This document shows positions 1 through 64,000 of a stretch of 64,000 nt of DNA, piece after piece. Where the stretch lies: assembly GCA_038060895.1 (NCBI GenBank), contig JBBTCT010000015.1:96001-160000 (forward strand). The letters are read 5' to 3'. A program made the translations under genes and the position numbers. The stretch comes from Planctomycetota bacterium. Its GTDB lineage: Bacteria > Planctomycetota > MHYJ01 > WSZJ01. Position 1 is the first letter of the stretch. Every line of letters begins with the position of its first letter. The notes beneath the pieces were generated by a model that was not told the DNA's origin, searched no databases, and saw only the letters and a list, made by a program, of their open reading frames with translations.

Positions 1-126
1 GTCGTAGGTCGGGGCAGGAATGCTCCAGGCATTCATGGCCAGCCCGCCGATAAAGGCGTGGTTGATGCGGTTCGAGGACAACACCTCGGCCAGGCGACGA
101 GCCTGGGAGAGGATGTCATCCTTCAT
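1..126 (-). CDS. Putative nucleotidyltransferase (minimal NTase/AbiEii-like), 5' part only; runs off the window
   Basis: Not in the ORF track. Manual translation from ATG 126 gives MKDDILSQARRLAEVLSSNRINHAFIGGLAMNAWSIPAPTYD, matching the hIGGxA...T.D NTase signature. Start overlaps the end of the upstream ORF. Confidence 0.6.
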   Translation of the reverse strand, partial: MKDDILSQARRLAEVLSSNRINHAFIGGLAMNAWSIPAPTYD

Positions 127-346
127 GGCCGGCCCTGCGCGCTTCCTCGGCAGCCGCGAGCCCGCGGAGGAGAGCCTGCTTCGAAGCCTGACGAATGCGG
201 TCTTCCGCAGTCAGGCGGCGGGCGCGCTCCTCCGGCGCAAGAACACTCAGCGCTCTCTCCGCCACATCCATGAGGGAGCGCATCTCAGCGAAGCGCTCCT
301 TCGGCGACATCGCGCGGTACTGCGCCAGCATCGTGGAACTCATCAC
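116..346 (-). CDS. Small helical protein, likely partner/antitoxin of the downstream nucleotidyltransferase
   Basis: YRAMSPKERF motif like small ORFs found before such NTases; TAGAAT at 360-355; start GTG 346 or ATG 343. Confidence 0.5.
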   Translation of the reverse strand: MMSSTMLAQYRAMSPKERFAEMRSLMDVAERALSVLAPEERARRLTAEDRIRQASKQALLRGLAAAEEARRAGHEG

Positions 347-412
347 GCGCTGAAATTCTATCACGAACCGATGGCTTGCGGACGGCAGGGACCTGACCGC
401 GGCGCCCCCTCC

Positions 413-1522
413 CTACTTCTTGAGATCCAGGCCGAACGTGTTGAGCGTGATCCGCTCGGGCTTCGCCGGCGTTCCCTTCGTCACCTCGTAGGCGATCGAC
501 CGGGTGATGCCGTCCTCGTAGGTCATGTGAAGCGTCCAGGCGCGGATCGCATACGTTCCCCGGCCCTTTTGCGGATTCTCGCTGTTGAGACTCGACAGCA
601 GCGCGAGGACCCCCTGCTCCTCGAACGTGCCGTCGGCGCGCAGGACAAGACGGTTGGGGTAGAAATTGTCCGGCCGGTCGAACGTCCCCTCCGGGCGCGT
701 TCCGTCGACGGACGCCATCGGGAAGAACTCCCCGTGCGTCGACGGTTCGACGAGCTTCCCGTCGCCCTTCTCCAGCGTCATCGTGCTCCCCGGTTCCCAC
801 GTGATCACCAGGCCCTTCTCCGTCTCCTCCACCTTCCCCAGGTAGTCCAGCTTCGCCAGCGGGTCGACGCTGTAGTCGAGCGTGTCGAGCCCGCGATCGG
901 GCCACCCGTTGGCGGCGAGGCCGTTGTCGAAGAGCACGATGTGATCGATCCCGGACTTCCAGACGTACCCCTTGGACAGCGCGTCGTAGCGGTTGCGCAT
1001 CACGACGCCCGACCACGCGCTCTTTACCTTCGGCGCCGCCGCTCGCTTTCCCTCGTACGAGGCGTCCGCGAGGGACTTGTCCACGTCGGCGGCGTAGCGC
1101 TCGAAGAGTTTTTTCGTTTCTGCGACGAAGAGGACGCCCTGGATTTTCCTGCCGGCGCGGAGGGCGTAGATGCGCGTCCAGGACTTGCCGGCTGCGGACT
1201 TGATGCGACCGGTTCGGAGGACCCAATCGCCAAGCGCCGCAGTGTCGCCGCCGGAGATGAGCTCGCCGCCCTTGAGCATCCCGTCCCATTTCACTCCCAG
1301 CCAGTCGAGCGGCCTCGCGTCGACTTCCTCGGGCGGCAGGACCATCAAGGCGACCTTGCTGGCCGCGTCCGCCTCGTGCGGGATGAAAATAGCGGTCTTG
1401 CTCGCCGGGTCGTCCTGGCGGTCCCACTTCGCGGGGCGCGTGATCTTCAGCGCTCCGGCGGTCTCGGGATCGGCGGCGGCGACGGAAGCGAGGAGCGCGA
1501 TGAGCGCGGCGGCGAATCGCAT
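413..1522 (-). CDS. Secreted hypothetical protein
   Basis: 369 aa; signal peptide MRFAAALIALLASVAAA; TACGAT 6 nt before ATG. Confidence 0.75.
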   Translation of the reverse strand: MRFAAALIALLASVAAADPETAGALKITRPAKWDRQDDPASKTAIFIPHEADAASKVALMVLPPEEVDARPLDWLGVKWDGMLKGGELISGGDTAALGDWVLRTGRIKSAAGKSWTRIYALRAGRKIQGVLFVAETKKLFERYAADVDKSLADASYEGKRAAAPKVKSAWSGVVMRNRYDALSKGYVWKSGIDHIVLFDNGLAANGWPDRGLDTLDYSVDPLAKLDYLGKVEETEKGLVITWEPGSTMTLEKGDGKLVEPSTHGEFFPMASVDGTRPEGTFDRPDNFYPNRLVLRADGTFEEQGVLALLSSLNSENPQKGRGTYAIRAWTLHMTYEDGITRSIAYEVTKGTPAKPERITLNTFGLDLKK

Positions 1523-1618
1523 CGGCGCATCGTACCACCGGGGGAAAGAGCAAAGAAAGCCGGCAACCCCTCGGAATCTCGAAACGTCCTCGGCGCCGCG
1601 TGGGTCGAAGTCGGGCCG

Positions 1619-2431
1619 TTACTTAGTCTCGGCGACGACCTCCAGCACAAACGGCATGGGGCTCCGGAAGATCGCATCCACGTCCTTCCCCAACTCGAGC
1701 GGACAGGTGACGACGGCCCGTTCCAGACGCTTCTTCCCCTCGCACGTCGTGACCCTGAAATCGGTTACCAGGGCCACTCCGTCGTACACGAAGGCGGTAT
1801 CCCACCACGACATCAGCTTGGGCGCTTTCGGGTCGGGGTTGGTGAGGTCATAGAATCTCTTTGAAGTGGCCGGAGGGAGAATCCAGGTGCAGCACTCCTT
1901 CCCGTCGACCTTGCTGACCCCGGCCGTTCCGAAATCGGAGAAGGGGATGGCCGGCTGCTCCTCGAGCATTCGCGTCGCGCCGATGCGGCCGGCTCCTTCG
2001 CCCGTCGCCGACTCCGTGAAATCGGGGTTCGTGCAGTGAAACCACTTCAGGCCCTTCGGCGCCTTGTCTCTCGACGGTTCGAGCCAGGGACCGGGACCGA
2101 CTCCATCGCGGATCTCGTCGGGTGTGCGGTCGCGGCCCATGCGAAGCGAGGCCTCCTTCCCGGCGACGCGGGAGAGCCGCGCGACAATCTCGAGGCTGGC
2201 AGCGGGAAGTTTCGCGCTCGAAATGAGCTCCAGGACGGGCGTCTCCTCCCCATCAAGGACCTTGCCGGTAAGACCCTTGAGACCGCGCGCCTTGCCGCGC
2301 TTGAGCAGCGCCACCGAACAGGCCTGAAGATCCTCCTTCGTGGCGGACTTCGGGCCCTGAAAACGGATCGTTTCCTGGGCACTTGCGGAAATGGAAACAA
2401 CCAGCAGGAACAGGCCGACTTTCCGGATCAT
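1619..2431 (-). CDS. Secreted protein resembling an isolated SecD/SecF periplasmic P1 domain
   Basis: Signal peptide MIRKVGLFLLVVSISASAQ with GGAG upstream; N- and C-terminal segments resemble SecD P1 boundaries; no TM domain. Confidence 0.5.
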   Translation of the reverse strand: MIRKVGLFLLVVSISASAQETIRFQGPKSATKEDLQACSVALLKRGKARGLKGLTGKVLDGEETPVLELISSAKLPAASLEIVARLSRVAGKEASLRMGRDRTPDEIRDGVGPGPWLEPSRDKAPKGLKWFHCTNPDFTESATGEGAGRIGATRMLEEQPAIPFSDFGTAGVSKVDGKECCTWILPPATSKRFYDLTNPDPKAPKLMSWWDTAFVYDGVALVTDFRVTTCEGKKRLERAVVTCPLELGKDVDAIFRSPMPFVLEVVAETK

Positions 2432-2590
2432 GGCTCTTCTCCGCGTGAGGTCACTTTCCAGTTTAACTGCAGCTAGAAGGAGGAGGAATTTCGAAATCCT
2501 GCCGCCCATGCGTCAAAGGGGAAGGCGCGTGGACGGACTCGCGCTTGCAGGAGAGCCGATGCCGGGACTAGGATTCCTGGTCGGATTTCC

Positions 2591-4426
2591 ATGCAATCAC
2601 TCATTCACTTGATTCGACCGAGAGGCTGCCCGAGTCCCCTTCTCTGGGTCGCCATCCTGTCGATCTTGCCGGGCCTCGCGAACGCCCAGAGCCGCGGCGC
2701 TTCCCTGATTCCCGAAGACCGCCGCATGGACTGGAAGCCCGGCGTGCCGGGCGGGATCCCGGTGTACCCCGTATTCGCGAACGTCAAGGCGGCGCCGTAC
2801 AGCGCGAAGGGCGACGGCGCGGCCGACGACACTGCGGCGATCCAGAAGGCGCTGGACGACTGCCCGGAGGGGAAGGCGGTCTACCTGCCAGCGGGGACGT
2901 ACCGGCTCACCGCGACGCTCACGATCACGAAGGGAATCGTGCTGCGCGGCGAAGGGCCGGAGAAGACGCGGCTCATCAACGAGGCGACGGCGAGGCACGC
3001 GATAGCTGCGAGCAATTACGACAACGAGACGGTGACCAAGATCGTGAAGGGCTCTGCCCGGGGCTCGACATCCATCACCGTGGACGACGCGTCGCGCCTG
3101 CGAGCCGGGGATCTGCTGCTGATCGACCAGCTCAACGATCCTGACATCGTGAGCATCGAGGGCGAGGGCGGTACGTGCCGGTGGGCGGGGAGAGAGAACG
3201 GGAAGCGCGCGATGGGGCAGCTAGTCGAGCTCGTGAAGAAAGACGGCAACACGCTGACCCTGAGCCGACCGCTCGCGATCACCTTCAGTGAGTCGCTCGA
3301 GCCGCAGGCGCTGCGGACCTCGGACAAGGTCATTCGCCGTGCGGGGATCGAGGACCTGTATGTCGAGACGACGAAGCGGCGCACCGACGAGAGCAATACG
3401 ATCCGCTTCTGGAACGCGATGTACTGCTGGGTGAAGAACGTCGAGTCGAGCCGCTGCTGGTTCGACGGGCACGTCACGCTCAAGAAGTCGCTCGGCTGCG
3501 AGATCCGGGACAGCTACTTCCATCACGCGTACGCGTACGGCTCGGGGCACGGGTATGGCGTGCTCATCACGGCCCAGAGCACCGACACGCTCGTCGAGAA
3601 CAACACCTGTTATTACCTCAATACCGGTCCGCAGGCGGCATGCAGCGGCCCCGGCAACGTCATCGCCTACAACTTCCAGTACCAGACCTGGGGTCGCGAC
3701 TTCCCGGATACCGACTGGGCCCATATGGGCCTGAGCCAGCACGCCGCGCATCCCTTCCTCAATCTCTGGGAAGGCAACGTCGTCGGCACCGTCGGCTTCG
3801 ATTTCTACTGGGGCTCGTCCAGCCACAACACGCTTTTCCGCAACGCCGTCGACATGAAAAACCTGCGGATCGACGGCCGGCCGATGTCGCGCAACCTGTG
3901 CGGATTCCGCTTCGACAAGTTCAGCCGCTTCAACAATGCGATCGGCAACGTCCTGGGTTACGAGGGGATGAAGGGCGAATACGAGGCGGATGAAAGTTCT
4001 CCGCTGACCGTCCCGACGGTCTGGGTGCTGGGCATTCCAGACGACCCGAAGGTCGCCGCGACTCTTCTCCGCCACGGCAACTTTGACTGGGTCACGAAGC
4101 AGACGCAGTGGGACCCGAAGATCAAAGACCACAAACTGCCGGAGTCCCTCTACCTGCCCGCGAAGCCAGCGTGGTTCGGCAAGCTGCCGTGGCCGCCGAT
4201 CGGGCCGGACGCGAAGCCGATGTCCGGGACTATCCCGGCGCGAGAGCGCTGGCTCAGGATTCCCGCGGCGGAGCGGGAAGCGCAGGATCTTCTCTACCTC
4301 GGGGAGTTTCACCTGGCGGCGGGGAAGAGGGACGAGGCGCAAGCGGCCTTCAAGGAAGTGGTCGAGAAGTTCCCGGCGACGTCCTCCGCGCCGGCCGCCA
4401 GGACGCAGCTGGAAAAGCTGAAGTAG
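2591..4426 (+). CDS. Secreted right-handed beta-helix glycoside hydrolase/pectate lyase 3-like protein with C-terminal TPR
   Basis: AKGDGAADDTAAIQKALD and VYLPAGTY motifs; C-terminal TPR-like helix pair. Confidence 0.8.
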   Translation: MQSLIHLIRPRGCPSPLLWVAILSILPGLANAQSRGASLIPEDRRMDWKPGVPGGIPVYPVFANVKAAPYSAKGDGAADDTAAIQKALDDCPEGKAVYLPAGTYRLTATLTITKGIVLRGEGPEKTRLINEATARHAIAASNYDNETVTKIVKGSARGSTSITVDDASRLRAGDLLLIDQLNDPDIVSIEGEGGTCRWAGRENGKRAMGQLVELVKKDGNTLTLSRPLAITFSESLEPQALRTSDKVIRRAGIEDLYVETTKRRTDESNTIRFWNAMYCWVKNVESSRCWFDGHVTLKKSLGCEIRDSYFHHAYAYGSGHGYGVLITAQSTDTLVENNTCYYLNTGPQAACSGPGNVIAYNFQYQTWGRDFPDTDWAHMGLSQHAAHPFLNLWEGNVVGTVGFDFYWGSSSHNTLFRNAVDMKNLRIDGRPMSRNLCGFRFDKFSRFNNAIGNVLGYEGMKGEYEADESSPLTVPTVWVLGIPDDPKVAATLLRHGNFDWVTKQTQWDPKIKDHKLPESLYLPAKPAWFGKLPWPPIGPDAKPMSGTIPARERWLRIPAAEREAQDLLYLGEFHLAAGKRDEAQAAFKEVVEKFPATSSAPAARTQLEKLK

Positions 4427-4503
4427 CTGCGAGCTTGAAGGCCCTCGGTGCGTGGGGCTAGCATCGCGGAGGTGAAGCCCAACCCGCGCGCCTCGACGTC
4501 CGC

Positions 4504-7500
4504 ATGAACTCCCTCAGGCTCCGGCTGCTGGCCCTCGCGGTCGCTCTTCAGCGCGGCCTGATCGGCGCCGACGAAGCGGCGGAAGAAGTGCAGGCGCTCG
4601 ACGCGGGCGGTTCTTCCGTTCCTCAGATTCCCGAACGTCTCTCGGTACGACTGGGCGCCGGGACACTTCAGGAGTTGGAACGCGAGCTCCAGGCGACGGG
4701 CAAGGACGAGGGGGCGGCGTTCCGCATCGTCGCCGATAGCCTGCCGGCCTCGTCGGCGTGGCGCCGGCTGTGGGACGGCCCTGCGGCGGCCATGGAGGCA
4801 ACGCTGAGGGCGCTGTCGCGGTCGACGCCTCCACCGGGGACGCGGTCGGTTCTGCCGAAGGAGCGCTACCAGGTCCGGAAGGAACTTGCGCGCGGCGGCA
4901 TGGGGCGCGTGCTGGTGGCCATGGACAACCTCATGGGCCGCGAGGTGGCGATCAAGGAGATGCTGTCGCCCGACAACCGCGGGGTGCCGACGCGTCCCGC
5001 GACGCCGGGGAAATCTTCGGGGGCGGACTTTGAGCGCTTCCTGAGGGAAGCGAAAGTCACGGGGCAGCTCGAGCATCCGAACATCGTGCCGGTCTACGAA
5101 ATCGGGCAGAACCCTGACGGGACGGTCTTCTACGCGATGAAATATGTGCGTGGCCAGACATTCGCGGAAAGGCTGTGGCAGATCGGCCGCGACCCCGCGC
5201 TCAGGACCGCTGAGGACCGGATGAACGCGCGGATGTCGCTTCTCGACGCGTTCGTGCAGGTCTGCCACGCGGTGGCGTACGCGCATTCGCGCGGCGTGAT
5301 CAACCGGGACCTGAAGCCGGCGAACCTGATCCTGGGAGACTTCGGCGAGACGCTGGTGCTCGACTGGGGCCTCGCTCGCGTGGCGGGGCAGGAAGACAAG
5401 GCGGGGAGGGAGCTTCTCGACGCGACGGCGATGATGAGCGCGGGGCGCGCGGAGACGGAGGTCGCGGGAGGCTCGTCGAAGCTCACCGTGGACGGCGCGG
5501 TCTTCGGCACGCCGTCGTACATGCCGCCGGAGCAGGCGCGCGGCCGGATCGACGAGGTCGATGAGAAGAGCGACGTGTACGCGCTTGGCGGAATCCTCTA
5601 CGAGATCCTGACAGCGCATGCGCCGTACGAGGGCCCGAACGTCGGCGCCATCCTGCAATCGGTTCTCACGGTCGATCCGGTCCCCGTCCGCACGCACGAG
5701 CCGGAAGCGCCGAAGGAGCTGGCGGCGCTGGCGGCGAAGGCGATGGCGCGCGATCGGGCGCTGCGGTTGTCAAGCGCGAAGGCGCTGGCGGAAGAAGTGA
5801 AGGCGTTCCGGGACGGACGGGCGCTGGAGTCGTACCAGTACTCCCTCGGTGAGCAGTTCTCCCGCTTCCTTCGCAAGCATCGCGCGCTGGCCTCGGCGAT
5901 CGCAGCCGCCTTCGTGATTCTCGTCGCCGGCGTGTTCGTGTCGCTGTACTACGCGAAGCAGGCGGGAATCGAGTCGAGGCTGGCCCGCGCGGCAGAGCGC
6001 GATGCGAATGCGGCGCGCGACAAGGCGTCGCAGAAGGCGGAAGACGAGCGGCGTGCGCGCGAGGCGACGCAGAAGGCGCTGACCCGAGCGCAGGGGGAGC
6101 GGCTGGCCGCGCTCGCGAAGCCGCTCGCAAGCGAGTTCCCGGCCGCGGCGCTTCTCCTTTCCATGAGGGCCGCCGACACGGCTCCGGGACTGACGTCGAA
6201 CAATGCGCTCTACGAGTCGCTCCTCCATCTTTCGGAAGCGCGGCATTTCTTCTGGCACGACTGGGGCGGCCGCGACGCGGCGTGGAGCCCTGACAACCGG
6301 AGGCTGGCTACCTGCGGGAATGACTATCTGGTGCGGCTCTGGGATCTGTCGACCGGGACTGAGATTGCCCACTCGGATGCCCACGACGGCCCGGTCGCGG
6401 GCGTCGCGTTCAGCCCCGATGGCCGGCGTCTGCTCAGCTGGTCGGGAGACGGGACGGCCCGGTTGTGGGACGGCGAGACGCTTCGCCCCGTGGTCACGCT
6501 CGAGGGGCATACGCGCGGGATTGGCGGCGCGAAGTACTCCGCCGACGGCGCCGTCGTGCTCACCTGGTCCGGCGACGGGACGGCGCGCCTCTGGAGCCTG
6601 TCGTCCGGCACGAGCCTGGCTTTCCAGTGCGGAGCGAAAGAGCTTGAGGCCGACTTGTCCCCGGACGCCGGCCGCATCGTCGCGGCCGACGGAACCGGTC
6701 CGGCCCTCCTTTGGAACACGGCGGATCCTTCAACTCCGCGAGTCCTGGGAACCGACGGCCCTTCAGCCACCCTCGCGCGCTTCTCGCCCGACGGAAATTC
6801 CGTCGCGACATCGGGACCGGACGGCCAACTGCGGATCTGGGACGCCGCCACGGGCGCGGCGAAGAGCAGCTGGGCCATCCCCAACGCCGGGGGGGCACGC
6901 ACGCACATTTCCTGGCGGCCGGATGGGAAGCGGATCGTCTCGTGCGGCCGCGACGCCTTGATCGTGTTCCAGGATGCCGACGCCGGTGCGAACGCGGTGA
7001 CGCACAAGGGACCGTACCAGATGAGCTGGGGCGTGAGCCCCGACTGGACCCGCTTCGCCGCCAGCACCGAGCGGCACCAGGTCGAGGTCCACGCCGTCGC
7101 CGACGGCCGAAGGCTCGACGTCCTCGGGGCGCACGAGTACGGGATCAACGAAGTCCGCTTCAGCCCCGACGGAAAGCGCGTCGCGACGATTTCAGGCGAC
7201 CGGACCGCGATCGTGTGGGACGTGCGGCCGGGCCGCGAGACGCCGCTTCTCGATGCCTGCGCCGGCGGCCGGCTCCTGAGCCCGTGCCCCGATGGACGGA
7301 CGGGGCTCTTTCGGCTCGACCGCGAGGGCCACGTGGGCGTGCGGGACCTCGAGTCGGGGGAGACGCTGACGCGCTGGGAAGACACGCTGGACCAGCAGTG
7401 GATCAACGTCGAAGTGGATCCCCAGGGGAAGTTCGCGGCGATCGTGCGTTCGAAGGCCGGAATGGTGGAGCTGCGCGAGTTGCGCACGGGCCGGGTCGTC

Positions 7501-8562
7501 CGGCGGGTGGAGGTGGAGCCGGGCGCGCGGAATCATGCGACCTTCAATGTCTCCGGCACCTGTCTGTCCTGCATTGGAAACAACAGCCAGATCGTCGTCC
7601 TGCAGCTGCCGGGAGGCGAAACCATCGGGAACTTCCAGCACCCGAAGGGCGCGCACACCGTCGATACCTCTCCCGACGGGAAGACAACGTATACGACCCT
7701 GCCTCCCGCTGCCGTGATCATCGCGTGGGAAACGGCGACCGGGAAGGAGCTCGGCCGCTTCACGGGACACACCGGATGGACCCTCTCGGCCCGCGCCCTC
7801 CCCGACGGCCGCCACATCGTCTCGACCGCGGCCGACGCTTCGGTCCGCGTCTGGGACACGACGAAGCGCGCGCCGATCGCGATGGCGAATTGGCCGCGGA
7901 TCGAGGACATCACGGCCATTCCCAGTCCCGACGGCAACTGGATCGCGGTCTTCGTGGAGGCCGGGGAGGTCCGGCTGTTGAAGACCGAAGGGCTGCAGCA
8001 GCATCTCGTGTTGCCGTTTGTGACCTCGCCGAAGCGCCTCGGGTTCACAACCGACTCGACGCTCTGGCTCGCTCCGTACGCCGACGGAACGGTCCGCCGC
8101 ATTCCGCTCGACCTGCTCGCGGCGGCGAAGCGTGCGGTCCCGCGCGAGCTGCACCCCTCGGAACTGGCCCGCTACGAGGTCGGCGACGACGCGGAGCGGC
8201 TGGCGTACCAGGCTGGCTTTCTCAAGGCGCACCCCTCCGCCCTGTCCTCCCTGATGACCGCGATCCCTCTTGCCAGGGCGGGCAAGTTCGACGACGCCCT
8301 CGCGCATGCACGCCTCTCGAGCTCCATTCTCCCGCGCCACCCCGACATCCACATATTTGTCGCGGGCATCTTCGCGCAGGCAGCGGAGGGCGCCCCGGCC
8401 GGGAGCCCTCAGCGCCGCGAACGGGTCGACGAAGCGCTGGCGGAGTCTCGCCGGGCGCTCGAGCACGGAAAGTCGGTGAACGACATGCGAAACGAAATCG
8501 AGGAGCCGTCCGTGAAGGACGATCCCAGGTTTGAGGCGATGTTGAAGGAGTTCGCGAAGTAG
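4504..8562 (+). CDS. Ser/Thr protein kinase with TM segment, WD40 repeats and C-terminal TPR-like helices
   Basis: ARGGMGRV, VAIK, NRDLKPAN, DWGLA, GTPSYMPPEQ; repeated GH...FSPDG...WD units. Confidence 0.93.
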   Translation: MNSLRLRLLALAVALQRGLIGADEAAEEVQALDAGGSSVPQIPERLSVRLGAGTLQELERELQATGKDEGAAFRIVADSLPASSAWRRLWDGPAAAMEATLRALSRSTPPPGTRSVLPKERYQVRKELARGGMGRVLVAMDNLMGREVAIKEMLSPDNRGVPTRPATPGKSSGADFERFLREAKVTGQLEHPNIVPVYEIGQNPDGTVFYAMKYVRGQTFAERLWQIGRDPALRTAEDRMNARMSLLDAFVQVCHAVAYAHSRGVINRDLKPANLILGDFGETLVLDWGLARVAGQEDKAGRELLDATAMMSAGRAETEVAGGSSKLTVDGAVFGTPSYMPPEQARGRIDEVDEKSDVYALGGILYEILTAHAPYEGPNVGAILQSVLTVDPVPVRTHEPEAPKELAALAAKAMARDRALRLSSAKALAEEVKAFRDGRALESYQYSLGEQFSRFLRKHRALASAIAAAFVILVAGVFVSLYYAKQAGIESRLARAAERDANAARDKASQKAEDERRAREATQKALTRAQGERLAALAKPLASEFPAAALLLSMRAADTAPGLTSNNALYESLLHLSEARHFFWHDWGGRDAAWSPDNRRLATCGNDYLVRLWDLSTGTEIAHSDAHDGPVAGVAFSPDGRRLLSWSGDGTARLWDGETLRPVVTLEGHTRGIGGAKYSADGAVVLTWSGDGTARLWSLSSGTSLAFQCGAKELEADLSPDAGRIVAADGTGPALLWNTADPSTPRVLGTDGPSATLARFSPDGNSVATSGPDGQLRIWDAATGAAKSSWAIPNAGGARTHISWRPDGKRIVSCGRDALIVFQDADAGANAVTHKGPYQMSWGVSPDWTRFAASTERHQVEVHAVADGRRLDVLGAHEYGINEVRFSPDGKRVATISGDRTAIVWDVRPGRETPLLDACAGGRLLSPCPDGRTGLFRLDREGHVGVRDLESGETLTRWEDTLDQQWINVEVDPQGKFAAIVRSKAGMVELRELRTGRVVRRVEVEPGARNHATFNVSGTCLSCIGNNSQIVVLQLPGGETIGNFQHPKGAHTVDTSPDGKTTYTTLPPAAVIIAWETATGKELGRFTGHTGWTLSARALPDGRHIVSTAADASVRVWDTTKRAPIAMANWPRIEDITAIPSPDGNWIAVFVEAGEVRLLKTEGLQQHLVLPFVTSPKRLGFTTDSTLWLAPYADGTVRRIPLDLLAAAKRAVPRELHPSELARYEVGDDAERLAYQAGFLKAHPSALSSLMTAIPLARAGKFDDALAHARLSSSILPRHPDIHIFVAGIFAQAAEGAPAGSPQRRERVDEALAESRRALEHGKSVNDMRNEIEEPSVKDDPRFEAMLKEFAK

Positions 8563-8636
8563 TCAAGGGCGCGAAAGTTCCCGGGCACTCCTGGCCGATA
8601 GCCCTGTCGGACCTGAACCCCACACAGGAGCTTCCC

Positions 8637-8852
8637 ATGAACGGTCTCTTCGTCCTCTTTTCGGCCTTCACGAGCCTCGCGACGGGCGTGACCCACTCCA
8701 TGGACGGATTGGCGGGCGCCGCTTCGAACGACCGCGTCCATTCCCTCGTCCGCTCCCTGCCTGCCCCGGGCCATGCGGTGGCCTGCCGCCGCCCTTCCGG
8801 CCGCCGGACGCATCACCACGGCTCGGCGCGGCACCACAGCCGCACGCACTGA
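8637..8852 (+). CDS. Small hypothetical protein with hydrophobic N-terminus and His/Arg-rich tail
   Basis: AGGAG SD before ATG; fills the gap between the kinase and hrpB. Confidence 0.45.
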   Translation: MNGLFVLFSAFTSLATGVTHSMDGLAGAASNDRVHSLVRSLPAPGHAVACRRPSGRRTHHHGSARHHSRTH

Positions 8853-8868
8853 CGGAGCGTCAGACGTC

Positions 8869-11391
8869 TTACCGCCACTCGTGCTTCGGGTACTTCCGCT
8901 GAAGCTCTCTCTTGATGCGCGGGTAGTGTTCGCTCCAGAATCTCCCGATGTCCTGCGTTACCTGCACCGGCCGGTTGCTCGGGGCGAGGACGTGGACGGC
9001 GGGCACGACGCGGCCCATCGCGATCGGAGGGATGCGAGTGACGCCGAAGAGCTCCTGGATGCGGAGCGAGATGTGGGGCGCCGCGTCTGCGGCGTAGACG
9101 AGTTTCGGCTTCTTGCCGTTCGAGAGCTCCAGGCGTTCGGGGGCGTGCTTCTCGACCTGCGATTGCAGCGCGGGCCCGACGAGCGCGCGGATTTCGCGAA
9201 GCACTGGGCGGTCGCGGAGGTCTTTCCAGTTCGTCGCGCCTTTGCAGAGCCGTTCCGTGGCCGCGCGACGCTCGGGTTCGCCAGGCGTGACAAGGCCGAG
9301 CTCCGGGCACGTCTTCGCGAGGAATGCGACGCGCAGCAGCCACTGATCGACCGCCGCGTCCCATTCGCGGAACTGCAGCCGGCCTGCGAGGACTTCCTCG
9401 GCGAAGCGCTTCGCGGCCTCCTCCGTGGGGGGCTCGGCGGACCGCTTTGAGATCGCCAGGTCGCGGAAGCGCGTGACTTCCTCGGCTGTCACGCGCTTCG
9501 CTTCCGCGTCGAACCCCACGATGACCTTCCGCGTGAGGTCGAACGGAAAGAGCTCTTCCAGCCACGCCGGCTCGATCGCGGTCACGAGGCCGAGGAGGGT
9601 CTTGTCCTCGCGGCCGCGGCCCTCGACTTCGCGGATCTCGCCTGCGACGAGGAGTGAAGCGCGGCGGACGGCGCTTTCGCGGGCGAGGAGGCCGCGGCGG
9701 CCGTGGACGACTTCGCAGCGGAGAGTGGCGGTGTCGAAGCGGCGGGCGACGCGGTCGGGGAAGCCGGCGAGGACGCAGCGGCGCAAGGCTTCCTCGGGGA
9801 CCTTGCGGTCGTCCACGTCGAGGCCCTCGCGCTTTGCGATCCGCAGGAACTGTTCGAGGGCGGGGCCGACCTGGCGGGCGGCCTGGGCGTGGATCCCGGC
9901 GCGGTGGCAGGCGTCGAAGCGGAAGGCGTTATCGGCGGCGAATTCCCAGGCGCGGATGAGGATCCAGAGATCGGAGGTGTCGCGGTCGCCGAGGACGTCT
10001 TTGCGAAACTCGACGGACATGGAGTCGGCGGAGCGGACGAGAAGGTCGCGCCCCTGCATGATGGCGGCGACGAGCGAAGCGAGGCGGACGCAATGCAGGT
10101 CGTTCGCGGCGAGAAGCATGCGCGCCCAGCGCGGGTGGACGGGGAAGGCGAGGAGGCGGCGGCCGAGGGGCGTGATTTCGAGGGATTCGTCGAGCGCGCC
10201 CAGGTCGCCGAGCAGATTTTCGGCGTGGACCAGCGCCTTCTCCGGCGGCGCGTCCAGCCACCGGAACTTCCGCAGGTCGCCGACGCCGCCGGCCTTCAGC
10301 GCGAGCGCCGCTTCCGCCAGCTCGAGCCTCTTGACCTCCGGCTCTTCTCGCGCGGGCCGCTTCGTGTGTTCGGCCTCGCTCCACAACCGCACGCACGTCC
10401 CGGGCGCGGTGCGGCCGGCGCGTCCGGCGCGCTGGTCGGCGCTGGCGCGGGAGATGGGCTCGATGAAGAGCGTATTGAGGCCGCGGCGGGGGTCGTGGCG
10501 CGGGAGGCGGGCGAGGCCGGAGTCGACGACGAGGCGGATGCCGTCGATGGTGAGCGAGGTTTCGGCGACGTTGGTGGCGACGACGACCTTGCGGCGGTCG
10601 GCGCGGGCGACGGCGGCGTCCTGGTCGCGCGGAGGGAGTTCGCCATGAAGCGGAAGGAGGGAGGCGTCACGGGTTTCGGGGCGGGTCTTGAGGGCCTCGA
10701 TCGTCCGTGAGATGTCCCAGGCGCCGGGCATGAAGACGAGGGCGTCGCCGTCGTTGCCGGCGCGGATCCAGGCGGCGACGGCGTCGGCAGCGGCGTCGTG
10801 CACGGCCGCTTCGGCCACGGCCACATACTCGACGCGCACCGGGAACATCCGTCCCTCGGTTGAGACGGTCGCGCACGGTTTCAGATACGCGTCCAGGGCG
10901 GCTCCGTCGAGCGTCGCGGACATCACGACGATCAGCAGGTCCGGCCGGCCCTTCTCCTGCAGGTCGAGCGCGCGCGCGAGCGCGACGTCTCCTTCGAGGT
11001 GCCGCTCGTGGAACTCGTCGAACACGAGGGCGGTGACCCCCGCGAGCTTCGCGTCGCCCACCATCTGCCGCAGCAGGATGCCTTCCGTCACATACCGGAT
11101 CCGCGTCGCGGGCCCGCTGGCGTTCTCCAGTCGCACCTGGTACCCGACCTCGCGGCCGAGCGGACAGCCCTCCTCCTCCGCGACCCGCGCCGCCAGCATC
11201 CGCGCCGCGATCCGCCGCGGCTGCAGGACCACGGCCTGCCCCTTCCCGAGCAGGCCGCTTCGCAACAGCATGCGCGGCACCTGCGTGGACTTTCCCGATC
11301 CCGTCGGCGCGGAGACCACGACGCGCCGCGTCTCGCGCAGGCGGGCGATCAGGTCGGATTCGATGGCCAGAATGGGGAGCGGCGGAGTCAC
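8869..11391 (-). CDS. hrpB: ATP-dependent RNA helicase HrpB
   Basis: APTGSGKST, DEFHER, MSAT, ATNVAETSLTI, QRAGRAGR and C-terminal YPKHEW; GTG start at 11391 inferred. Confidence 0.95.
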   Translation of the reverse strand: MTPPLPILAIESDLIARLRETRRVVVSAPTGSGKSTQVPRMLLRSGLLGKGQAVVLQPRRIAARMLAARVAEEEGCPLGREVGYQVRLENASGPATRIRYVTEGILLRQMVGDAKLAGVTALVFDEFHERHLEGDVALARALDLQEKGRPDLLIVVMSATLDGAALDAYLKPCATVSTEGRMFPVRVEYVAVAEAAVHDAAADAVAAWIRAGNDGDALVFMPGAWDISRTIEALKTRPETRDASLLPLHGELPPRDQDAAVARADRRKVVVATNVAETSLTIDGIRLVVDSGLARLPRHDPRRGLNTLFIEPISRASADQRAGRAGRTAPGTCVRLWSEAEHTKRPAREEPEVKRLELAEAALALKAGGVGDLRKFRWLDAPPEKALVHAENLLGDLGALDESLEITPLGRRLLAFPVHPRWARMLLAANDLHCVRLASLVAAIMQGRDLLVRSADSMSVEFRKDVLGDRDTSDLWILIRAWEFAADNAFRFDACHRAGIHAQAARQVGPALEQFLRIAKREGLDVDDRKVPEEALRRCVLAGFPDRVARRFDTATLRCEVVHGRRGLLARESAVRRASLLVAGEIREVEGRGREDKTLLGLVTAIEPAWLEELFPFDLTRKVIVGFDAEAKRVTAEEVTRFRDLAISKRSAEPPTEEAAKRFAEEVLAGRLQFREWDAAVDQWLLRVAFLAKTCPELGLVTPGEPERRAATERLCKGATNWKDLRDRPVLREIRALVGPALQSQVEKHAPERLELSNGKKPKLVYAADAAPHISLRIQELFGVTRIPPIAMGRVVPAVHVLAPSNRPVQVTQDIGRFWSEHYPRIKRELQRKYPKHEWR

Positions 11392-11453
11392 GGCGCACCT
11401 TCGTAATCGTTGCGGCCTGCGGTGTCCACCATCACCCGGTATCATCACCGCCC

Positions 11454-14400
11454 ATGGCTCCCGACCGCCTCCTCCACTACATTCGCTATTGGCGCGGGCC
11501 CGAGGCCGCTTCCCTCGACGAGTACCTCGAGAAGGCGGGACAGGATGCCTGGAACAAGCTCTGTGACACGGCGCGTTCGCAGCCGGCGATGATCGACGAC
11601 GAAGTGGTGGCGTGGCTGATCGCAAACGCCCACCGCGCGCCCGGCTCGGTCGTCGCGTCGTTCCTCCAGGTTGCCCGGCAGGACCACCATCGCCGGGCGG
11701 CGTTGAGCGAGGCCGCGCGCGAGGTCATCGCGCGCAACGAGGGAAAGGGGCTCGGCGCCGCCGGGTACCACCTGCACGAGTGCCATTACGTGCTCGACAA
11801 CGAGTGGATTTCCGTCGCCCGTGCCTGGTTCGACGCGGACCCGGAGGGGGCGTGGGGGATCGTCGAAGCGGCGGCGATGTACGAGCCGGAGTTTCTTCTG
11901 CCCGTGCACGTGGACTGGTTTGAGGCGAAGCGCGCCGCGATGCCGGCCGATTACTTCGTGACCATGCTCAGCCTGGCGGGGCACAGGCCGGCGGAAGCGC
12001 CGGGGCTTGTTGAGCGGGCTCTCCGGCATTTCGACGAGCATCCGGTTGCGGCGGTTGAGGGAGCCTGTCGAGCCGCGAGGGACGATGCGGCGCTGCTTGT
12101 GCCCGCGCTGATCGACGCCGTGCTGCGGAACATTTCAGGAAACACCGGGAAGGGATGGGAGTTCTTCGACGGGGCGGCACGGGCGAAGCCGGTGGCGTTC
12201 GACGAAGCGCTTCTCGACCGGCTGGATGCCGCGGCAAGTACGGACGCCGGGACGCTGTTCTCCGTACTGCGAAGCCTGATGCGCGCCGACGCCGACCGGG
12301 TTCCACGCCTCATGGACCGTTACGTGGCCCTTCTCCGCCGCCACCCCGAGAAGGGAATTGACGCGGTGCGTTACGCGTTCCAGCAGGAGGAAATCCGGCT
12401 GATCCGGCCCGACCTGGTCAGGGCCGTGTGCGACGGATTTGCATCCAACGCCCGCGCCGCCTTCGAACTCCTCCACAGGTGCCTGCTCGACAGGCCGGAG
12501 CTGATCGGGAAACCTGAAGTGGACGTTGCCATCCAGAACATCACGCACGACACGACGGCCGATTTCTATTTCTTCCGCGAACTGCTCAAACTGCGGCCGG
12601 AATTCACCCCGGAGGGGACGCTGGCGCTCTTTGAAGTCATCGCGGCCACCCCGGCGCGGCATGGCCATGCCCGGGCCGAGGAAATCGCCGAGGTGATGGC
12701 GATTTCGGAGGCAGCGCACATCCGGACCGGCCTCGAAAACGCTCTTCGCGAACCCCCGCGCGTCGGGAAGCGGCGCGCTCGCGCGCTGATGGCCATCATG
12801 TTCCGGCAGAAATTGCGGGCACGCCGGCACGTCCTGCTCGAGGCGCTCCGGTATGCGGGAGGCGTCGTGCTCTGGCGCAAGATTCCGCCCGCGGCGCCCG
12901 GCGGAAAAGAGGAGTCCGAGAAGTTCTCCCCCGTCTGGGACTTCGTCATGTCGATCATCGACCACAGCGGCGACGACGCGATCTCGACCGCGGCCGCGGA
13001 GCGCTTCCTCGAAGGCGCGTTTCAGTTGAGCTATCTCTGCCGCACCGGCGCCGAGCACGACCAGTTCCTCCGCAAGCTCGATACCGCCTACCCCCCGGCT
13101 CATGCCTTTCCGGCGGTGGCGGGGTTCCTCGACGCCGACCCCGAAATCTCGGCCCTGTTCTCGCTGGTGATCGAGCTCGGAAGCCGCTTCCACACCCAGC
13201 CGCGGATCGCTCCGCTCGACCAATTCGCGAGCCGGCTCCAGAACGCCGAAATCGAGTTGCGCGCGATCGAGGACATGCTCGACCAGGCCGAGGCCGGCCG
13301 CCGCGAAAAACTTGTCGAGCGACAGAAGACGCTGAACAAGCAGGTTGCGATCTGGATCAACCCGGCGTACGCACGGGCGTTCTCGGACCCCGAGGCGGAG
13401 AAACGACTCCCGGAGCCTGCCCAGGCTCTGCTTCGCCGCGAAAAGAAAGATCTCGTCAAGCACCTGCGCGATTCGCTCCGCGCCGAGGCGATCCGCATCG
13501 CCGTCGCTTCGGTCGATAAGACCCGCCTCGAGCTCTACCAGAACCGGCTCCGCGAAGTCCTGGGGCACGACGTGGACATCGCATCGGTCGAGCCACGGAT
13601 CCTCCCGTCGTTCCTCTGGTTCCAGGCGATCGGCGCGATGCCGAGGAACACGAAGTACCTGAAGCGGCTGATCGAGGACCGGATTGCGGGAAGGGGGCAC
13701 GACTGGCTGCGGACGGAGCCGGCGGTGGTGGAGTGGGCGGGGAAGGTGCTGAAGGGGCAACCCGGGGCGGTTATCGATCGCTGGCGCGCGGAATTCACGC
13801 GGGAGTACCAGTACCGGCCGAAGGACGCGCTGGCGGAAAAGAAGCGGAGGATCAAGGCTGACCTGTCGCAGGCACGGCAGATCCTCGAGAAGGCGGGGGC
13901 GAAGGGGATCGCATCCGAGAGTTACGACGATCTGGCGGCGAAGCTGGCGGAGTTGAAGGCGCCCGCGCCGAAGATCAAGGAGAAGGAGGGGGAAAAAGGG
14001 CAGGAGGAGGAACTGGCCGCAGATCCTGCGCTGCTCCAGGAGGTCGAGATGAACCTCGAGCGAGCGCGCCTCGCAGACCAGACGCCGGATTCCGATTTCG
14101 AAGGGCGCCTCACGCTCAGCGTGGAGACCGACCCATTCGAGATTCTCTTCATGGGCGAATACGGATTCGCTTCCTGCCTCGCCCTTCGCGGCTCGAACGC
14201 GTGGAGCGCCGTCTCCAACGCCGTGGACATCGACAAGGTCATCATCTGGGCGAAAGAGCCCGGGGGAAACGTCGTCGGCCGCCGGTTGCTCGCTTTGACT
14301 CCCGACGGAATCCTGACGTTTCGCACCTACACCAACCGGCACGGGCTTGCGCTGGACCGCGCCTTCGCGGAGTTCGTCGAGGAGTACGCGAAACACTGCG

Positions 14401-14474
14401 GCGTCGGGTTGGCGCGTGACGGGCACCCGGGACCGCTTCTCAGCGACCGGTGGTACGACGACGGCGCGGTTTGA
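11454..14474 (+). CDS. Large hypothetical protein (alpha-helical solenoid N-terminus, conserved-looking C-terminal globular domain)
   Basis: 1006 aa ORF with protein-like composition; TATCAT 8 nt before ATG. Confidence 0.8.
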   Translation: MAPDRLLHYIRYWRGPEAASLDEYLEKAGQDAWNKLCDTARSQPAMIDDEVVAWLIANAHRAPGSVVASFLQVARQDHHRRAALSEAAREVIARNEGKGLGAAGYHLHECHYVLDNEWISVARAWFDADPEGAWGIVEAAAMYEPEFLLPVHVDWFEAKRAAMPADYFVTMLSLAGHRPAEAPGLVERALRHFDEHPVAAVEGACRAARDDAALLVPALIDAVLRNISGNTGKGWEFFDGAARAKPVAFDEALLDRLDAAASTDAGTLFSVLRSLMRADADRVPRLMDRYVALLRRHPEKGIDAVRYAFQQEEIRLIRPDLVRAVCDGFASNARAAFELLHRCLLDRPELIGKPEVDVAIQNITHDTTADFYFFRELLKLRPEFTPEGTLALFEVIAATPARHGHARAEEIAEVMAISEAAHIRTGLENALREPPRVGKRRARALMAIMFRQKLRARRHVLLEALRYAGGVVLWRKIPPAAPGGKEESEKFSPVWDFVMSIIDHSGDDAISTAAAERFLEGAFQLSYLCRTGAEHDQFLRKLDTAYPPAHAFPAVAGFLDADPEISALFSLVIELGSRFHTQPRIAPLDQFASRLQNAEIELRAIEDMLDQAEAGRREKLVERQKTLNKQVAIWINPAYARAFSDPEAEKRLPEPAQALLRREKKDLVKHLRDSLRAEAIRIAVASVDKTRLELYQNRLREVLGHDVDIASVEPRILPSFLWFQAIGAMPRNTKYLKRLIEDRIAGRGHDWLRTEPAVVEWAGKVLKGQPGAVIDRWRAEFTREYQYRPKDALAEKKRRIKADLSQARQILEKAGAKGIASESYDDLAAKLAELKAPAPKIKEKEGEKGQEEELAADPALLQEVEMNLERARLADQTPDSDFEGRLTLSVETDPFEILFMGEYGFASCLALRGSNAWSAVSNAVDIDKVIIWAKEPGGNVVGRRLLALTPDGILTFRTYTNRHGLALDRAFAEFVEEYAKHCGVGLARDGHPGPLLSDRWYDDGAV

Positions 14475-14513
14475 TCGCTTCCCGTACCTGCCCCGCCGCG
14501 CTACAACGTGGAG

Positions 14514-15970
14514 ATGCGCCGCACAAAGATCCTCGCCACGCTGGGCCCTGCCTCCGCGAAATCCGGCGTCATCGAGGCCCTGCTCGACGCCGGGCTCGAC
14601 GCCGTCCGGCTGAACTTCTCGCATGGAACGCATGACTCGCACGCCGCCGCGTACCGCCTGGTTCGGGAAGCAGCGAAGAAGGCGGGGCGCGCGGTGGCGA
14701 TCCTGCAGGACCTGCAGGGGCCAAAGATCCGCGTCGGGAACATCGCGAATCCCGGGATGGAAGTGCCGACAGGGTCCCGTCTGACGATCACCACGCGGAC
14801 CTGCGACGGCGCGAACGGTCTCGTCTCGACGGAATACAAGGACCTGCCGAAGGACGTGAAGAAGGGCGACCGGATCCTGCTCGACGACGGGAACTTCGAG
14901 CTGAAGGTGCTCGAAGTGAAGTCGCAGGAGGTTGTCTGCTACGTCGTCGAAGGCGGACTGCTGAAATCACACAAGGGGATCAACGTCCCCGGCGCCGCGC
15001 TTTCGGCCGGCGCCCTCACCGAAAAGGACCGCGAGGACGCACTCTTCGGCCTCGCCCTCGGCGTGGACTTCATCGCGCTGTCGTTCGTCCGCCACGCTTC
15101 GGACATCGAGGAACTCCGCGCGCTGATGAAGAAGGCAGGGAAGTCGGCGCCGATCATCGCGAAGATCGAGAAGCCGCAGGCGGTGGATGCGCTCGACGAG
15201 ATCATCGCAGTTGCGGACGGCGTGATGGTGGCGCGAGGCGACCTGGGAGTCGAAGTGAGCCTGGAGATGATCCCGGTGTTCCAGAAGCGGATCATCGAGC
15301 GTGCGAACCGCGCGGGAAAGCTCGTCATCACGGCGACCCAGATGCTCGAGAGCATGACGGAGAACCCGCTTCCGACTCGCGCCGAGGTGACCGACGTCGC
15401 CAACGCCATCCTCGACGGCACGGACGCGGTGATGCTGAGCGGCGAGACGGCGGTGGGTAAGTACCCGGTTGAGACCGTGAAGCGGATGGCGGCGATTGCG
15501 GAAGCCACGGAGGACAATCTGTTCGATTTCTCGCACGGCGTGCACCCGGTGAGCAAGGCGGAGAAGGGCGACTTTACACCCGCGGTCGTCCGTCTCGCGG
15601 GCCACGCGGCACGCGAGTGCGACCCGGCGGCCATGGTGGTCTTCACCCGGAGCGGCCGCAGCGCGCGTCTGCTGTCGGACGAGCGGCCGAAGGCGCCGAT
15701 CGTGGCGTTCACGACGGGCGAGGACACGTACAACAGGCTGTCGCTCTATTGGGGCGTCCGCTCGCGGCATGTCGGGGAAATGGCGTCGACCGAAGCGGTC
15801 CTTGCACTCGGCGAGCGCCGCCTGATCGAAGAGCGGCTGGCCGCGGTCGGCGACACGGTGGTCTTCCTCCTCGGCACGAACACGGCCCCGGGCGCGACGA
15901 ACTCCGTCAAGATCGCGCGCGTGGGCGACGTCGAGCGCGAGACCGTGGTCCAACGGAAAGGCCGCCCGAA

Positions 15971-15974
<4 letters not shown>
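14514..15974 (+). CDS. pyk: Pyruvate kinase
   Basis: RRTKILATLGP, RLNFSHG, DLQGPKIR, MVARGDLG, ATQMLESM, MLSGETA. Confidence 0.98.
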
Positions 15975-18641
<2,667 letters not shown>

Positions 18642-18645
18642 GACC

Positions 18646-19074
18646 ATGACGGACGACGCGATTCGCTGCCGCACGGCGGATGCCGCGGACGCGGAATTCT
18701 GCCTCGGGCAGGATTCCGCGGTGACCCAGGCGTACGTCACCCGCAAAATTGAGGCGGGGGAGTGCTACGTCGCCGAATCGGGCGGTGCGCCGGCCGGATA
18801 CCTGCGGATCGAGATGATGTGGGGGCTCGTCCCACACATCGGCATAGTGCAGGTGGCCGACGGGGTGCGCGTGAAGGGGGTCGGCCGCGCGCTGGTGGAG
18901 CACGTCAGGGGGCTGATGCGAGCGAAGGGCGAGCGGTTCCTTTTCAGCTCGGCAGGAGCCGCCGACGAGGGCACTCGCGTGTGGCACGAGAAAATCGGAT
19001 TCGAGGCGTGTGGCGAGATCCGCGGAGTGCTGGAGGGCGAAGAGCTCGAGATTTTCTACCGCCTGAAGACCTGA
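18646..19074 (+). CDS. GNAT family N-acetyltransferase
   Basis: VRVKGVGRALV motif A; WHEKIGF. Confidence 0.8.
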   Translation: MTDDAIRCRTADAADAEFCLGQDSAVTQAYVTRKIEAGECYVAESGGAPAGYLRIEMMWGLVPHIGIVQVADGVRVKGVGRALVEHVRGLMRAKGERFLFSSAGAADEGTRVWHEKIGFEACGEIRGVLEGEELEIFYRLKT

Positions 19075-19106
19075 CCCCGCCCGCGGCAGATCCGCCGCGG
19101 GCGGGG
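19075..19106. terminator. GC-rich hairpin between convergent genes (probable bidirectional terminator)
   Basis: Perfect 13-bp stem CCCCGCCCGCGGC/GCCGCGGGCGGGG with 6-nt loop. Confidence 0.65.
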
Positions 19107-19113
19107 CCGGCAC

Positions 19114-19668
19114 TTACTTTTTCCGCGTGTTGGTGTACTCCGCCGCCAGGAACTGCTTGCCGTCTTCGCCCGGGAACCAGAATTCCATCGTGTACTCGTC
19201 GTCGTCCGTGAAGCGGAAGACGGCTTTCGCTTTCATCTCCTGGCCGTCGGGGAGCTCTTCGGCGCCTTCGAGCGTGAGGACCTTGCCTTCCTTGTCGAAC
19301 TGGCCCTCGGTGACCACGAACCCGCCCGTTTCGGCGATGAAGAAGATAAAGAAGTATTTCTTCAGGTACAGGTTGTAGCCGAAGGTCGCCATCGACTCGG
19401 ACTTCTTGCCGCCTATCTCCGTGGAGCCGACCGACTGGAGGTAGACGCCCGACAGCACGAACTTGTTCTCGATCGTGCCCTTTCCCTTCATGGGCTCCGC
19501 CCCCGCCATCATCGAGTATTTCGCGGTCACCTCCCACGTGCCCTCCAGCTTCTTCAGCTTCGCGTGGGCGTCGGCGGGCTTCAACGGAACACCCGGCTCT
19601 TCGGATTCCCCGCGAAGCGTCATGACGATGCCGAGGACAACGGCCAGCAGCGGAAGTCTCCTGCGCAT
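19114..19668 (-). CDS. DUF1579-like secreted protein
   Basis: HAKLKKLEGTWEV...GYN...KKY pattern; signal peptide; AGGAG SD. Confidence 0.75.
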   Translation of the reverse strand: MRRRLPLLAVVLGIVMTLRGESEEPGVPLKPADAHAKLKKLEGTWEVTAKYSMMAGAEPMKGKGTIENKFVLSGVYLQSVGSTEIGGKKSESMATFGYNLYLKKYFFIFFIAETGGFVVTEGQFDKEGKVLTLEGAEELPDGQEMKAKAVFRFTDDDEYTMEFWFPGEDGKQFLAAEYTNTRKK

Positions 19669-19701
19669 ATCGTGTCTCCTTGGAAGCAATTGCCGGCCGG
19701 T

Positions 19702-21720
19702 TCAGCGGCCGAGCGTGAGGTTTGCGATGCGTTCGCCACGGACGATCTCGAGCCGGATTCCCTCGGCCCGTCCTGCAGCCCAGCGTTCGACCAGGTCGGC
19801 GGCCTCGAACTCATCCATCACGACCTCGGGCGAGCCTTCGCCCGAGCGGCGGGAGCGCCAGATCACGTCTCCTGGCAGTAGGCCGGCCTTTGCCGCGGGG
19901 CCTTCGGGGGTGACGCTGACGACGAGGATGCCCTTCTCGAGCATCAGTCGCTCCCGCTCGATGGGACCGATTGCGGCAAGGTCGAGGCCCAATGCGACGC
20001 CCCATTCGCGCCGCGCGGCGACTTCCACCGGGTCGAGCGAAGGCGCACGGCGCCGATTGCCCGGGTACGCATGGAGTTCCTCATGCAGCCGGCGGAACTC
20101 GATGTCCTTCAACGCGCACGCCGCGGCGATTTCCATGGAACCCTGCATGCCCTGCTCGCCATCGCCCCATGACCGCACGGCCCATGTCTCGAGCCAGAGA
20201 GCTTCCTGCCCCCAGGACTCGACGACGCGGGACCGAAGCGCTTCCCCCGAATCCGCCTCCATCAGGGCGTCGTGGAGGTCCCATGCGTCTGGCGCCGGCG
20301 GGACGATGCCGGCGAGCCCGGCGGCGCGGAGGCGGGCCGAGATGAACCCGGCAAGGTCGTTTTCCATCATCGCAGCGCGCCGCGGAGCCTTCTCGGCCGC
20401 GCGCGCCGCCCGCGCGCGGCCCAGCGCCTCGGCCGCCGCTTCGGCCAGTTTCACAATCTGTGCGCGGCGGCCGGGGCCTGGCGGAAGCGTATCCCACGCC
20501 TTGTCGAACTCGCGGCGGATGCCGAGGAGGTCGCGCCAGGCGGACCACCATGGGGCGGGAAGGGATTCGATCTCGAGGATTTCGAGCAGTTCGGCTTCGC
20601 GCACGCCGTCGCCGGGCCGCAGCCGGGCGCGGACACGGAGGCGCGTGGCAGGAACGGCGGCCACGGCATCGCCTTTGAGGAATGCGCGAAGATCGAGGGA
20701 GTCGGATGCGGCGAGGCCGGCCAGCCGCAGATCGTCGGCGAATTTCCAGCCGCCGGCCCGGCCGATCTCGGGGAAGTCAGGCATCGCGCTGGAATAGACG
20801 CGCTGCGCTCCGCCGAGCGCCCCCGCATCCGGCTCGGCGAGAGTCAGTCCCCCGTGGGCGCGCATCAGGAATCCGTCCGCAGTGCGCACCGGGCCGGACT
20901 TCTCCCTCGGGTTCGCGGGTGCGACGGCGCCGCCGCCGCCCGGCGCGGGGCCTTCATTCGAATTGGAGGTGCCGCCGGCCGCGGTGCGCGCATTGGAATC
21001 CTCGACGACACCGGGATTGTCTCGCCCCTTCCACGCCATCCACGCCGCGATCAGGACGAGCAAAGCCGTGGCCGCAGCCAGCGCCGCCGGCTTTCTGCGC
21101 GATTCCGCGTGCCCGGTGGGTCCCGGATGCGTACGCCTCGCCCGAATCCCGTCGCGCACCCGTCCCTCGAGCCCCGGCGGGATGTCCACGGCCCCACACG
21201 CCGACAGCTCCGTCTCGAGCGCGGCGAGCAGCGCCACGGTCGCCGCGCCCGCCAGGACCGACCGGAGGTGCCGAAGCGCCGTGCTGATCCGGCTGGAAAC
21301 CGTTCCTTCCGGGATCTCGAGCGCCGCGGCGCACTCCGGAAGCGTCATCCCCTGGAAGTAGTGCAGGTCCACGGCCGACCGCTGGTCTTCCGGAAGGGCC
21401 ATGACCTTTTCGCGCAACTCTCCGCGGAACGCCGCCTCCGCAGGGTCCGCCCCCTCTTGCGACGTCATCGCGGCCTCTCTTTCCTGGCGGCGTTTTTCGC
21501 CCCGGCGCGCATTCAGCGCGCGGTTCCTGGCGGCGCGAGCCAGCACGGCACGGACGCTGAGGGCCCCGTCGAGGGCGGAAGGATTCTCCAGGACGTAAAC
21601 GAACACGTCCTGGGCGACGTCCTCGGCGGAGGCCGAATCCCGCAGCACGCCGAGCGCGACGCGGTAGACCAGCGCGTGGTGGTCGCGGACGAGGGAATCG
21701 AGCGGGGTCATGGCCGTCAT
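19702..21720 (-). CDS. ECF sigma-70 factor with TM segment and C-terminal PDZ domain
   Basis: AEDVAQDVF (region 2), IPEGTVSSRI (region 4), TM helix, SVTPEGPAAKAGLLPGDVI (PDZ). Confidence 0.88.
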   Translation of the reverse strand: MTAMTPLDSLVRDHHALVYRVALGVLRDSASAEDVAQDVFVYVLENPSALDGALSVRAVLARAARNRALNARRGEKRRQEREAAMTSQEGADPAEAAFRGELREKVMALPEDQRSAVDLHYFQGMTLPECAAALEIPEGTVSSRISTALRHLRSVLAGAATVALLAALETELSACGAVDIPPGLEGRVRDGIRARRTHPGPTGHAESRRKPAALAAATALLVLIAAWMAWKGRDNPGVVEDSNARTAAGGTSNSNEGPAPGGGGAVAPANPREKSGPVRTADGFLMRAHGGLTLAEPDAGALGGAQRVYSSAMPDFPEIGRAGGWKFADDLRLAGLAASDSLDLRAFLKGDAVAAVPATRLRVRARLRPGDGVREAELLEILEIESLPAPWWSAWRDLLGIRREFDKAWDTLPPGPGRRAQIVKLAEAAAEALGRARAARAAEKAPRRAAMMENDLAGFISARLRAAGLAGIVPPAPDAWDLHDALMEADSGEALRSRVVESWGQEALWLETWAVRSWGDGEQGMQGSMEIAAACALKDIEFRRLHEELHAYPGNRRRAPSLDPVEVAARREWGVALGLDLAAIGPIERERLMLEKGILVVSVTPEGPAAKAGLLPGDVIWRSRRSGEGSPEVVMDEFEAADLVERWAAGRAEGIRLEIVRGERIANLTLGR

Positions 21721-21787
21721 GATGGTAAGACACCACGGACGGCCGGACCCCTCGACAAAATCCGGAATTGTTCCCTCGACTCCCGGC

Positions 21788-24196
21788 TTACGACTTTGCC
21801 GCCGCCGTTTGCGGGCCGTCCGCCGGGATCAGGACACCCTCTCGCTGCGACTCGAGCAGGAGGTCGTCCAGCGAGCGCTTCACGGCCCCGGATCGCTTGA
21901 GCAACTCGCCCAGGACGTTCGCAAGGAAGCGGACGCCGAGGATGCTGGCGTGCTTCACCATCTCGCGGACCTCGGGAGAGAGGCGGTCGATGCGGGCGGT
22001 GACGAGGGAGTTGAGCGAGCCGGGCAGGCGCGCCGTGTCGGAGCTCTTGAGCTTCATCCGGCGGATGACTCGCGTGTGGGTGGCGCCCGAACTCTTCACA
22101 ATGGTCGCTTCCCGGGCGCCCGCAGGGACGAGTTCGCCGGTGTCGTGGACGTGGAGGAGGAGCTGTTCGGTGTAGAAGGGGTTGCCGCGCGCCTTGGCGG
22201 TGATCATGCGGAGCGCTTCGGCGTCGAGTTCAACTCCCATGCCGAGGAGGGCCCGGGCCATCGCGGCGGTGAATTCTTCGCCGGCGATCGGCTGGAGTTC
22301 GATGTCGACGAGCTTGGCCTCGCGGGCGAGTTTCAGTTCCGGCTTGGTGCCGTCGTCGGCGAAGCGGGACGTGGAGACGATGGCGAGGGGGAGGCCGGCG
22401 ATGTTGCGCGTCATGGCCAGGAGCCACTCTGCCGACGATGCGTCGAGCCAGTGGGAGTCCTCCACCTCGATGACGACGGGCGCGACGGCGGCCAGCGCGC
22501 GGACGAGTTCCTTGACCGCGATGATCCGGTTTTCGTGCCGGAGCTTGGGGTCGTCCAGCTTTTCGAACGGCGACCCTTCCCAGTGGCATTCGACCATGTC
22601 GGCCGCGAAGCTCAGCGTGCGCTTCAGCTCGCCGCGCGTGTACTCGGGAACTTTCGGGTTGTCGGTGTATTCCGCGTAGCGCTTCTCGATCGCCTTCTTC
22701 TTCGGGCCCTGGGGCATCCCGTCGGTGACGGCAAAAAAGTTGCGCAGCCAGGTGCCGACGGAATTCCAGCCGGACTTGTGCACGCCGTCGCAGGGCATGT
22801 GGATCCAGTGGAGGCGCTTGCCGGTTTCCTCGAGCCTGGCGCGGAAGGCGGCGGTCAGGCGTGTCTTGCCGAGGCCGGGCTCGCCCAGCAACCGGACGAC
22901 GCCGACGAACTCCGGCGTCGCCGCGAAAATCGGCGCGGCAAAATCGACGAGTTGGCCCAGTTCCTTGTCGCGCCCCAGCATCGGGTACTTGTAGGTGAAT
23001 CCCAGCGCCGAGCCCCGCTTGCTCCCGGGCTCAAACGCCTCTTCCTTCTTCGCTTTTCCCTTCATCTTGAACTTGCCCTTGGACTTCATTTCCCATCCCG
23101 ACTCCGCCGCCTGCTTGACGCGGCCGCTCGCCAGCGTGGCGCCGGTTCCGGCGCTCGCCATGAGACGCGCGCTCGTGTTCACGGCGTCTCCGAGGCACGA
23201 CCACTCGTTGCGACGCGTGCCGCCCACAGGACCCGTGTAGCACAGCCCGGCGTCGAGCCCGATCCGGGCTTTGACGCCTTTGAGCTTCGGAAGAGACGTC
23301 GCGCGGAAGGCCTGGGCGAAAGCGACCGCGTTGCTCTCCGCGTGTTCCGCCGCTTTCGGGGCGCCAAAGAACGCCAGCGCCGAGAACGCCTTGTCACCGA
23401 ACATGATCCGGTTGAGAACGCCTCCCTGACTTCCAATCCCGGTGACCAGCTCCCGGAAGACTCCCTGGATCTGCTCGTGCGTCTTGACCCCCTCGAACTG
23501 CATGAAGGTGCTGGCCACGTGCCGCAACTCCGCCCGGTCGCCCGCTTCGACAATCTCGGAAGGGAAAAACAGCTCCAGCGCGCTCTTCGTCGGCGCCGGC
23601 AACTTGACGGTGGGCGCGTCCGATGCCACTTTGGACGCTCCCTTCAGGACCTTCGTGACCGCCGGGCCCAAACGGACCTGCCCCTTGCGCGCCCCGTGCT
23701 CCGCCTCCGAGGCGCCGTTGATCGCGTCGCCGCGGAAATACCAGGTCCGCGCCTTGCCGTCGGCCGACTGCGGGATGCCCCACTCGATTTTCCCGCGCTC
23801 AAGCCCGCACTTCACGGCAAACCGGATGTTCTTGCTCCCGAGCTTGGCGGTGCCGCGCTTCTTCACGAATTCCATGATTTCGCCCGCGGCATCGCGCGCG
23901 CGCGCGGCGACGGCTACGCCGTCCTTGCCGCTTTCGGCAAAGACTGCCATGAACGCGTCCCCGGCGAAGGCAGCGATAAACCCGCCTCTCTTGTGGACGG
24001 CGTCCACCATCGGGTCGAAGAGCCGCGTGAGTTCCCGCGAGATGACTTCTGCGCCGGAGTCGCCCAGCTTGAAGGCCCGCTCCGTCAGGGGAGTGAAACC
24101 GCTGATATCGACGAACAACGCCGTTCCCGCCAGCGTTCCGCTCTTCTTCCCGGCCTTGTCCTGCTCCTCTACGAAACCCGGAATGTAGTTCTGCAT
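21788..24196 (-). CDS. Tandem class III adenylate/guanylate cyclase (soluble-AC type) fused to STAND AAA ATPase; lacks the usual C-terminal WHD end and TPR region
   Basis: C1 FVDISGFT and FAGDA; C2 GDK and GDAVNTSAR; Walker A GEPGLGKT; Walker B EVEDSHW; GNPF; ARIDRL; SD GGAGAGG before ATG 24196. Confidence 0.9.
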   Translation of the reverse strand: MQNYIPGFVEEQDKAGKKSGTLAGTALFVDISGFTPLTERAFKLGDSGAEVISRELTRLFDPMVDAVHKRGGFIAAFAGDAFMAVFAESGKDGVAVAARARDAAGEIMEFVKKRGTAKLGSKNIRFAVKCGLERGKIEWGIPQSADGKARTWYFRGDAINGASEAEHGARKGQVRLGPAVTKVLKGASKVASDAPTVKLPAPTKSALELFFPSEIVEAGDRAELRHVASTFMQFEGVKTHEQIQGVFRELVTGIGSQGGVLNRIMFGDKAFSALAFFGAPKAAEHAESNAVAFAQAFRATSLPKLKGVKARIGLDAGLCYTGPVGGTRRNEWSCLGDAVNTSARLMASAGTGATLASGRVKQAAESGWEMKSKGKFKMKGKAKKEEAFEPGSKRGSALGFTYKYPMLGRDKELGQLVDFAAPIFAATPEFVGVVRLLGEPGLGKTRLTAAFRARLEETGKRLHWIHMPCDGVHKSGWNSVGTWLRNFFAVTDGMPQGPKKKAIEKRYAEYTDNPKVPEYTRGELKRTLSFAADMVECHWEGSPFEKLDDPKLRHENRIIAVKELVRALAAVAPVVIEVEDSHWLDASSAEWLLAMTRNIAGLPLAIVSTSRFADDGTKPELKLAREAKLVDIELQPIAGEEFTAAMARALLGMGVELDAEALRMITAKARGNPFYTEQLLLHVHDTGELVPAGAREATIVKSSGATHTRVIRRMKLKSSDTARLPGSLNSLVTARIDRLSPEVREMVKHASILGVRFLANVLGELLKRSGAVKRSLDDLLLESQREGVLIPADGPQTAAAKS

Positions 24197-24363
24197 CGAT
24201 TTTCCTCTCCCTGCTCGCCAAGTCGGCGAGGCGTCCCACATTAGCAAAGTTCCGCCATTGTTCAATTGCGGGAGATACTGTTACTGCCCGCCCCGATCGG
24301 GGGCCGAACCGTTATCATTCGCGAAGTGCCGCGCGCTGGGCGGCGCAGGGGGAACGCGACGGA

Positions 24364-25746
24364 ATGAGCACGCAGGAGCCGAACTCCACGACCCTGGATC
24401 CGCCGTTGTCCCCGGGGCGCTACGTCGTCGTCCGTGAACTGGGTCGCGGCGGCATGGGCGTCGTCTACCAGGCCCGCGATACCCTTCAGGACCGCCACGT
24501 CGCACTCAAGGTGTTCCCCCTGGACCTCGATTCCGGCGGCGGCACCGAACTGTCCGCTTCGTCCGTCCAGCGCCTCATGCGCTTCAGGCGCGAAGCGACA
24601 TTCGCCGGCCTCGTCCATCCGAACATCATCCGGATCTACGATTTCGGGATCTGGAAGCACGACGGAAGGACCTCGTTTGCCATCGTCCAGGAGATGGTGC
24701 AGGGCATTGCGCTCAGCGATGTCCTGCTGGCAGAACGCGCCGCTGCCGGCTCCTTGCGAAGCGCTTCGCGTGCACGGCTGTTGCGGGATTTCATGCGCGC
24801 CTGCGAAGGGATGTCGTACGCCCACGAGGCGGGAGTCGTGCACCGGGACCTGAAGCCTGCAAACATCCTGCTGGTGCCGGATTACACCCGTGCCCGCGTG
24901 CTGGATTTCGGGCTCGCGAAATGGCTGGGGCGCGCCGACCCGGTTCCATCCGGCGTTTCGTCACAGGAGGACCCGTACCTCAGCATGGAAGGCGCGGTGA
25001 TGGGGACGCCGTTGTACATGGCTCCCGAACAGGCGGCGGGAGCGCTCGAGCGCATGGACGTTCGCGCCGACGTCTGGTCCCTGGGCGTCGTTCTCTACGA
25101 GATTCTCACGCACCAGCTCCCGTTTTCAGGTGACTCCACAGCCCAGGTCCTGTCGCGTGTCGTGAGCGAACCGGCGCCGGCGCCGAACGAGGTCCTCGGG
25201 CGGCTTCCCGAAACGAGCAGGTTCGCCGATCCGGTGCCGAAGGCTCTCGAGGAAATCGTCGGCCGGTGCCTGCGCAGCGCCCCCGCGGAACGCTACCCGT
25301 CGGCTCGCGCACTTCTCGAAGACCTCGAGCGCTACCTCGCCAGCCCCCGCGGCGCCCTCGATCTTCTGCCGCCCGCCGGCCGCCGCCGCTTTGCCGCCGG
25401 CGAATGCATCGCCCGCGAAGGCGAGCCCAGCAACACGATGTACGTCCTCGAGCATGGCCGCGGCACCGTCATCATCGAGAAGGCCGGCTGGTCGCAGAAA
25501 TGCACCGAGGGATTTTTCGGGGAAGCGGCGCTTCTCCGCACCGGCCAGCCGCGCACCGCGACGCTCCGCGCGGGTGACCAGGGCTGCGAGCTGATCGAGG
25601 TCGCGGACGAAGCGACCCTGCTCCGGCTTCTGCACGAATCTCCGCTGATCGGCGTCCAGGCGATCCGCGAGCTGCACTCGCGGCGGGTGCTGGCGGAGGA
25701 GTACTACGTCCGCAGGATCGAGGAGCTCGGGCGCGGAAAAGTCTAG
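24364..25746 (+). CDS. Ser/Thr protein kinase with C-terminal cyclic-nucleotide-binding domain
   Basis: GRGGMG, HRDLKPAN, DFGLA, GTPLYMAPEQ; cNMP domain REGEPSNTMYVL...FFGEAALL...PRTAT. Confidence 0.92.
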   Translation: MSTQEPNSTTLDPPLSPGRYVVVRELGRGGMGVVYQARDTLQDRHVALKVFPLDLDSGGGTELSASSVQRLMRFRREATFAGLVHPNIIRIYDFGIWKHDGRTSFAIVQEMVQGIALSDVLLAERAAAGSLRSASRARLLRDFMRACEGMSYAHEAGVVHRDLKPANILLVPDYTRARVLDFGLAKWLGRADPVPSGVSSQEDPYLSMEGAVMGTPLYMAPEQAAGALERMDVRADVWSLGVVLYEILTHQLPFSGDSTAQVLSRVVSEPAPAPNEVLGRLPETSRFADPVPKALEEIVGRCLRSAPAERYPSARALLEDLERYLASPRGALDLLPPAGRRRFAAGECIAREGEPSNTMYVLEHGRGTVIIEKAGWSQKCTEGFFGEAALLRTGQPRTATLRAGDQGCELIEVADEATLLRLLHESPLIGVQAIRELHSRRVLAEEYYVRRIEELGRGKV

Positions 25747-25758
25747 GTCTCTCCCCAT

Positions 25759-27189
25759 TCACTCCGTGGGTTGCGCAACCTCAAAAGGCGGCATGCCGGC
25801 CCGGACGCAGGCTTGCTTCATGTCCGCGAGCTTGATTTCGGCCTGCCGCGAGTCGCCGATCTCGAGAACCATCCGAAAGCCCTGAATCCAGCTTTCCCTC
25901 GCCGCTTCCACCCGGCCGCGGGTGAGCATGAGGAGCGCGTATTGGCACAGATGAAGGGACTCGAAGCGCCTGCTGCGGACTTCGCGATGAAGGGCCAGCG
26001 CGGCCTCGTAGAAACTCTCCGCTTCATCCAGTCTCCCGGTCTCCGCGTAGAGTGAAGCGAGATTTCCCATCACGATGGCCTCGGAGCGCCGGTTGCCGAC
26101 TTCCCGGTGAAGCGCCAGCGCGCGCCCGTACGTGCGCTCGGCGTCGGTCGCCCTGCCCGTCGCCTGGTAGAGGCTGGCCAGGTTTCCATACACGATTCCC
26201 TCGCCGATCATGTTGCCCACCTCGCGCTTGATTGCGATAGCGGCGTCGTAGGCGCGCTCGGCTTCGTCGAACCGCCCCAACTCCTGGTAGAGCCCGGCCA
26301 GGTTGCCCAGCCCGATGCCCTCGGCGCGCCGGTCGTGGAACTCGCGATTCAGCGCCATGGCCTCCTCGTATCCGCGTTCGGCCTGCTCGACGCGCCCGGT
26401 TTCACGGTGCAGTCCCGCCAGGTTTCCGATCTCCAGGCCTTCGGTCCTCCGGTTGCCGCACTGTCGATGAATGGCCAGCGCCTCCTCGTGCGTGCGCTCC
26501 GCCAGCTCGACTCTTCCCGTCTGCCGGTAGATGTTGGCCAGGCTCCCCAGCGTCATGCCCACCGCGCCCAGGTCGCCAAGTTTCCGGTGGATGGCGAGCG
26601 CCTGCTCGTGGAAGCGCTGGGCCTGTTCCACCCTTCCCGTTGCGTTGTTCAGGACTCCCAGGTACCCCAGGGCGGCGGCCTCGCCGCCCGGGCTTCCGGC
26701 CTCGCGGAAGACGTCCACCGCTTGCGCCAATAGCGGCTCTGCTCGGCCCATCCCGCCGGCCCGGAAGGCCGCGTGCCCGGCTCGCCGCAGCGACTCGCCC
26801 TTCTCCACCCCCGCGACAAGTTCTGAATGTTGCTGCCACAGCCGTTCGGAAGACTGATTCTGGAAGTGCCTCGTGGCGTACTCGGCCGCCCTTCCCAGGT
26901 AGTGTTTCCTGGCCTCGAGCATCGCCTTGCCGCGGGCGGCGGCGGCGTGAAGCGCCAGGCCGGCGTGCTCGGCCAATTCCTCCGCGAATGCGTCCACGGG
27001 GTGGGGAGGGACATCCACACTTCGCGAGGATTCCTGCGGAGGGATGTCCGGCCCCGGTCCGCCTGCCAGCTTCTCGATGACCGCAAACGCAATCGCATGC
27101 AGTCTCGCGCGGTCGCCCGGCAGCTGAAGCTGGTAAGCGGCGTCACGCAGCAGTGCGTGGCGGAACAGGTACGCCTTCTCGGCAGTCAC
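25759..27189 (-). CDS. Stand-alone TPR protein with N-terminal YLFRHALLRDAAYQLQLPGDRARLH module (copy A)
   Basis: 40-aa TPR repeats (ALAIHREVGNRRxEG); GTG start 6 nt after GATACT. Confidence 0.88.
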   Translation of the reverse strand: MTAEKAYLFRHALLRDAAYQLQLPGDRARLHAIAFAVIEKLAGGPGPDIPPQESSRSVDVPPHPVDAFAEELAEHAGLALHAAAARGKAMLEARKHYLGRAAEYATRHFQNQSSERLWQQHSELVAGVEKGESLRRAGHAAFRAGGMGRAEPLLAQAVDVFREAGSPGGEAAALGYLGVLNNATGRVEQAQRFHEQALAIHRKLGDLGAVGMTLGSLANIYRQTGRVELAERTHEEALAIHRQCGNRRTEGLEIGNLAGLHRETGRVEQAERGYEEAMALNREFHDRRAEGIGLGNLAGLYQELGRFDEAERAYDAAIAIKREVGNMIGEGIVYGNLASLYQATGRATDAERTYGRALALHREVGNRRSEAIVMGNLASLYAETGRLDEAESFYEAALALHREVRSRRFESLHLCQYALLMLTRGRVEAARESWIQGFRMVLEIGDSRQAEIKLADMKQACVRAGMPPFEVAQPTE

Positions 27190-27199
27190 GCGGGCAGTA

Positions 27200-28483
27200 T
27201 CAGGACGAAAGCAGGCCGGCGGGCTTGAATTCGTGGTTCGGCAGGACGCCGGCGAGCGCCTCGTTTCCCAGGTGTCCCTTCACGACTTCCGCCATGACAT
27301 CGCGGAAATCCGTGGTGTGCATGAGGTCGCGCTTGTCGTGGAGCTGGTCAGGCGCCAGGCCGGGCCAGTTTCCCAGGACGGGCTTGCGTCCCTCGCGCTT
27401 GAGCGACGGCCCCACCGCGAGCAGCACATTGCCCCATCCGTGGTCCGTGCCGCCGGTGCCGTTTTCTTCCGCGGTGCGGCCGAAGTCGGACATGGTGAGC
27501 ACGATGACGTCGTCGGCCTTCTGCCCGAGATCCGTGACGAAGGCCGCGAGCGCTTCCGCCAGTCCCTGCGCGAGATCTCCGTAGGGACCCTGCGCGGCGC
27601 CCTGGAACTGGTGCGTGTCCCATCCGCCGTAATCCACCTCGACGACTTCGAGGCCGACGTCGGCCTTGATCAGGCGCGCGGCCTGCATGAGCTGGCGCGC
27701 GATGTCGGTCTGCGGGTAGGGCATCTTCGGCTCGTATTTCTGCCCGACGATGCCGCGCAGCTTGTCGATTCCTTCGAGCGTCGCCTGGCCGGTGTCCGCG
27801 AGCAGGTCGCGCGCGTCCCCGGTTTTCTTTTTCGCGTCCTTCCGGTACGCGTGCTCGAGCGCCGCGCCGACCGTCGCGCGGTCCGTGCGGCCGTCGGGAA
27901 GACTCAGGTCGTCGATGCCGCGCACTGCGTAGGCGCAGCACTTGCCGTGCATGATGCGGGGAAGCGCTTCGCCGATCGCGACGGCGCGAATGGGGCCGTG
28001 GCCGGTGGAGGTGAGGAGGTGGCGGTTGACCCATCCGTCGGAGTTGATCGTGTTGCCGGTGACGCCGGTTTCCCAGACGTCCTGTTCCTCGAAGTGGCTC
28101 CGGGTGTTGCGGTCGTGGCCGACGGCGTGGATGGCGGCAGCGGTGCCGTCCTTGAAGAAGGGGAGGAGGGAGGCGAGGCGCGGATTCAGTCCGAAGAATC
28201 CGTCGAGATCGATGGCGCGGCCCTCGGCCTTTTCACGGGAGGGGGAGGGGATCTGGATGGACTTGCGCAGCTTCGCGTAGTTCGGGTCCTTCCACGGGAC
28301 GACCAGGTTGAGGCCGTCGACTCCGCCGCGCATGAAGACCAGGACGAGCGTCTTGCCTTTCCTGACGGGCCTTAGCGTGGCCGCGGCGGGTTGATCCTCG
28401 GCGAAGAGGTCAAAGGGAGTGACGCCGAGGTAAGCGCCGATGGCGCCGGAGAGTTTCAGGAAGTAACGGCGGGTTAAGTGCAC
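27200..28483 (-). CDS. DUF1501 domain protein with Tat signal
   Basis: TRRYFLK; FMRGGVDGLN, RSHFEEQD, GGWDTH, SDFGRT, GTDHG; AAGGAG before GTG 28483. Confidence 0.9.
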   Translation of the reverse strand: MHLTRRYFLKLSGAIGAYLGVTPFDLFAEDQPAAATLRPVRKGKTLVLVFMRGGVDGLNLVVPWKDPNYAKLRKSIQIPSPSREKAEGRAIDLDGFFGLNPRLASLLPFFKDGTAAAIHAVGHDRNTRSHFEEQDVWETGVTGNTINSDGWVNRHLLTSTGHGPIRAVAIGEALPRIMHGKCCAYAVRGIDDLSLPDGRTDRATVGAALEHAYRKDAKKKTGDARDLLADTGQATLEGIDKLRGIVGQKYEPKMPYPQTDIARQLMQAARLIKADVGLEVVEVDYGGWDTHQFQGAAQGPYGDLAQGLAEALAAFVTDLGQKADDVIVLTMSDFGRTAEENGTGGTDHGWGNVLLAVGPSLKREGRKPVLGNWPGLAPDQLHDKRDLMHTTDFRDVMAEVVKGHLGNEALAGVLPNHEFKPAGLLSS

Positions 28484-28517
28484 GGTGAGCTCCTTGGGAG
28501 GAGAAAAACGGCCAGGA

Positions 28518-28594
28518 CTAACTCCAAATCCCAACCCCAATACGCTCGATCAGGTGGCCGCTTTTTTGGGGTTGGGGTTGGAGTTGGGATTTAG
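28518..28594. repeat. Hexamer-built inverted repeat (CCCAAC-type / GTTGGG-type arms)
   Basis: Left arm actccaaatcccaaccccaa, right arm ttggggttggggttggagttgggattt; related element at 59968-60076. Confidence 0.7.
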
Positions 28595-28603
28595 CCTTAA
28601 CTT

Positions 28604-31600
28604 CTACTTCAACCCCACTTCAGGCAATTGCCCGACAAAACTCGCCGCTTCTTTCGCAAGCTCGTCGCGGTTTCCCTTGCACGCCTTCATCACGGACATC
28701 GCCGCTTCATTTGATTCTTCGCTGAGCACTTTCCCGGTCAACTTCACGGCCACCACGTCGATCAGCCACTGCTTCTGCTCTTCCGTCGTTTTTGTCTCCG
28801 CGTTCCAACGGAACGGATTCGGCACCGTCGTGGACAGGATCCACTCGTTTTCCCGTGCGAACTTCCAGCGCTGAAGCGTCGCGTTCGTGCTGGTCCACGC
28901 GGTGTCCTCCTCCTGGAACCCGTCCGGCGTCGGGCGGTCGTAGACGCCGGCGCCGCTCCGGGCGCAGAGGTCGATGACCTGCCAGGGGAGGCGGAAGTTG
29001 ACGCACCGCGAGAGGCGCGCGGCGTGGTCGAACGGCGGCGCGATGCGCTCTTTCAGGCCTTCCCTGAAAAAGGCCGGGTGCTTCGCGAGAGCGAGCAGCA
29101 CTTCCTTCATGTCGCCGTCCGTCTCGAGGTAGACCTTCGCAAGATCCGCCGTCACTTCTTCCGGAGGCGGCCAGCAGATGTAATGCGCCACGAGTTTCGA
29201 GCAGACGAACGTCGCCGTCGAAGGATGCCCGGCGAGCAGTTCGACGGCCATGCGTGCGCGGTCGAATCTCTCCGCGGGGCTGGCCTTGGGGAAAACCATC
29301 CCGATGAAGCGCTGGGGGCGCGCGTCGCAGAGCGCGGGATCGAACCGCCACTTCCAGTCGTCGGCGTACCCGGCTTTCTTGCCGTCGCCTTCGTTGGAGT
29401 ACATCCAGCCCGTGAGGATGTTGGCGAGCGCCGTGACGTCCTTCTGTTCGTATCCGCCATGGACGCCGACGGTGTGGAGCTCGCAGATTTCGCGCGCGTA
29501 GTTCTCGTTGAGGTTGCGCGCGAACGAGAACTGCTGGTCGAGGTACTGCATCATGCACGGGCTCGTCGCCGACGCGAACAGCAGGTCGCGGAACGGCGCG
29601 GCCCCGAGGCGCGTGAAGACGCGGCGTTCCTGCCATTCGGCGCGGCCGCCGGTCTTTCGGATCCAGGTTGAGAAGTGGTTGTCGGTCCAGCGGACGAAGC
29701 GGGTGCGGACCGGGTTGGGGGTGGCGACGGCGTGATAGGCGTCGCGCCCCATGACGTCGTACGCATCGTTGCGGCCGTCGAACACGATGCCCGCGGCGGC
29801 CAGGGCGGAAGCGTCGCCCGGGTCGTCGGGTCCGCGAGAAAGTCGATCGGCGAGGTACGCCTCTTCTCCCATCGTGAGGACGGAAGCCAGCTCTTCCGCA
29901 TCCGGGCCCCAGGCGAACCGGTTGAGGAGGTGGACGGCGCGCTCGTAGCGCGTGATCGTTTCCGGCGCCTTTTCAGGCACGACGAACGTGCGTTCCTTCG
30001 ATCTTCCTTCATGGCCCGAAGTGTCGTTCGCGATGACGACCAGCTTGTGTTCGCCGGGGGCAAGGCCGCGCGCGAGCAGCGGCATCGTGACGCGTCCGAA
30101 CTTTCCCAGCATCTCGCCGCGGATCCCGGTCCGCTTGCCGTCGATTTCGGTGTCCACCCACGCGACCCCGAAGTCGTCCACCGGCATGGCGACCACGGCG
30201 TCCTGCATCCAGACTTCCGCGCCCTCGGGCGGCCAGGCGATCTTCACGCGCGGACCGCGCCCGTCGGCCGCGGGCGGCGCGCCCACGAGAATCAAACCCT
30301 GCAGCATGAAGTTGCGGTCGCCCTTCCCCTCGTCGTACTTGTCGTTGATGAAGGAAATCGAGAGCGTCTTCTTTCCGTCGGGAAGCGCCAGGAGGCCGGT
30401 GAGGTGCGGGTTCCACCATCCTCCGACGTCGATGGAGTTGACCTTGATGTCCTTGCCCCCGGCGTGCAGCACGACGTCCACTTTCGGCGCGCCGTCATAG
30501 TGGTCGCCCTTGGCCTCGATCCAGAGGAGGAACGGGCCGCTCATTCGCTCGGGAAGCGTGAGCGTTGCCGTGCCGTTGGAGGCGAAGCGCGCGTTGAGTT
30601 TTTCTGGGCAATCGCCCTCGGTCGTCAGCGCCTTTCGCGTCTCGTTGTCCCATGCGCGGTCCCGGACGGGGAACCGCAGGAAGGCCATCGGCTTCCGCGC
30701 CGCCGCATCCTTCCACGGCGGGCGCCATGTCACGCGCTGGACTGGCGTGCGCACCGTCGTGCCGTCGTCGAGCATCGCCACGATCTGGAGCGTGTTCTCG
30801 CCTTCCTTCAAGTGCGCGGGGTCGAGCCACCACTTCGGCGTCGCAGAATGCTGCGAAGAAACGCCCGCGCCGTTCACCAGCAGCTCCACCTTCGGCCCCG
30901 CCGACTTTTCCATCCGGCGCCACCAAGTCACGCCGTTGATCTCGACCGTGCCGGGGATCTGTTTGCCGTCAATGTTGTCCGCGAACGCGACGCGCAACGA
31001 ACCCCACGCGTCCCGCCCCGGCGCCATCCCCGCCGGCTGCACCATCGGTCCGCCCGGGTCGCTTCCTTCGCCCGCGCCGCCCTTCGGCCGATCGACGCGC
31101 ACGATGTCCAGCCGGTCCAGGAAGAGGTTCCGGTCGGCCGGGACGCCTGCGGCGAAGAAGTCATTGAGGAAATACGGCGTCAGGACGCGCTCGCCTTTGT
31201 CGAGCCGCACCGGCACGCCCATCAGCACGCGATGCCAGTTCTCGTCGATCAGCCGCACGTTGGTCGCGGGCGGATCCTTGCCGTCGATGATCAGCCCGAC
31301 GGTTGGAAACGCGCCACCCGCGAATGACCCCTTCGCCAGCAGGGCGATCTGGTACCAGCCCGCCGATTCCACGGTGACGTGGAAACACGGGACTGGCTCC
31401 GCACCATACAGGTTCACGTACTCCTCACCGCTCGCCGTGGTGTCAGGGGCGATGTACAGCGGGTCCTTGTTGAAGCGGTCCGGGCGCTTCGATTCGCGCT
31501 GGTCTTCCGCTTCCATTTCGATCGCCTCTCCGTCCGGCGGCTTGAGGACGGTGACGACGATGGTCTCGCCCTCGGTTTCGGTCCCGTCGGACTGGTGGAG

Positions 31601-32212
31601 GATCGGTGTGATTTCGAGCGGGCCGGGGTCGAACCCGGAGACGTCCATGTCGTAGAGAATTCGCAGGGTCGGGCCCCACGCCGTCCCGCTGACGCGCCGG
31701 GGGATCCGCTGCCCGCCGGGATTGAGCCGCAGCGCGTGAGTCGCGCCCGGCCCGCCTGCTTCGGCATCGACTTCAACGCCGACCGCGAGCTTTCCCCACG
31801 CGATGGCGCCGTCGGCAGGGCCGACGACCTCGGGACGGGCGGCGGAAGGGACGCGCGCTTCGACGACCTTGACGGTGATCGAAGCGTCGCCGATGCGAAG
31901 AGGCGTTTCGCCGGCCTTCAGGCCTCGCACACGCAGGTACCCCATCGTGCGGCCCTTCAGCACGGCCGGCGCCGCGACCACTTCGAGCAGGGAAGGGTCG
32001 CCGACTTCGACCGGAGGCGCGGCGTCCTTTTCAGGCGCCGTTTCCACGCCGAACGCGATGATCCGCGTCCTGCCGACCTCGGCCACCGTCCGCGCGCTGA
32101 ACCATTTCACGGCCGGGGGCGCCGCCCGTAGCAGAAGGGGCAAGGCGGCCAGCGCTGCGACCAGTGTCCCGGCGGCGAACAGGATCGGGGCGCGGAATCG
32201 GGCGATGGGCAT
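28604..32212 (-). CDS. DUF1800 family protein with large N-terminal Ig/carbohydrate-binding-like domains
   Basis: HLLNRFAWGP, NHFS, MMQYLD, NENYAREICELHTVG; two repeated FxND...DRNL/F modules; upstream of DUF1501. Confidence 0.88.
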   Translation of the reverse strand: MPIARFRAPILFAAGTLVAALAALPLLLRAAPPAVKWFSARTVAEVGRTRIIAFGVETAPEKDAAPPVEVGDPSLLEVVAAPAVLKGRTMGYLRVRGLKAGETPLRIGDASITVKVVEARVPSAARPEVVGPADGAIAWGKLAVGVEVDAEAGGPGATHALRLNPGGQRIPRRVSGTAWGPTLRILYDMDVSGFDPGPLEITPILHQSDGTETEGETIVVTVLKPPDGEAIEMEAEDQRESKRPDRFNKDPLYIAPDTTASGEEYVNLYGAEPVPCFHVTVESAGWYQIALLAKGSFAGGAFPTVGLIIDGKDPPATNVRLIDENWHRVLMGVPVRLDKGERVLTPYFLNDFFAAGVPADRNLFLDRLDIVRVDRPKGGAGEGSDPGGPMVQPAGMAPGRDAWGSLRVAFADNIDGKQIPGTVEINGVTWWRRMEKSAGPKVELLVNGAGVSSQHSATPKWWLDPAHLKEGENTLQIVAMLDDGTTVRTPVQRVTWRPPWKDAAARKPMAFLRFPVRDRAWDNETRKALTTEGDCPEKLNARFASNGTATLTLPERMSGPFLLWIEAKGDHYDGAPKVDVVLHAGGKDIKVNSIDVGGWWNPHLTGLLALPDGKKTLSISFINDKYDEGKGDRNFMLQGLILVGAPPAADGRGPRVKIAWPPEGAEVWMQDAVVAMPVDDFGVAWVDTEIDGKRTGIRGEMLGKFGRVTMPLLARGLAPGEHKLVVIANDTSGHEGRSKERTFVVPEKAPETITRYERAVHLLNRFAWGPDAEELASVLTMGEEAYLADRLSRGPDDPGDASALAAAGIVFDGRNDAYDVMGRDAYHAVATPNPVRTRFVRWTDNHFSTWIRKTGGRAEWQERRVFTRLGAAPFRDLLFASATSPCMMQYLDQQFSFARNLNENYAREICELHTVGVHGGYEQKDVTALANILTGWMYSNEGDGKKAGYADDWKWRFDPALCDARPQRFIGMVFPKASPAERFDRARMAVELLAGHPSTATFVCSKLVAHYICWPPPEEVTADLAKVYLETDGDMKEVLLALAKHPAFFREGLKERIAPPFDHAARLSRCVNFRLPWQVIDLCARSGAGVYDRPTPDGFQEEDTAWTSTNATLQRWKFARENEWILSTTVPNPFRWNAETKTTEEQKQWLIDVVAVKLTGKVLSEESNEAAMSVMKACKGNRDELAKEAASFVGQLPEVGLK

Positions 32213-32249
32213 GGATCCCCCCTGTTTCTCAATGCATTGAATTCGAGGG

Positions 32250-32277
32250 CCTGAGCGAGCGAAGCGAGTCGAACGGC
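32250..32277. repeat. REP-like element CCTGAGCGAGCGAAGCGAGTCGAACGGC
   Basis: Similar copy at 58392-58420. Confidence 0.5.
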
Positions 32278-32337
32278 CTTGTCGCCGGGCGGCCCCCTAC
32301 TATACAGCGGTCGACGAAGGGAGGTTTCGGTTCATTC

Positions 32338-33360
32338 TCAGGCCGGGAAGAGCGCGCCCTGGGCAGAGGGCTGCCGGAAGGTCGTCGGTCCTCCGGTCAA
32401 CCCGGACGGGTCCATCCCGAGTTTTGCGCGCCAGATTTCGAAGAGCCGCGCGATCGAGTCCCAGCGGGGCCCGCTGCCGCGCATCCGCGTGCCGAAGCGC
32501 GGATCGTTGAGTTTCCCGCCGCGGACGTCCTCGACGGCGTGGCGCACGCGATTGACGCGATGCGGCAATTCCGAAGCAAGTCGCTCGAAGAAGATTTCCT
32601 TCACTTCGGACGGCAGCCGAAGGAGGACGTAAAACGCCGAGGTCGCGCCGGCTTCGCGCGAACGCTTGAGGATCTCCGGGATCTGGCTCTCGTTCAGCCC
32701 CGGAATGATGGGGGAGACCGAGACGCCGACCGGAATTCCGGCAGCGGCCAGCGCGCGCATCGCGTCCCACCGCGCCTGCGGCGCCGGGGCCCACGGTTCG
32801 ATCTTCCGCGCCATCGCAGCGTCAGCGAACGGGATGCTGAAGTAGACGGCGGCCCTGGCTTCGCGCGCAAGGGCCGTGAGGACATCGGAATCGCGGCGGA
32901 TCAACGCGGCCTTCGTGATGATGCCGACGGGATTCCGGAATTCGAGGCACACCTCGAGGCACCGCCGCGTCACCCGGTATTCCGCTTCAAGGGGCTGATA
33001 ACAGTCCGTGTTCCCGCTGAACGTGACGTTTTCCCCGGCCCAGGATCTCTTCCGGAATCCCTCCCTCAACTTCTCGGGCGCGTTCACCTTCACGACGATC
33101 TTCCGCTCGAAGTCGGTCCCCGCGCCGAAGTCCCAGTACTGGTGCGACGGCCTGGCGTAGCAGTAGGCGCATCCGTGAATGCAGCCGCGGTAGGGGTTGA
33201 CGGACCAGCGGAAGCCGACGTCGGGGGAGTCGTTCTCGACGAGAACGGACTTCGCGAGCTCTTCGAAGACTTCGAGCTTCGCCGGGGGAGGCGCATCGAC
33301 GAACTCGTGCTGAAGTAAATTCCAGCGGCGAGGGGGGTTGACAACCGGGCGCAAAGGCAT
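32338..33360 (-). CDS. PA0069/Rv2578c family radical SAM protein (SPL-like)
   Basis: NPYRGCIHGCAYCYARPSH, DFERKIVVK, TDCYQPLE. Confidence 0.92.
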   Translation of the reverse strand: MPLRPVVNPPRRWNLLQHEFVDAPPPAKLEVFEELAKSVLVENDSPDVGFRWSVNPYRGCIHGCAYCYARPSHQYWDFGAGTDFERKIVVKVNAPEKLREGFRKRSWAGENVTFSGNTDCYQPLEAEYRVTRRCLEVCLEFRNPVGIITKAALIRRDSDVLTALAREARAAVYFSIPFADAAMARKIEPWAPAPQARWDAMRALAAAGIPVGVSVSPIIPGLNESQIPEILKRSREAGATSAFYVLLRLPSEVKEIFFERLASELPHRVNRVRHAVEDVRGGKLNDPRFGTRMRGSGPRWDSIARLFEIWRAKLGMDPSGLTGGPTTFRQPSAQGALFPA

Positions 33361-33412
33361 ACCTAACATCAGACGAACATATTGATTCCCGATCAAGGAG
33401 AATTGGTCAAAG

Positions 33413-34735
33413 TCAAGCCGCCTGCCCGTCCACGGACGCGGAATCGCTTCGCCGTTTAATCCACTCAACGGCGGCTCCGACGCCGCCGGCGAGCCAGAGG
33501 AACGCGAAAGGGAGCGTGGTGAGGGCAAACCGCGGCTCGACGCCGGTCGGCCCGATGGGCTGGGCGGTGAGGACGGTGTCGAGCGTCAGGATGAAAGCAA
33601 ACGGCAGCAACGCGACAAGCCCGGCGCCGATGACGAAGGCCGCTTCCCATCGACGCATCCACGCGAGTCCCGCGGCAGCGAGCGGGACGAGCCAGGCGAG
33701 CCACGCGCGGTCGGCGAGGAGGCGCGTGAGGTAGCGCGTGTAGCCGGCCCACAGGCCGGAGACGTAGCGCACGGCGACTTCCGGAAGCGAGTGCAGGCCG
33801 AAGACGTAGTGGAACGGAGTTTCGGGCGCACCGCAGTATGAGTTCGCGACAACATCGGCGCGCGTCGGGAATCCCGGCTGCCCGGCGAATTCGTGATTGC
33901 GCCAGAATTGCGCGTGGTTCTGCATCGGGTGAAGGGGGCTTCCGGTTTTTGCGGTGTTGTAGATGAGGTACGGCGACGCGAGAAGCCAGACGCCCGCGAC
34001 GATCCCGGGCGCAAGCCAGGCGTCCGCGCGAACGAATCGCTTCGAAGCGGCGCGCGCCGCGGCCCAGAGGCCGACGAGAAGCGTGGCGGTCCCGAGTCCT
34101 TCGAGGCGGGTGAGGGCGAGAAGCGCTCCCGCGGCGGCCGCGGCCGCGGCAAGGACGAGGCGGGCTCGGCGCCTCTCAGGAGGCACCCGAAAGAGCATGA
34201 CCAGCGCCGAGACCAGCCCGAGCGTGCACGCCGCCGCGATGTCTTCGCGCAGGAATCCGACGCCGTAGAGCGACAGCCAGAGATTGTCGGCCCAGAGGAG
34301 GGAAGCGACGAGGGCGCCGCAGCGTCCCGCGACGAGCAGTGCGCACCCGAAGAGGGCGCCCATTGCCATCAGGCCGTGGACGATCGACCAGCGGCGCAGC
34401 ATGGCGTGGTTCTCAAGGACGCGCTGGCGCGCCGCGTCGTCGCGCGCTTCTTCCATCAGCCCGGCGTCCAGATCTCCGCCAACGGCCAGCGCGATGCGCC
34501 CGTCGGCGACGATCACCGGCTCCCGCTCGGTCGAGAACCCGGGAAGCGGCGTGCGCATCGCCAGCCGGTAGTAGGACGACGCGTCCCCCGACAGGTGCGG
34601 CGTCGCACCCTCGATTTCTCCCGCAAGAACCGCTTCCGCAATTTCGAGCCGGCGGATCGTCGCAAGGACCAGCAGCAGCACAAACGCCGCGAGCGTCGCT
34701 ATCCATCGGGCTTTTTCGCTCGGCGGCCACTTCAT
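33413..34735 (-). CDS. Polytopic membrane protein, GT-C glycosyltransferase-like
   Basis: Multiple TM helices; GDASSY after TM1; EPRF near the C-terminus. Confidence 0.6.
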   Translation of the reverse strand: MKWPPSEKARWIATLAAFVLLLVLATIRRLEIAEAVLAGEIEGATPHLSGDASSYYRLAMRTPLPGFSTEREPVIVADGRIALAVGGDLDAGLMEEARDDAARQRVLENHAMLRRWSIVHGLMAMGALFGCALLVAGRCGALVASLLWADNLWLSLYGVGFLREDIAAACTLGLVSALVMLFRVPPERRRARLVLAAAAAAAGALLALTRLEGLGTATLLVGLWAAARAASKRFVRADAWLAPGIVAGVWLLASPYLIYNTAKTGSPLHPMQNHAQFWRNHEFAGQPGFPTRADVVANSYCGAPETPFHYVFGLHSLPEVAVRYVSGLWAGYTRYLTRLLADRAWLAWLVPLAAAGLAWMRRWEAAFVIGAGLVALLPFAFILTLDTVLTAQPIGPTGVEPRFALTTLPFAFLWLAGGVGAAVEWIKRRSDSASVDGQAA

Positions 34736-34808
34736 GAAGCGGGATTGTCGCGGCGGCGCGGTTGCAGCGCGACTGGAATCAAAGGGAAGTGGGGCGCATA
34801 ATCCGGCG

Positions 34809-35594
34809 ATGCGGATCTTCCTCACGACGATGTTCCTGTGGCCGGCCTGCCTGGCACTCGCCGAGGAACCCGTGACCCTCGCGTGGAACGTCGCCGAGGG
34901 CGACAGTTTCCTTCTTCAGATCGTTTCGGACCGCCGCGCGGAAATGCAGAGCGGGAAGCAGCCCTTGCCTCTCGCGACCAGGTTCCAGATCACGATCACG
35001 GGGGCGCTGACGGTCGGAGCCGCCGCGGAAGACGGAGCCCGCAAGTTCGAATTCAGCTTCGCATCCCTCGAGGGGACGGTTGAAGCTCTCGGCGTGAAGT
35101 TGTCGATTTCCGAAAAGCCCGAGGATATTTCCGGCAAAAAGATCTCCGCGACTCTCAGCGCTGCCGGGCAACTGACCTGGGACGAAGAGGCGCTGAAGAA
35201 AGTGGCCGAGGGCATCGACCTCAACGAGGATTTCGCCCACCTCCTGCCGGCGCTTCCCAAAGCACCTGTCCGTCCCAACGAATCCTGGGAAGCGGAAGTC
35301 GACCGGCACACGAACACGTGCGAGCTGGTTCGGCGCGAGGTCACGGAGAAGGGTCCCACGGCCGTGCTGAAGGGAAAGTCGAAGGCCGACGAGACCAGCG
35401 GGGAGGGCGACCTGAAATCCTCGCTTCGAGTCGATGGGACATTCTCGGGTGAATGGGACCTGGACCGCGGGTACCTGAGAGTTTTCGACGAGACGAGAAC
35501 GGAAGAAGCGAAAATCGTGACGAAGGACTCGGTGCTCATCACGAAGTCCGAGGTGAAGCGGCGGGTCGTGCTGGGGAAAGTGAAACGCGACTGA
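34809..35594 (+). CDS. Secreted hypothetical protein
   Basis: Signal peptide; LPALPKAPVRPNESW motif; CATAAT 6 nt before ATG. Confidence 0.7.
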   Translation: MRIFLTTMFLWPACLALAEEPVTLAWNVAEGDSFLLQIVSDRRAEMQSGKQPLPLATRFQITITGALTVGAAAEDGARKFEFSFASLEGTVEALGVKLSISEKPEDISGKKISATLSAAGQLTWDEEALKKVAEGIDLNEDFAHLLPALPKAPVRPNESWEAEVDRHTNTCELVRREVTEKGPTAVLKGKSKADETSGEGDLKSSLRVDGTFSGEWDLDRGYLRVFDETRTEEAKIVTKDSVLITKSEVKRRVVLGKVKRD

Positions 35595-35597
35595 GGT

Positions 35598-36674
35598 TCA
35601 GCCGCGCCGCCGCAGCTGCCCGCACGCGGCATCCTCTTCGGCTCCCCGCTGTTTCCGGATGTGCACGGTGACGCCGCGCTCGCGCAGGATCTCCCAGAAC
35701 CGGACGGCTTTTTCCTTCGTCGCAGCCCGGAACGGCAGGCCTTCCACCGTGTTGTGCGGGATCAGGTTGACGTGGAACGTGCGCCCTCGCAGGACTTCCG
35801 CGAGCTGCTCCGCGTGTCCGGGCGCGTCGTTGACGCCGTCGAGCAGGACGTAGCTGATCGTGACGTGGCGGCCCGTCCGCGCGCGGTAGTCCGCGGCCGC
35901 GTCGAGCGTCTCCTGCACGCTCCAGAGTCGCGGCGCCGTGCGGACGATCGCCGCGCGCGTGGCGTCGTCCGGCGCGTGCAGCGACACGGCGAGGTGCGGC
36001 GGTTCATCCGACGCGGCCAGCGCTTCCATGCCGGAGACAATCCCGACCGTGGAAACCGTGACGCCGGAGGGAGGGAGCGCCCCGGCGTGGCGGTGTGTGA
36101 GGTTGCGGATGGCGACGATGACGTTGTCCACATTGTGGAGCGGCTCGCCCATGCCCATGAACACGACCGTGGCAAGCCGCTGACCGCGCGCTGCGGCCTC
36201 GCGACGAAGGAGCAGCGCCTGCGCGACGATTTCGCCCGCCGTCAGGTTTCGCGTCAGGCCGCCTAGCCCGCTTGCGCAGAACGAGCATCCCGCGGCGCAC
36301 CCGACCTGGCTGGAAACGCACGCCGCCGCGGTGGGCCGCCGAATCCGCGGCGTCCTGTCGTTGCGATTGCGTGCGCTCATGCGCTTCCGCGAATGGTCCC
36401 CCCGCACTCCCGGGATCAGCACGCACTCGACCGCCCGGCCGTCGGACAGCGCGAGCAGCAGCTTGGAGGTCCCGTCCGCCGCGTCCACGCGTTTCGAAAT
36501 CACGGGCAATTCCGCGTCAAATTCAGCCGCCGTTTCGCGCAACTTCCGCCCGATCCATGGCGCTTCTTCCAGCCCATACGCCGCGCGGAGCGATCTCTGG
36601 ACGTTCTGGGCCGAACTCGCGCCGGCGAGGCGCGAGAGGAGACTGTCGGCAGGCTGGTCGAAGAGTGAGTTCAT
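35598..36674 (-). CDS. rlmN: RlmN/Cfr family radical SAM RNA methyltransferase
   Basis: CVSSQVGCAAGCSFCASG, FMGMGEP, AVSLHA, AACGQL; may be a paralog rather than the main rlmN. Confidence 0.85.
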   Translation of the reverse strand: MNSLFDQPADSLLSRLAGASSAQNVQRSLRAAYGLEEAPWIGRKLRETAAEFDAELPVISKRVDAADGTSKLLLALSDGRAVECVLIPGVRGDHSRKRMSARNRNDRTPRIRRPTAAACVSSQVGCAAGCSFCASGLGGLTRNLTAGEIVAQALLLRREAAARGQRLATVVFMGMGEPLHNVDNVIVAIRNLTHRHAGALPPSGVTVSTVGIVSGMEALAASDEPPHLAVSLHAPDDATRAAIVRTAPRLWSVQETLDAAADYRARTGRHVTISYVLLDGVNDAPGHAEQLAEVLRGRTFHVNLIPHNTVEGLPFRAATKEKAVRFWEILRERGVTVHIRKQRGAEEDAACGQLRRRG

Positions 36675-36822
36675 GGGCTGGCGCGGGATGAGTTTGTCAC
36701 ACGCGTGGCGATCCTGGGAAATGGGTTCTTTGGGAGACAGGATGCAGATCCGCGGCCTCCTCATCCGGAATGGCGGCACCGAACTCAACCGTGTGGCCTG
36801 ATATGCAAGGCACCGGGGCGGG

Positions 36823-36919
36823 CGAAAATCCCGTGGGGGCGGGCGGAGTCGGCCCGCACAAGGAAAACCGCTCAATGACCGTCCCTGGGCCGACGCAGCC
36901 TGAACCCACGGGATTTTCG
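36823..36919. repeat. Nested inverted-repeat element (about 97 bp)
   Basis: 15-bp perfect IR CGAAAATCCCGTGGG/CCCACGGGATTTTCG enclosing an 8-bp IR GTCGGCCC/GGGCCGAC. Confidence 0.7.
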
Positions 36920-36972
36920 ACCGACCTCTCCATTCTTTTGCCCTGACAACGCTTCAACCTACAATCCGCCCC

Positions 36973-38574
36973 ATGGCGCGACTCCTGCTGGTCAACGCAC
37001 GCATCCGGACTTTCGACGCGAATGTCCCGGAACAGACGGCCCTGATCGCGGAAAACGGCCGGATCTCGTTCGTCGGCGATGACTTCACGGTGCGCTCGTC
37101 TTACCGGGACGGCGACGAGGTGCATGACCTCGAAGGGCGCTCGGTTTTTCCCGCGTTCCACGACGCGCACACGCATTTCTATCATTACGCGCTGACGCTT
37201 CGGAGGCTGCGCCTCGACGATTCGCACAGCGAGCACTCCGCATGCCAGGGCGTCAAAGGGACGGCCGACCGCGCTCCTGCAGGCGACTGGATCGTCGGGC
37301 GCGGATGGGCTCTGTCGCGGTGGGGCGTGGACGAATGGCCGACAAAGGCCTCGCTCGACGAGGCGGCGCCGAACAATCCGGTGGCGCTCGCCTCCAAAGA
37401 CGGGCACGCGTGGTGGGTGAACTCGAAGGCGCTGGCGGCCGCAGGCATCACGAAGGCGACGCCGAATCCCGTCGGCGGCCTCATCGAGCGCGACGCGGCC
37501 GGCGAGCCGACGGGAATCCTCCGCGAGAAAGCGCTCGAACTCGTCAAGCCGTTCATCGCCTCGCCACCCGTGCAGGCCGTCCGCGGAGGACTGCGCGACG
37601 CCGTCGTCCAGTTTCACTCACTCGGCGTCGCCAGCGCCGACATCGTCGCCGGCGCCATGGGACGCGACATCGAGCTCGAAGAAGGATTCCGGCTCTTCCA
37701 GAATATGGAGCACGCCGGCGAACTCGGCATCCGTCTCACGGTTTATTTCCCGGCGCACGACCTCGACCGCCTGATCGCCTGCGGATTCCGCAGCGGATTC
37801 GGAAGCGACTGGCTGCGTTTCGGCGGCATCAAGCTCTACGCCGACGGGTCGCTCGGTTCACGCACGGCGGCGATGCTGCAGCCGTACGAAGGGACGAAAG
37901 ATTGCGGCGTCGAAGTCATGCCGCCTGCGGAGATGGCGGCGATCGTGAAGAAGGCCGCGGAGAACGGAATCGCCTGCGCGATTCACGCGATCGGCGACAA
38001 GGCCGTCCGCAACACGCTCGACGCGTTCCAGGCGGCGAAGCCTGCAGCAGACGCATTCGGCCTCCGCCAGCGCCTCGAGCACGCACAGATCGTCGATGCG
38101 GCCGACATCCCGCGCTTCAAGCAGCTCGGCGTCGTCGCTTCAATGCAACCCTGCCAGCTCATGAGCGACATCGACAGCGCGGAGAAGTTGTGGGGAGTCG
38201 AGAGGTCGAAGCGGGCCTACCCGGTGCGGTCGCTGCTGGCGGCGGGCGCGGTGGTGGCGTTCGGGACGGACGTGCCCGTGGAGCCGCCGGATCCGAGGCG
38301 CGTGCTGAAGGGCGCCGTGCTGCGGCCGAAGGAGGACTGGACGCCCTGGAACGAGGCCGAGTGCATTTCGCCGTGGGATGCGTTCCTGGCGTACACGCGC
38401 GGCTCGGCGTGGGCGTCGGGGATCGAGGACAGGGCGGGGCGGCTGGTGCCGGGGTGTCTCGCGGATATGATGGTCTTCAACGAGGACCCGATTGAGATTC
38501 CCACGCGGCGGATGGCGGATGCGACCGTGGTGATGACGGTGATCGACGGGAAAGTGGTCTATCGGAAGAAGTAG
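36973..38574 (+). CDS. Amidohydrolase family 3 (YtcJ-like)
   Basis: FHDAHTH, KLYADGSLGSRTA, IHAIGD, RLEHAQ, FGTDVP. Confidence 0.93.
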   Translation: MARLLLVNARIRTFDANVPEQTALIAENGRISFVGDDFTVRSSYRDGDEVHDLEGRSVFPAFHDAHTHFYHYALTLRRLRLDDSHSEHSACQGVKGTADRAPAGDWIVGRGWALSRWGVDEWPTKASLDEAAPNNPVALASKDGHAWWVNSKALAAAGITKATPNPVGGLIERDAAGEPTGILREKALELVKPFIASPPVQAVRGGLRDAVVQFHSLGVASADIVAGAMGRDIELEEGFRLFQNMEHAGELGIRLTVYFPAHDLDRLIACGFRSGFGSDWLRFGGIKLYADGSLGSRTAAMLQPYEGTKDCGVEVMPPAEMAAIVKKAAENGIACAIHAIGDKAVRNTLDAFQAAKPAADAFGLRQRLEHAQIVDAADIPRFKQLGVVASMQPCQLMSDIDSAEKLWGVERSKRAYPVRSLLAAGAVVAFGTDVPVEPPDPRRVLKGAVLRPKEDWTPWNEAECISPWDAFLAYTRGSAWASGIEDRAGRLVPGCLADMMVFNEDPIEIPTRRMADATVVMTVIDGKVVYRKK

Positions 38575-38619
38575 GGAGTGATGAGTCGGGAGTAGGGGGT
38601 AGTTGGTAGTGGGTAGGAA
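38571..38619 (+). repeat. Degenerate heptamer tandem repeat (GTAGGGA-like x7)
   Basis: gtaggga gtgatga gtcggga gtagggg gtagttg gtagtgg gtaggaa. Confidence 0.7.
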
Positions 38620-38633
38620 CAGCCAGAGCCCCG

Positions 38634-40769
38634 CTACCTTAGCTCCACCTTGATCGAGTCTCCGTACAGCGCCTCGCGCTCGCCTGATTCTCTTGCGCGC
38701 TCAAGAAGCTTCTTCAAGTCCGGCTTCGGCTTCCATTTCAGGGGCTTTGTTGCTCCTTCAATGCGGATTTCTTCGGCGGTCATGACTCGATCGTCGTGGA
38801 AGAGCTCGACCTCGGCAGGCTTGCCGCCCAGGACCCTCAGCGTCATGACTCCGTCGGCATAGTGCGCTTCCACGCCGCAGAGATCGACTGGGTTGAAGGC
38901 GCCGTCCTTCATGCCGAAGGCGTTGGCTTTCGTGGCGCGGCGGATCGCCAGCCAGTGGCTTTCGCCTTCCCACGCGTTGAGGCACCAGTGCTCAACCTTT
39001 GACGGGTGGGCTTCGCGGGTCCGTAGAGACGACCACTCGAGGAAGCGCGGGTAGAGCCACGCCATGCGGTCGTGGCCGTAATTGCGCGCCTCGTGGTAGA
39101 CGAACGGCGCCTCCCAGCTTTTCAGAAGCGCGGCTGCCTGTCGCGAGTAGATTGTGTTCAGCCCGTCGAACTCGCCCTCCATCTGGAAGATCGGAACGCG
39201 CGCGACGTTACGCAGTTGCGGAAACTTGTCGTCGTACGGCTTCGGCCCGTGAATCTCGGGCCCGCACGCGGCCCATCGCGACGGGTACGACTGCGCGAGC
39301 CGCCACGTCATCGCGCCGCCCATCGACACACCGGTGATCACGACGCGGTCCGGATCGACGTTGCGTTCCAGGCAGAGCTTCCGCACGACTCGCAACACCT
39401 CGTCATCCGACTTCGGCGACCGCGTCGTCCCCGCCGTGGAGCCGTACTTCGGCGCCGCGAGAATCATCCCCGCGGTTTCCGGAAGCGACGTCCAGCACTG
39501 GTAGTCCCACTCGGGTTGCTGGTACTGGCCGTGCAGCACAAGCAGCAGCGGGAAGCGCTTCCAGGGGGAGTAGTCCTTCGGGAAGCGCAGCCATACGTTG
39601 TCGTCCGTGACGCCGTCTTCCGGCGCGGGGTCGAGATCCGGCATGTGGCACAGGACGGCCGCGACGGTCTTCACGTCGGGCCTGAGCTTCAGGACCGGCT
39701 CGATGGACTTGCCGCGCAGGAAGTCGCGGACGGCGTCCTCGAGTTTCTTCATCGCCCGCGGGTCGCCGATCGCGAGGCCCGGCAGGTCGTCGCCGTAGGT
39801 CAGGAAAAAGCGCAGCCGGAGCAGGCTGGCCTCCGCGTCGGCATCTACGAGGTCCACGCGGCTTGCGGCCTTGTCGAGCAGCCGGCGCGGGCCGTCGTAC
39901 GGCGCCGGCCACGCGTCCGGCGCTTTCTCGACCAGCTCGGTGATCCACTTCGGCTCCTCGAATGTCTCCTCCGCCGGCAACGGTGGCCGCGCGTCCCAGC
40001 CGAATGCCTCGCGCCACTTCTCCGGGATCTTGTTCGCCTTCGCGAGGTCCGGAAATGACGCCGTCACCCGCGCGGTGCGCAGCCCCTCCGTCTCGTTCGC
40101 GAAGAGCGTCCCGCCGTCGCCGACATCGACGACATCCAGCGCGATGGCCTCCTTCACGCGCCCCTTTCCAATCCGGATCCACTCGCCATCGAGAACAAGC
40201 CGGCCCTTCTCGTCAATCCTCTCCGAGCGAATTCCCACCGGAATCGCCCGGGGCATCTTGACTTTGGCGCGCGTGGCGTTCTTGAACTGTTCCTTCGCGA
40301 TCCAGAACTTGCCGAGTCCCTGGACGCCCACCCATGCGAAAAGGAGGCGCTGACCCGCGAGCGCCCTGGGTTCGAGCTCCGGGTGGCGAGTGGCAAGGAG
40401 GCCGCCCGTTCCGAACAGGACGCGTCCGTCGGGGAGCGCCAGCTTCTCGACCTCGATCTCGTCGGGGACCGCCGCCCAGCCGACGGCCTTCATGTCCTCG
40501 CGCTCGAGATCCCGGCACAGCATCCGCACGTAGTCTTCGCCGTTTTCGTGGTCGTACGCGAGCTGCACCATGTCGCGGAAGAGCGCCTGCGCCCCCTCCG
40601 GATCGAGCGGCCCGTCGAACCGCGCGATCAGCGCGTCGTATCGCTTCGCCGAAAAAAACTTCGACTCCTTCGCCGCGACCACGACGGTGCGATGAGGTTC
40701 GCGGACCGTGTCGGGAAGCTGGGCGAGAGCGGGGAGAGCGAGCAGGGCCAGCGCGGCGGCGCGGAGCAT
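38634..40769 (-). CDS. Secreted protein with C-terminal alpha/beta-hydrolase (esterase/peptidase) domain
   Basis: Signal peptide; PLLLVLHG, GVSMGG nucleophile elbow, GEFD, GH. Confidence 0.8.
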   Translation of the reverse strand: MLRAAALALLALPALAQLPDTVREPHRTVVVAAKESKFFSAKRYDALIARFDGPLDPEGAQALFRDMVQLAYDHENGEDYVRMLCRDLEREDMKAVGWAAVPDEIEVEKLALPDGRVLFGTGGLLATRHPELEPRALAGQRLLFAWVGVQGLGKFWIAKEQFKNATRAKVKMPRAIPVGIRSERIDEKGRLVLDGEWIRIGKGRVKEAIALDVVDVGDGGTLFANETEGLRTARVTASFPDLAKANKIPEKWREAFGWDARPPLPAEETFEEPKWITELVEKAPDAWPAPYDGPRRLLDKAASRVDLVDADAEASLLRLRFFLTYGDDLPGLAIGDPRAMKKLEDAVRDFLRGKSIEPVLKLRPDVKTVAAVLCHMPDLDPAPEDGVTDDNVWLRFPKDYSPWKRFPLLLVLHGQYQQPEWDYQCWTSLPETAGMILAAPKYGSTAGTTRSPKSDDEVLRVVRKLCLERNVDPDRVVITGVSMGGAMTWRLAQSYPSRWAACGPEIHGPKPYDDKFPQLRNVARVPIFQMEGEFDGLNTIYSRQAAALLKSWEAPFVYHEARNYGHDRMAWLYPRFLEWSSLRTREAHPSKVEHWCLNAWEGESHWLAIRRATKANAFGMKDGAFNPVDLCGVEAHYADGVMTLRVLGGKPAEVELFHDDRVMTAEEIRIEGATKPLKWKPKPDLKKLLERARESGEREALYGDSIKVELR

Positions 40770-40778
40770 CTCACGATC

Positions 40779-41273
40779 TTATCCGGTCGAGGACCCTGAT
40801 TGTTCGGCGCGCCGTACTCGCGCTTCCCAGAGCCAGAGCGCGGCAGCGAGCGTGACAAACGCAGCGAACCAGACCGCGAATCCAGATCGAAGACCCGAGG
40901 GCCGGTCGAATCCCACGAGCAGCCGCCAATAAAGAATCTGCCCGACGCACACTGTCGCGACGATCGCCGGCCAGTAACGGCGCCCCCGGAAAGGCAGCAT
41001 CGGCAGACCGGGGACGAAGAGCATGACGATGTTGGGAATCGTGAGTGCGGCCGTCAGGGGGTCGATCCAACCGGGGTCCCGTTGGCTGAGGATCTTGAAG
41101 AAGGCCTCCGCGATGTATCGGGCGCAACGGTACCCGGACCAGGCGTCGCCAAAGACGTCGTTGGCTGGCAAGGCGAGGGCGACGAGAAAAATCACGAACG
41201 CAAACCATACGCCCCACGGCAGCGGGGGGCTGGGTGCGAGTTCCCCGGACGCTGCGTTTGGCGACTGATTCAT
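40779..41273 (-). CDS. Small membrane protein (paralog 2)
   Basis: LPWGV...LALPA...TIPN...PGLP...WPAI...GF.VW..AF; ATGA overlap with paralog 1. Confidence 0.75.
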   Translation of the reverse strand: MNQSPNAASGELAPSPPLPWGVWFAFVIFLVALALPANDVFGDAWSGYRCARYIAEAFFKILSQRDPGWIDPLTAALTIPNIVMLFVPGLPMLPFRGRRYWPAIVATVCVGQILYWRLLVGFDRPSGLRSGFAVWFAAFVTLAAALWLWEARVRRAEQSGSSTG

Positions 41274-41782
41274 GCCGGAGCCTGTAGGGTGGCAGCTCGT
41301 CGAACGCGGAGTTCCCACAGCCAGAGGGCACTCGCCAGGGTCACAAAGGAGGCAAGCCAGAACCAATACCCGAAAAGAATGCGCTCGGATGGGCCGTGCT
41401 TTGCGATGGCCCAGGACAGCACGTGAAGCGAGGCGACAGTAGCGGCTATGGCCGGCCAGAGCCGGCGCCGCGAGGGGCGAATCAACGGAAGTCCCGGAAC
41501 GCAGAGCATAAGGGCGTTGGGAATCGTGAACGAGGACTCCAGGAGGTCTTCGCCTTCCCCTTGGAGAACCCACCAGAAAAATGTCGCGGACCACTGGCCA
41601 CATTCCCAGCCCACGAACCGTTCTGCTCCCGAAGGCGCGCTGGCTGGCGGCGCGGTGAAGGTGCCCACTTCCCACGCCGGCATTGCAAGGGAGGCCAGGA
41701 AGACCACGAAGGCCGCCGCGACTCCCCAGGGCAGTCGCGGAAAGGGAGGTGGCACCAGCGTCTCTGCGGATTCCTCGCTCAC
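41270..41782 (-). CDS. Small membrane protein (paralog 1)
   Basis: Same motifs as 40779-41273; GTGA overlap with the AAA ATPase stop. Confidence 0.75.
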   Translation of the reverse strand: MSEESAETLVPPPFPRLPWGVAAAFVVFLASLAMPAWEVGTFTAPPASAPSGAERFVGWECGQWSATFFWWVLQGEGEDLLESSFTIPNALMLCVPGLPLIRPSRRRLWPAIAATVASLHVLSWAIAKHGPSERILFGYWFWLASFVTLASALWLWELRVRRAATLQAPA

Positions 41783-42939
41783 GCCTTCTTCCTGAACTCC
41801 TCGAACCGCTTCAAGTCGTCCTTCCCGACGCTCGGCTTCAGGGTCGCGAGCGCCTGCTGAAAAGCGGCGAGGCCCATCTCGCGGTCCGCGCCTTCTTCGA
41901 CAGAATCCTCGAACAGCTCCTCCTTCACCTTGCGCACGAGGTACGCGATGTCGGCGCCGCTGTACCCGTCGAGCCACTTGGCGAGCTCTCCGAGGTCGAG
42001 TCCGCCGGCGAGGGGGGCATCCTTGAGGTTCAGCTGGAGGATCTGGTGCCGCGCGGCGACGTCGGGGAGGTCGATGAAGATCTTTTCGTCGAAGCGGCCG
42101 GGACGCATGGCGGCGTAGTCGAGCGCCCACGGCTCGTTGGTGGCGCCCATGAACAGGATCGAGCGGTCATCCGATTTCCCGGCGAAGCCGTCCATTTCGC
42201 CGAGGATCGAAGGGACGAGGCGCTGCATGACGTTGGATTCCTGGTCGCGGCGCGACGGGAGAAGGGACTCGATTTCGTCGATGAAGACGATGGAGCGGCC
42301 CAGTTCGCGGGCCTCGGCGAAGAGGTTGGAGATGTTCTTCTCGGCCTCGCCGACCCATTTCGAAAGGATGCGCGACGGGGTGACGACGAAGAACGTCGCG
42401 TCGAGCTCGGCGGCGACGGCGCGGGCCATCATCGTCTTGCCGGTGCCGGGCGGGCCGTAGAGCAGGATGCCGCCGCCCTTCTGGACGCCGTACTTCTTCG
42501 CCTTCTCGGCATGCGTGAAGGGGTAGATCATTTTGATGCGGATCTGCTTCTTGGCTTCCTGCAGTCCGGCGATGTCGTCGAATTTCACCTTGGGTTTTTC
42601 GCGGACGATCCAGTCGCCGGCCTTGCCGGTCTTCTTCTTCGCGCCCTCGGCGGGCGCCGCTTCACGCCGCGGTCCGCCCTCGTCGTCGCCGCCGCCCTGG
42701 GTCTCGCCCTCGGCGTCGGCCGAGGGGGGCATGCTGCGGGCCACGTCAACGAGGTCGCGCGCGTTCTTGAGCCGCGTCTCCTTCAGCTTCCCGTCGGACA
42801 TGGTCGCGAGCCGCATGAGGTATTCGGCGGCGCGCAGCAGCTGGTACCGCGCCTCCTTCGAATTCCCGGCGCGGCGGGCGGTGAGGCCGATCGCCTTGTG
42901 GTGCTGGAAGCGATCGAGGTAGAACTCTGCGGAGGGCAT
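41779..42939 (-). CDS. Single-domain AAA+ ATPase with MIT-like N-terminus (Vps4/CdvC-like)
   Basis: IVREKPKVKFDDIAGL, YGPPGTGKT, SKWVGEAEK, FIDEIE, ATNEPW, C-terminal KPSVGKDDLKRFEEF. Confidence 0.85.
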   Translation of the reverse strand: MPSAEFYLDRFQHHKAIGLTARRAGNSKEARYQLLRAAEYLMRLATMSDGKLKETRLKNARDLVDVARSMPPSADAEGETQGGGDDEGGPRREAAPAEGAKKKTGKAGDWIVREKPKVKFDDIAGLQEAKKQIRIKMIYPFTHAEKAKKYGVQKGGGILLYGPPGTGKTMMARAVAAELDATFFVVTPSRILSKWVGEAEKNISNLFAEARELGRSIVFIDEIESLLPSRRDQESNVMQRLVPSILGEMDGFAGKSDDRSILFMGATNEPWALDYAAMRPGRFDEKIFIDLPDVAARHQILQLNLKDAPLAGGLDLGELAKWLDGYSGADIAYLVRKVKEELFEDSVEEGADREMGLAAFQQALATLKPSVGKDDLKRFEEFRKKA

Positions 42940-42978
42940 GCGGTGATTGTACACGCGACGGTCCGGCCCGCGGGCGCC

Positions 42979-45900
42979 TCAGGGAGCGGCGCGAAGTCGG
43001 CGAAGAGGCTCTACGACTTCCGCGGGCGGATTCTCAAGCCAGCCCAGCGACGCCGCGCGATCCAGCGCTTCCCGCGCCAGTTCCGCGCCCCCGATCGCCG
43101 CCGCGGTCGCGACGAGGATCTCCGCCGCCTTTGTGAGCACGTCCGGGCGGTCTCTTCCCGTCGCGTCGCAGTCGCGGAGGCAGTCTCTCGCCGCGGCCAG
43201 GGCTTCGTCATCACGGCCGAGTGCCTGCTGGCTCCGCGCGCAGGTGAGCAGCGAGGAAGCTCTCCCCGCGGTGTTCGAGGCCCTGGCGTAGCCTTCGGCC
43301 GCCGCACGCGCCACGGACAGCGCTTCCTCCGGCCTCCCGAGCTCCAGCAGCATCATGGCGGCGTTGCTGCGGAAGGTCGCTTCGCCGTCCAGGTCGCCCG
43401 CCCGCCGGGCTCGCTCCGTGGCCTCGCGATAGGACGCGAGAGCGCCGGCGTGATCGCCCTGGTTGTGGGCGAGGTGCGCCCGCGCGTTCAGGACGCTGAG
43501 CAGGCCGCGTTCGTCTTCCTGCGCTTCGAGAATCACGGTCGCTGCGTCGAGGCAGGCCTCTGCGGCCGGCGCGTCGTTGCGACGCACGTGGACCGAGCCC
43601 TTCTCGTAAAGCGCCATTCCCAGCGTTCGCGATACCCCCGCCGAACGGGCGAGCGCTTCGCACTGGGTGAACAGGTCGAGAGCGCCGTCGAGGTCGCCGA
43701 GGTGCTTGCGGATGACGCCCCGGTCCAGCAGGGTCATGACGACTCCTTCACGGTTTCCCGACCGACGGAACTCAATCTCGGCGCGCGCCAGCTGCGCTTC
43801 CCCCTCCGCGCGGCTTCCGGCGAACGCGCGACGCTGGCCGGCGGAAGCGGCCATTCGGGCGGCGCCGACGGCGTCGCCGAGGGAGCGGAAGATGCGCTCG
43901 GCCTCGTCGAGGGCGCCGGAGGCGGATTCGAATTCGCCGAACATGGAGTAGATGTTGGCGCACGTGCCGAGGACGCGGGCGATGACCCACGGGTCGCCGG
44001 ACGCCCGTGCGCCGCGGAGCGCCTCGTCGGAGGCGGCGACGGTGGCGGCGCGGTTCCCTTTGCGCAGGTACTGCATCGCGGCGGACGCCTGCGCCATCGC
44101 GGCCGTCCGGACGTCGCCCTCGGCCCGCGCCAACGCGAGAGATTCCTCCCGCAGAGCCAGCGAACCCCGCACGTCGCCCCTTCCGGCGAGCACGTTCGCG
44201 GCGATGGTGAGGGCGACGAGAAGGGTGGCCGGATGCGCGAGATCCCGGGCTTTTTCGAGCGCCGCTTCCGACTCCCGCGTCGCGCGCGCGCCTTCGCCGG
44301 TGTCCCAGAGCGCTTCGGCAAGGCGGGCCTGGAGGAGGACGGATTCCGGGGGAGAGGCGTGGGCGAGTGCGGCCTCGAGGCGAGGGACGCGCTGGTCCCA
44401 CGGGCCGCGGAGCATGAGAAGTGCTGCGCAGGCGAGGGTCAGCCGCGAGGACGCGACCGAGTTGCCTGCCGACCGGGCGCGGCCGGAGGCGGCGAAGAGA
44501 TTGTCGCGCTCGAGGTCGAGGGCGTCGAAAGCCTCAAGCGCGCGCGCGGTGGGGATGCAGGCGGCCCAGCGTTCCGCCCAGGAGAGGAAGTGCGAGGTGA
44601 AGCGGCGGTCGAGCGCGCGTTTCTCGGGCTCCGCCGCGTGGTCCTGCCACCAGGCTTCGCCGAATTCGCGGAGGGCCACGTAGACATTGAAGCGCAGCCC
44701 GGACTTCGATTCGGATCCGCGCAGGAAGCTGCGTTCGCGAAGGCGCTGGACCACGTCCATCGCGGCGGGGGCAGCGGGGAAGGACGCGAGGTCGAGCACC
44801 GCCTCGGCCGCCTCGAGATCGAATCCGCCGCGGAAGACGCAGATCTGCGCGAAAGCGCTTCGCTCCCAATCCTCCAGCAGGCCCCAGCTCCATTCGATGG
44901 CGCCGGCGAGCGAGCGCTGGCGGGAGGGGAGGTCGCGGCGCGTGGAGACGAGAAGCCGGAACTTGTCGGCGAGGCGGGCGACGATCTGAGCGGGCGAGAG
45001 GACGCGGACGCGGGCGGCGGCGAGCTCGAGGGCGAGCGGCATGCCGTCGAGCTCGGCGCAGAGCGCGGCGACGTCGGAGGCGTTCGCGGGCGTCAGGGCA
45101 AACTTCGGGTCGGCTTCCAGCGCGCGCTCGAGGAAGAGCCGAACGGCGTCGTGCGCGGCGACGTCCGCGACGGTCGGCGGAGTGCCGGGGCGGGCGGGCG
45201 ATGAAAGCGGCTCGAGGGCGATCTCGCGTTCGCCGGCGACGCCAAGGAGGAATCGCGACGTCGCGAGGACGCGCAGCTTCGGCGCGCGGCGCAGCCACGC
45301 CCCGACGGTCGCGGGCGCCGCATCGACGACCTGTTCGAAATTGTCGAGGATGAGGAGCAAGGGCTTGCGCAGTTCGAGGACGTCGCCCATCGCTTCCTCG
45401 GGCGGGCAGCAGCCGGTGAGCGGGACGTGCAGGGCCGCCGCGACCGCCTGGGCGACGCCGGCGGCGTCGCGCGCCTCCGTGAGGTCCGCGAACCAGACAC
45501 CGTCGGGGAAGCGATCGAGCAGGTCGGCGCCGAGGCGGAGGGAGAGGCGGGTCTTACCCGTGCCTCCGGGGCCGGTGAGCGTGACGAGCCGGACGCCGTC
45601 GGTGGCAAGCAGAACGGCGACCTCTTCGAGTTCGCGCTCCCGGCCGACAAAGGAATTCGCCGGGAATGGAAGATTCGTGGCGGCGACGGAGAGGGTGTTC
45701 GGCGGCGGGAAGCGGCGCGTGGCGAGGGAGGCGGGAAGGATGGACCAGAGGCGCTCGGGGCGCTCGATCCCGCGGAGGCGATGGTCGCCGATGTCCGCGA
45801 GGACTGCCCCGCTCAGCGCCTCGCCCGCGGCTCGCAGCAGTGCTTCCGACACGAGCACCTGCCCGCCGTGCGCGGCCTGGGCGATCCGCGCCGCCCGGTT

Positions 45901-46260
45901 GACGACCGGCCCCAGGTAGTCGATGCGGCCGGAGGCCTCTTCGACGACGAGCGGTTCCCCGAGGTGAATGCCGATCCGCACGCGGACTTCGCCGACGTCC
46001 GCGGGCCACTTTTCGCGGGACAACGCTTCCTGCGCGGCCAGGGCGAAACGCGCCGCCTGGGAGGCGGAAGCGAACGCGACCATGAAGGAGTCGCCCTCGG
46101 TCTTGACCTCGAATCCGTCGCAGTCGGCAAGGGCGGCGCGCATGATGGCGTTGTGGCGGGCGAGGGCGCCGGAGAACTTCTCGCCATGCCGCTCCCAGTG
46201 GGTGGTCGAGCCTTCGATGTCTGAGAAGGCGAGCGCGACGGTGCCACGGGGGGCGGGCAT
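42979..46260 (-). CDS. Class III adenylate cyclase-STAND ATPase-TPR protein (Rv0386-like architecture, full length)
   Basis: FSDIEGST, KTEGDSF, DYLGPVVNRAAR; GPGGTGKT; LDNFEQ; GMPLALELAA; TPRs. Confidence 0.92.
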   Translation of the reverse strand: MPAPRGTVALAFSDIEGSTTHWERHGEKFSGALARHNAIMRAALADCDGFEVKTEGDSFMVAFASASQAARFALAAQEALSREKWPADVGEVRVRIGIHLGEPLVVEEASGRIDYLGPVVNRAARIAQAAHGGQVLVSEALLRAAGEALSGAVLADIGDHRLRGIERPERLWSILPASLATRRFPPPNTLSVAATNLPFPANSFVGRERELEEVAVLLATDGVRLVTLTGPGGTGKTRLSLRLGADLLDRFPDGVWFADLTEARDAAGVAQAVAAALHVPLTGCCPPEEAMGDVLELRKPLLLILDNFEQVVDAAPATVGAWLRRAPKLRVLATSRFLLGVAGEREIALEPLSSPARPGTPPTVADVAAHDAVRLFLERALEADPKFALTPANASDVAALCAELDGMPLALELAAARVRVLSPAQIVARLADKFRLLVSTRRDLPSRQRSLAGAIEWSWGLLEDWERSAFAQICVFRGGFDLEAAEAVLDLASFPAAPAAMDVVQRLRERSFLRGSESKSGLRFNVYVALREFGEAWWQDHAAEPEKRALDRRFTSHFLSWAERWAACIPTARALEAFDALDLERDNLFAASGRARSAGNSVASSRLTLACAALLMLRGPWDQRVPRLEAALAHASPPESVLLQARLAEALWDTGEGARATRESEAALEKARDLAHPATLLVALTIAANVLAGRGDVRGSLALREESLALARAEGDVRTAAMAQASAAMQYLRKGNRAATVAASDEALRGARASGDPWVIARVLGTCANIYSMFGEFESASGALDEAERIFRSLGDAVGAARMAASAGQRRAFAGSRAEGEAQLARAEIEFRRSGNREGVVMTLLDRGVIRKHLGDLDGALDLFTQCEALARSAGVSRTLGMALYEKGSVHVRRNDAPAAEACLDAATVILEAQEDERGLLSVLNARAHLAHNQGDHAGALASYREATERARRAGDLDGEATFRSNAAMMLLELGRPEEALSVARAAAEGYARASNTAGRASSLLTCARSQQALGRDDEALAAARDCLRDCDATGRDRPDVLTKAAEILVATAAAIGGAELAREALDRAASLGWLENPPAEVVEPLRRLRAAP

Positions 46261-46316
46261 GGGCCGATTATGACATGGCTCCCGGAAGCAGGCGGGAAAC
46301 AGCGGTGCGGCGCCTG

Positions 46317-47162
46317 CTATTCCAGGTCGACATCCAGCGCGTAGGTATCGTCTTCGTCGTGGTCGGACCCGGACCCCCGGATGCGGATGTAATAGAAGCC
46401 GGTGTAGGGCGCGTCGAAATTCACGTGGTCGACCGCCGTGCCGCTGTTGGAGGACATGTCGATCAGGCCGCCGCCGTCGTCGTACACCTCGACGTCGTAA
46501 TCGTCGGGGAGGCCGGAGAGGAGAACGTCCACGTTGAAGCCGTTGTCCTGCCAGAACGAAAACCAGTCCTCGTCGCCGTCCTCGTGAATGGTCGCGTTGA
46601 GCGCGTAGAAAGCGTCCGGGCCGCCGAGGTAGTGGGACTGCCAGTCGTCGTCGTTCGGCTCGAACTCGTCGAGCACGAGGAGCGACGGGCCTGAGAACAC
46701 GACAATGTTGTCCGACTCGTTCGACTCCGAAACCACGTGGGTCGCGTCGATGATCGCGCCGACGTAGTAGCGCCCGGGAGGAATGTCGGGGAAGGAGACC
46801 AGCAGATCGGCGTTGGCCCATTCGCCGGCCCACAGCGAGCCCACGTAGACCGAGCCGATCTTCCAGTCCGAGGTTGTTATGGAGGAATTTTCGGAAGCGT
46901 AGAAGTCCACCCAGAATCCGCCGGACCAGTCGTCACCGTCGTTCTCGACGTCGGTTCCGATGCTGTAGAGGTACCCGGGGACCGCCGTGTCGTCGTCGTG
47001 GTGCCCGCCGTCGTCGTGCAGGTTCGGGTCGTCGTGAGAGTCGTGATGGTCGCCGCCGTCATAGTCGTCGTGGTCCCGATGCGGCCGGCAGCCGGAGAGC
47101 GCCAACCCGGCAAACAGCCCCGCGACCAGGATGGCCAGAACACGCGTCTTAAAGGAGTTCAT
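46317..47162 (-). CDS. Lipoprotein with His/Asp-rich linker, CARDB-like and PPC-like domains
   Basis: LALSGC lipobox; VSESNESDN; DEFEPND...DEDWF...YYIRI. Confidence 0.8.
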   Translation of the reverse strand: MNSFKTRVLAILVAGLFAGLALSGCRPHRDHDDYDGGDHHDSHDDPNLHDDGGHHDDDTAVPGYLYSIGTDVENDGDDWSGGFWVDFYASENSSITTSDWKIGSVYVGSLWAGEWANADLLVSFPDIPPGRYYVGAIIDATHVVSESNESDNIVVFSGPSLLVLDEFEPNDDDWQSHYLGGPDAFYALNATIHEDGDEDWFSFWQDNGFNVDVLLSGLPDDYDVEVYDDGGGLIDMSSNSGTAVDHVNFDAPYTGFYYIRIRGSGSDHDEDDTYALDVDLE

Positions 47163-47368
47163 GCTCCCCTCCGAAGAAGTGACCCATTCCCCGTGGACAG
47201 TTGTCCACTTTCGCGGACGGCATGGGCCGTCCGCGCGGGGTAACGGGCAAGACCCGCAAAGATCGCGCCAATTCCTGCGTCGCTGATCGCACTCAGGCCG
47301 GGCCTCCTTGCGCGGGGGAGCGTCGTTTCCCACTGCCCTCAGCCCGCCTTCGCGCTAAGATCCCACCC

Positions 47369-48025
47369 ATGCGAAGCCTTGAAAACCTTCTCCGCAAGAA
47401 CCGCGAATGGGCCGCGCAGAAGAAAAAGGACGACCCCGAGTTCTTCGCGAAGCTCCAGTACACGCAGAACCCGGAATACCTCTGGATCGGCTGCTCCGAT
47501 TCGCGCGTGCCTTCCAACGAGATCGTGGGCCTCCAGCCCGGCGAACTCTTCGTCCACCGCAACATCGCCAACGTCGTCGTCCCCAGCGACCTCAACTGCG
47601 CTTCCGCAATTCATTACGCGGTCGAAGAGCTGAAAGTGAGGCACATCATCGTCTGCGGCCACTACGGCTGCGGCGGCGTCAAGGCGGCGCTGGACAACGT
47701 CGAAGCGGGCCTCGCGGAAAACTGGCTCATGCATATCCGCGAAGCGCACGAGGCGCACTTTGAAGAGCTGGAAGTCATCGCCTCGTACGCGGACAAGTTC
47801 CGCCGGCTCTGCGAGATCAACGTCCTCGAGCAGGTCCGAAACGTCGGCCGGATGCCGGTCGTCCGCAAGGCGTGGAAAGGAAAGCGCGACCTGACCGTGC
47901 ACGGCTGGATCTATGGCATCGAGGACGGCCTGATCCACGACCTGCATCTGAAGGCGAGCGGGGAAGCGGAAGCCGCGGCGATGAAAAAGCTCGAGAAGGG
48001 GCGGTTCAGGTCGCGAAGGGACTGA
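47369..48025 (+). CDS. can: Beta-class carbonic anhydrase
   Basis: WIGCSDSRVP, FVHRNIAN, CGHYGCGG, HGWIY. Confidence 0.96.
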   Translation: MRSLENLLRKNREWAAQKKKDDPEFFAKLQYTQNPEYLWIGCSDSRVPSNEIVGLQPGELFVHRNIANVVVPSDLNCASAIHYAVEELKVRHIIVCGHYGCGGVKAALDNVEAGLAENWLMHIREAHEAHFEELEVIASYADKFRRLCEINVLEQVRNVGRMPVVRKAWKGKRDLTVHGWIYGIEDGLIHDLHLKASGEAEAAAMKKLEKGRFRSRRD

Positions 48026-48070
48026 GTCTGACTTGCACCGCTGACAAGTCGGTCTTACAAGCCTGCCGAT

Positions 48071-51000
48071 TCAGGCCCACCGCTTGTTTCGCAGCATCCA
48101 ATCGGTCAGGGACTTTCCAATTTTGTCCGCGGCTGCGCAGGCGCGCATCGCTTCAGCCCCCGGCTTGTCGCCGCGCGCCGAGAGAATCATCGCCGAAGCC
48201 ACCGCGAGGGGAGCGTGCAGTTCCCCGGGTTGCCGGTCCAGCCAACGCACAAACCCGGCGCCGGGCGCCTTTCCGGCGAGCGCTTCGGACGGCGCTTTCC
48301 AGTCCGCAACTTTCTCGCTTCGCTCGTGGAGGATCCCGAGGGCCTTCGCCGTCGAGAGCATCGAGTTTGCCGTGAGCGTGGCCAGGAGCAGGCCCAGGTA
48401 GTGATGCGGAGTCGTGCCGGGCGACAGATCCGCGCCCAGGAGTTTCTGCGCACCCGACCAATTTCCCTGCGCGCAGGACAAAAGCGTGCGCCAGTGGCGG
48501 ATTCGGAAGGCCGCCAGGCTCTTCGGCTCCATGGACGCTGCCACCGAGGCGAGCAGCGCTTCCGCTTCGCCGATGTTGCCGCCGCCGAGCAGGGATTCCG
48601 TGAGCCAGAGGACGAGGCGCACGCGGTCGTCGTCGTTGAGCCCCTCGGTGAGCCCGAGCGTTTTTTCCAGGTGGCCGCGCACCGCCGGGGCGTTTTCCTT
48701 CGGCAGGTCGAGACGCGCGAGCGCGGCGTGGCATTCCATGCGCAGTTCGATGCGCTGCTTGTGGGCGTCGAGGAGCGCCATCGCTTCCTGGCGAACCTTG
48801 TCGGGTCCGGCCACGGCGGACATGCGCAGGAAGTCGGCGCAAACCTGGGCGGTTTCGTGCGGCATCAGTCCGGGGACGGTCAGCATCTGCATGTACAGGT
48901 CGCGTGCGGCCGCGGGAGACTCTCGCTCCGCCTGCTCCAGGACCCCGTTCGCCATCGCCCGCAGCTCGAGCCGCGCCGGGTCGCCGCGGTGCTTTTCCAT
49001 CCCCTGCAGCAGCACCGCCCACATCTCCTTCCCCTTGCCTTCCTTCTGGCGGATCTTCGCCTGGCCCAGCACTCCCAGCGCCTCGTAGCCCGTCCCCTCG
49101 AGAAGTTTCAGGTCCGCCTGCGCTTCGGGAAGCTCTCCCATCTCGATCGAGCACTGCGCCGCCTTGAAGCGCGCGATCACGCCCTCGCTCCGGTCGGCGT
49201 GCGCTTCCGCCATGTCGCGGTAGAGCATCCGCGCTTCCTTCATCTGCCCCATGGAGAGGACTTTGTCGGGGAGGGCGAGGAAGTCGAGCTGAAGCGGCGG
49301 GCCATGGGATTCGACCGTGACGGAGGCGAGGGAGACGCCGGAGGACTCGGTGGAGACGGCGAGGCGGTCGCCGCGCATGGGGAAGACTTCGCGGTGGTCG
49401 ATGGCGAGCTGGTCGTCGATGAAGAGCCGGAGACGCGGGCCTTCGCGGACGATTTCGGCGCGGTGTTCGAGGCCGGCGTCGAGCGGGATGTCGAGCCGCC
49501 GCGCGACGATGGCGCCGTTACGGAGGAACTCGACGCGGCCGCGTTCGCCGGTGAGGAGGCGGAAGAGGTAGCCCTCGGGAGACGAGAGCGACGGAACGGC
49601 GAGCCAGACGCCGGTGTCGAGGGACGTGCGGTCCTTCGACGGGACGATCGTGGCCTTGAACCTGACGTCGCCGCCGAGCCGCCCGCGATGGAACGCTTTC
49701 GATTTCACGCCCGGGCCGCTTCGCAGCCGGCCCTCCTGCGTGTCCCATGCGCCGCCCGTGGACTGCCAGCCGTCCTCGCGAGGCTGCCACGGAACGCGCC
49801 CGTCGAGATACGCCTCGACTTCGTGGGCGAGTTCGCGGGCCGTAGGGAAGCGCGCTTCGGGTTTGAGGCTGAGGGCTTTCATGGCCATCTGGCAAAGCGC
49901 CTTGGGGAGCCCGCGGACGCCGGCGCGTTTTTCCGGCGGGATGATCTGTCCCGCGACGGTCTTGGCGAGGATTTCCTGGACGCCCCGGCCGTCCACCGGG
50001 AGGCGCTTCGTCAGCATCTGGTAGAGGATGGAGCCGAGGGCGTAGACGTCGCTCGCGGGGCCCGCCGGATCGGCGTTGGCCTGCTCGGGGGACATGTAGC
50101 CCGGGGTTCCCTTGATGGTGCGCACGGCGGTGCGCTTCTGCGATTCGCCACCGGGCTCGCGAGCGAGAAGAGCGGCGCTTGCGGGGGCGAGCATCTCGTG
50201 CTCGGCCCGCTCGTCGGGCATGCGCGCGAGGCCCCAGTCCATCACGACGACTTCGCCGAACTCGCCGATCATGATGTTGGCGGGCTTGACGTCGCGGTGC
50301 ACGACGCCGTGGTGGTGCGAGAAGCCGATGGCCTCGCAGGTGCGCTTGAAGATGTCGAGAAGAGCCGGAAGCGTGTAGCGCTCGACGGCGGCTGGAATTT
50401 CCTCGCGGAGGTCGTTGAGGATGTCCTCGAGCGATTTCCCCTCGACGACTTTCATCGTGTACCAGAGGCCGAAGTCGGGGTCCTTGCCGACCTGGTAGAT
50501 GGGGACGATGCCCGGGTGGCCCAGGCGGCCGGTGACGACGGCTTCGTCGAGCAGCCGGTGCATGAGCAGCAGTTCGTGAACGTCCTTCGGCTTGAGGACT
50601 TTCAGGGCGACTTCGCGGCCGAGGACCGGCTCCTTCGCGAGGAACACTTTCCCCATGCCGCCGCTTCCGAGAATCCCGGTAATCTCATGCCCGGCGATCT
50701 TGCCCGGCAGGAGGTCGCGCATGGCGGCTGGAAGGACGGAGGCAGGGCGCAGCGCTGCGACGGAGGGAGGAGTGGACTTGTTGGTGGCGGGGTGCGGAGC
50801 GGCCGGGCGCGGACGCGGCACCTCGGAGATGGCGGCGAGTTCGGGATATTCGGGAATCGGCGCCGCGGCCGCCTGTTCCGCGACCTCCCCGGCGGCCGGC
50901 GGGGCGGGAGGCGCCTCCGGCGCGGGAACCGGCGCCGCTTCCGTCTGCATCTCCGAGCGCTTCAGCGTCTCCGTCGGCGCGGCGATCTTGGACTCGACCG

Positions 51001-51226
51001 CGCCGGACCCGGGCGCGGGCGCCGGCGCGCGGACGGACGGGACCAGGGACGGAAGGGCCACGGCGGAGACGAAGGGCGCGGAGGCGGCGACGTCAGGAGG
51101 CCCCTCGGCTCGCGCGGGAGCCTTGATGGACGAAGCGCCTGCGCGGCACTCGGCACAGAAGAGCCCCGTGGTCGGCGGCTCGACCGGCTTCCCACAGCGC
51201 TTGCAGGATCGTCCCCCCGTGGTCAT
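48071..51226 (-). CDS. Ser/Thr kinase with N-terminal Zn ribbon, Pro/Ala linker, beta-sandwich and TPR-like C-terminus (chlamydial PknD-like architecture)
   Basis: CKRC...CAEC; GSGGMG, HRDVKPAN, DWGLA, GTPGYMSPEQ; FLALPD...YR...EG..ARF. Confidence 0.88.
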   Translation of the reverse strand: MTTGGRSCKRCGKPVEPPTTGLFCAECRAGASSIKAPARAEGPPDVAASAPFVSAVALPSLVPSVRAPAPAPGSGAVESKIAAPTETLKRSEMQTEAAPVPAPEAPPAPPAAGEVAEQAAAAPIPEYPELAAISEVPRPRPAAPHPATNKSTPPSVAALRPASVLPAAMRDLLPGKIAGHEITGILGSGGMGKVFLAKEPVLGREVALKVLKPKDVHELLLMHRLLDEAVVTGRLGHPGIVPIYQVGKDPDFGLWYTMKVVEGKSLEDILNDLREEIPAAVERYTLPALLDIFKRTCEAIGFSHHHGVVHRDVKPANIMIGEFGEVVVMDWGLARMPDERAEHEMLAPASAALLAREPGGESQKRTAVRTIKGTPGYMSPEQANADPAGPASDVYALGSILYQMLTKRLPVDGRGVQEILAKTVAGQIIPPEKRAGVRGLPKALCQMAMKALSLKPEARFPTARELAHEVEAYLDGRVPWQPREDGWQSTGGAWDTQEGRLRSGPGVKSKAFHRGRLGGDVRFKATIVPSKDRTSLDTGVWLAVPSLSSPEGYLFRLLTGERGRVEFLRNGAIVARRLDIPLDAGLEHRAEIVREGPRLRLFIDDQLAIDHREVFPMRGDRLAVSTESSGVSLASVTVESHGPPLQLDFLALPDKVLSMGQMKEARMLYRDMAEAHADRSEGVIARFKAAQCSIEMGELPEAQADLKLLEGTGYEALGVLGQAKIRQKEGKGKEMWAVLLQGMEKHRGDPARLELRAMANGVLEQAERESPAAARDLYMQMLTVPGLMPHETAQVCADFLRMSAVAGPDKVRQEAMALLDAHKQRIELRMECHAALARLDLPKENAPAVRGHLEKTLGLTEGLNDDDRVRLVLWLTESLLGGGNIGEAEALLASVAASMEPKSLAAFRIRHWRTLLSCAQGNWSGAQKLLGADLSPGTTPHHYLGLLLATLTANSMLSTAKALGILHERSEKVADWKAPSEALAGKAPGAGFVRWLDRQPGELHAPLAVASAMILSARGDKPGAEAMRACAAADKIGKSLTDWMLRNKRWA

Positions 51227-51455
51227 CGCGGGTATCCTAGTCGCTTCGTTGCCGGAAGCAATCCGGGAAAAATCGGGCGGTTTGCGGTTCCCCGGACCCT
51301 GAAAACAAAACATCTGCCTGCGCGGGATTTTTTCTGCGTTCGCCTTTGATTTTCCGGATCCCACTGCTTCATGCGCTGGAAAATCAAAGACGGGTCGCGA
51401 ATGAAAGAGAATCGAAGAGAATACGACCTGGCATGAAGGAAAGGGCCGCAGCCGC

Positions 51456-54167
51456 TTGAACCCGCACGACGCCGGCGAACGCTTCACCCTCGGCCGCGAA
51501 CTCGGCCGCGGCGGGCTCGGGCGCATCATGGAAGCGCAGGAGAAGGACCTCAACCGGACGGTCGCCCTCAAACTCCTTCGCGACGACCTGCCGAGGGATC
51601 TTGCGGATCGCTTCATGAGGGAAGCGCAGCTGACCGCGCGGCTCGAGCATCCGAACATCGTGCCGGTGCACGAATTCGCGGCGGTCGAGAATCAGCTGGT
51701 GCTCTCGATGAAGCGGATCCAGGGGAGCGACCTGGGGCAGCTCCTGCGCGCGATCGTGGAAGAACGGGCGCCGGGGTGGACGAGGCACAGGCTGCTGGGC
51801 GTGTTCCAGGACATCTGCCAGGGGGTGGCGTTCGCGCACGCGCAGGGAGTGATCCACCGCGATCTGAAGCCGGCGAACGTGATGATCGGCGATTTCGGCG
51901 AAGTGCTGATCGTGGACTGGGGTCTCGCGAAGGACACGAAGGTCGCGGAGTCCCGGCCGCCGACCGCGCAACCGGTGCCGGGATGGACGGGCGGCGATTC
52001 CGCCGAGACGGTTGTGCTCCCGCTCGACGGCTCGACCTGCATCACGGTGGACGGCGCGCTCGTCGGGACGCCGGCGTACATGGCGCCCGAGCAGGCCGAG
52101 GGGCGGACGGCGGACCTTGACGAAAAGAGCGACCTGTATTCGCTCGGCGCGATCCTCTACGAGATCCTGACGTTTGTGCCGCCGGTCGAAGGGCTCAGCC
52201 TGTTCGAAGTGCTGAAGAAGGTGGCGACCGGCGAACGCGTGCCGCCCTCCGAGCGCCTGCGCACCAGCCGCCCCGGGGATCCGCCCCTTCCGCCCGAACT
52301 CGACGCGATCTGCCTCAAGGCGCTCTCGCTGAAAAAAGAAGACCGCTACGAAAACGCGACCGCGCTTCACGACGACATCCAGCTCTACCTCGAGGGCGTC
52401 AAGGAACGCGAGCGGAACCGGCGGCTGGCCGAGGAAGCGGTCTCGCGCGCGCGCCGGCACATGGACGACCAGGAGCGCCTGCAGCGCAAGGCGGGGGCGG
52501 CGCTTCGTACGCTGAAACTCGACGAACAGCGTGTCGAGCCGCGCGGGGACAAGTCGGCGCTGTACCGCGCGCAGGACCGGCTCGAGGAGCTGTACCGGCA
52601 GGAAGCGCGGGCGTTTGCGGATGCGGTAGGGGAGCTGATCGGCGCGCTGAACCACGAGCGGACGCACGCCGGGGCGCGCCGGCTGATGGCGGAGATTCAC
52701 TGGCGCAAGTTCCTGGAAGCGGAAGAGGCGGAGGACCGGCGCGCGATCGAGGTGCACCGGCGCGCGGTGGAGCAGTTCAACGACGGCGAGTTTGGGCGGC
52801 TCCTGAAGGGCGACGGATTCCTGCATGTGCGGGCGGCGGCCTACGAGTGTCCCTGCCTTCGCGAGGGCCGCCCGGTGACGGCCGGGGAGTTCCGGCGCCT
52901 CGGATACAACGTCGCGACGGGCCGCGCGCTGGACGGCCGTGCGCAGGCCGAGGGTGTGCCTTCGATCGAGCCCGCGACGGGGATCTTCCTTCGATGGCAC
53001 TCGGCGGCATGCCGCCCGGCGCCGGTTGCGGGCGCGCGCGTCTGGGCGTGGAGAGTCGAGGAGCAGAATCGCCGGCTGATCCCGGTGACGCCGTCGCGAA
53101 ACGAGGTCGAGCCCGCGGCGCGGCCGAAGAAAATGAAGGGCGCGCCGGTGCACGAACTCTACGCGCTCGACTCCGCAAGCCGTCCGGATGGCGCCGGCGT
53201 CTTTCTGGGTGTGACGCCGCTCGAGCACGTCGCGCTTCCGATGGGCTCGTGGCTCCTCATCGTCGAGGCGGACGGCTTCGAGCCGATCCGCTGCCCGGTC
53301 ACGGTCCCGCGATGCGGGACGTGGATCCAGGACCTCACGCTCTTCAGAACGGGCGAAGTCCCGGACGGTTTCCTCCCGGTCTCCGGAGGCTCATTCGTGT
53401 ACCAGGGCGACACGAAGAACCCGTTTTCGATTCCTTCCGAGACGCGCGTCGTGCCGGACTTCCTGATCCAGCGCCATCCGGTGACGTGCCGCGAGTACGC
53501 GGAGTTCCTGAACGACATCGACCCGCGTGAGGCGGCGCGGCGTGTGCCGCGGCTGGCGCCGTCCGGGGCGGCGTGCTGGGCGGGGCCGCCGTATGCGGTT
53601 CCGACGGCGGAGTGGCTGCGCCATGCGTCGCGCGAAACGCGGGCGCACGCGCGGCGGCCGCAGAACGCGGCGGCGGACTGGCATGCGGACTGGCCGGTGG
53701 TGGGGATCGCGTGGGACGACGCGATGGCGTATGCGGCGTGGCGGCGCAAGGTCGAGCACCTCGCCTGTTTCCTTCCGCACGAGCTCGAATGGGAGAAAGC
53801 GGCGCGCGGCCCGGACCGGCGTCACTTTCCGTGGGGCCCGCAGTTCGACGAGCGCTGGTGCAACGCTTCGAGGTCACTGCCCGAAGCGGCGCACCTCGTT
53901 CCGGTGAAAGAATTTGCCGGCGACGAATCGCCCTACGGCGTGCGCGGCCTCGCCGGCAACGCGGGGGACCACTGTCTCAACGACCCGGGGCGCGACCATC
54001 CCGGCGAGCGCGCGATTCGCGGCGGTGATTTCACGGACACCGGCGTCTACGCGCGAGCGTGCTCGAGGGCGGGAATGAGCGTGCGAAACGTCGCAGACCA
54101 CGTCGGTTTCCGGCTCGTCATTCCGGTGAGATCCGAGACGCGTGGGAGAAGCCGGGGTAGGGAGTAA
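51456..54167 (+). CDS. Ser/Thr kinase with C-terminal FGE-sulfatase (SUMF1-like) domain
   Basis: GRGGLG, HRDLKPAN, DWGLA; PVVGIAWDDAMAY, EWEKAARG, SPYGV..LAGN, GFR. Confidence 0.92.
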   Translation: MNPHDAGERFTLGRELGRGGLGRIMEAQEKDLNRTVALKLLRDDLPRDLADRFMREAQLTARLEHPNIVPVHEFAAVENQLVLSMKRIQGSDLGQLLRAIVEERAPGWTRHRLLGVFQDICQGVAFAHAQGVIHRDLKPANVMIGDFGEVLIVDWGLAKDTKVAESRPPTAQPVPGWTGGDSAETVVLPLDGSTCITVDGALVGTPAYMAPEQAEGRTADLDEKSDLYSLGAILYEILTFVPPVEGLSLFEVLKKVATGERVPPSERLRTSRPGDPPLPPELDAICLKALSLKKEDRYENATALHDDIQLYLEGVKERERNRRLAEEAVSRARRHMDDQERLQRKAGAALRTLKLDEQRVEPRGDKSALYRAQDRLEELYRQEARAFADAVGELIGALNHERTHAGARRLMAEIHWRKFLEAEEAEDRRAIEVHRRAVEQFNDGEFGRLLKGDGFLHVRAAAYECPCLREGRPVTAGEFRRLGYNVATGRALDGRAQAEGVPSIEPATGIFLRWHSAACRPAPVAGARVWAWRVEEQNRRLIPVTPSRNEVEPAARPKKMKGAPVHELYALDSASRPDGAGVFLGVTPLEHVALPMGSWLLIVEADGFEPIRCPVTVPRCGTWIQDLTLFRTGEVPDGFLPVSGGSFVYQGDTKNPFSIPSETRVVPDFLIQRHPVTCREYAEFLNDIDPREAARRVPRLAPSGAACWAGPPYAVPTAEWLRHASRETRAHARRPQNAAADWHADWPVVGIAWDDAMAYAAWRRKVEHLACFLPHELEWEKAARGPDRRHFPWGPQFDERWCNASRSLPEAAHLVPVKEFAGDESPYGVRGLAGNAGDHCLNDPGRDHPGERAIRGGDFTDTGVYARACSRAGMSVRNVADHVGFRLVIPVRSETRGRSRGRE

Positions 54168-54198
54168 TGAGCTGTGAGTGGTGCGTAGTGGGTACGCT
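54157..54198 (+). repeat. Degenerate heptamer tandem repeat (GTAGGGA-like x6)
   Basis: gtaggga gtaatga gctgtga gtggtgc gtagtgg gtacgct; same type as 38571-38619. Confidence 0.6.
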
Positions 54199-54221
54199 CA
54201 ACCCACAGCGCCTCGCGGCCC

Positions 54222-55262
54222 CTACTTCACTTCCACCTGCACCGAATTCGTGAACAGCTCCCCGCGCCAGTCCTGACGTCCTCCGCCTTCCACGTGATCC
54301 GAAGAAGCCTGAGTCTCCGTGTACACCCCCGTGATCCGGTAAATCCCCGGCGCCGTCGTGTCGAGCCCGTACTTCTTCAGCGACTTCGCGGTCTCGCCCT
54401 CACGCCATTCCGGAAGCGTGTACGGCTTGCCCACGGAGATCTCGACGAGGTGCGGCGCGTTTTTGTCCCAATCGGGGATCTCCGCCGGCTGCAGGAAGTG
54501 GCGCTTCCCGTCCGGAGTCGTGACGAGGAAGCCGTGGTTGCGATAGCCGTTGGAGTACTTGCCGTCCCAGACGAGGGCGGAAGAAGCGGGGAAGGCGAAG
54601 CGGGCGTCCTTGCCGACGCACGCGATTTCGTAGCGGAGCGTGAAGTCCAGGAGGATGTCGTCGCCGGGCTTGACGGTCGCGGCGGCCGGCCTGATTTCGC
54701 CGCGCAGGCCCTTGATCACGTCGCCCGTGGATTCGTCGAGGTTTGCGGTCCACTCGAGGTTCGCGGTTTCAAGCGTGTTGAACGCGCCGCCGTTGCCCGG
54801 GTGGTACACGAGGACGGAGACCTTGAGGCGCGGCGCCTGGGGAAGCGGCACGCAGACGAAGTGCCACTCCTGGTCGTGTTCCAGCCCGGATTTCTGGATG
54901 GGGAAAGACAGCCCGATCTCGAGTTCTCCCTGTTTGCCGTCGCTCACGGCCTTGCGCACGACGAACTTGTTCCAGTCGTCGCCGTACTGGAAGACGCTGG
55001 CGACCATGTTCTTCGAGAAGTCGGTCATGACGAGCGGGTCATCCGCCGGTTTCTTCCAGCCGAGCGCCGCGAGCCGGTCCAGGAACGCGTTCCACTCCGT
55101 CGTGTTGCGGAACACCCGCGAGCCATTCGCGCCGAGCACGTCCGCCGCTTCGTCCTTGATCGTGCCGCGAAGCGCTCTTGCATCGGCGGGATCAGCGGCG
55201 GGAAGGGGAAGCGTCGAGACGGCGAGGAAGAGAAGGGCGGCGGGCAGGATGGCAGGGCGCAT
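54222..55262 (-). CDS. Secreted hypothetical protein (N-terminal part weakly PrcB-C-like)
   Basis: Signal peptide; VFRNTTEW...DFSKNMVASVF. Confidence 0.7.
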   Translation of the reverse strand: MRPAILPAALLFLAVSTLPLPAADPADARALRGTIKDEAADVLGANGSRVFRNTTEWNAFLDRLAALGWKKPADDPLVMTDFSKNMVASVFQYGDDWNKFVVRKAVSDGKQGELEIGLSFPIQKSGLEHDQEWHFVCVPLPQAPRLKVSVLVYHPGNGGAFNTLETANLEWTANLDESTGDVIKGLRGEIRPAAATVKPGDDILLDFTLRYEIACVGKDARFAFPASSALVWDGKYSNGYRNHGFLVTTPDGKRHFLQPAEIPDWDKNAPHLVEISVGKPYTLPEWREGETAKSLKKYGLDTTAPGIYRITGVYTETQASSDHVEGGGRQDWRGELFTNSVQVEVK

Positions 55263-55417
55263 GGGGAACTCCGGTGCTGGGGTTCGGGGATTGGACGGCT
55301 CCGAATTCAGGAAGTTCCCGGTATTAGATGGAAGGCTTGTCCTCAGTAGAGTGCAGCCCCCGAATCGGGGGGGCCCGTGTGCATCGAGAATCGTCTTCCT
55401 CCGCTACCATCCCACAC

Positions 55418-55603
55418 ATGAGAACCCCGACGATCCGCCTGCGCCCTCTGGTGCCCCTCGCAGCCCTCATCACCCTGGCGCTCACGCTCGAGAACGACTG
55501 GCGCAAGGCAACCGTGCTGAAGCGCAGAGTCCCCGGGATCAAGGAAGAGGACCTGGATCGCTTCCGGACGTGGCCCGTCGAGGGCGACGAGATCCTTGAG
55601 TGA
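55418..55603 (+). CDS. Small hypothetical protein leading the TPR array
   Basis: TACCAT 7 nt before ATG; GTGA overlap with TPR copy B. Confidence 0.5.
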   Translation: MRTPTIRLRPLVPLAALITLALTLENDWRKATVLKRRVPGIKEEDLDRFRTWPVEGDEILE

Positions 55604-57066
55604 CCAGGGAGCGCCGGCGATCGAATGAGACAACGCGCGGGGTTTGCGGATTGAATGCCGAGTCCGCTTACCTCTTCAGGCACGTCCTGCTCCGCGATGC
55701 CGCCTACCAGTTGCAGCTCCCCGGCGACCGGGCGCGGCTGCACGGGATTGCGCTCGCTCTGATCGAGGACTTCTGCGGCGGCAGGCCGCCGGAGCAGGCG
55801 CCCCTCGGATCACCGTCGGCCGCAGCCTTCGAGGGACACCCTGCCGACGCGTTCGCCGGAGAACTCGCGGGGCACGCGAGGGCCGCGGAAACCGCGCTGG
55901 CCGCGGGTGCGTTCAGCCGCATCCGCCGGCTGTATCTGCGTCGCGCTGCAGAATACGCGGAGCGGGCCTTTCGCCTCGAGGCCGCTTCTGCCGCCTGGCA
56001 GGAACTGGCGGCGCTTCTCGACCCGCCTGCCGAGGCCCTGGCGCTGGGGAAAGCGGGAGAACTGGCACGCCACGCCGGGCGTGCGGTCGAAGGCGCCCAG
56101 ATGTGGCAACGGGCCCTCGAGATTCACCGTCGCCTCGGGAATCGGGCCGGGGAAGGGATCGCGCTGGCCCACCTGGCCAATCTGAGCGTCGACCTTGGAC
56201 GGATCGAAGAGGCCGAAGGGCGCTACACGGAAGCGCTGGCACTTCATCGAGAGACGGGCGAGGTCCGCTATGAACATGTCACGATGGGAAACCTCGCGAT
56301 TCTCTATCACGACTCCGGCCGGCTCGAAAGCGCCGAACGGACGCTGGAAGAGGCGCTGGCCCGCTGCCGCGCTGCCGGCCATCGCGATCTCGAGGCCGTG
56401 ACGCTCGGCAACCTCGGCAACCTCTACAAGGAGACCGGACGCACCGGGGAGGCGGAAACCGCTCTTCTCCAGGCCCTCGCGCTTCATCGCGAAGCCGGCA
56501 ACGAGCGCTATGTCGGAATCCTCCTTGGGAATCTCGCCAACTTGCGCAAAGACACGGGCAGGACGGCTGAAGCGGAGCGAGGTTACGCGGAGGCGCTTGC
56601 GGTCCACCGGCGGACGGGAAACCGGCGGTCCGAGGGAATCGTCCTGGGGAACCTCGCCGGCCTTTTCCCCACGGACGCTCGCCCCGCGGAAGCGGAGCGC
56701 GGGTACGAGCGCGCGTTGGCCATCCATCGCGAAGTCGGCAACCGGCGGGCGGAGGGCGTCGAGCTTGGGGGGCTCGCCGCGGTCTTTCAGGCCACGGGCC
56801 GGCTCTCACCGGCGATCCGCGCGTTCGACGAGGCCCTTGCCATCCACCGCGAAGTCGGCAATCGGCGCTTTGAGGCCGCGCACTCCTGCGACCGCGCCCT
56901 CGCGCTTCTCGATGCCGGCGATCCCGCGGCCGCCGGCGCCTGGCGGTCGGGGGCGGCGCTTCTGCGCGACCTCGGAGATTCGAACGAAGCGGATCAGAAA
57001 TCCGCCGAAATGCGCGCGGCGTGCAACCGTCGGGGCGTGCAGGCGTTCGAAGGGACGTGGGCGTGA
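55600..57066 (+). CDS. Stand-alone TPR protein with YLFRHVLLRDAAYQLQLPGDRARLH module (copy B)
   Basis: Same N-terminal module and 40-aa TPRs; start GTG 55600 or TTG 55651. Confidence 0.88.
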   Translation: MTRERRRSNETTRGVCGLNAESAYLFRHVLLRDAAYQLQLPGDRARLHGIALALIEDFCGGRPPEQAPLGSPSAAAFEGHPADAFAGELAGHARAAETALAAGAFSRIRRLYLRRAAEYAERAFRLEAASAAWQELAALLDPPAEALALGKAGELARHAGRAVEGAQMWQRALEIHRRLGNRAGEGIALAHLANLSVDLGRIEEAEGRYTEALALHRETGEVRYEHVTMGNLAILYHDSGRLESAERTLEEALARCRAAGHRDLEAVTLGNLGNLYKETGRTGEAETALLQALALHREAGNERYVGILLGNLANLRKDTGRTAEAERGYAEALAVHRRTGNRRSEGIVLGNLAGLFPTDARPAEAERGYERALAIHREVGNRRAEGVELGGLAAVFQATGRLSPAIRAFDEALAIHREVGNRRFEAAHSCDRALALLDAGDPAAAGAWRSGAALLRDLGDSNEADQKSAEMRAACNRRGVQAFEGTWA

Positions 57067-57158
57067 ACGCGGAGAACGCTTACCTCTTTCGTCATGCGCT
57101 GCTGCGGGATGCGGCTTACCAGCTGCATCTCCCTGGTCGAGACGACCCGAGGTTTTGA
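57063..57158 (+). pseudogene. Truncated TPR-cassette stub (copy C): MNAENAYLFRHALLRDAAYQLHLPGRDDPRF*
   Basis: Manual translation; GTGA overlap with the copy B stop; not in the ORF track. Confidence 0.8.
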
Positions 57159-57261
57159 GGCGTTCGAGCGAACGAAGAAAGGCAAGTTCGCGACGCGCTT
57201 CTGCGCGACGCGGCGCGATTTTGTGGTTCAGCCGAGCTCCGGGATTTCGCAGAATACCCGC

Positions 57262-58356
57262 ATGCCAGGCGCGATTCCGCTGAACGAGGAGAACCTGGAC
57301 CTGGGGTTCGAGCCGCCCTTCTGTCTCGTCTGCGGAGAACCCGCACCCCTTGTCAAACGTGAACACGTCAATATCCGGGATTGCGCGGAGCCGCCTCCTT
57401 CCCCCGCCGAGGCGCGCTCCCGGCTGTTTCGGCGCACGATTCGCATCCAGGCCCCGCTCTGCCGGCGTCATCGGAGAAACGCGATTCTTCGAAGGGCAGT
57501 CTACGGCGTCGGCATCGGTCTTTTCACCCTGATCCTGGCTTCATATTTGTTCGTGACGATCAAACCGCGACTCCCGTTCCTGATCGTCCCCGTCTGCGTC
57601 GCCGCATGGATGGGCGTCGCCGCCGGGCGATCCAGGTCCGGAGGCGTCGAACCCGATCTGCTCGTCGAGCGGAAAGATGGCGGTCGCGATCTCGTCTGGC
57701 TGAATCCGCCGCCGGGGCTGGGCGCCCGCCTCCGGCCCCTGGATTATCCGGTTCCGCCGCAGCGGACATTCGATGAGATCGGGACCCCGGCTACCCCCTG
57801 GCTGCTCACGATCCCTCTCAGAGGCGAACAACCGTACTTCGGCAACGACCCGCCTCTCTGCCTGATCTGCGGCGCGCCGGCGACAGGCTTCCGAAAGGTC
57901 GAAGTGGCCCTCGCCGATGGACCGCCGGACGAGGACGGCCAGCGCATCCACCACACCCCAGGTCCCCGGTCGCTTCAGCCCCGGACGACTCCTCCGGTAC
58001 TCGTGACGGTGCAGGCGCCCCTCTGCGCCGAGGAACTGAAGAAGGAGAGGCGGTTTTCCCTCAGCGGAGGCTTCGGCTGCCTGATGATCCTGCTCCTCAT
58101 CGTCTCGTTTTCCGCCATATCCGTTGTCTGGCCGGAGACGATGTTCGCCAACGCCGTGGATAAGGGGTACGTCACGTGGCTTTTCCTCGGGCTTGTGCTC
58201 GTCTGGATCGCCAACGCCAGGCATCCCAGGGACCTCACCGCCAGGGTCCTCGATGAAGGAAGCGAGCGCTGTCTCGCCTGGAGAAACCCACCCCGCGAAT
58301 TGGACCGCGAGATCCACCGCCGCCGTTGCCGCCGCGCTGCGACGGCCCGGGACTGA
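57262..58356 (+). CDS. Membrane protein with two tandem CxxC...PLC + 2TM modules
   Basis: FCLVCGEPA...QAPLC...TM-TM...WLNPP, repeated as LCLICGAPA...QAPLC...TM-TM...WRNPP. Confidence 0.75.
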   Translation: MPGAIPLNEENLDLGFEPPFCLVCGEPAPLVKREHVNIRDCAEPPPSPAEARSRLFRRTIRIQAPLCRRHRRNAILRRAVYGVGIGLFTLILASYLFVTIKPRLPFLIVPVCVAAWMGVAAGRSRSGGVEPDLLVERKDGGRDLVWLNPPPGLGARLRPLDYPVPPQRTFDEIGTPATPWLLTIPLRGEQPYFGNDPPLCLICGAPATGFRKVEVALADGPPDEDGQRIHHTPGPRSLQPRTTPPVLVTVQAPLCAEELKKERRFSLSGGFGCLMILLLIVSFSAISVVWPETMFANAVDKGYVTWLFLGLVLVWIANARHPRDLTARVLDEGSERCLAWRNPPRELDREIHRRRCRRAATARD

Positions 58357-58365
58357 CCTCCGCGA

Positions 58366-59967
58366 GTGAACGCAGCCTTCGACTCGCCGGACCTGAGGGA
58401 GCGTCAGCGAGCCGAAGGGCGTCGCTCGCCCGGGCCGGATTCGGCGGAAGCCGCCTACGTCTTTCGACACGCGCTCCTCCGCGACGCCGCGTATCAACTG
58501 CAGCTTCCCGGCGACCGCGCGCGGCTGCACGCGCTGGCGTTTGCGCTGATCGAGGATCTCTGCGGCGGCCGTCCGCCGGAGCCGCCGCCGCTGGACGCGC
58601 CCGACCCGCCGCCGTTCGCGCCGCACGCAACCGATCCGTTCGCGCGGGAGCTGGCGCAGCACGCGCGGGAAGCGATCCGGTCGCCGGCGGTCCCCGCGTC
58701 GGCGCTTCACCTCTACCTCCAGCGCGCCGCGGTGGTCGCCGAACGCACGATTCAGCCGGGAGCAGAGGAGTGCTGGCTGGAACTGGCGGACATCCTCGAG
58801 GGGACGCTTCAAGGCGCGGCGTTCCTGCACGCGGGCCAGGTCGCCCGCGCGAGAGGCCGCCCCGGCTCCGCCGAGATTCATTTTTCGAAGGGGCTCGCGG
58901 TGAGCCGCGCGGTGGGCGACCGCCGCCAGGAGGCGCTGGTCCTGGGGAGCCTGGGGATCGTGCACCAGGATACGGGGCGCATCGAGGAGGCCGAACGGAC
59001 GTACGGGGAAGCGCTCTCGATCCATCGTGAGCTCGACGACCGCCGCGCGCAGGGCCTCCCGTTGGCAAACCTGGGGAACCTCTACGGGGAGACCGGCCGG
59101 CTCGAGCAGGCCGAGCGGACGCACGAGCAGGCACTGGCGATCCATCGGGAATTCGGCAACCGCCGGCTGGCGGGCATTTCGCTCGGGAACCTGGCGAACT
59201 GTTGCCTCGCGACCGGACGCCTCGAGCAGGCCGAGCGGTTGTACGAGCAGGCGCTGGAGATCGATCGCGCCGTCGGCAATCGCAGCTACGAAGGCCTGGA
59301 GCTGGGAAACCTCGCGCTTCTCTTCAACATGACCGGGCGCGTCGAGCAGGCCGAGCGGACGTACGAAGAGGCGCTCGCGATCCATCGCGAAGTCGGCAAC
59401 CGCCGCTGGGAAGGCACCGCGCTCGGGAGCCTGGCCGTCGTTTTCAAGGAGACCGGGCGAGTCGAAGCGGCCGAGCGGACCTACGAGCGGGCGCTCGCGA
59501 TCCATCGCGAAGTGGGCAATCGCCGCGGCGAGGGGGTCGCGCTGGGACAGCTGGCCAACATCTACCAGGAGTCCGGGCGCGTCGAGGAGGCCGAGACGGC
59601 CTACGAACGCGCGCTGGCGATCCATCGCGAAGTCGGCAACCCGCGCTTCGAGGGCATCGAGCTGGCCAACCTCGCGAGTCTCTATTACGAGAGCGGGCGC
59701 ATCGAGCAGGCCGGGAGCTTCTTCCTGCGCGCTCTCGAGATCATGCGCGCCACCGGGGACCTGCGGTCGGAAGGACTCACCCAGGGTTCCTTCGCCGTGT
59801 TCCTCGCGAGAACGGGCCGCGCCGCCGAAGCGAGGGCGCGCTGGGCCGAGGGCGTGGAGACGCTGAATCGAAGGGGGAACGCGAAGGACCTGCGCCGCAT
59901 GACCGAGGACATGCGCGCCGCGTGCGCGAAGGCGGGGACGGCGCCATTAGATGAGGGAGGGGGATAA
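58366..59967 (+). CDS. Stand-alone TPR protein with YVFRHALLRDAAYQLQLPGDRARLH module (copy D)
   Basis: Same module; about 8 highly regular 40-aa TPRs; start codon uncertain. Confidence 0.88.
   Translation: MNAAFDSPDLRERQRAEGRRSPGPDSAEAAYVFRHALLRDAAYQLQLPGDRARLHALAFALIEDLCGGRPPEPPPLDAPDPPPFAPHATDPFARELAQHAREAIRSPAVPASALHLYLQRAAVVAERTIQPGAEECWLELADILEGTLQGAAFLHAGQVARARGRPGSAEIHFSKGLAVSRAVGDRRQEALVLGSLGIVHQDTGRIEEAERTYGEALSIHRELDDRRAQGLPLANLGNLYGETGRLEQAERTHEQALAIHREFGNRRLAGISLGNLANCCLATGRLEQAERLYEQALEIDRAVGNRSYEGLELGNLALLFNMTGRVEQAERTYEEALAIHREVGNRRWEGTALGSLAVVFKETGRVEAAERTYERALAIHREVGNRRGEGVALGQLANIYQESGRVEEAETAYERALAIHREVGNPRFEGIELANLASLYYESGRIEQAGSFFLRALEIMRATGDLRSEGLTQGSFAVFLARTGRAAEARARWAEGVETLNRRGNAKDLRRMTEDMRAACAKAGTAPLDEGGG
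58375..58420. repeat. REP-like hairpin
   Basis: gccttcgactcg...cgagccgaagggc; inner part resembles 32250-32277. Confidence 0.5.
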
Positions 59968-60076
59968 GACAAAGGCAAAGACAAAGGCAAAACCCAACCC
60001 CAACGCCAAATCCCAAAACATCCCCCTCGTGAGAGAGGCTCTATTGGGATTTGGGGTTGGGGTTGGGACTTGCCTT
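59968..60076. repeat. Hexamer-built long inverted repeat
   Basis: aaggcaaaacccaaccccaacgccaaatcccaa pairs with ttgggatttggggttggggttgggacttgcctt. Confidence 0.75.
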
Positions 60077-60102
60077 CCCCCGCTTCGTACCATGCACCGG
60101 CC

Positions 60103-61515
60103 TTGCACGCCGAAATCGTTTACCTCTTCCGCCACGTCCTCCTCCGCGACGCCGCCTACCAGCTTCAGCTCCCCGGCGACCGCGCGCGGCTGCATGCGCT
60201 CGCGTTGGCGCTGATCGAAGACCTGTACGGCGGCAGGCCGCCTGTGCCGCCTCCGCAGGACCCCGGGGAACCCCTGGGATTCCAGGAGCACCGGACCGAT
60301 CCGTTTGCCGAAGAGCTGGCGGGTCATGCCGCCCACGCGGGGATCGAAGCGGCGCCCGCCGTCGCGAATCTGTACCTGCGCCGGGCCGCGCAGGACGCCG
60401 GTCGAAGGTGGCGGCTTGAGACGTCGGGCAAGTTGTGGCGGCAACTCGCGGAACGATCGACGGGGGTCGAACGCGGCGCCGCCCTCCTCCATGCCGCAAA
60501 CATGGCGCTCGACGCGGGGCGGTCGCTGGAAGCCCTGCCGCTGGTCGAGCAGGCGCTGGCGCTTTTCCGCAGCGAAGGCCACCGCCATTTCGAAGGCGTC
60601 GCGTGGGGAACGCTGGCGAGCCTTAACCGGGAACTGGGCCGGATCCAGCAGGCGGAAGCGGCCGATGAAGCGGCGATGTCGATTTTTCGCGAGACGGGGG
60701 ACCGCCGTGGCGAGGGCACGGCCCTGGGAAACATGGCGAACCTGCTTCGGCAGTCCGGACGCGTTCCGCAGGCCGAGGGCGCCTACAGGCGGGCGCTGGC
60801 GCTTCATCGCGCCGTTCGCAACCGGCGATCGGAGTCGATCGTGCTGGGAAGCCTCGGGAATCTCCTGAAAGCGACCGGCCGGCCCCGCGAGGCCCGGCGC
60901 CTCTTCAGGCAGGCGCTCGCGATCCAGCGCGCCCTCGGCGACCGCCTGCTGGAAGGCACCGGCGTGGCCAATCTGGCCCGAATGGACCAGGCCTCCGGAC
61001 AGCTTCGCCGCGCCGAGCGCGGCTACGCGCAGGCCTTGGCGATCCACAGGGAAGTCGGCGACCGGCGCTTCGAGGGTGTCGCCGTGGGCAACCTCGCCAC
61101 GCTTCACGCGCAGACCGGACGGCCCGGGCTGGCAGAGAAGGGGTTCGAGCAGGCGCTGGCGATCCACCGGGAAGTCGGCAACCGGCGGTCCGAGGGCATC
61201 GCGCTCATGAACCTGTCCCGCCTGCAGGGCGAAACCGGGCGGGCCGCCTCCGCCGAAGCCGGATTTGCGCAGGCCCTGACCCTCTTTCGCGATTCGGGCT
61301 CACGGACCGCGGAAGCCGTGTGCTTTTGCGACTTCGGCGTATTCCTGCTCGACAGGGGCCGCGTCGAAGAGGCGCGCGCGAAGTGGCGCCAGGGGGCTGG
61401 AATCCTGCGCGACCTCGGGGACACGGCGGAGCTCCAGCAGAAAACCGTGGCGATGACGGCCGCGTGCTCCAGGGCGGGAATCCCGCCGCTCGCCGAGGCG
61501 TTGGACGAACATTGA
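60103..61515 (+). CDS. Stand-alone TPR protein with YLFRHVLLRDAAYQLQLPGDRARLH module (copy E)
   Basis: Same module and TPRs; TTG 60103 preceded by TACCAT (track start 60070). Confidence 0.87.
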   Translation: MHAEIVYLFRHVLLRDAAYQLQLPGDRARLHALALALIEDLYGGRPPVPPPQDPGEPLGFQEHRTDPFAEELAGHAAHAGIEAAPAVANLYLRRAAQDAGRRWRLETSGKLWRQLAERSTGVERGAALLHAANMALDAGRSLEALPLVEQALALFRSEGHRHFEGVAWGTLASLNRELGRIQQAEAADEAAMSIFRETGDRRGEGTALGNMANLLRQSGRVPQAEGAYRRALALHRAVRNRRSESIVLGSLGNLLKATGRPREARRLFRQALAIQRALGDRLLEGTGVANLARMDQASGQLRRAERGYAQALAIHREVGDRRFEGVAVGNLATLHAQTGRPGLAEKGFEQALAIHREVGNRRSEGIALMNLSRLQGETGRAASAEAGFAQALTLFRDSGSRTAEAVCFCDFGVFLLDRGRVEEARAKWRQGAGILRDLGDTAELQQKTVAMTAACSRAGIPPLAEALDEH

Positions 61516-61572
61516 GAGTCTGGCATCCTGGCCGAAGTTCGGGTAAATAGAGCGCTTCCCGGAGGAAAACCG

Positions 61573-62439
61573 ATGAGAAACCTGGCCTTGTCGCTCCTGC
61601 TCTTCGCCGTCGCCGGCTGCTCTTCCGAACCCGAGCGGGCCGCTTCGAAACCGGACGTCGACGCGCTCGCGGGCAAGCGCGCGGCGATGGACCAGCCGGT
61701 CCCCGATTTCACGCTGCGGGACCTGACCCGCGACGGCGCCTTCGTGTCGCTCGCGGAGCTTCGCGGCCGCGCGGTCGTGCTTTTCTTCTTGAGCCCCAAC
61801 TGACAGGCCGCAAAGGGCTACGAAGCCCGCGTCGGCCAGGTCCTGGCCGACTACAAGGGCAAGAACGTGACGATCCTCGGCGTCCGGAGCAGCTCCACCG
61901 ACACCGACGAGGAAGTCCGGAAGTACGCGACGGAGAAGAGCCTCTCGATCCCCGTTCTCGCCGACGACGGCAACGTCCTCGCCGATTTCTTCAACGTGCC
62001 GAACTTCATGGTCTTCGTCGTCATCGACGCCGAGGGCCGCATGCGGTCGTGGGGCGGCATCGACGATCATCACGACGAGAAGCGCGCGAAGCGCCCGCAC
62101 CTCCGCAACGCGCTCGACGCGGTCCTGGCCGGGAAGGACGTCGCGGCGAAGCGGACCTTCGCCTTCGGGTGACCCATCCCCCGCTCGGTTCGTCGAACCG
62201 AGGCCGAGGCGACCCGCGATTTCGAGGCGTTCGTGGGGAGTCTCTCGGACGAAGGGGTGACGGGGCGGTTCAAGAAGTTCCTTCAGACGGACGAGATGCG
62301 GCCGGCCATGGTCCAGGCCCTCCAGAAGGGCGTCCGCATGGACCTCGCGGTCGAGAACTACTACGAGCGCACGAAGGACGGCAAGTTCGTGATGAAGGCG
62401 GAGATGGCGGAGGTGATGGGGGAGATGTTCCCGGAGTAA
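61573..62439 (+). CDS. Peroxiredoxin-like/redoxin lipoprotein with two in-frame UGA codons (candidate selenoprotein)
   Basis: GGAGG SD; AVAGC lipobox; PDFTL; FLSPN-UGA(61801)-QAAKGY; GGIDD; TFAFG-UGA(62170)-PI; track ORFs 61573, 61867 and 62233 are all in one frame. Confidence 0.75.
61806..61837 (+). promoter_or_regulatory. Candidate bacterial SECIS hairpin after the first UGA
   Basis: GGGCT-ACGA-AGCCC stem starts 11 nt after the UGA, inside an outer GGCCG/CGGCC stem. Confidence 0.5.
62184..62202 (+). promoter_or_regulatory. Candidate bacterial SECIS hairpin after the second UGA
   Basis: CTCGGTTC-GTC-GAACCGAG stem starts 11 nt after the UGA; loop begins with G. Confidence 0.55.
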
Positions 62440-62455
62440 CGCTTAGAATCCGCCG

Positions 62456-63955
62456 GTGCGCTCCGCCGAAGCTGCTTATGTGTTCCGCCACGCGCTCATG
62501 CGTGACGCGGCGTACCAGCTCCAGCTCCCCGGCGACCGCGCGCGACTGCACGGACTGGCGTTCGCGCTCATCGAAGACCTGTGCGGCGGCCGCGCCCCAG
62601 ATCCCGCGCCGTTCGAAGAGTCCGGCGGGGCGCCGGATGCTCTCCACGCGTCCGACGCGCTGGCCGAGGACCTGGCGGCCCACGCGCGGCATTCGGGAGC
62701 GCCGGCGTCCCTCGAGCTGCTGTACCTCCGCCGCGCCGCGGGCCGCGCCGAACGGCAGTACGATTTGGACGCGGCCGAATCCCTCTGGAGCCGCGTCGCC
62801 GCGCTGCTTCCGGAAGATCAGGCCGCGGCGGCCCTCCAGTACGCCGGGCGCTGCGCGGTCTTTCGCTCCCACTACGGCGCCGCGGAGGAGATCTTCCAGC
62901 GGCTGGTCGAGCTCGGGAAGAGTGCCGGGAATCCCCGCGCCGTCGCCGCCGCGCGGAACAACCTGTCCATCGTGTTCCGGGAGACCGGGCGGCGGGCGGA
63001 AGCGATCGAGGCATCGCGCGATGCGATCGCGAAGTTCCGCGAAGGCGGCTTCCCCGCCGAGGAGGCCCGCACGCTGTCCTCCCTCTCCCACCTCGAGCTG
63101 GAAGCGGGTCGGCCTCTGGAGGCGGAGGCGCTTCTCCGCCGGGCGCTCGAGCTGATCGCGGCTCACGGGAAGCCCCTCGACGAGGGGCTGGCGTGCATCA
63201 GCCTCGGCAGCGCCCTCAACGCCCTGGCGCGCTTCCCCGAAGCCGAGGCGTCGATGAGGCGCGCCGTCGACATCCTGCGCGCCGCCGGCGCGCGTCGCTA
63301 CCTCGCCATCGCCCTGAGCAACCTCGGCCAGCTCCTGCAGGACTCCGAGCGCATCGAGGAGGCGCTGGCGCTGCTCGAAGAGGCGCTGGCGATCCACCGT
63401 GAAGTAGGCAACAAGCGGTCCGAAGGCATCACGCTGGGGACCCTCGCCCTCGTCCACCAGAATGCCGGACGACATGACCGCGCCGAGGCGATCTACCGCG
63501 ACGCGCTCTCCGTCAACGAGGAGACCGGCAACCGCCGCCAGTTCGCCGTCGTCCTCGGCAACATCGGGTCCCTCTGGCAGGAGCGCGGCAAGTTCGCGGA
63601 AGCCGAGGCCCTCTACCGCCGCGCCCTCGCCCTCCACCGGGAGGTCGGATACCGCCGCTTCGAAGGCATCATCCTCGGCTCGCTCGCCATCGTGTCCCTG
63701 GTCACCGGCCGCCTCGACGACGCCCTGCGCCTCTTCCGCGACGCCGTCGCCGTCCATCGCGCCGTCCGCAATCGCATGCACGAGGGCGTCCACCTCTGCG
63801 GCCTCGCCGCGGCGCTTCGGTGTCAGGGCGATGCGGCGGAAGCGCGGGCCGCGTGGGATGAGGGGGCGGCGATCCTGGCCGAAGTCGATCTCCGGAGGCT
63901 GGAGCACGCGCGGGCCCTGGCCCGGCAGGTGTGCGGCGACGCATTCGAGTCCTGA
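62456..63955 (+). CDS. Stand-alone TPR protein with YVFRHALMRDAAYQLQLPGDRARLH module (copy F)
   Basis: Same module and TPRs; TAGAAT 6 nt before GTG. Confidence 0.88.
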   Translation: MRSAEAAYVFRHALMRDAAYQLQLPGDRARLHGLAFALIEDLCGGRAPDPAPFEESGGAPDALHASDALAEDLAAHARHSGAPASLELLYLRRAAGRAERQYDLDAAESLWSRVAALLPEDQAAAALQYAGRCAVFRSHYGAAEEIFQRLVELGKSAGNPRAVAAARNNLSIVFRETGRRAEAIEASRDAIAKFREGGFPAEEARTLSSLSHLELEAGRPLEAEALLRRALELIAAHGKPLDEGLACISLGSALNALARFPEAEASMRRAVDILRAAGARRYLAIALSNLGQLLQDSERIEEALALLEEALAIHREVGNKRSEGITLGTLALVHQNAGRHDRAEAIYRDALSVNEETGNRRQFAVVLGNIGSLWQERGKFAEAEALYRRALALHREVGYRRFEGIILGSLAIVSLVTGRLDDALRLFRDAVAVHRAVRNRMHEGVHLCGLAAALRCQGDAAEARAAWDEGAAILAEVDLRRLEHARALARQVCGDAFES

Positions 63956-64000
63956 GTTTCTTTTGTCTGGCCCCGGGGAAATGAAGAGAATCGGAGCCTT

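What the first reader, a model, noticed from the sequence alone, without database searches (positions are those of the whole stretch)
21788..63955. Split STAND/NLR-like adenylate cyclase with a repertoire of interchangeable TPR sensor subunits
Seen: the cyclase-AAA protein (21788-24196) has both cyclase domains, Walker A/B, GNPF, ARIDRL and ASILG. It ends at ...ESQREGVLIPADGPQTAAAKS*, and the 67 bp before the next gene hold no frameshifted continuation. Five intact genes (25759-27189, 55600-57066, 58366-59967, 60103-61515, 62456-63955) and a stub (57063-57158) all start at or just before xAExxY(L/V)FRHxL(L/M)RDAAYQLQLPGDRARLH, followed by TPRs in the intact genes. Known: in full-length cyclase-AAA-TPR proteins the YxFxHxLxRDxxY motif directly follows the segment where this cyclase stops. 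It is part of the winged-helix domain, and its His is generally treated as equivalent to the nucleotide-contacting MHD His of NLRs. Inference: the receptor is split inside the WHD. One catalytic core would be completed in trans by any of several TPR subunits with different specificities, giving a swappable-sensor innate-immunity or signalling system.
Basis: partly seen in the sequence, partly recalled or inferred. Interest (0 to 1): 0.92.

Follow-up and report, generated by a model that had tools for sequence, protein, structure and literature searches.

The report
Split cyclase receptor, many TPR sensors
An uncultured groundwater planctomycete carries one adenylate-cyclase switch protein that lacks the last piece of its regulatory domain, plus about 54 separate sensor genes that each begin with exactly that missing piece, so it looks like a natural mix-and-match receptor.

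Summary
The cyclase-STAND core (21788-24196, minus strand) stops in the loop of the winged-helix "wing" hairpin. The same ~800-aa truncated form is conserved in about 25 Planctomycetota MAGs at 52-90% identity. The stop is reproduced in a contig from an independent DNA study.

The five TPR genes and the stub in the window belong to a family of 61 copies in this genome, 54 of them intact. All start 6-7 codons before AYLFRHALLRDAAYQLQLPGDRARLH. That motif has dN/dS of about 0.06 with saturated synonymous sites.

In fused relatives (38-39% identical) the motif follows the point where the core ends, after a 6-25 residue loop. Core and family co-occur: 15 genomes have both, 35 have neither, one has the family only and none has the core only.

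A complex prediction docks the TPR N-terminus onto the core's half-domain (ipSAE 0.74, best control 0.00).

Best reading (about 0.65): a naturally split sAC-like STAND receptor whose domain and nucleotide latch are completed in trans by interchangeable, fast-turning-over TPR sensors. Binding, ligands and biological role are untested. I found no description of it in print.

The parts
21788..24196 (-). Core subunit, 802 aa. It has a tandem class III cyclase (C1-C2, sAC-like), the STAND NBD-HD, and the first part of the WHD, ending after wing strand 1 (GVLIPA, residues 787-792).
   Evidence: Pfam; the best PDB match is human sAC, profile E 3e-31, Foldseek TMt 0.73; 42 clusters of 773-808 aa; unique in the genome.
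21721..21787 (-). 67-bp spacer after the core's stop codon. It holds no continuation of the gene.
   Evidence: A contig from an independent DNA study (X3 record 3, 21733-21972, 0 differences) and a contig from an RNA library (X12 record 1, 21775-22138) both span the stop codon.
25759..27189 (-). TPR sensor subunit P0003, 476 aa, the copy nearest the core. Residues 4-41 supply wing strand 2, the His and the last WHD helix. An arm and 40-residue TPR units follow.
   Evidence: This copy was used in the complex prediction. GTG start 6 codons before the motif Tyr.
55651..57066 (+). TPR sensor subunit. The open frame runs from 55600; the probable start is TTG at 55651.
57063..57158 (+). Stub. It has a start codon and the motif, then a stop 25 codons after the motif Tyr. 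It is one of 7 truncated copies in the genome. Its GTG start overlaps the stop of the gene before it.
58366..59967 (+). TPR sensor subunit P0005, 533 aa. It has an atypically long N-terminal extension, with the start 30 codons before the motif.
   Evidence: It served as the seed for the repeat model.
60103..61515 (+). TPR sensor subunit P0006. TTG start 6 codons before the motif, with a TAnnnT box just upstream.
62456..63955 (+). TPR sensor subunit P0007, 499 aa. GTG start 7 codons before the motif, with TAGAAT just upstream.
24364..25746 (+). Ser/Thr protein kinase with a C-terminal cyclic-nucleotide-binding domain, transcribed divergently from the core. It is a candidate reader of the cAMP signal.
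   Evidence: Pkinase 7.7e-41, cNMP_binding 1.3e-10. The same arrangement is seen in G002, G004 and G007, i.e. 4 of the 6 genomes whose contig covers that flank.

Best explanation
This is a naturally split STAND (NLR-like) soluble-adenylyl-cyclase receptor. One single-copy gene encodes the output and switch: the C1-C2 cyclase, the P-loop NBD, the helical domain, and the first three quarters of the winged-helix domain, ending after the first strand of the wing hairpin.

About 54 dispersed or tandem genes each encode the rest. Each supplies the second wing strand (AYLF), the latch His (FRH), the last WHD helix, the arm and a TPR sensor of 6-10 forty-residue units.

Inferred mechanism. A TPR subunit docks by beta-strand pairing and helix packing. 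This completes the WHD and places the His at the nucleotide, giving a closed ADP-bound heterodimer. Ligand binding to that TPR would open the NOD as in fused TPR-STANDs such as MalT and PH0952, and so switch cyclase output. The adjacent cNMP-binding Ser/Thr kinase is one plausible cAMP reader.

All sensors carry a near-invariant docking peptide but divergent, fast-turning-over repeats. The cell would therefore hold a mixed population of core-sensor pairs that funnel many inputs into one second messenger.

Shown: the anatomy, junction complementarity, conservation, selection, co-occurrence and predicted docking. Inferred: actual binding, exchangeability, ligand sensing and cAMP output.
For: (a) The truncated core is a stable gene. 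42 clusters of 773-808 aa at 52-100% identity carry cyclase plus AAA_16 only. Orthologs occur in about 25 MAGs. Open frames of 788-855 aa were seen in 6 of 6 loci inspected. The catalytic-type residues D30, D80, K269, N340 and R344 are invariant or nearly so.

(b) The junction is complementary. Fused relatives continue, after a 6-25 residue loop, with EAAYLFRHALMQKAAYHLQPPSLRACVH.

(c) The break is in a hairpin loop, at the position of the ADP-contacting His of PH0952.

(d) The motif is under protein-level purifying selection. pS is 0.56 and pN 0.063 over 25 codons in 54 paralogs, and 10 positions are invariant in 54 of 54. The motif stays the same in lineages whose core is only 60% identical.

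(e) The core is the only STAND in the genome cut at this point.

(f) Co-occurrence. Core and family together: 15 genomes. Family only: 1, G006, which is 85% complete. Core only: 0. Neither: 35.

(g) Complex prediction. ipSAE 0.74, 0.74 and 0.73 against a best control of 0.00. The tool's mark was reached by 58 of 80 solved complexes and 2 of 110 mismatched pairs. Partner pLDDT is at least 87 and the runs agree in at least 88% of contacts. Contacts run from TPR residues 4-22 to core 747-762 and 787-792, with core 789-790 against TPR Y7 and F9. P-loop residues 440-441 are also in the interface.

(h) Modelled alone, the core's half-WHD has pLDDT below 50 at 746-766, 768-772 and 787-802.

(i) Interface residues are more conserved than the rest: TPR 0.68 against 0.40, core 0.91 against 0.68.

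(j) The genes start at the motif. 50 of 61 have a start 6-7 codons upstream. 25 of 61 have TAnnnT 4-10 nt before that start, against 0.7% of random positions. Independent gene callers give MHAE.../MNAE... N-termini in other MAGs.
Against: There is no experimental evidence of binding, of cAMP synthesis or of any ligand.

The complex pass may reflect the model's memory of intra-chain STAND structures; 6MFV is a fold relative. Halves of a split gene tend to pass for that reason. The job also used my own alignments and carried an ADP, unlike the tool's calibration.

Interface conservation is expected for any domain core, so point (i) is weak.

G006 has 32 motif copies but no core was found.

Sensors are not syntenic with the core beyond G000 and G002, so there is no operon support.

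How roughly 54 partners share one core is unexplained.

The fused relative used for the model has Ser, not His, at the latch position, so the His is not universally required in this clade.

The RNA-library contigs do not prove transcription.

The genomes counted are related to each other, so the co-occurrence counts overstate independence.
Confidence: 0.65

Rival explanations
1. The TPR family works independently of the cyclase core. On this view its invariant N-terminal peptide is retained from a STAND ancestor for another shared purpose. That purpose could be binding a different common partner, self-association, or folding of the arm domain. The truncated core would then act alone as a sensor-less, constitutive or otherwise regulated cyclase.
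For: Sensors are scattered over 17 contigs and are rarely next to the core. G006 has 32 copies and no detected core. Mammalian sAC has an active truncated isoform that lacks the C-terminal regulatory region (PMC12802110, passages).
Against: The peptide is homologous to the exact piece the core lacks. No other protein in the genome has a matching gap. Core and family co-occur in 15 genomes and the core is never found without the family. The core retains an invariant half-WHD (747-770 and 786-788 invariant in 42 orthologs), which would be pointless without a partner. Docking is predicted.
Confidence: 0.15
2. The TPR proteins do bind the core, but as interchangeable inhibitors (latch donors) or stabilising chaperone-like subunits rather than ligand-specific sensors. 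Their repeat diversity would then be largely neutral drift of exposed residues.
For: The donated piece carries the His that holds STANDs in the ADP-bound off state. Repeat identity within a protein (0.52) is barely above that between proteins (0.485), so there is no sign of recent concerted diversification. The pN/pS of 1.2-1.6 at variable positions is circular, because those sites were chosen for being variable.
Against: Maintaining 54 intact paralogs per genome, and 7-73 in 15 other genomes, is hard to explain for a single generic role. In fused TPR-STANDs the repeats are the inducer-binding sensor (PMC6468293; PMC13581612). Variable positions follow an i, i+3/4 spacing on the helices over a fixed scaffold.
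Confidence: 0.12
3. The finding is an artefact or a decaying locus. On this view the core's stop is an assembly or sequencing error or a recent nonsense mutation, and the TPR genes are 3' fragments of broken full-length genes.
For: 7 of the 61 copies are obvious stubs. The genome is a MAG of 47 contigs at 86.5% completeness.
Against: The same length and end point occur in 42 clusters and about 25 MAGs from many studies. The stop region is identical in a contig from an independent study. There is strong purifying selection on the motif and catalytic residues are invariant. Start codons are regular and promoter-like boxes sit directly at the motif.
Confidence: 0.02

Closest known systems
Fused cyclase-STAND-TPR proteins of the soluble adenylyl cyclase (ADCY10/sAC) type, bacterial and mammalian
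   Same: Tandem C1-C2 class III cyclase. The best sequence and fold match is human sAC. It is followed by a P-loop STAND module. Full-length sAC is predicted to contain a STAND domain (PMC12802110, passages). The nearest fused relatives are Planctomycetota proteins of 1302 and 1400 aa at 38-39% identity. This genome also holds about 15 fused paralogs.
   Different: Here the polypeptide ends in the WHD wing loop. The rest of the WHD, the arm and the TPR sensor are encoded by about 54 separate genes.
TPR-sensor STANDs PH0952 (PDB 6MFV) and MalT
   Same: NBD-HD-WHD-arm-TPR order. A fused relative matches 6MFV_A by Foldseek at E 5.7e-16 over 765 columns. In PH0952 the WHD His (H382), just after the S7-S8 wing, H-bonds the ADP phosphates, and the arm and TPR autoinhibit the NBD (PMC6468293, passages). 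The predicted complex likewise shows contacts from TPR repeats (287-288, 324-327, 362-365) and the arm to the core.
   Different: Those proteins are single chains with a transcriptional output. No natural two-chain form or sensor repertoire is described in the passages read.
Sensor/helper NLR networks and trans-complementing NLR fragments in plants (NRC network; Rx CC-NB + LRR). Both are recalled, not retrieved by any search.
   Same: The logic of many sensors feeding few signalling units, and the fact that NLR pieces can reassemble non-covalently.
   Different: In plants each partner is a complete NLR, or the split is a laboratory construct. Here one domain is naturally divided between two genes, and only one partner has an NTPase.
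Antiviral STANDs (Avs, bNACHT) and fungal NLR repertoires with variable repeats
   Same: A STAND core with TPR-like sensors that bind diverse proteins (PMC13581612, passages). Paralog numbers are large and repertoire turnover is fast.
   Different: No defence context, effector nuclease or protease, or phage trigger was examined. The output is a cyclase. Diversity lies in whole separate genes rather than in alleles or fused sensors.

Membership tests
STAND NTPase (AAA_16 / MalT-like clade) | P-loop NBD with Walker A and Walker B | tested here: met
   Pfam AAA_16 at 5.3e-11, above the curated cut-off. GEPGLGKT (438-445) and the EVED Walker B (577-580) are invariant in 42 orthologs.
STAND NTPase (AAA_16 / MalT-like clade) | Helical domain with the GxP motif | tested here: met
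   GNPF (671-674) is invariant in 42 orthologs. The GxP motif contacts the adenine in PH0952.
STAND NTPase (AAA_16 / MalT-like clade) | A complete winged-helix domain, with the His that contacts ADP, on the same chain as the NBD | tested here: not met
   The core ends after wing strand 1. Strand 2, the His and the last helix are on the TPR proteins. This is the feature that makes it a variant. Whether the His reaches the nucleotide in trans was not resolved; only P-loop residues 440-441 are listed in the interface.
STAND NTPase (AAA_16 / MalT-like clade) | Arm plus repeat sensor C-terminal to the NOD | tested here: not met
   Absent from the core. Present on separate gene products: TPR_12, TPR_10 and TPR_MalT at E down to 2.5e-57.
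Class III nucleotidyl cyclase, sAC-like tandem C1-C2 | Two catalytic-domain folds in one chain, with metal-binding Asp pairs, a substrate Lys and transition-state Asn/Arg | tested here: met
   Pfam finds two stretches. Alignment to human sAC places FVDISGFT, FAGDA, FGDK and VNTSAR opposite the sAC motifs. D30, D80, N340 and R344 are invariant and K269 nearly so. Fold TMt to sAC is 0.73. The residue roles are recalled from the sAC literature, not tested. Enzyme activity is not testable here.
Antiviral STAND (Avs / bNACHT) defence systems | Protection against phage, recognition of a phage protein, and a cell-killing effector | not tested
   No PADLOC scan, defence-island analysis or phage trigger search was run. 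The effector is a cyclase, not a nuclease or protease.
TPR family with N-terminal WHD fragment (defined here) | A start codon 6-7 codons before Y-x-F-R-H-x-L-L-R-D-A-A-Y-Q-L-Q-L-P, then a Pro-rich linker, an arm, 6-10 forty-residue TPR units and a conserved C-terminal tail | tested here: met
   50 of 61 copies have the start at -6 or -7. 53 of 54 intact copies match the repeat model, one with 3 units and the rest with 6-10. All five window genes fit.

The most novel reading that the evidence does not exclude
A combinatorial, innate-immune-like recognition system in a bacterium. A repertoire of about 50 rapidly turning-over TPR sensor subunits per genome would each recognise a different non-self or environmental molecule. 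Each would plug, by completing a split winged-helix domain, into a single shared NLR-like cyclase core, turning any of the inputs into cAMP. A cNMP-gated Ser/Thr kinase would read that signal. This would be a natural precedent for modular, sensor-swappable NLRs.
Probability: 0.25. Interest if true: 0.92.

Novelty: new variant of a known kind. Interest (0 to 1): 0.82.

Why it matters
STAND/NLR switches are described as single chains in which the WHD His clamps ADP and the fused sensor controls opening. A natural system that cuts the switch inside the WHD would show three things. The latch and sensor can be delivered in trans. Sensor specificity can be multiplied by duplicating only the sensor gene. 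One signalling core can serve a whole repertoire.

It also gives a ready-made design for engineering sensor-swappable NLR-type receptors. It offers a tractable two-piece system for studying how sensor, arm and WHD control nucleotide exchange. The relative is soluble adenylyl cyclase, whose own STAND region is functionally uncharacterised.

Finally, it explains about 90 kb (1.7%) of this genome that is currently annotated only as 'tetratricopeptide repeat protein'.

Tried and rejected
DNA-level explanations for the conserved 5' ends (recombination site, cassette or shufflon, gene conversion, mobile-element end) are rejected. Synonymous sites in the motif are near saturation (pS 0.56) while the amino acids are fixed.

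A split intein or RNA trans-splicing was considered and dropped. The core ends about 10 residues after the strand with no intein-like extension, and there is no synonymous conservation.

I searched for other truncated cores in the genome: tblastn with the core, PF13191, NB-ARC and NACHT. None is cut at the wing. One frame, on C45, runs off its contig end.

I looked for a conserved operon partner of the core in distant lineages and found none. The neighbours differ: MbnB-like, M50 protease, DUF58 and kinases.

I tested for high internal repeat conservation as in fungal NLRs. It is not seen: 0.52 within proteins against 0.485 between proteins.

The pN/pS contrast between hypervariable and scaffold positions is kept only as description, because the sites were chosen by their variability.

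My first repeat seed regex was wrong, giving 2 seeds and a 42-residue period. I replaced it with a period-40 seed.

A 'longer' search for fused forms with the family-type N-terminus returned nothing at E <= 0.001. The tool itself rates that as weak evidence.

The terminator and promoter consensus scan around the core showed nothing above shuffles.

From the sequencing runs, parts of the stretch without cover, and runs holding only small shares, are not used as evidence. RNA-library contigs over the core, the kinase and the TPR gene are not taken as proof of transcription.

Literature searches and passages of PMC13581612, PMC7159879, PMC12802110, PMC6468293, PMC3782705 and bioRxiv 10.64898/2026.09.02.748808 gave no description of a STAND split in the WHD with a sensor gene family. 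Supplements were not seen and could hold relevant architecture tables, especially those of PMC7159879 and PMC13581612.

Full report
**Where the window lies.** The window is contig C15:96001-160000 of a 5.42-Mb, 47-contig, roughly 67% GC assembly. Relatives are uncultured Planctomycetota MAGs. Sequencing runs that hold the stretch are labelled groundwater or aquifer metagenomes.

**The observation.** The minus-strand gene 21788-24196 encodes 802 aa. It has two class III cyclase stretches and an AAA_16 STAND NTPase, and no repeats. It ends ...QREGVLIPADGPQTAAAKS*. An unrelated ECF-sigma/PDZ gene starts 68 bp further on, and no TPR or motif remnant lies between them.

Each begins a few residues before AYLFRHALLRDAAYQLQLPGDRARLH.

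**Scale.** A motif regex over the six-frame translation of the whole assembly finds 64 places. Three lie in the middle of full-length STANDs. The other 61 are family-type: 54 intact, with 408-582 aa after the motif, and 7 stubs. They sit on 17 contigs, and 40 of the 61 are in 12 tandem clusters.

By contrast the core is unique. tblastn finds only itself at 100%, and all other cyclase-STAND genes are 24-34% identical. Of 19 such places inspected, those with a NOD lie in frames of 1031-1687 aa, and 9 carry the motif mid-protein. Searches with PF13191 (71 matches; 10 short or odd frames read), NB-ARC and NACHT found no other STAND cut at this point.

**Is the truncation real?** The protein database holds 42 clusters of 773-808 aa, 52-100% identical, all with cyclase plus AAA_16 only. 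The next hits are fused proteins of 1302 and 1400 aa at 38-39% identity. GTDB genomes give about 25 MAGs with the truncated form at 58-86% identity. In 6 of 6 loci inspected the frame is 788-855 aa.

In the genus, 6 of 7 sister genomes have a 72-87% ortholog. G006, which is 85% complete, has none. A contig from a different DNA study covers 21733-21972 without a difference, and a contig from an RNA library covers 21775-22138. Both span the stop. So this is neither an assembly error nor a recent nonsense mutation.

**Junction.** Aligned with the fused relatives, the core stops at the equivalent of ...GFVVPE. After a loop of 6 (P0052) to about 25 (P0053) residues, the fused proteins continue EAAYLFRHALMQKAAYHLQPPSLRACVHRLAGEVIE, which is the N-terminus of the TPR family. 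BLASTP puts the core's NOD on P0052 405-776 and the TPR N-terminus on 783-864. On P0053 the ranges are 444-799 and 826-915.

An AF2 model of a fused relative (P0059, mean pLDDT 84.8) shows strand 734-736, a 7-residue loop, strand 744-747 and helix 750-758. The two strands correspond to the core's GVLIP and the TPR's AYLF. Foldseek relates this model to human sAC and to the TPR-STAND PH0952, 6MFV_A, at E 5.7e-16 over 765 columns.

In PH0952 the wing tip is at residues 374-376, and H382 of the WHD H-bonds the ADP phosphates together with the P-loop (PMC6468293, passages). A preprint on AfsR treats the same His as the MHD equivalent (10.64898/2026.09.02.748808, passages). The split is therefore at the tip of the S7-S8 wing, and the latch His travels with the sensor.

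One caveat applies here. P0059 itself has Ser at that position. A second His (H31 of the TPR proteins, the one in RARLH) is invariant in both the family and the fused set, and its role is unknown.

**Selection.** Across 54 intact paralogs, the 25 motif codons have pS 0.56 (dS about 1.0) and pN 0.063, a ratio of about 0.06. Ten positions are invariant in 54 of 54. The constraint therefore acts on the protein and not the DNA.

The remainder of the proteins averages 27% column identity. The best match of P0003 in sister genomes is 66-68% where the core is 83-87%. The syntenic slot in G002 holds a 48% paralog between flanks of 84-90%. So the sensors turn over quickly.

The repeats have a 40-residue period. 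There are 426 units in 53 proteins, one protein with 3 units and the rest with 6-10. They share a fixed scaffold (G1, R3, R4, E6, G7, L10, L13, A14, G21, R22, A26, A33, L34, R38) and variable positions 5, 8, 9, 15, 17-19, 23 and 29-31.

**Gene starts.** 50 of 61 copies have a start codon 6 or 7 codons before the motif Tyr. 25 of 61 have TAnnnT ending 4-10 nt before it, against 140 of 20,000 random positions. In tandem arrays the start overlaps the preceding stop, as GTGA or TTGA. This suggests leaderless or coupled expression from exactly this point, which is an inference.

**Co-occurrence.** The motif DNA pattern gives 60 hits in G000 and 13-73 in all seven sister genomes. It gives 0 in 33 genomes of other genera, none of which has a core ortholog. 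Eight more distant genomes with a 59-69% core have 7-33 hits. Two genomes that have only fused relatives have 0 and 1 hit, the 1 being the fused gene itself. These genomes are related to one another, so the counts are descriptive.

**Docking.** I folded core residues 405-802 (42-row alignment) with ADP and full P0003 (60-row alignment). The scores were ipSAE 0.74, 0.74 and 0.73, with a best control of 0.00. The tool's mark was reached by 58 of 80 solved complexes and 2 of 110 mismatched pairs. Partner pLDDT was at least 87, and contact agreement between runs at least 88%.

TPR residues 4-22 pack on core 747-762 and 787-792, with core 789-790 against TPR Y7 and F9. P-loop residues 440-441, and TPR repeat loops, are also in the interface. 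The tool warns that split genes can pass from memory of solved folds, and a fold relative (6MFV) exists.

Modelled alone, the core has pLDDT below 50 exactly in 746-766, 768-772 and 787-802 (a different program, so only indicative). Interface residues are more conserved than the rest on both chains.

**Output.** The cyclase half matches human sAC in sequence (profile E 3e-31) and in fold (TMt 0.73). It keeps the residues that align with sAC's catalytic motifs. A Ser/Thr kinase with a cNMP-binding domain is divergently adjacent in 4 of the 6 genus genomes where that flank is assembled.

**Verdict.** Binding, exchangeability, ligands, cAMP output and any immune role remain untested.

I found no description of such a split in seven literature searches and six papers read in passages.

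Noticed in passing
window 42979-46833 (-): A full-length 1284-aa cyclase-AAA-TPR STAND lies in the same window. It is one of about 15 fused paralogs in the genome, each roughly 25% identical to the split core.
   Followed up: partly
window 19702-21720 (-): A 672-aa fusion of an ECF sigma factor (regions 2 and 4) with a C-terminal PDZ-like region starts 68 bp downstream of the core. It holds the same position in G002, at 65% identity.
   Followed up: partly
window 48071-51658 (-) and 51456-54167 (+): Two large Ser/Thr kinases are arranged divergently. One has TPR_19 and the other a C-terminal FGE-sulfatase (formylglycine-generating-enzyme-like) domain.
   Followed up: no
upstream of about 25 of the 61 TPR genes, e.g. 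window 62430-62455: TAnnnT boxes such as TAGAAT, TAGGAT and TATCAT end 4-10 nt before the GTG/ATG start. This suggests leaderless mRNAs. The rate at random genomic positions is 0.7%.
   Followed up: partly
genome-wide, e.g. C5:111801 and C24 (-) 92705; one copy on C15: A CT-rich dispersed intergenic element (CCCTACTCAAC[A/C]CTCAA..., often preceded by CTACC repeats) has 23 copies at up to 2 mismatches. It lies directly upstream of some TPR genes but is not specific to them.
   Followed up: partly
window 57094-58356 (+): A 420-aa open frame sits right after the TPR stub. It has no Pfam match and its status as a gene is unknown.
   Followed up: no
C-termini of the TPR family, e.g. P0003 residues 434-470: The tail W..G..IL...GD......M..AC..AG(V/I)PP(F/L)D is conserved, with a near-invariant Trp and Cys. 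It is not in the predicted interface with the NOD, and the cyclase domains were not in that job. Its function is unexplained.
   Followed up: no
protein P0198 (JGI metagenome, 798 aa): This family member has the docking motif and also a C-terminal APH-type kinase-like domain, so some sensors carry an extra module.
   Followed up: no
G000 C20:50409-51968 (+): A 519-aa STAND-like protein has an intact WHD motif (LLFRHDLLREAA) but no TPR sensor. It is a different kind of shortened STAND.
   Followed up: no
L025 and L037 (same MAG isolate): One distant MAG appears to hold two copies of the truncated core. One is complete and the other is cut by a contig end at residue 634.
   Followed up: no
L024, L026, L029, L031, L039, just downstream of the core: In the lineages whose core is about 60% identical, an MbnB/TglH/ChrH-family gene of about 295 aa directly follows the core, overlapping its stop in L029. 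This gene is not present at that position in the window.
   Followed up: partly
window 21716/21836: One RNA-library contig (X8 record 19) joins opposite strands across the core's stop and spacer region. It is probably a library or assembly artefact, and no terminator-like hairpin was found there.
   Followed up: partly

Follow-up and report, generated by a model that had tools for sequence, protein, structure and literature searches.

An exported planctomycete redoxin with two distant in-frame UGA codons predicted to encode selenocysteine

Analysis of a 64,000-nucleotide stretch of DNA from a groundwater Planctomycetota bacterium (assembly GCA_038060895.1, contig JBBTCT010000015.1, positions 96,001 to 160,000; henceforth the window) points to a redoxin gene that standard annotation divides into three. 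Positions 61573-62439 of the forward strand very probably form one gene, encoding an exported lipoprotein of 288 residues in which two UGA codons are both read as selenocysteine (Sec) by means of their own SECIS hairpins, and in which the two residues make up a PrxL-like redox pair. We infer that Sec is inserted at both codons and that the pair forms a diselenide, and the same goes for the source of electrons and for the function of the C-terminal tail described below.

The region reads as 288 codons in one frame, closed by a TAA stop (62437-62439), and its sole interruptions are TGA at 61801-61803 (UGA-1, codon 77) and TGA at 62170-62172 (UGA-2, codon 200). Translation table 11 splits it into three ORFs (61573..61803, 61867..62172 and 62233..62439), which the preliminary description had taken for one broken frame. 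Both frame and GC3 bear this out: the three segments have GC3 values of 0.895, 0.943 and 0.92, and therefore all appear to be coding in a shared frame. Past UGA-2 the frame gains 88 codons (62173-62436), the length that had been estimated for the read-through. A Shine-Dalgarno-like GGAGG (61561-61565) lies 7 nt upstream of the ATG at 61573, a start that is also backed by three orthologous N-terminal ORFs, each of which likewise spans 76 residues. The N-terminus (61573-61620) reads as a lipoprotein-type signal peptide, MRNLALSLLLFAVAG followed by C, with the lipobox V-A-G-C (Cys16) recognised by its pattern in the translation; LAGC is kept in the orthologous fragments P0083-P0085. This is consistent with export, as had been proposed. 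TGA serves as an ordinary stop too, since the upstream gene terminates with it at 61513-61515. In view of that stop, and because both sites align with Cys, a genetic code in which TGA means Trp or Gly (tables 4 and 25) was rejected. A contig from an RNA library is identical to the window across 62192-62348, a weak hint of transcription.

Residues 38-203 (61684-62181) form a thioredoxin-fold redoxin domain of the PRX_like1/PrxL type. Pfam returned AhpC-TSA (PF00578; 1.5e-14, 54.5 bits against a cut-off of 26), and also Redoxin and Thioredoxin_8; searches against PDB sequences matched 2ywi, 3u5r and 2cvb over the same residues (E 4e-9 to 3e-6). The AF2 model (pLDDT 91.6, pTM 0.86) superimposes on the 2ywi, 3u5r, 2cvb/2ywo group with Foldseek TMt values of 0.79-0.83. 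Among NCBIfam profiles nothing exceeded threshold, the ResA- and PrxQ-type matches being sub-threshold. In the CDD definition, PRX_like1 proteins conserve a Cys towards the N-terminus, where thioredoxins have the first Cys of their CxxC. The traits of PRX_like1 and PrxL that the window protein appears to possess are the AhpC-TSA fold, the N-terminal site (as Sec) and a C-terminal G-C-x-I/K site (as Sec). Its closest solved relatives (2ywi, 3u5r and 2cvb) together with the two conserved sites suggest membership of cd02969.

Both UGA codons fall on conserved cysteines of this family, as the preliminary description had supposed. UGA-1, in the context FFLSPN-U-QAAKG, aligns with the first Cys of the CxxC in ResA (4nmu) and 2l5o, and its counterpart in 2ywi, 3u5r and 2cvb is the conserved 'CP' Cys; the aligned rows from fetched loci carry a Cys codon there in 67 of 70 cases and TGA in the other three. 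UGA-2, in the context TFAFG-U-PIPR, aligns with the GCSI, GCNI and GCTI of 2ywi, 3u5r and 2cvb and with the corresponding Cys of homologues (24 aligned rows with Cys, four with TGA; pairwise mapping yields further TGA cases). Cysteine is present at both sites in 22 of 78 pairwise-mapped frames, and at site 1 it is found in most relatives. Homologues with the Cys/Cys arrangement include P0003, P0004, P0006, P0007, P0010, P0011, P0012 and L021.

The genome is equipped to decode UGA as Sec. Genes for SelA, SelB and SelD and a tRNA-Sec (71.7 bits, anticodon TCA), for which the preliminary description had suggested a search, are all present, and the SelD gene itself holds an in-frame TGA. A crude screen of the genome returned 35 in-frame-TGA candidates, including fdhA (CNRT-U-HAPS) and some nine U-x-x-C genes with a thioredoxin fold. 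UGA-2 failed the GC3-based screen for such candidates because GC3 over the next 20 codons is just 0.80.

Each UGA is followed by a hairpin with the features of a bacterial SECIS element. SECIS elements of the E. coli fdhF type are hairpins within the coding sequence, placed directly after the UGA and carrying GU in the apical loop. After UGA-2 a local hairpin search found candidate SECIS 2 (62184-62202), an 8-bp stem CUCGGUUC/GAACCGAG with a GUC loop that starts 11 nt from the codon and matches the fdhA hairpin of the same genome in spacing, stem length and loop. Folded as a whole, the 61 nt around UGA-2 show no more stability than shuffled sequences (z +0.93); the local hairpin alone stands out. 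A stem-loop exactly 11 nt after each TGA had been described at the outset. This holds for UGA-2; at UGA-1 the stem at that distance is a small one of 5 bp (GGGCU/AGCCC, loop ACGA, 61815-61828), weak and with no GU in the loop, and the SECIS-like hairpin lies elsewhere. The small stem is probably not the SECIS of UGA-1. The likely element, to judge from its sequence, is the far stronger candidate SECIS 1 (61831-61851), a 9-bp stem GUCGGCCAG/CUGGCCGAC with a GUC loop at +27 nt. Both candidates thus resemble the fdhF-type and fdhA elements in following the UGA within the coding sequence and in their apical-loop GU; the difference is that candidate SECIS 1 starts at +27. That spacing is inside the range of +9 to +28 seen among the other candidates of the genome, where GU-loop hairpins occur at +24 and +28 nt, and the loop G lies 37 nt past the codon, at the outer end of the spacings in bacterial SECIS models.

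Hairpins of this kind are rare by chance. At 200,000 random positions of the same genome a GU-loop hairpin 8-30 nt downstream was found in 0.90% (at least 8 bp) and 0.39% (at least 9 bp) of cases, giving a joint chance of ∼3.5e-5 for the two if independence is assumed. An Rfam scan of 61500-62500 with E up to 10 returned no family for either hairpin and just two chance matches (mir-598 and gyrA RNA). Among the fetched homologues GUC-loop hairpins go with TGA codons and almost never with Cys codons: at site 1 any GU-loop hairpin of at least 5 bp is found in 1 of 67 Cys-codon rows and in all three TGA rows, and at site 2 the hairpin is found in none of 24 Cys-codon rows as against four of four TGA rows.

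The association extends to relatives in which only the second site is recoded. TGA at site 2 alone occurs at 11 loci in nine genomes of the phylum (L022, L023, L040, L041, L042, L045, L049, L050, L051, L104 and L105), and one further gene, L043 (G009), shows TGA at site 1 as well as site 2 and then ends in a TAG stop. A GU-loop hairpin lies 12-17 nt downstream in 12 of 13 loci with TGA at site 2. The single-Sec relatives share family and phylum, the TGA at the C-terminal site and the downstream hairpin with the window protein; they differ in having Cys at site 1, only 3-16 residues between Sec and the true stop, and 25-46% identity to it. A TGA in L070 at an aligned G-x site was treated as a chance alignment: it has no hairpin and a long open frame continues past it.

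These relatives bear on the possibility that UGA-2 is a real stop, such that the redoxin ends at Gly199 without a C-terminal partner and the 68-88 codons beyond it either belong to a separate gene starting at GTG 62233 or go untranslated. Table 11 does give an ORF of 68 codons from that GTG, with a weak GAGG 5 nt upstream that makes separate translation of part of the tail conceivable; gene callers in public data make the same call, and GC3 is lower in the first 20 codons past UGA-2. Yet every Cys-type homologue has a conserved Cys at this position, an fdhA-like hairpin follows it at canonical spacing, and in 12 other loci TGA and hairpin precede a brief tail that ends at another stop, in most cases TAG. 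No in-frame ATG, GTG or TTG occurs between UGA-2 and GTG 62233, the first possible start, although the peptide encoded there is conserved with that of the orthologous tail P0061 (RSVRRTEAEATRDFEAFVG versus RSVRRTEEEAAREFEKFVG). The tail is also modelled with pLDDT 94-97 within the full-length protein, as against a mean of 83.6 when folded alone. Termination at UGA-2 is accordingly improbable.

Read through as Sec200, UGA-2 would give access to an 88-residue C-terminal module that the model builds from five helices and a beta hairpin (62173-62436). The module had no Pfam match; against the PDB the best Foldseek hit had E 0.44 and the best VIA-align score was Z 3.8, with none of at least 5 among 48,161 chains, and the ESM Atlas gave no usable feature match (TM at most 0.44). 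It is nonetheless a conserved module common to secreted Trx-like/PDZ proteins: homologous stretches are found in four of these from the same class (L055, L056, L057 and L102), and in the metagenome ORFs P0061, P0062, P0064 and P0066. The 393-residue P0065, which shares a cluster with P0062, is unrelated and was set aside.

Close orthologues come from metagenome ORF calls, which are 60-81% identical to the window protein and split into the matching three pieces at both sites. The N-terminal pieces (P0083-P0085, 76 residues, 72-81% identical) end FFLSPN or FFMSYN, exactly before UGA-1; the middle pieces (P0068, P0069, P0071 and P0073) start only past site 1 and end ALG or GLG, exactly before UGA-2; the tails are P0061, which begins two codons past site 2, and P0066. 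Several of these pieces are reported from the same contigs: P0084, P0068 and P0061 from one JGI contig of 16,257 bases, P0085 and P0073 from one of 6,770 bases, and P0069 and P0066 from one of 1,451 bases; P0083 comes from a contig of 989 bases. The terminal part of P0070 is divergent, probably because its contig contains a frameshift. That annotation would fragment the gene, as predicted, is thus evident from its own pieces and from at least three diverged orthologues, filed as separate ORFs of 76, 101 and 56-87 residues. DNA-level scans added no close relative: a metagenome scan with P0001 confirmed none of 91 pattern matches, one with P0002 gave 37 loci, all distant (27-46% identity) and without the contig of P0002 itself, and a GTDB scan for close orthologues gave two irrelevant loci.

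The orthologues also weigh against the view that we are dealing with a pseudogene, or with an assembly or population variant, in which TGC or TGT has become TGA, above all at site 1. A change from TGC to TGA needs a single base, most relatives have Cys at this position, and the gene was not found in any of seven genomes of the same genus (81-94% complete). Moreover, while contigs from three other studies span UGA-2 with no differences, positions 61646-61850, UGA-1 among them, lie outside the contigs from all four independent runs compared; independent DNA support for UGA-1 is therefore indirect and comes solely from the ends of orthologous ORFs. Against this, the three diverged N-terminal ORFs stop at the same codon and the middle pieces begin past it, even if these stops are known as ORF ends and not as TGA in DNA. 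The orthologues keep both breaks, and the region is therefore most unlikely to be a pseudogene. The 9-bp GUC-loop hairpin after UGA-1, the GC3 that holds at 0.94 and 0.92 downstream and the second gene with TGA at both sites argue the same way, and make decay or variation very improbable. Slighter still is the chance that the codons are read without Sec-tRNA, by near-cognate insertion of Cys or Trp or by leaky termination, so that sulphur or another residue takes the place of selenium: a C follows both codons and UGAC is a leaky context in E. coli, but the Sec machinery is complete, hairpins with fdhA SECIS geometry follow the codons and co-occur strictly with TGA across homologues, and TGA acts as an ordinary stop elsewhere, such as at 61513-61515.

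On the two-Sec reading a mechanism can be sketched. SelA, SelB, SelD and tRNA-Sec would decode both UGAs, each steered by its own GUC-loop SECIS within the coding sequence. Sec77 would take the nucleophilic position, that of the first Cys of the thioredoxin CxxC, and Sec200 that of the C-terminal G-C-x-I/K Cys, which serves this family as the redox partner. If the protein behaves like Caulobacter PrxL, the pair may cycle in the cell envelope, as a diselenol when reduced and as an intramolecular diselenide when oxidised, with re-reduction presumably through a DsbD/ScsB-type membrane electron transporter; the genome contains one gene of the DsbD_TM family, at C14:123686-124321. Decoding of UGA-2 would at the same time attach the 88-residue module, which probably docks a partner or substrate. 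A diselenide over such a distance is plausible because the two distant cysteines of Caulobacter PrxL form a reversible disulfide (PMC3322552). Tentatively, and with confidence a little short of even, we suggest that the long-range Sec77-Sec200 diselenide is the working redox couple of this envelope lipoprotein, and that the tail is a new docking domain for its substrate or reductant. If so, it would be the first natural diselenide outside the adjacent UxxU motif, and the pair would act as a switch of very low potential that resists over-oxidation and is recycled along a DsbD/ScsB-type route.

Few selenoproteins contain two Sec residues, and the known double-Sec redox motifs place these residues adjacent to one another (UxxU). 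The animal protein SelL is a Prx-like selenoprotein of this type, with a UxxU diselenide. Named in PMC2398784, SelL resembles the window protein in its Prx-like fold and in having two Sec in place of a redox Cys pair; it differs in that its Sec residues are three positions apart in one motif, rather than 123, and in being eukaryotic with a SECIS in the 3′-UTR. The 2026 review PMC13188914 puts the number of selenoprotein families or subfamilies at 119, 'the vast majority' of them with a single Sec, and includes 'Prx-like thiol:disulfide oxidoreductase' selenoproteins (PF00578, UxxC or UxxU, one or two Sec). With these the window protein shares PF00578, a thioredoxin fold and a predicted Sec where the CxxC begins, and up to two Sec are known in that group as well. 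The differences are that it has U-Q-A-A-K, with no Cys or Sec at +3, and that its second Sec is 123 residues away in a C-terminal G-U; in the covered part of the table the Prx-like entries are UxxC or UxxU only, and a distant-pair G-U subfamily was not found.

The best matches in sequence and fold, 2ywi (Geobacillus), 3u5r (Sinorhizobium SMc02350) and 2cvb/2ywo (Thermus), have Cys at the positions of U77 and U200. They are proteins of about 190 residues, 20-26% identical and lacking the tail; the AACTPDF cysteine motif (PMC3514251) of 2ywi and 3u5r is replaced by VPNFMVF in the window protein. Gene callers cut both the single-Sec 'G-U' subfamily and the double-Sec form into two or three ORFs, with the result that the tail domain is filed as an orphan small protein.

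A further comparison is with PrxL of Caulobacter crescentus (cd02969), a periplasmic substrate of ScsB. According to PMC3322552, PrxL has only two cysteines, distant in sequence, which are oxidised in vivo on depletion of ScsB and reduced when ScsB is present, and its peroxidase activity was undetectable. Like PrxL, the window protein appears to be an exported thioredoxin-fold protein with two far-apart redox residues, one N-terminal and one C-terminal, and the dependence of PrxL on an electron transporter of the DsbD superfamily may be counted as a further likeness. PrxL carries Cys in both places and lacks a long tail, whereas the window protein has UGA in both and the additional 88-residue module. 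What sets this case apart is that, in a distant redox pair of the PrxL type documented by experiment, both residues are predicted to be Sec. This double-Sec arrangement seems to be kept in several groundwater and metagenome lineages and to recur in the second gene (G009). It offers a natural system in which to study the reduction of a diselenide and its advantage over a disulfide or selenenylsulfide in the oxidising envelope of the cell.

The redoxin gene is a single frame of 288 codons plus TAA (61573-62439, forward strand) whose only interruptions are an in-frame TGA at codon 77 (UGA-1, 61801-61803) and another at codon 200 (UGA-2, 62170-62172); under translation table 11 it breaks up into ORFs 76, 101 and 68 codons long. 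GC3 of the three segments (0.895, 0.943 and 0.92) agrees with that of the flanking genes (0.83-0.89), and GGAGG lies 7 nt upstream of the ATG. The N-terminus, MRNLALSLLLFAVAG followed by C, fits a predicted lipoprotein signal with the lipobox VAGC.

Pfam assigns the protein to AhpC-TSA (1.5e-14, residues 40-157), and also to Redoxin and Thioredoxin_8; no NCBIfam match exceeded the cut-offs. The nearest solved structures are 2ywi, 3u5r and 2cvb/2ywo, aligned over residues 38-203, and an AlphaFold2 model built from 41 sequences (mean pLDDT 91.6, pTM 0.86) matches them with TMt values of 0.79-0.83. In the structure alignments the UGA-1 residue, U77, lines up with the conserved 'CP' cysteine, in the same column as the first Cys of the CxxC in ResA (4nmu) and 2l5o, and the UGA-2 residue, U200, lines up with the cysteine of a C-terminal G-C-(S/N/T)-I motif. 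Both 2ywi and 3u5r contain AACTPDF, given in the part of PMC3514251 covered as a motif of cyanobacterial PRX-like1 proteins (cd02969).

The preliminary description proposed selenocysteine (Sec) at both UGAs, and SelA, SelB, SelD and tRNA-Sec (71.7 bits, anticodon TCA) are all present in the assembly (5.4 Mb, 47 contigs, 86.5% complete). The SelD gene (contig C2, 48628-49548, reverse strand) has an in-frame TGA of its own. A crude genome screen for in-frame TGA with coding-like GC3 on its flanks returned 35 sites, UGA-1 and fdhA (CNRT-U-HAPS) among them, together with about nine U-x-x-C genes of the thioredoxin fold; the genome looks selenoprotein-rich. UGA-2 is not among the 35, because the 20 codons that follow it have a GC3 of 0.80. 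The screen also gave the uncharacterised contexts MITGHC-U-ATATQ (C20) and EIFPCG-U-HGEK (C35). Contig C36 carries a pair of paralogues, each about 1,170 codons long, with an in-frame TGA at roughly contig positions 44.0 kb and 50.8 kb (forward strand; fetched locus L112 spans the first), in the context DPKAPDY-U-T(H/F)FWRQV. They encode a membrane anchor, FG-GAP/VCBS-like repeats, a TlpA-like CxxC domain and TPR, and one has a 7-bp hairpin with an AGGUC loop 9 nt past the TGA; they are a possible further selenoprotein type.

Folding places an 8-bp stem with loop GUC 11 nt after the fdhA UGA, and GU(C/U)-loop stems begin 9-28 nt downstream of other TGA candidates in the genome. A hairpin 11 nt after each TGA of the redoxin gene had been described. 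Downstream of UGA-2 it is borne out (62184-62202), with exactly the fdhA spacing, stem length and loop. Downstream of UGA-1 a hairpin does exist at that distance (61815-61828), but it is a weak 5-bp stem with an ACGA loop; a 9-bp stem with loop GUC begins 27 nt downstream (61831-61851). Sampling 200,000 random places in the genome gives the background frequency of a GU-loop hairpin whose start lies 8-30 nt downstream: 0.90% for stems of at least 8 bp and 0.39% for at least 9 bp. Among homologues, GU-loop hairpins with stems of at least 5 bp follow site 77 in 3/3 TGA rows versus 1/67 Cys-codon rows, and site 200 in 4/4 versus 0/24. When all loci with TGA at site 200 are considered, 12 of 13 have the hairpin, 12-17 nt downstream; the thirteenth, L070, was set aside as a doubtful alignment.

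Cysteine does stand opposite both UGAs in homologues, namely P0003, P0004, P0006, P0007, P0010, P0011 and P0012. The tblastn rows come from all fetched loci, with many near-duplicates or paralogues among them, and are therefore not independent; site 77 has a Cys codon in 67 rows and TGA in three, and site 200 has Cys in 24, TGA in four and Ala in two (the last a single Trx/PDZ locus counted twice through a spurious alignment). A separate pairwise mapping of both sites in 78 frames gave Cys at both in 22, Cys then TGA in 12 and TGA at both in one; site 2 was not aligned in 34 frames with Cys and one with TGA at site 1, and eight had other combinations.

Eleven loci from nine genomes of the phylum share one arrangement: Cys at site 1, TGA at site 2 and, after 3-16 residues, a true stop, mostly TAG. 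These secreted PRX_like1-type loci (L022, L023, L040, L041, L042, L045, L049, L050, L051, L104 and L105) have their TGA at the C-terminal G-C site, and in all 11 a GU-loop hairpin lies 12-17 nt past it. Locus L043 (G009, contig C559), whose genome belongs to the same order, is a second PRX_like1-type gene; its product shares about 28% identity with the window protein, and TGA stands at both sites (locus positions 534-536 and 903-905), in the contexts WSIT-U-PVC and TQVG-U-GIGG-TAG, the TAG being the stop, with a GUC-loop hairpin after each.

Closer relatives appear to retain both breaks, as judged from where their ORFs end rather than from stop-codon identity. N-terminal pieces P0083, P0084 and P0085 (72-81% identical) are each exactly 76 residues long and end in FFLSPN or FFMSYN; middle pieces P0068, P0069, P0071 and P0073 (60-78%) finish with ALG or GLG immediately before site 2; and the tail piece P0061 (87 aa, 61%) begins two codons past site 2, further tail pieces being P0062, P0064 and P0066. 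For each of P0084, P0068 and P0061 just one JGI contig is recorded, 16,257 bases long; for P0085 and P0073 the recorded contig has 6,770 bases and for P0069 and P0066 1,451; since the sizes are equal within each set, they suggest that the pieces of a set lie on one contig. In P0002, P0072, P0074 and P0075 site 1 is Cys and the ORF ends just ahead of site 2. UGA-2 is identical in contigs from three other groundwater/aquifer studies (four runs compared, none spanning UGA-1). Searches by protein, tail and DNA did not find the gene in seven same-genus genomes (81-94% complete).

The 88-residue module past UGA-2 (residues 201-288) gave no Pfam family, no Atlas lead and no PDB fold match; its pLDDT is 94-97 within the full-length model and averages 83.6 when folded alone. 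The stretch from UGA-2 to GTG 62233, where a start first becomes possible, contains no start codon, yet it is conserved with P0061; read-through of UGA-2 is therefore the simplest explanation. Stretches homologous to the tail occur in secreted proteins in the order thioredoxin-like (CGFC) domain, coiled linker, tail module, PDZ domain: L056 (601-1770, reverse strand, 389 aa), L055 (637-1779, forward, 380 aa), L102, and L057 (504-1328, reverse, 274 aa), the last lacking the Trx part. This architecture may be related to the 'Trx7/PDZ domain-containing' selenoprotein family listed in the covered parts of a 2026 review (PMC13188914). One aquifer study's metatranscriptome library yielded a contig identical to tail-coding positions 62192-62348, only a weak hint of transcription, with DNA carry-over possible.

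The gene lies between two paralogous TPR genes on the same strand, 57 nt after one (60070-61512) and 17 nt before the other (62456-63952). With 55600-57063 and 58366-59964 these form a tandem array downstream of a fusion of a Ser/Thr protein kinase and an FGE-sulfatase (sulfatase-modifying-factor-like) domain (51456-54164, forward strand, 903 residues). The first ~150 nt of the TPR genes (e.g., 62440-62760) have 106 matches in this genome and 35-117 per same-genus genome, so the family of TPR paralogues is very large. No Pfam match was obtained for ORFs 54294-55346 and 57094-58353, between TPR genes. Within 61300-62700 neither a promoter-like site nor a terminator-like site past the redoxin stop codon was found, and the neighbourhood gives no pointer to a redox partner.

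Caulobacter PrxL, a cd02969 protein with a signal peptide, offers an analogy. According to the parts of PMC3322552 covered, its redox cysteines number only two and are 'distantly located' in sequence; it is mostly reduced in vivo and becomes oxidised on depletion of ScsB, a DsbD-family transporter; and thiol peroxidase activity was looked for and none detected. By this analogy Sec77 would act as nucleophile, with Sec200 as its partner, and the two would alternate between diselenol and intramolecular diselenide. The one DsbD_TM-family gene in the genome (C14, 123686-124321), which does not neighbour the redoxin gene, encodes a candidate reductant.

The covered parts of PMC13188914 catalogue 'Prx-like thiol:disulfide oxidoreductase' selenoproteins (PF00578) with UxxC/UxxU motifs and one or two Sec; neither a cd02969 entry nor a distal Sec pair was found in its section 7, part 1, or by term searches of it. 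The window protein differs from these catalogued proteins and falls outside their UxxC/UxxU definition because its motif is U-Q-A-A. It belongs within the wider single-Sec 'G-U' subfamily, apparently uncatalogued in those parts of the review, and we class its gene as a PRX_like1/PrxL-type redoxin in which Sec is predicted for both partner residues and a new module forms the C-terminus.
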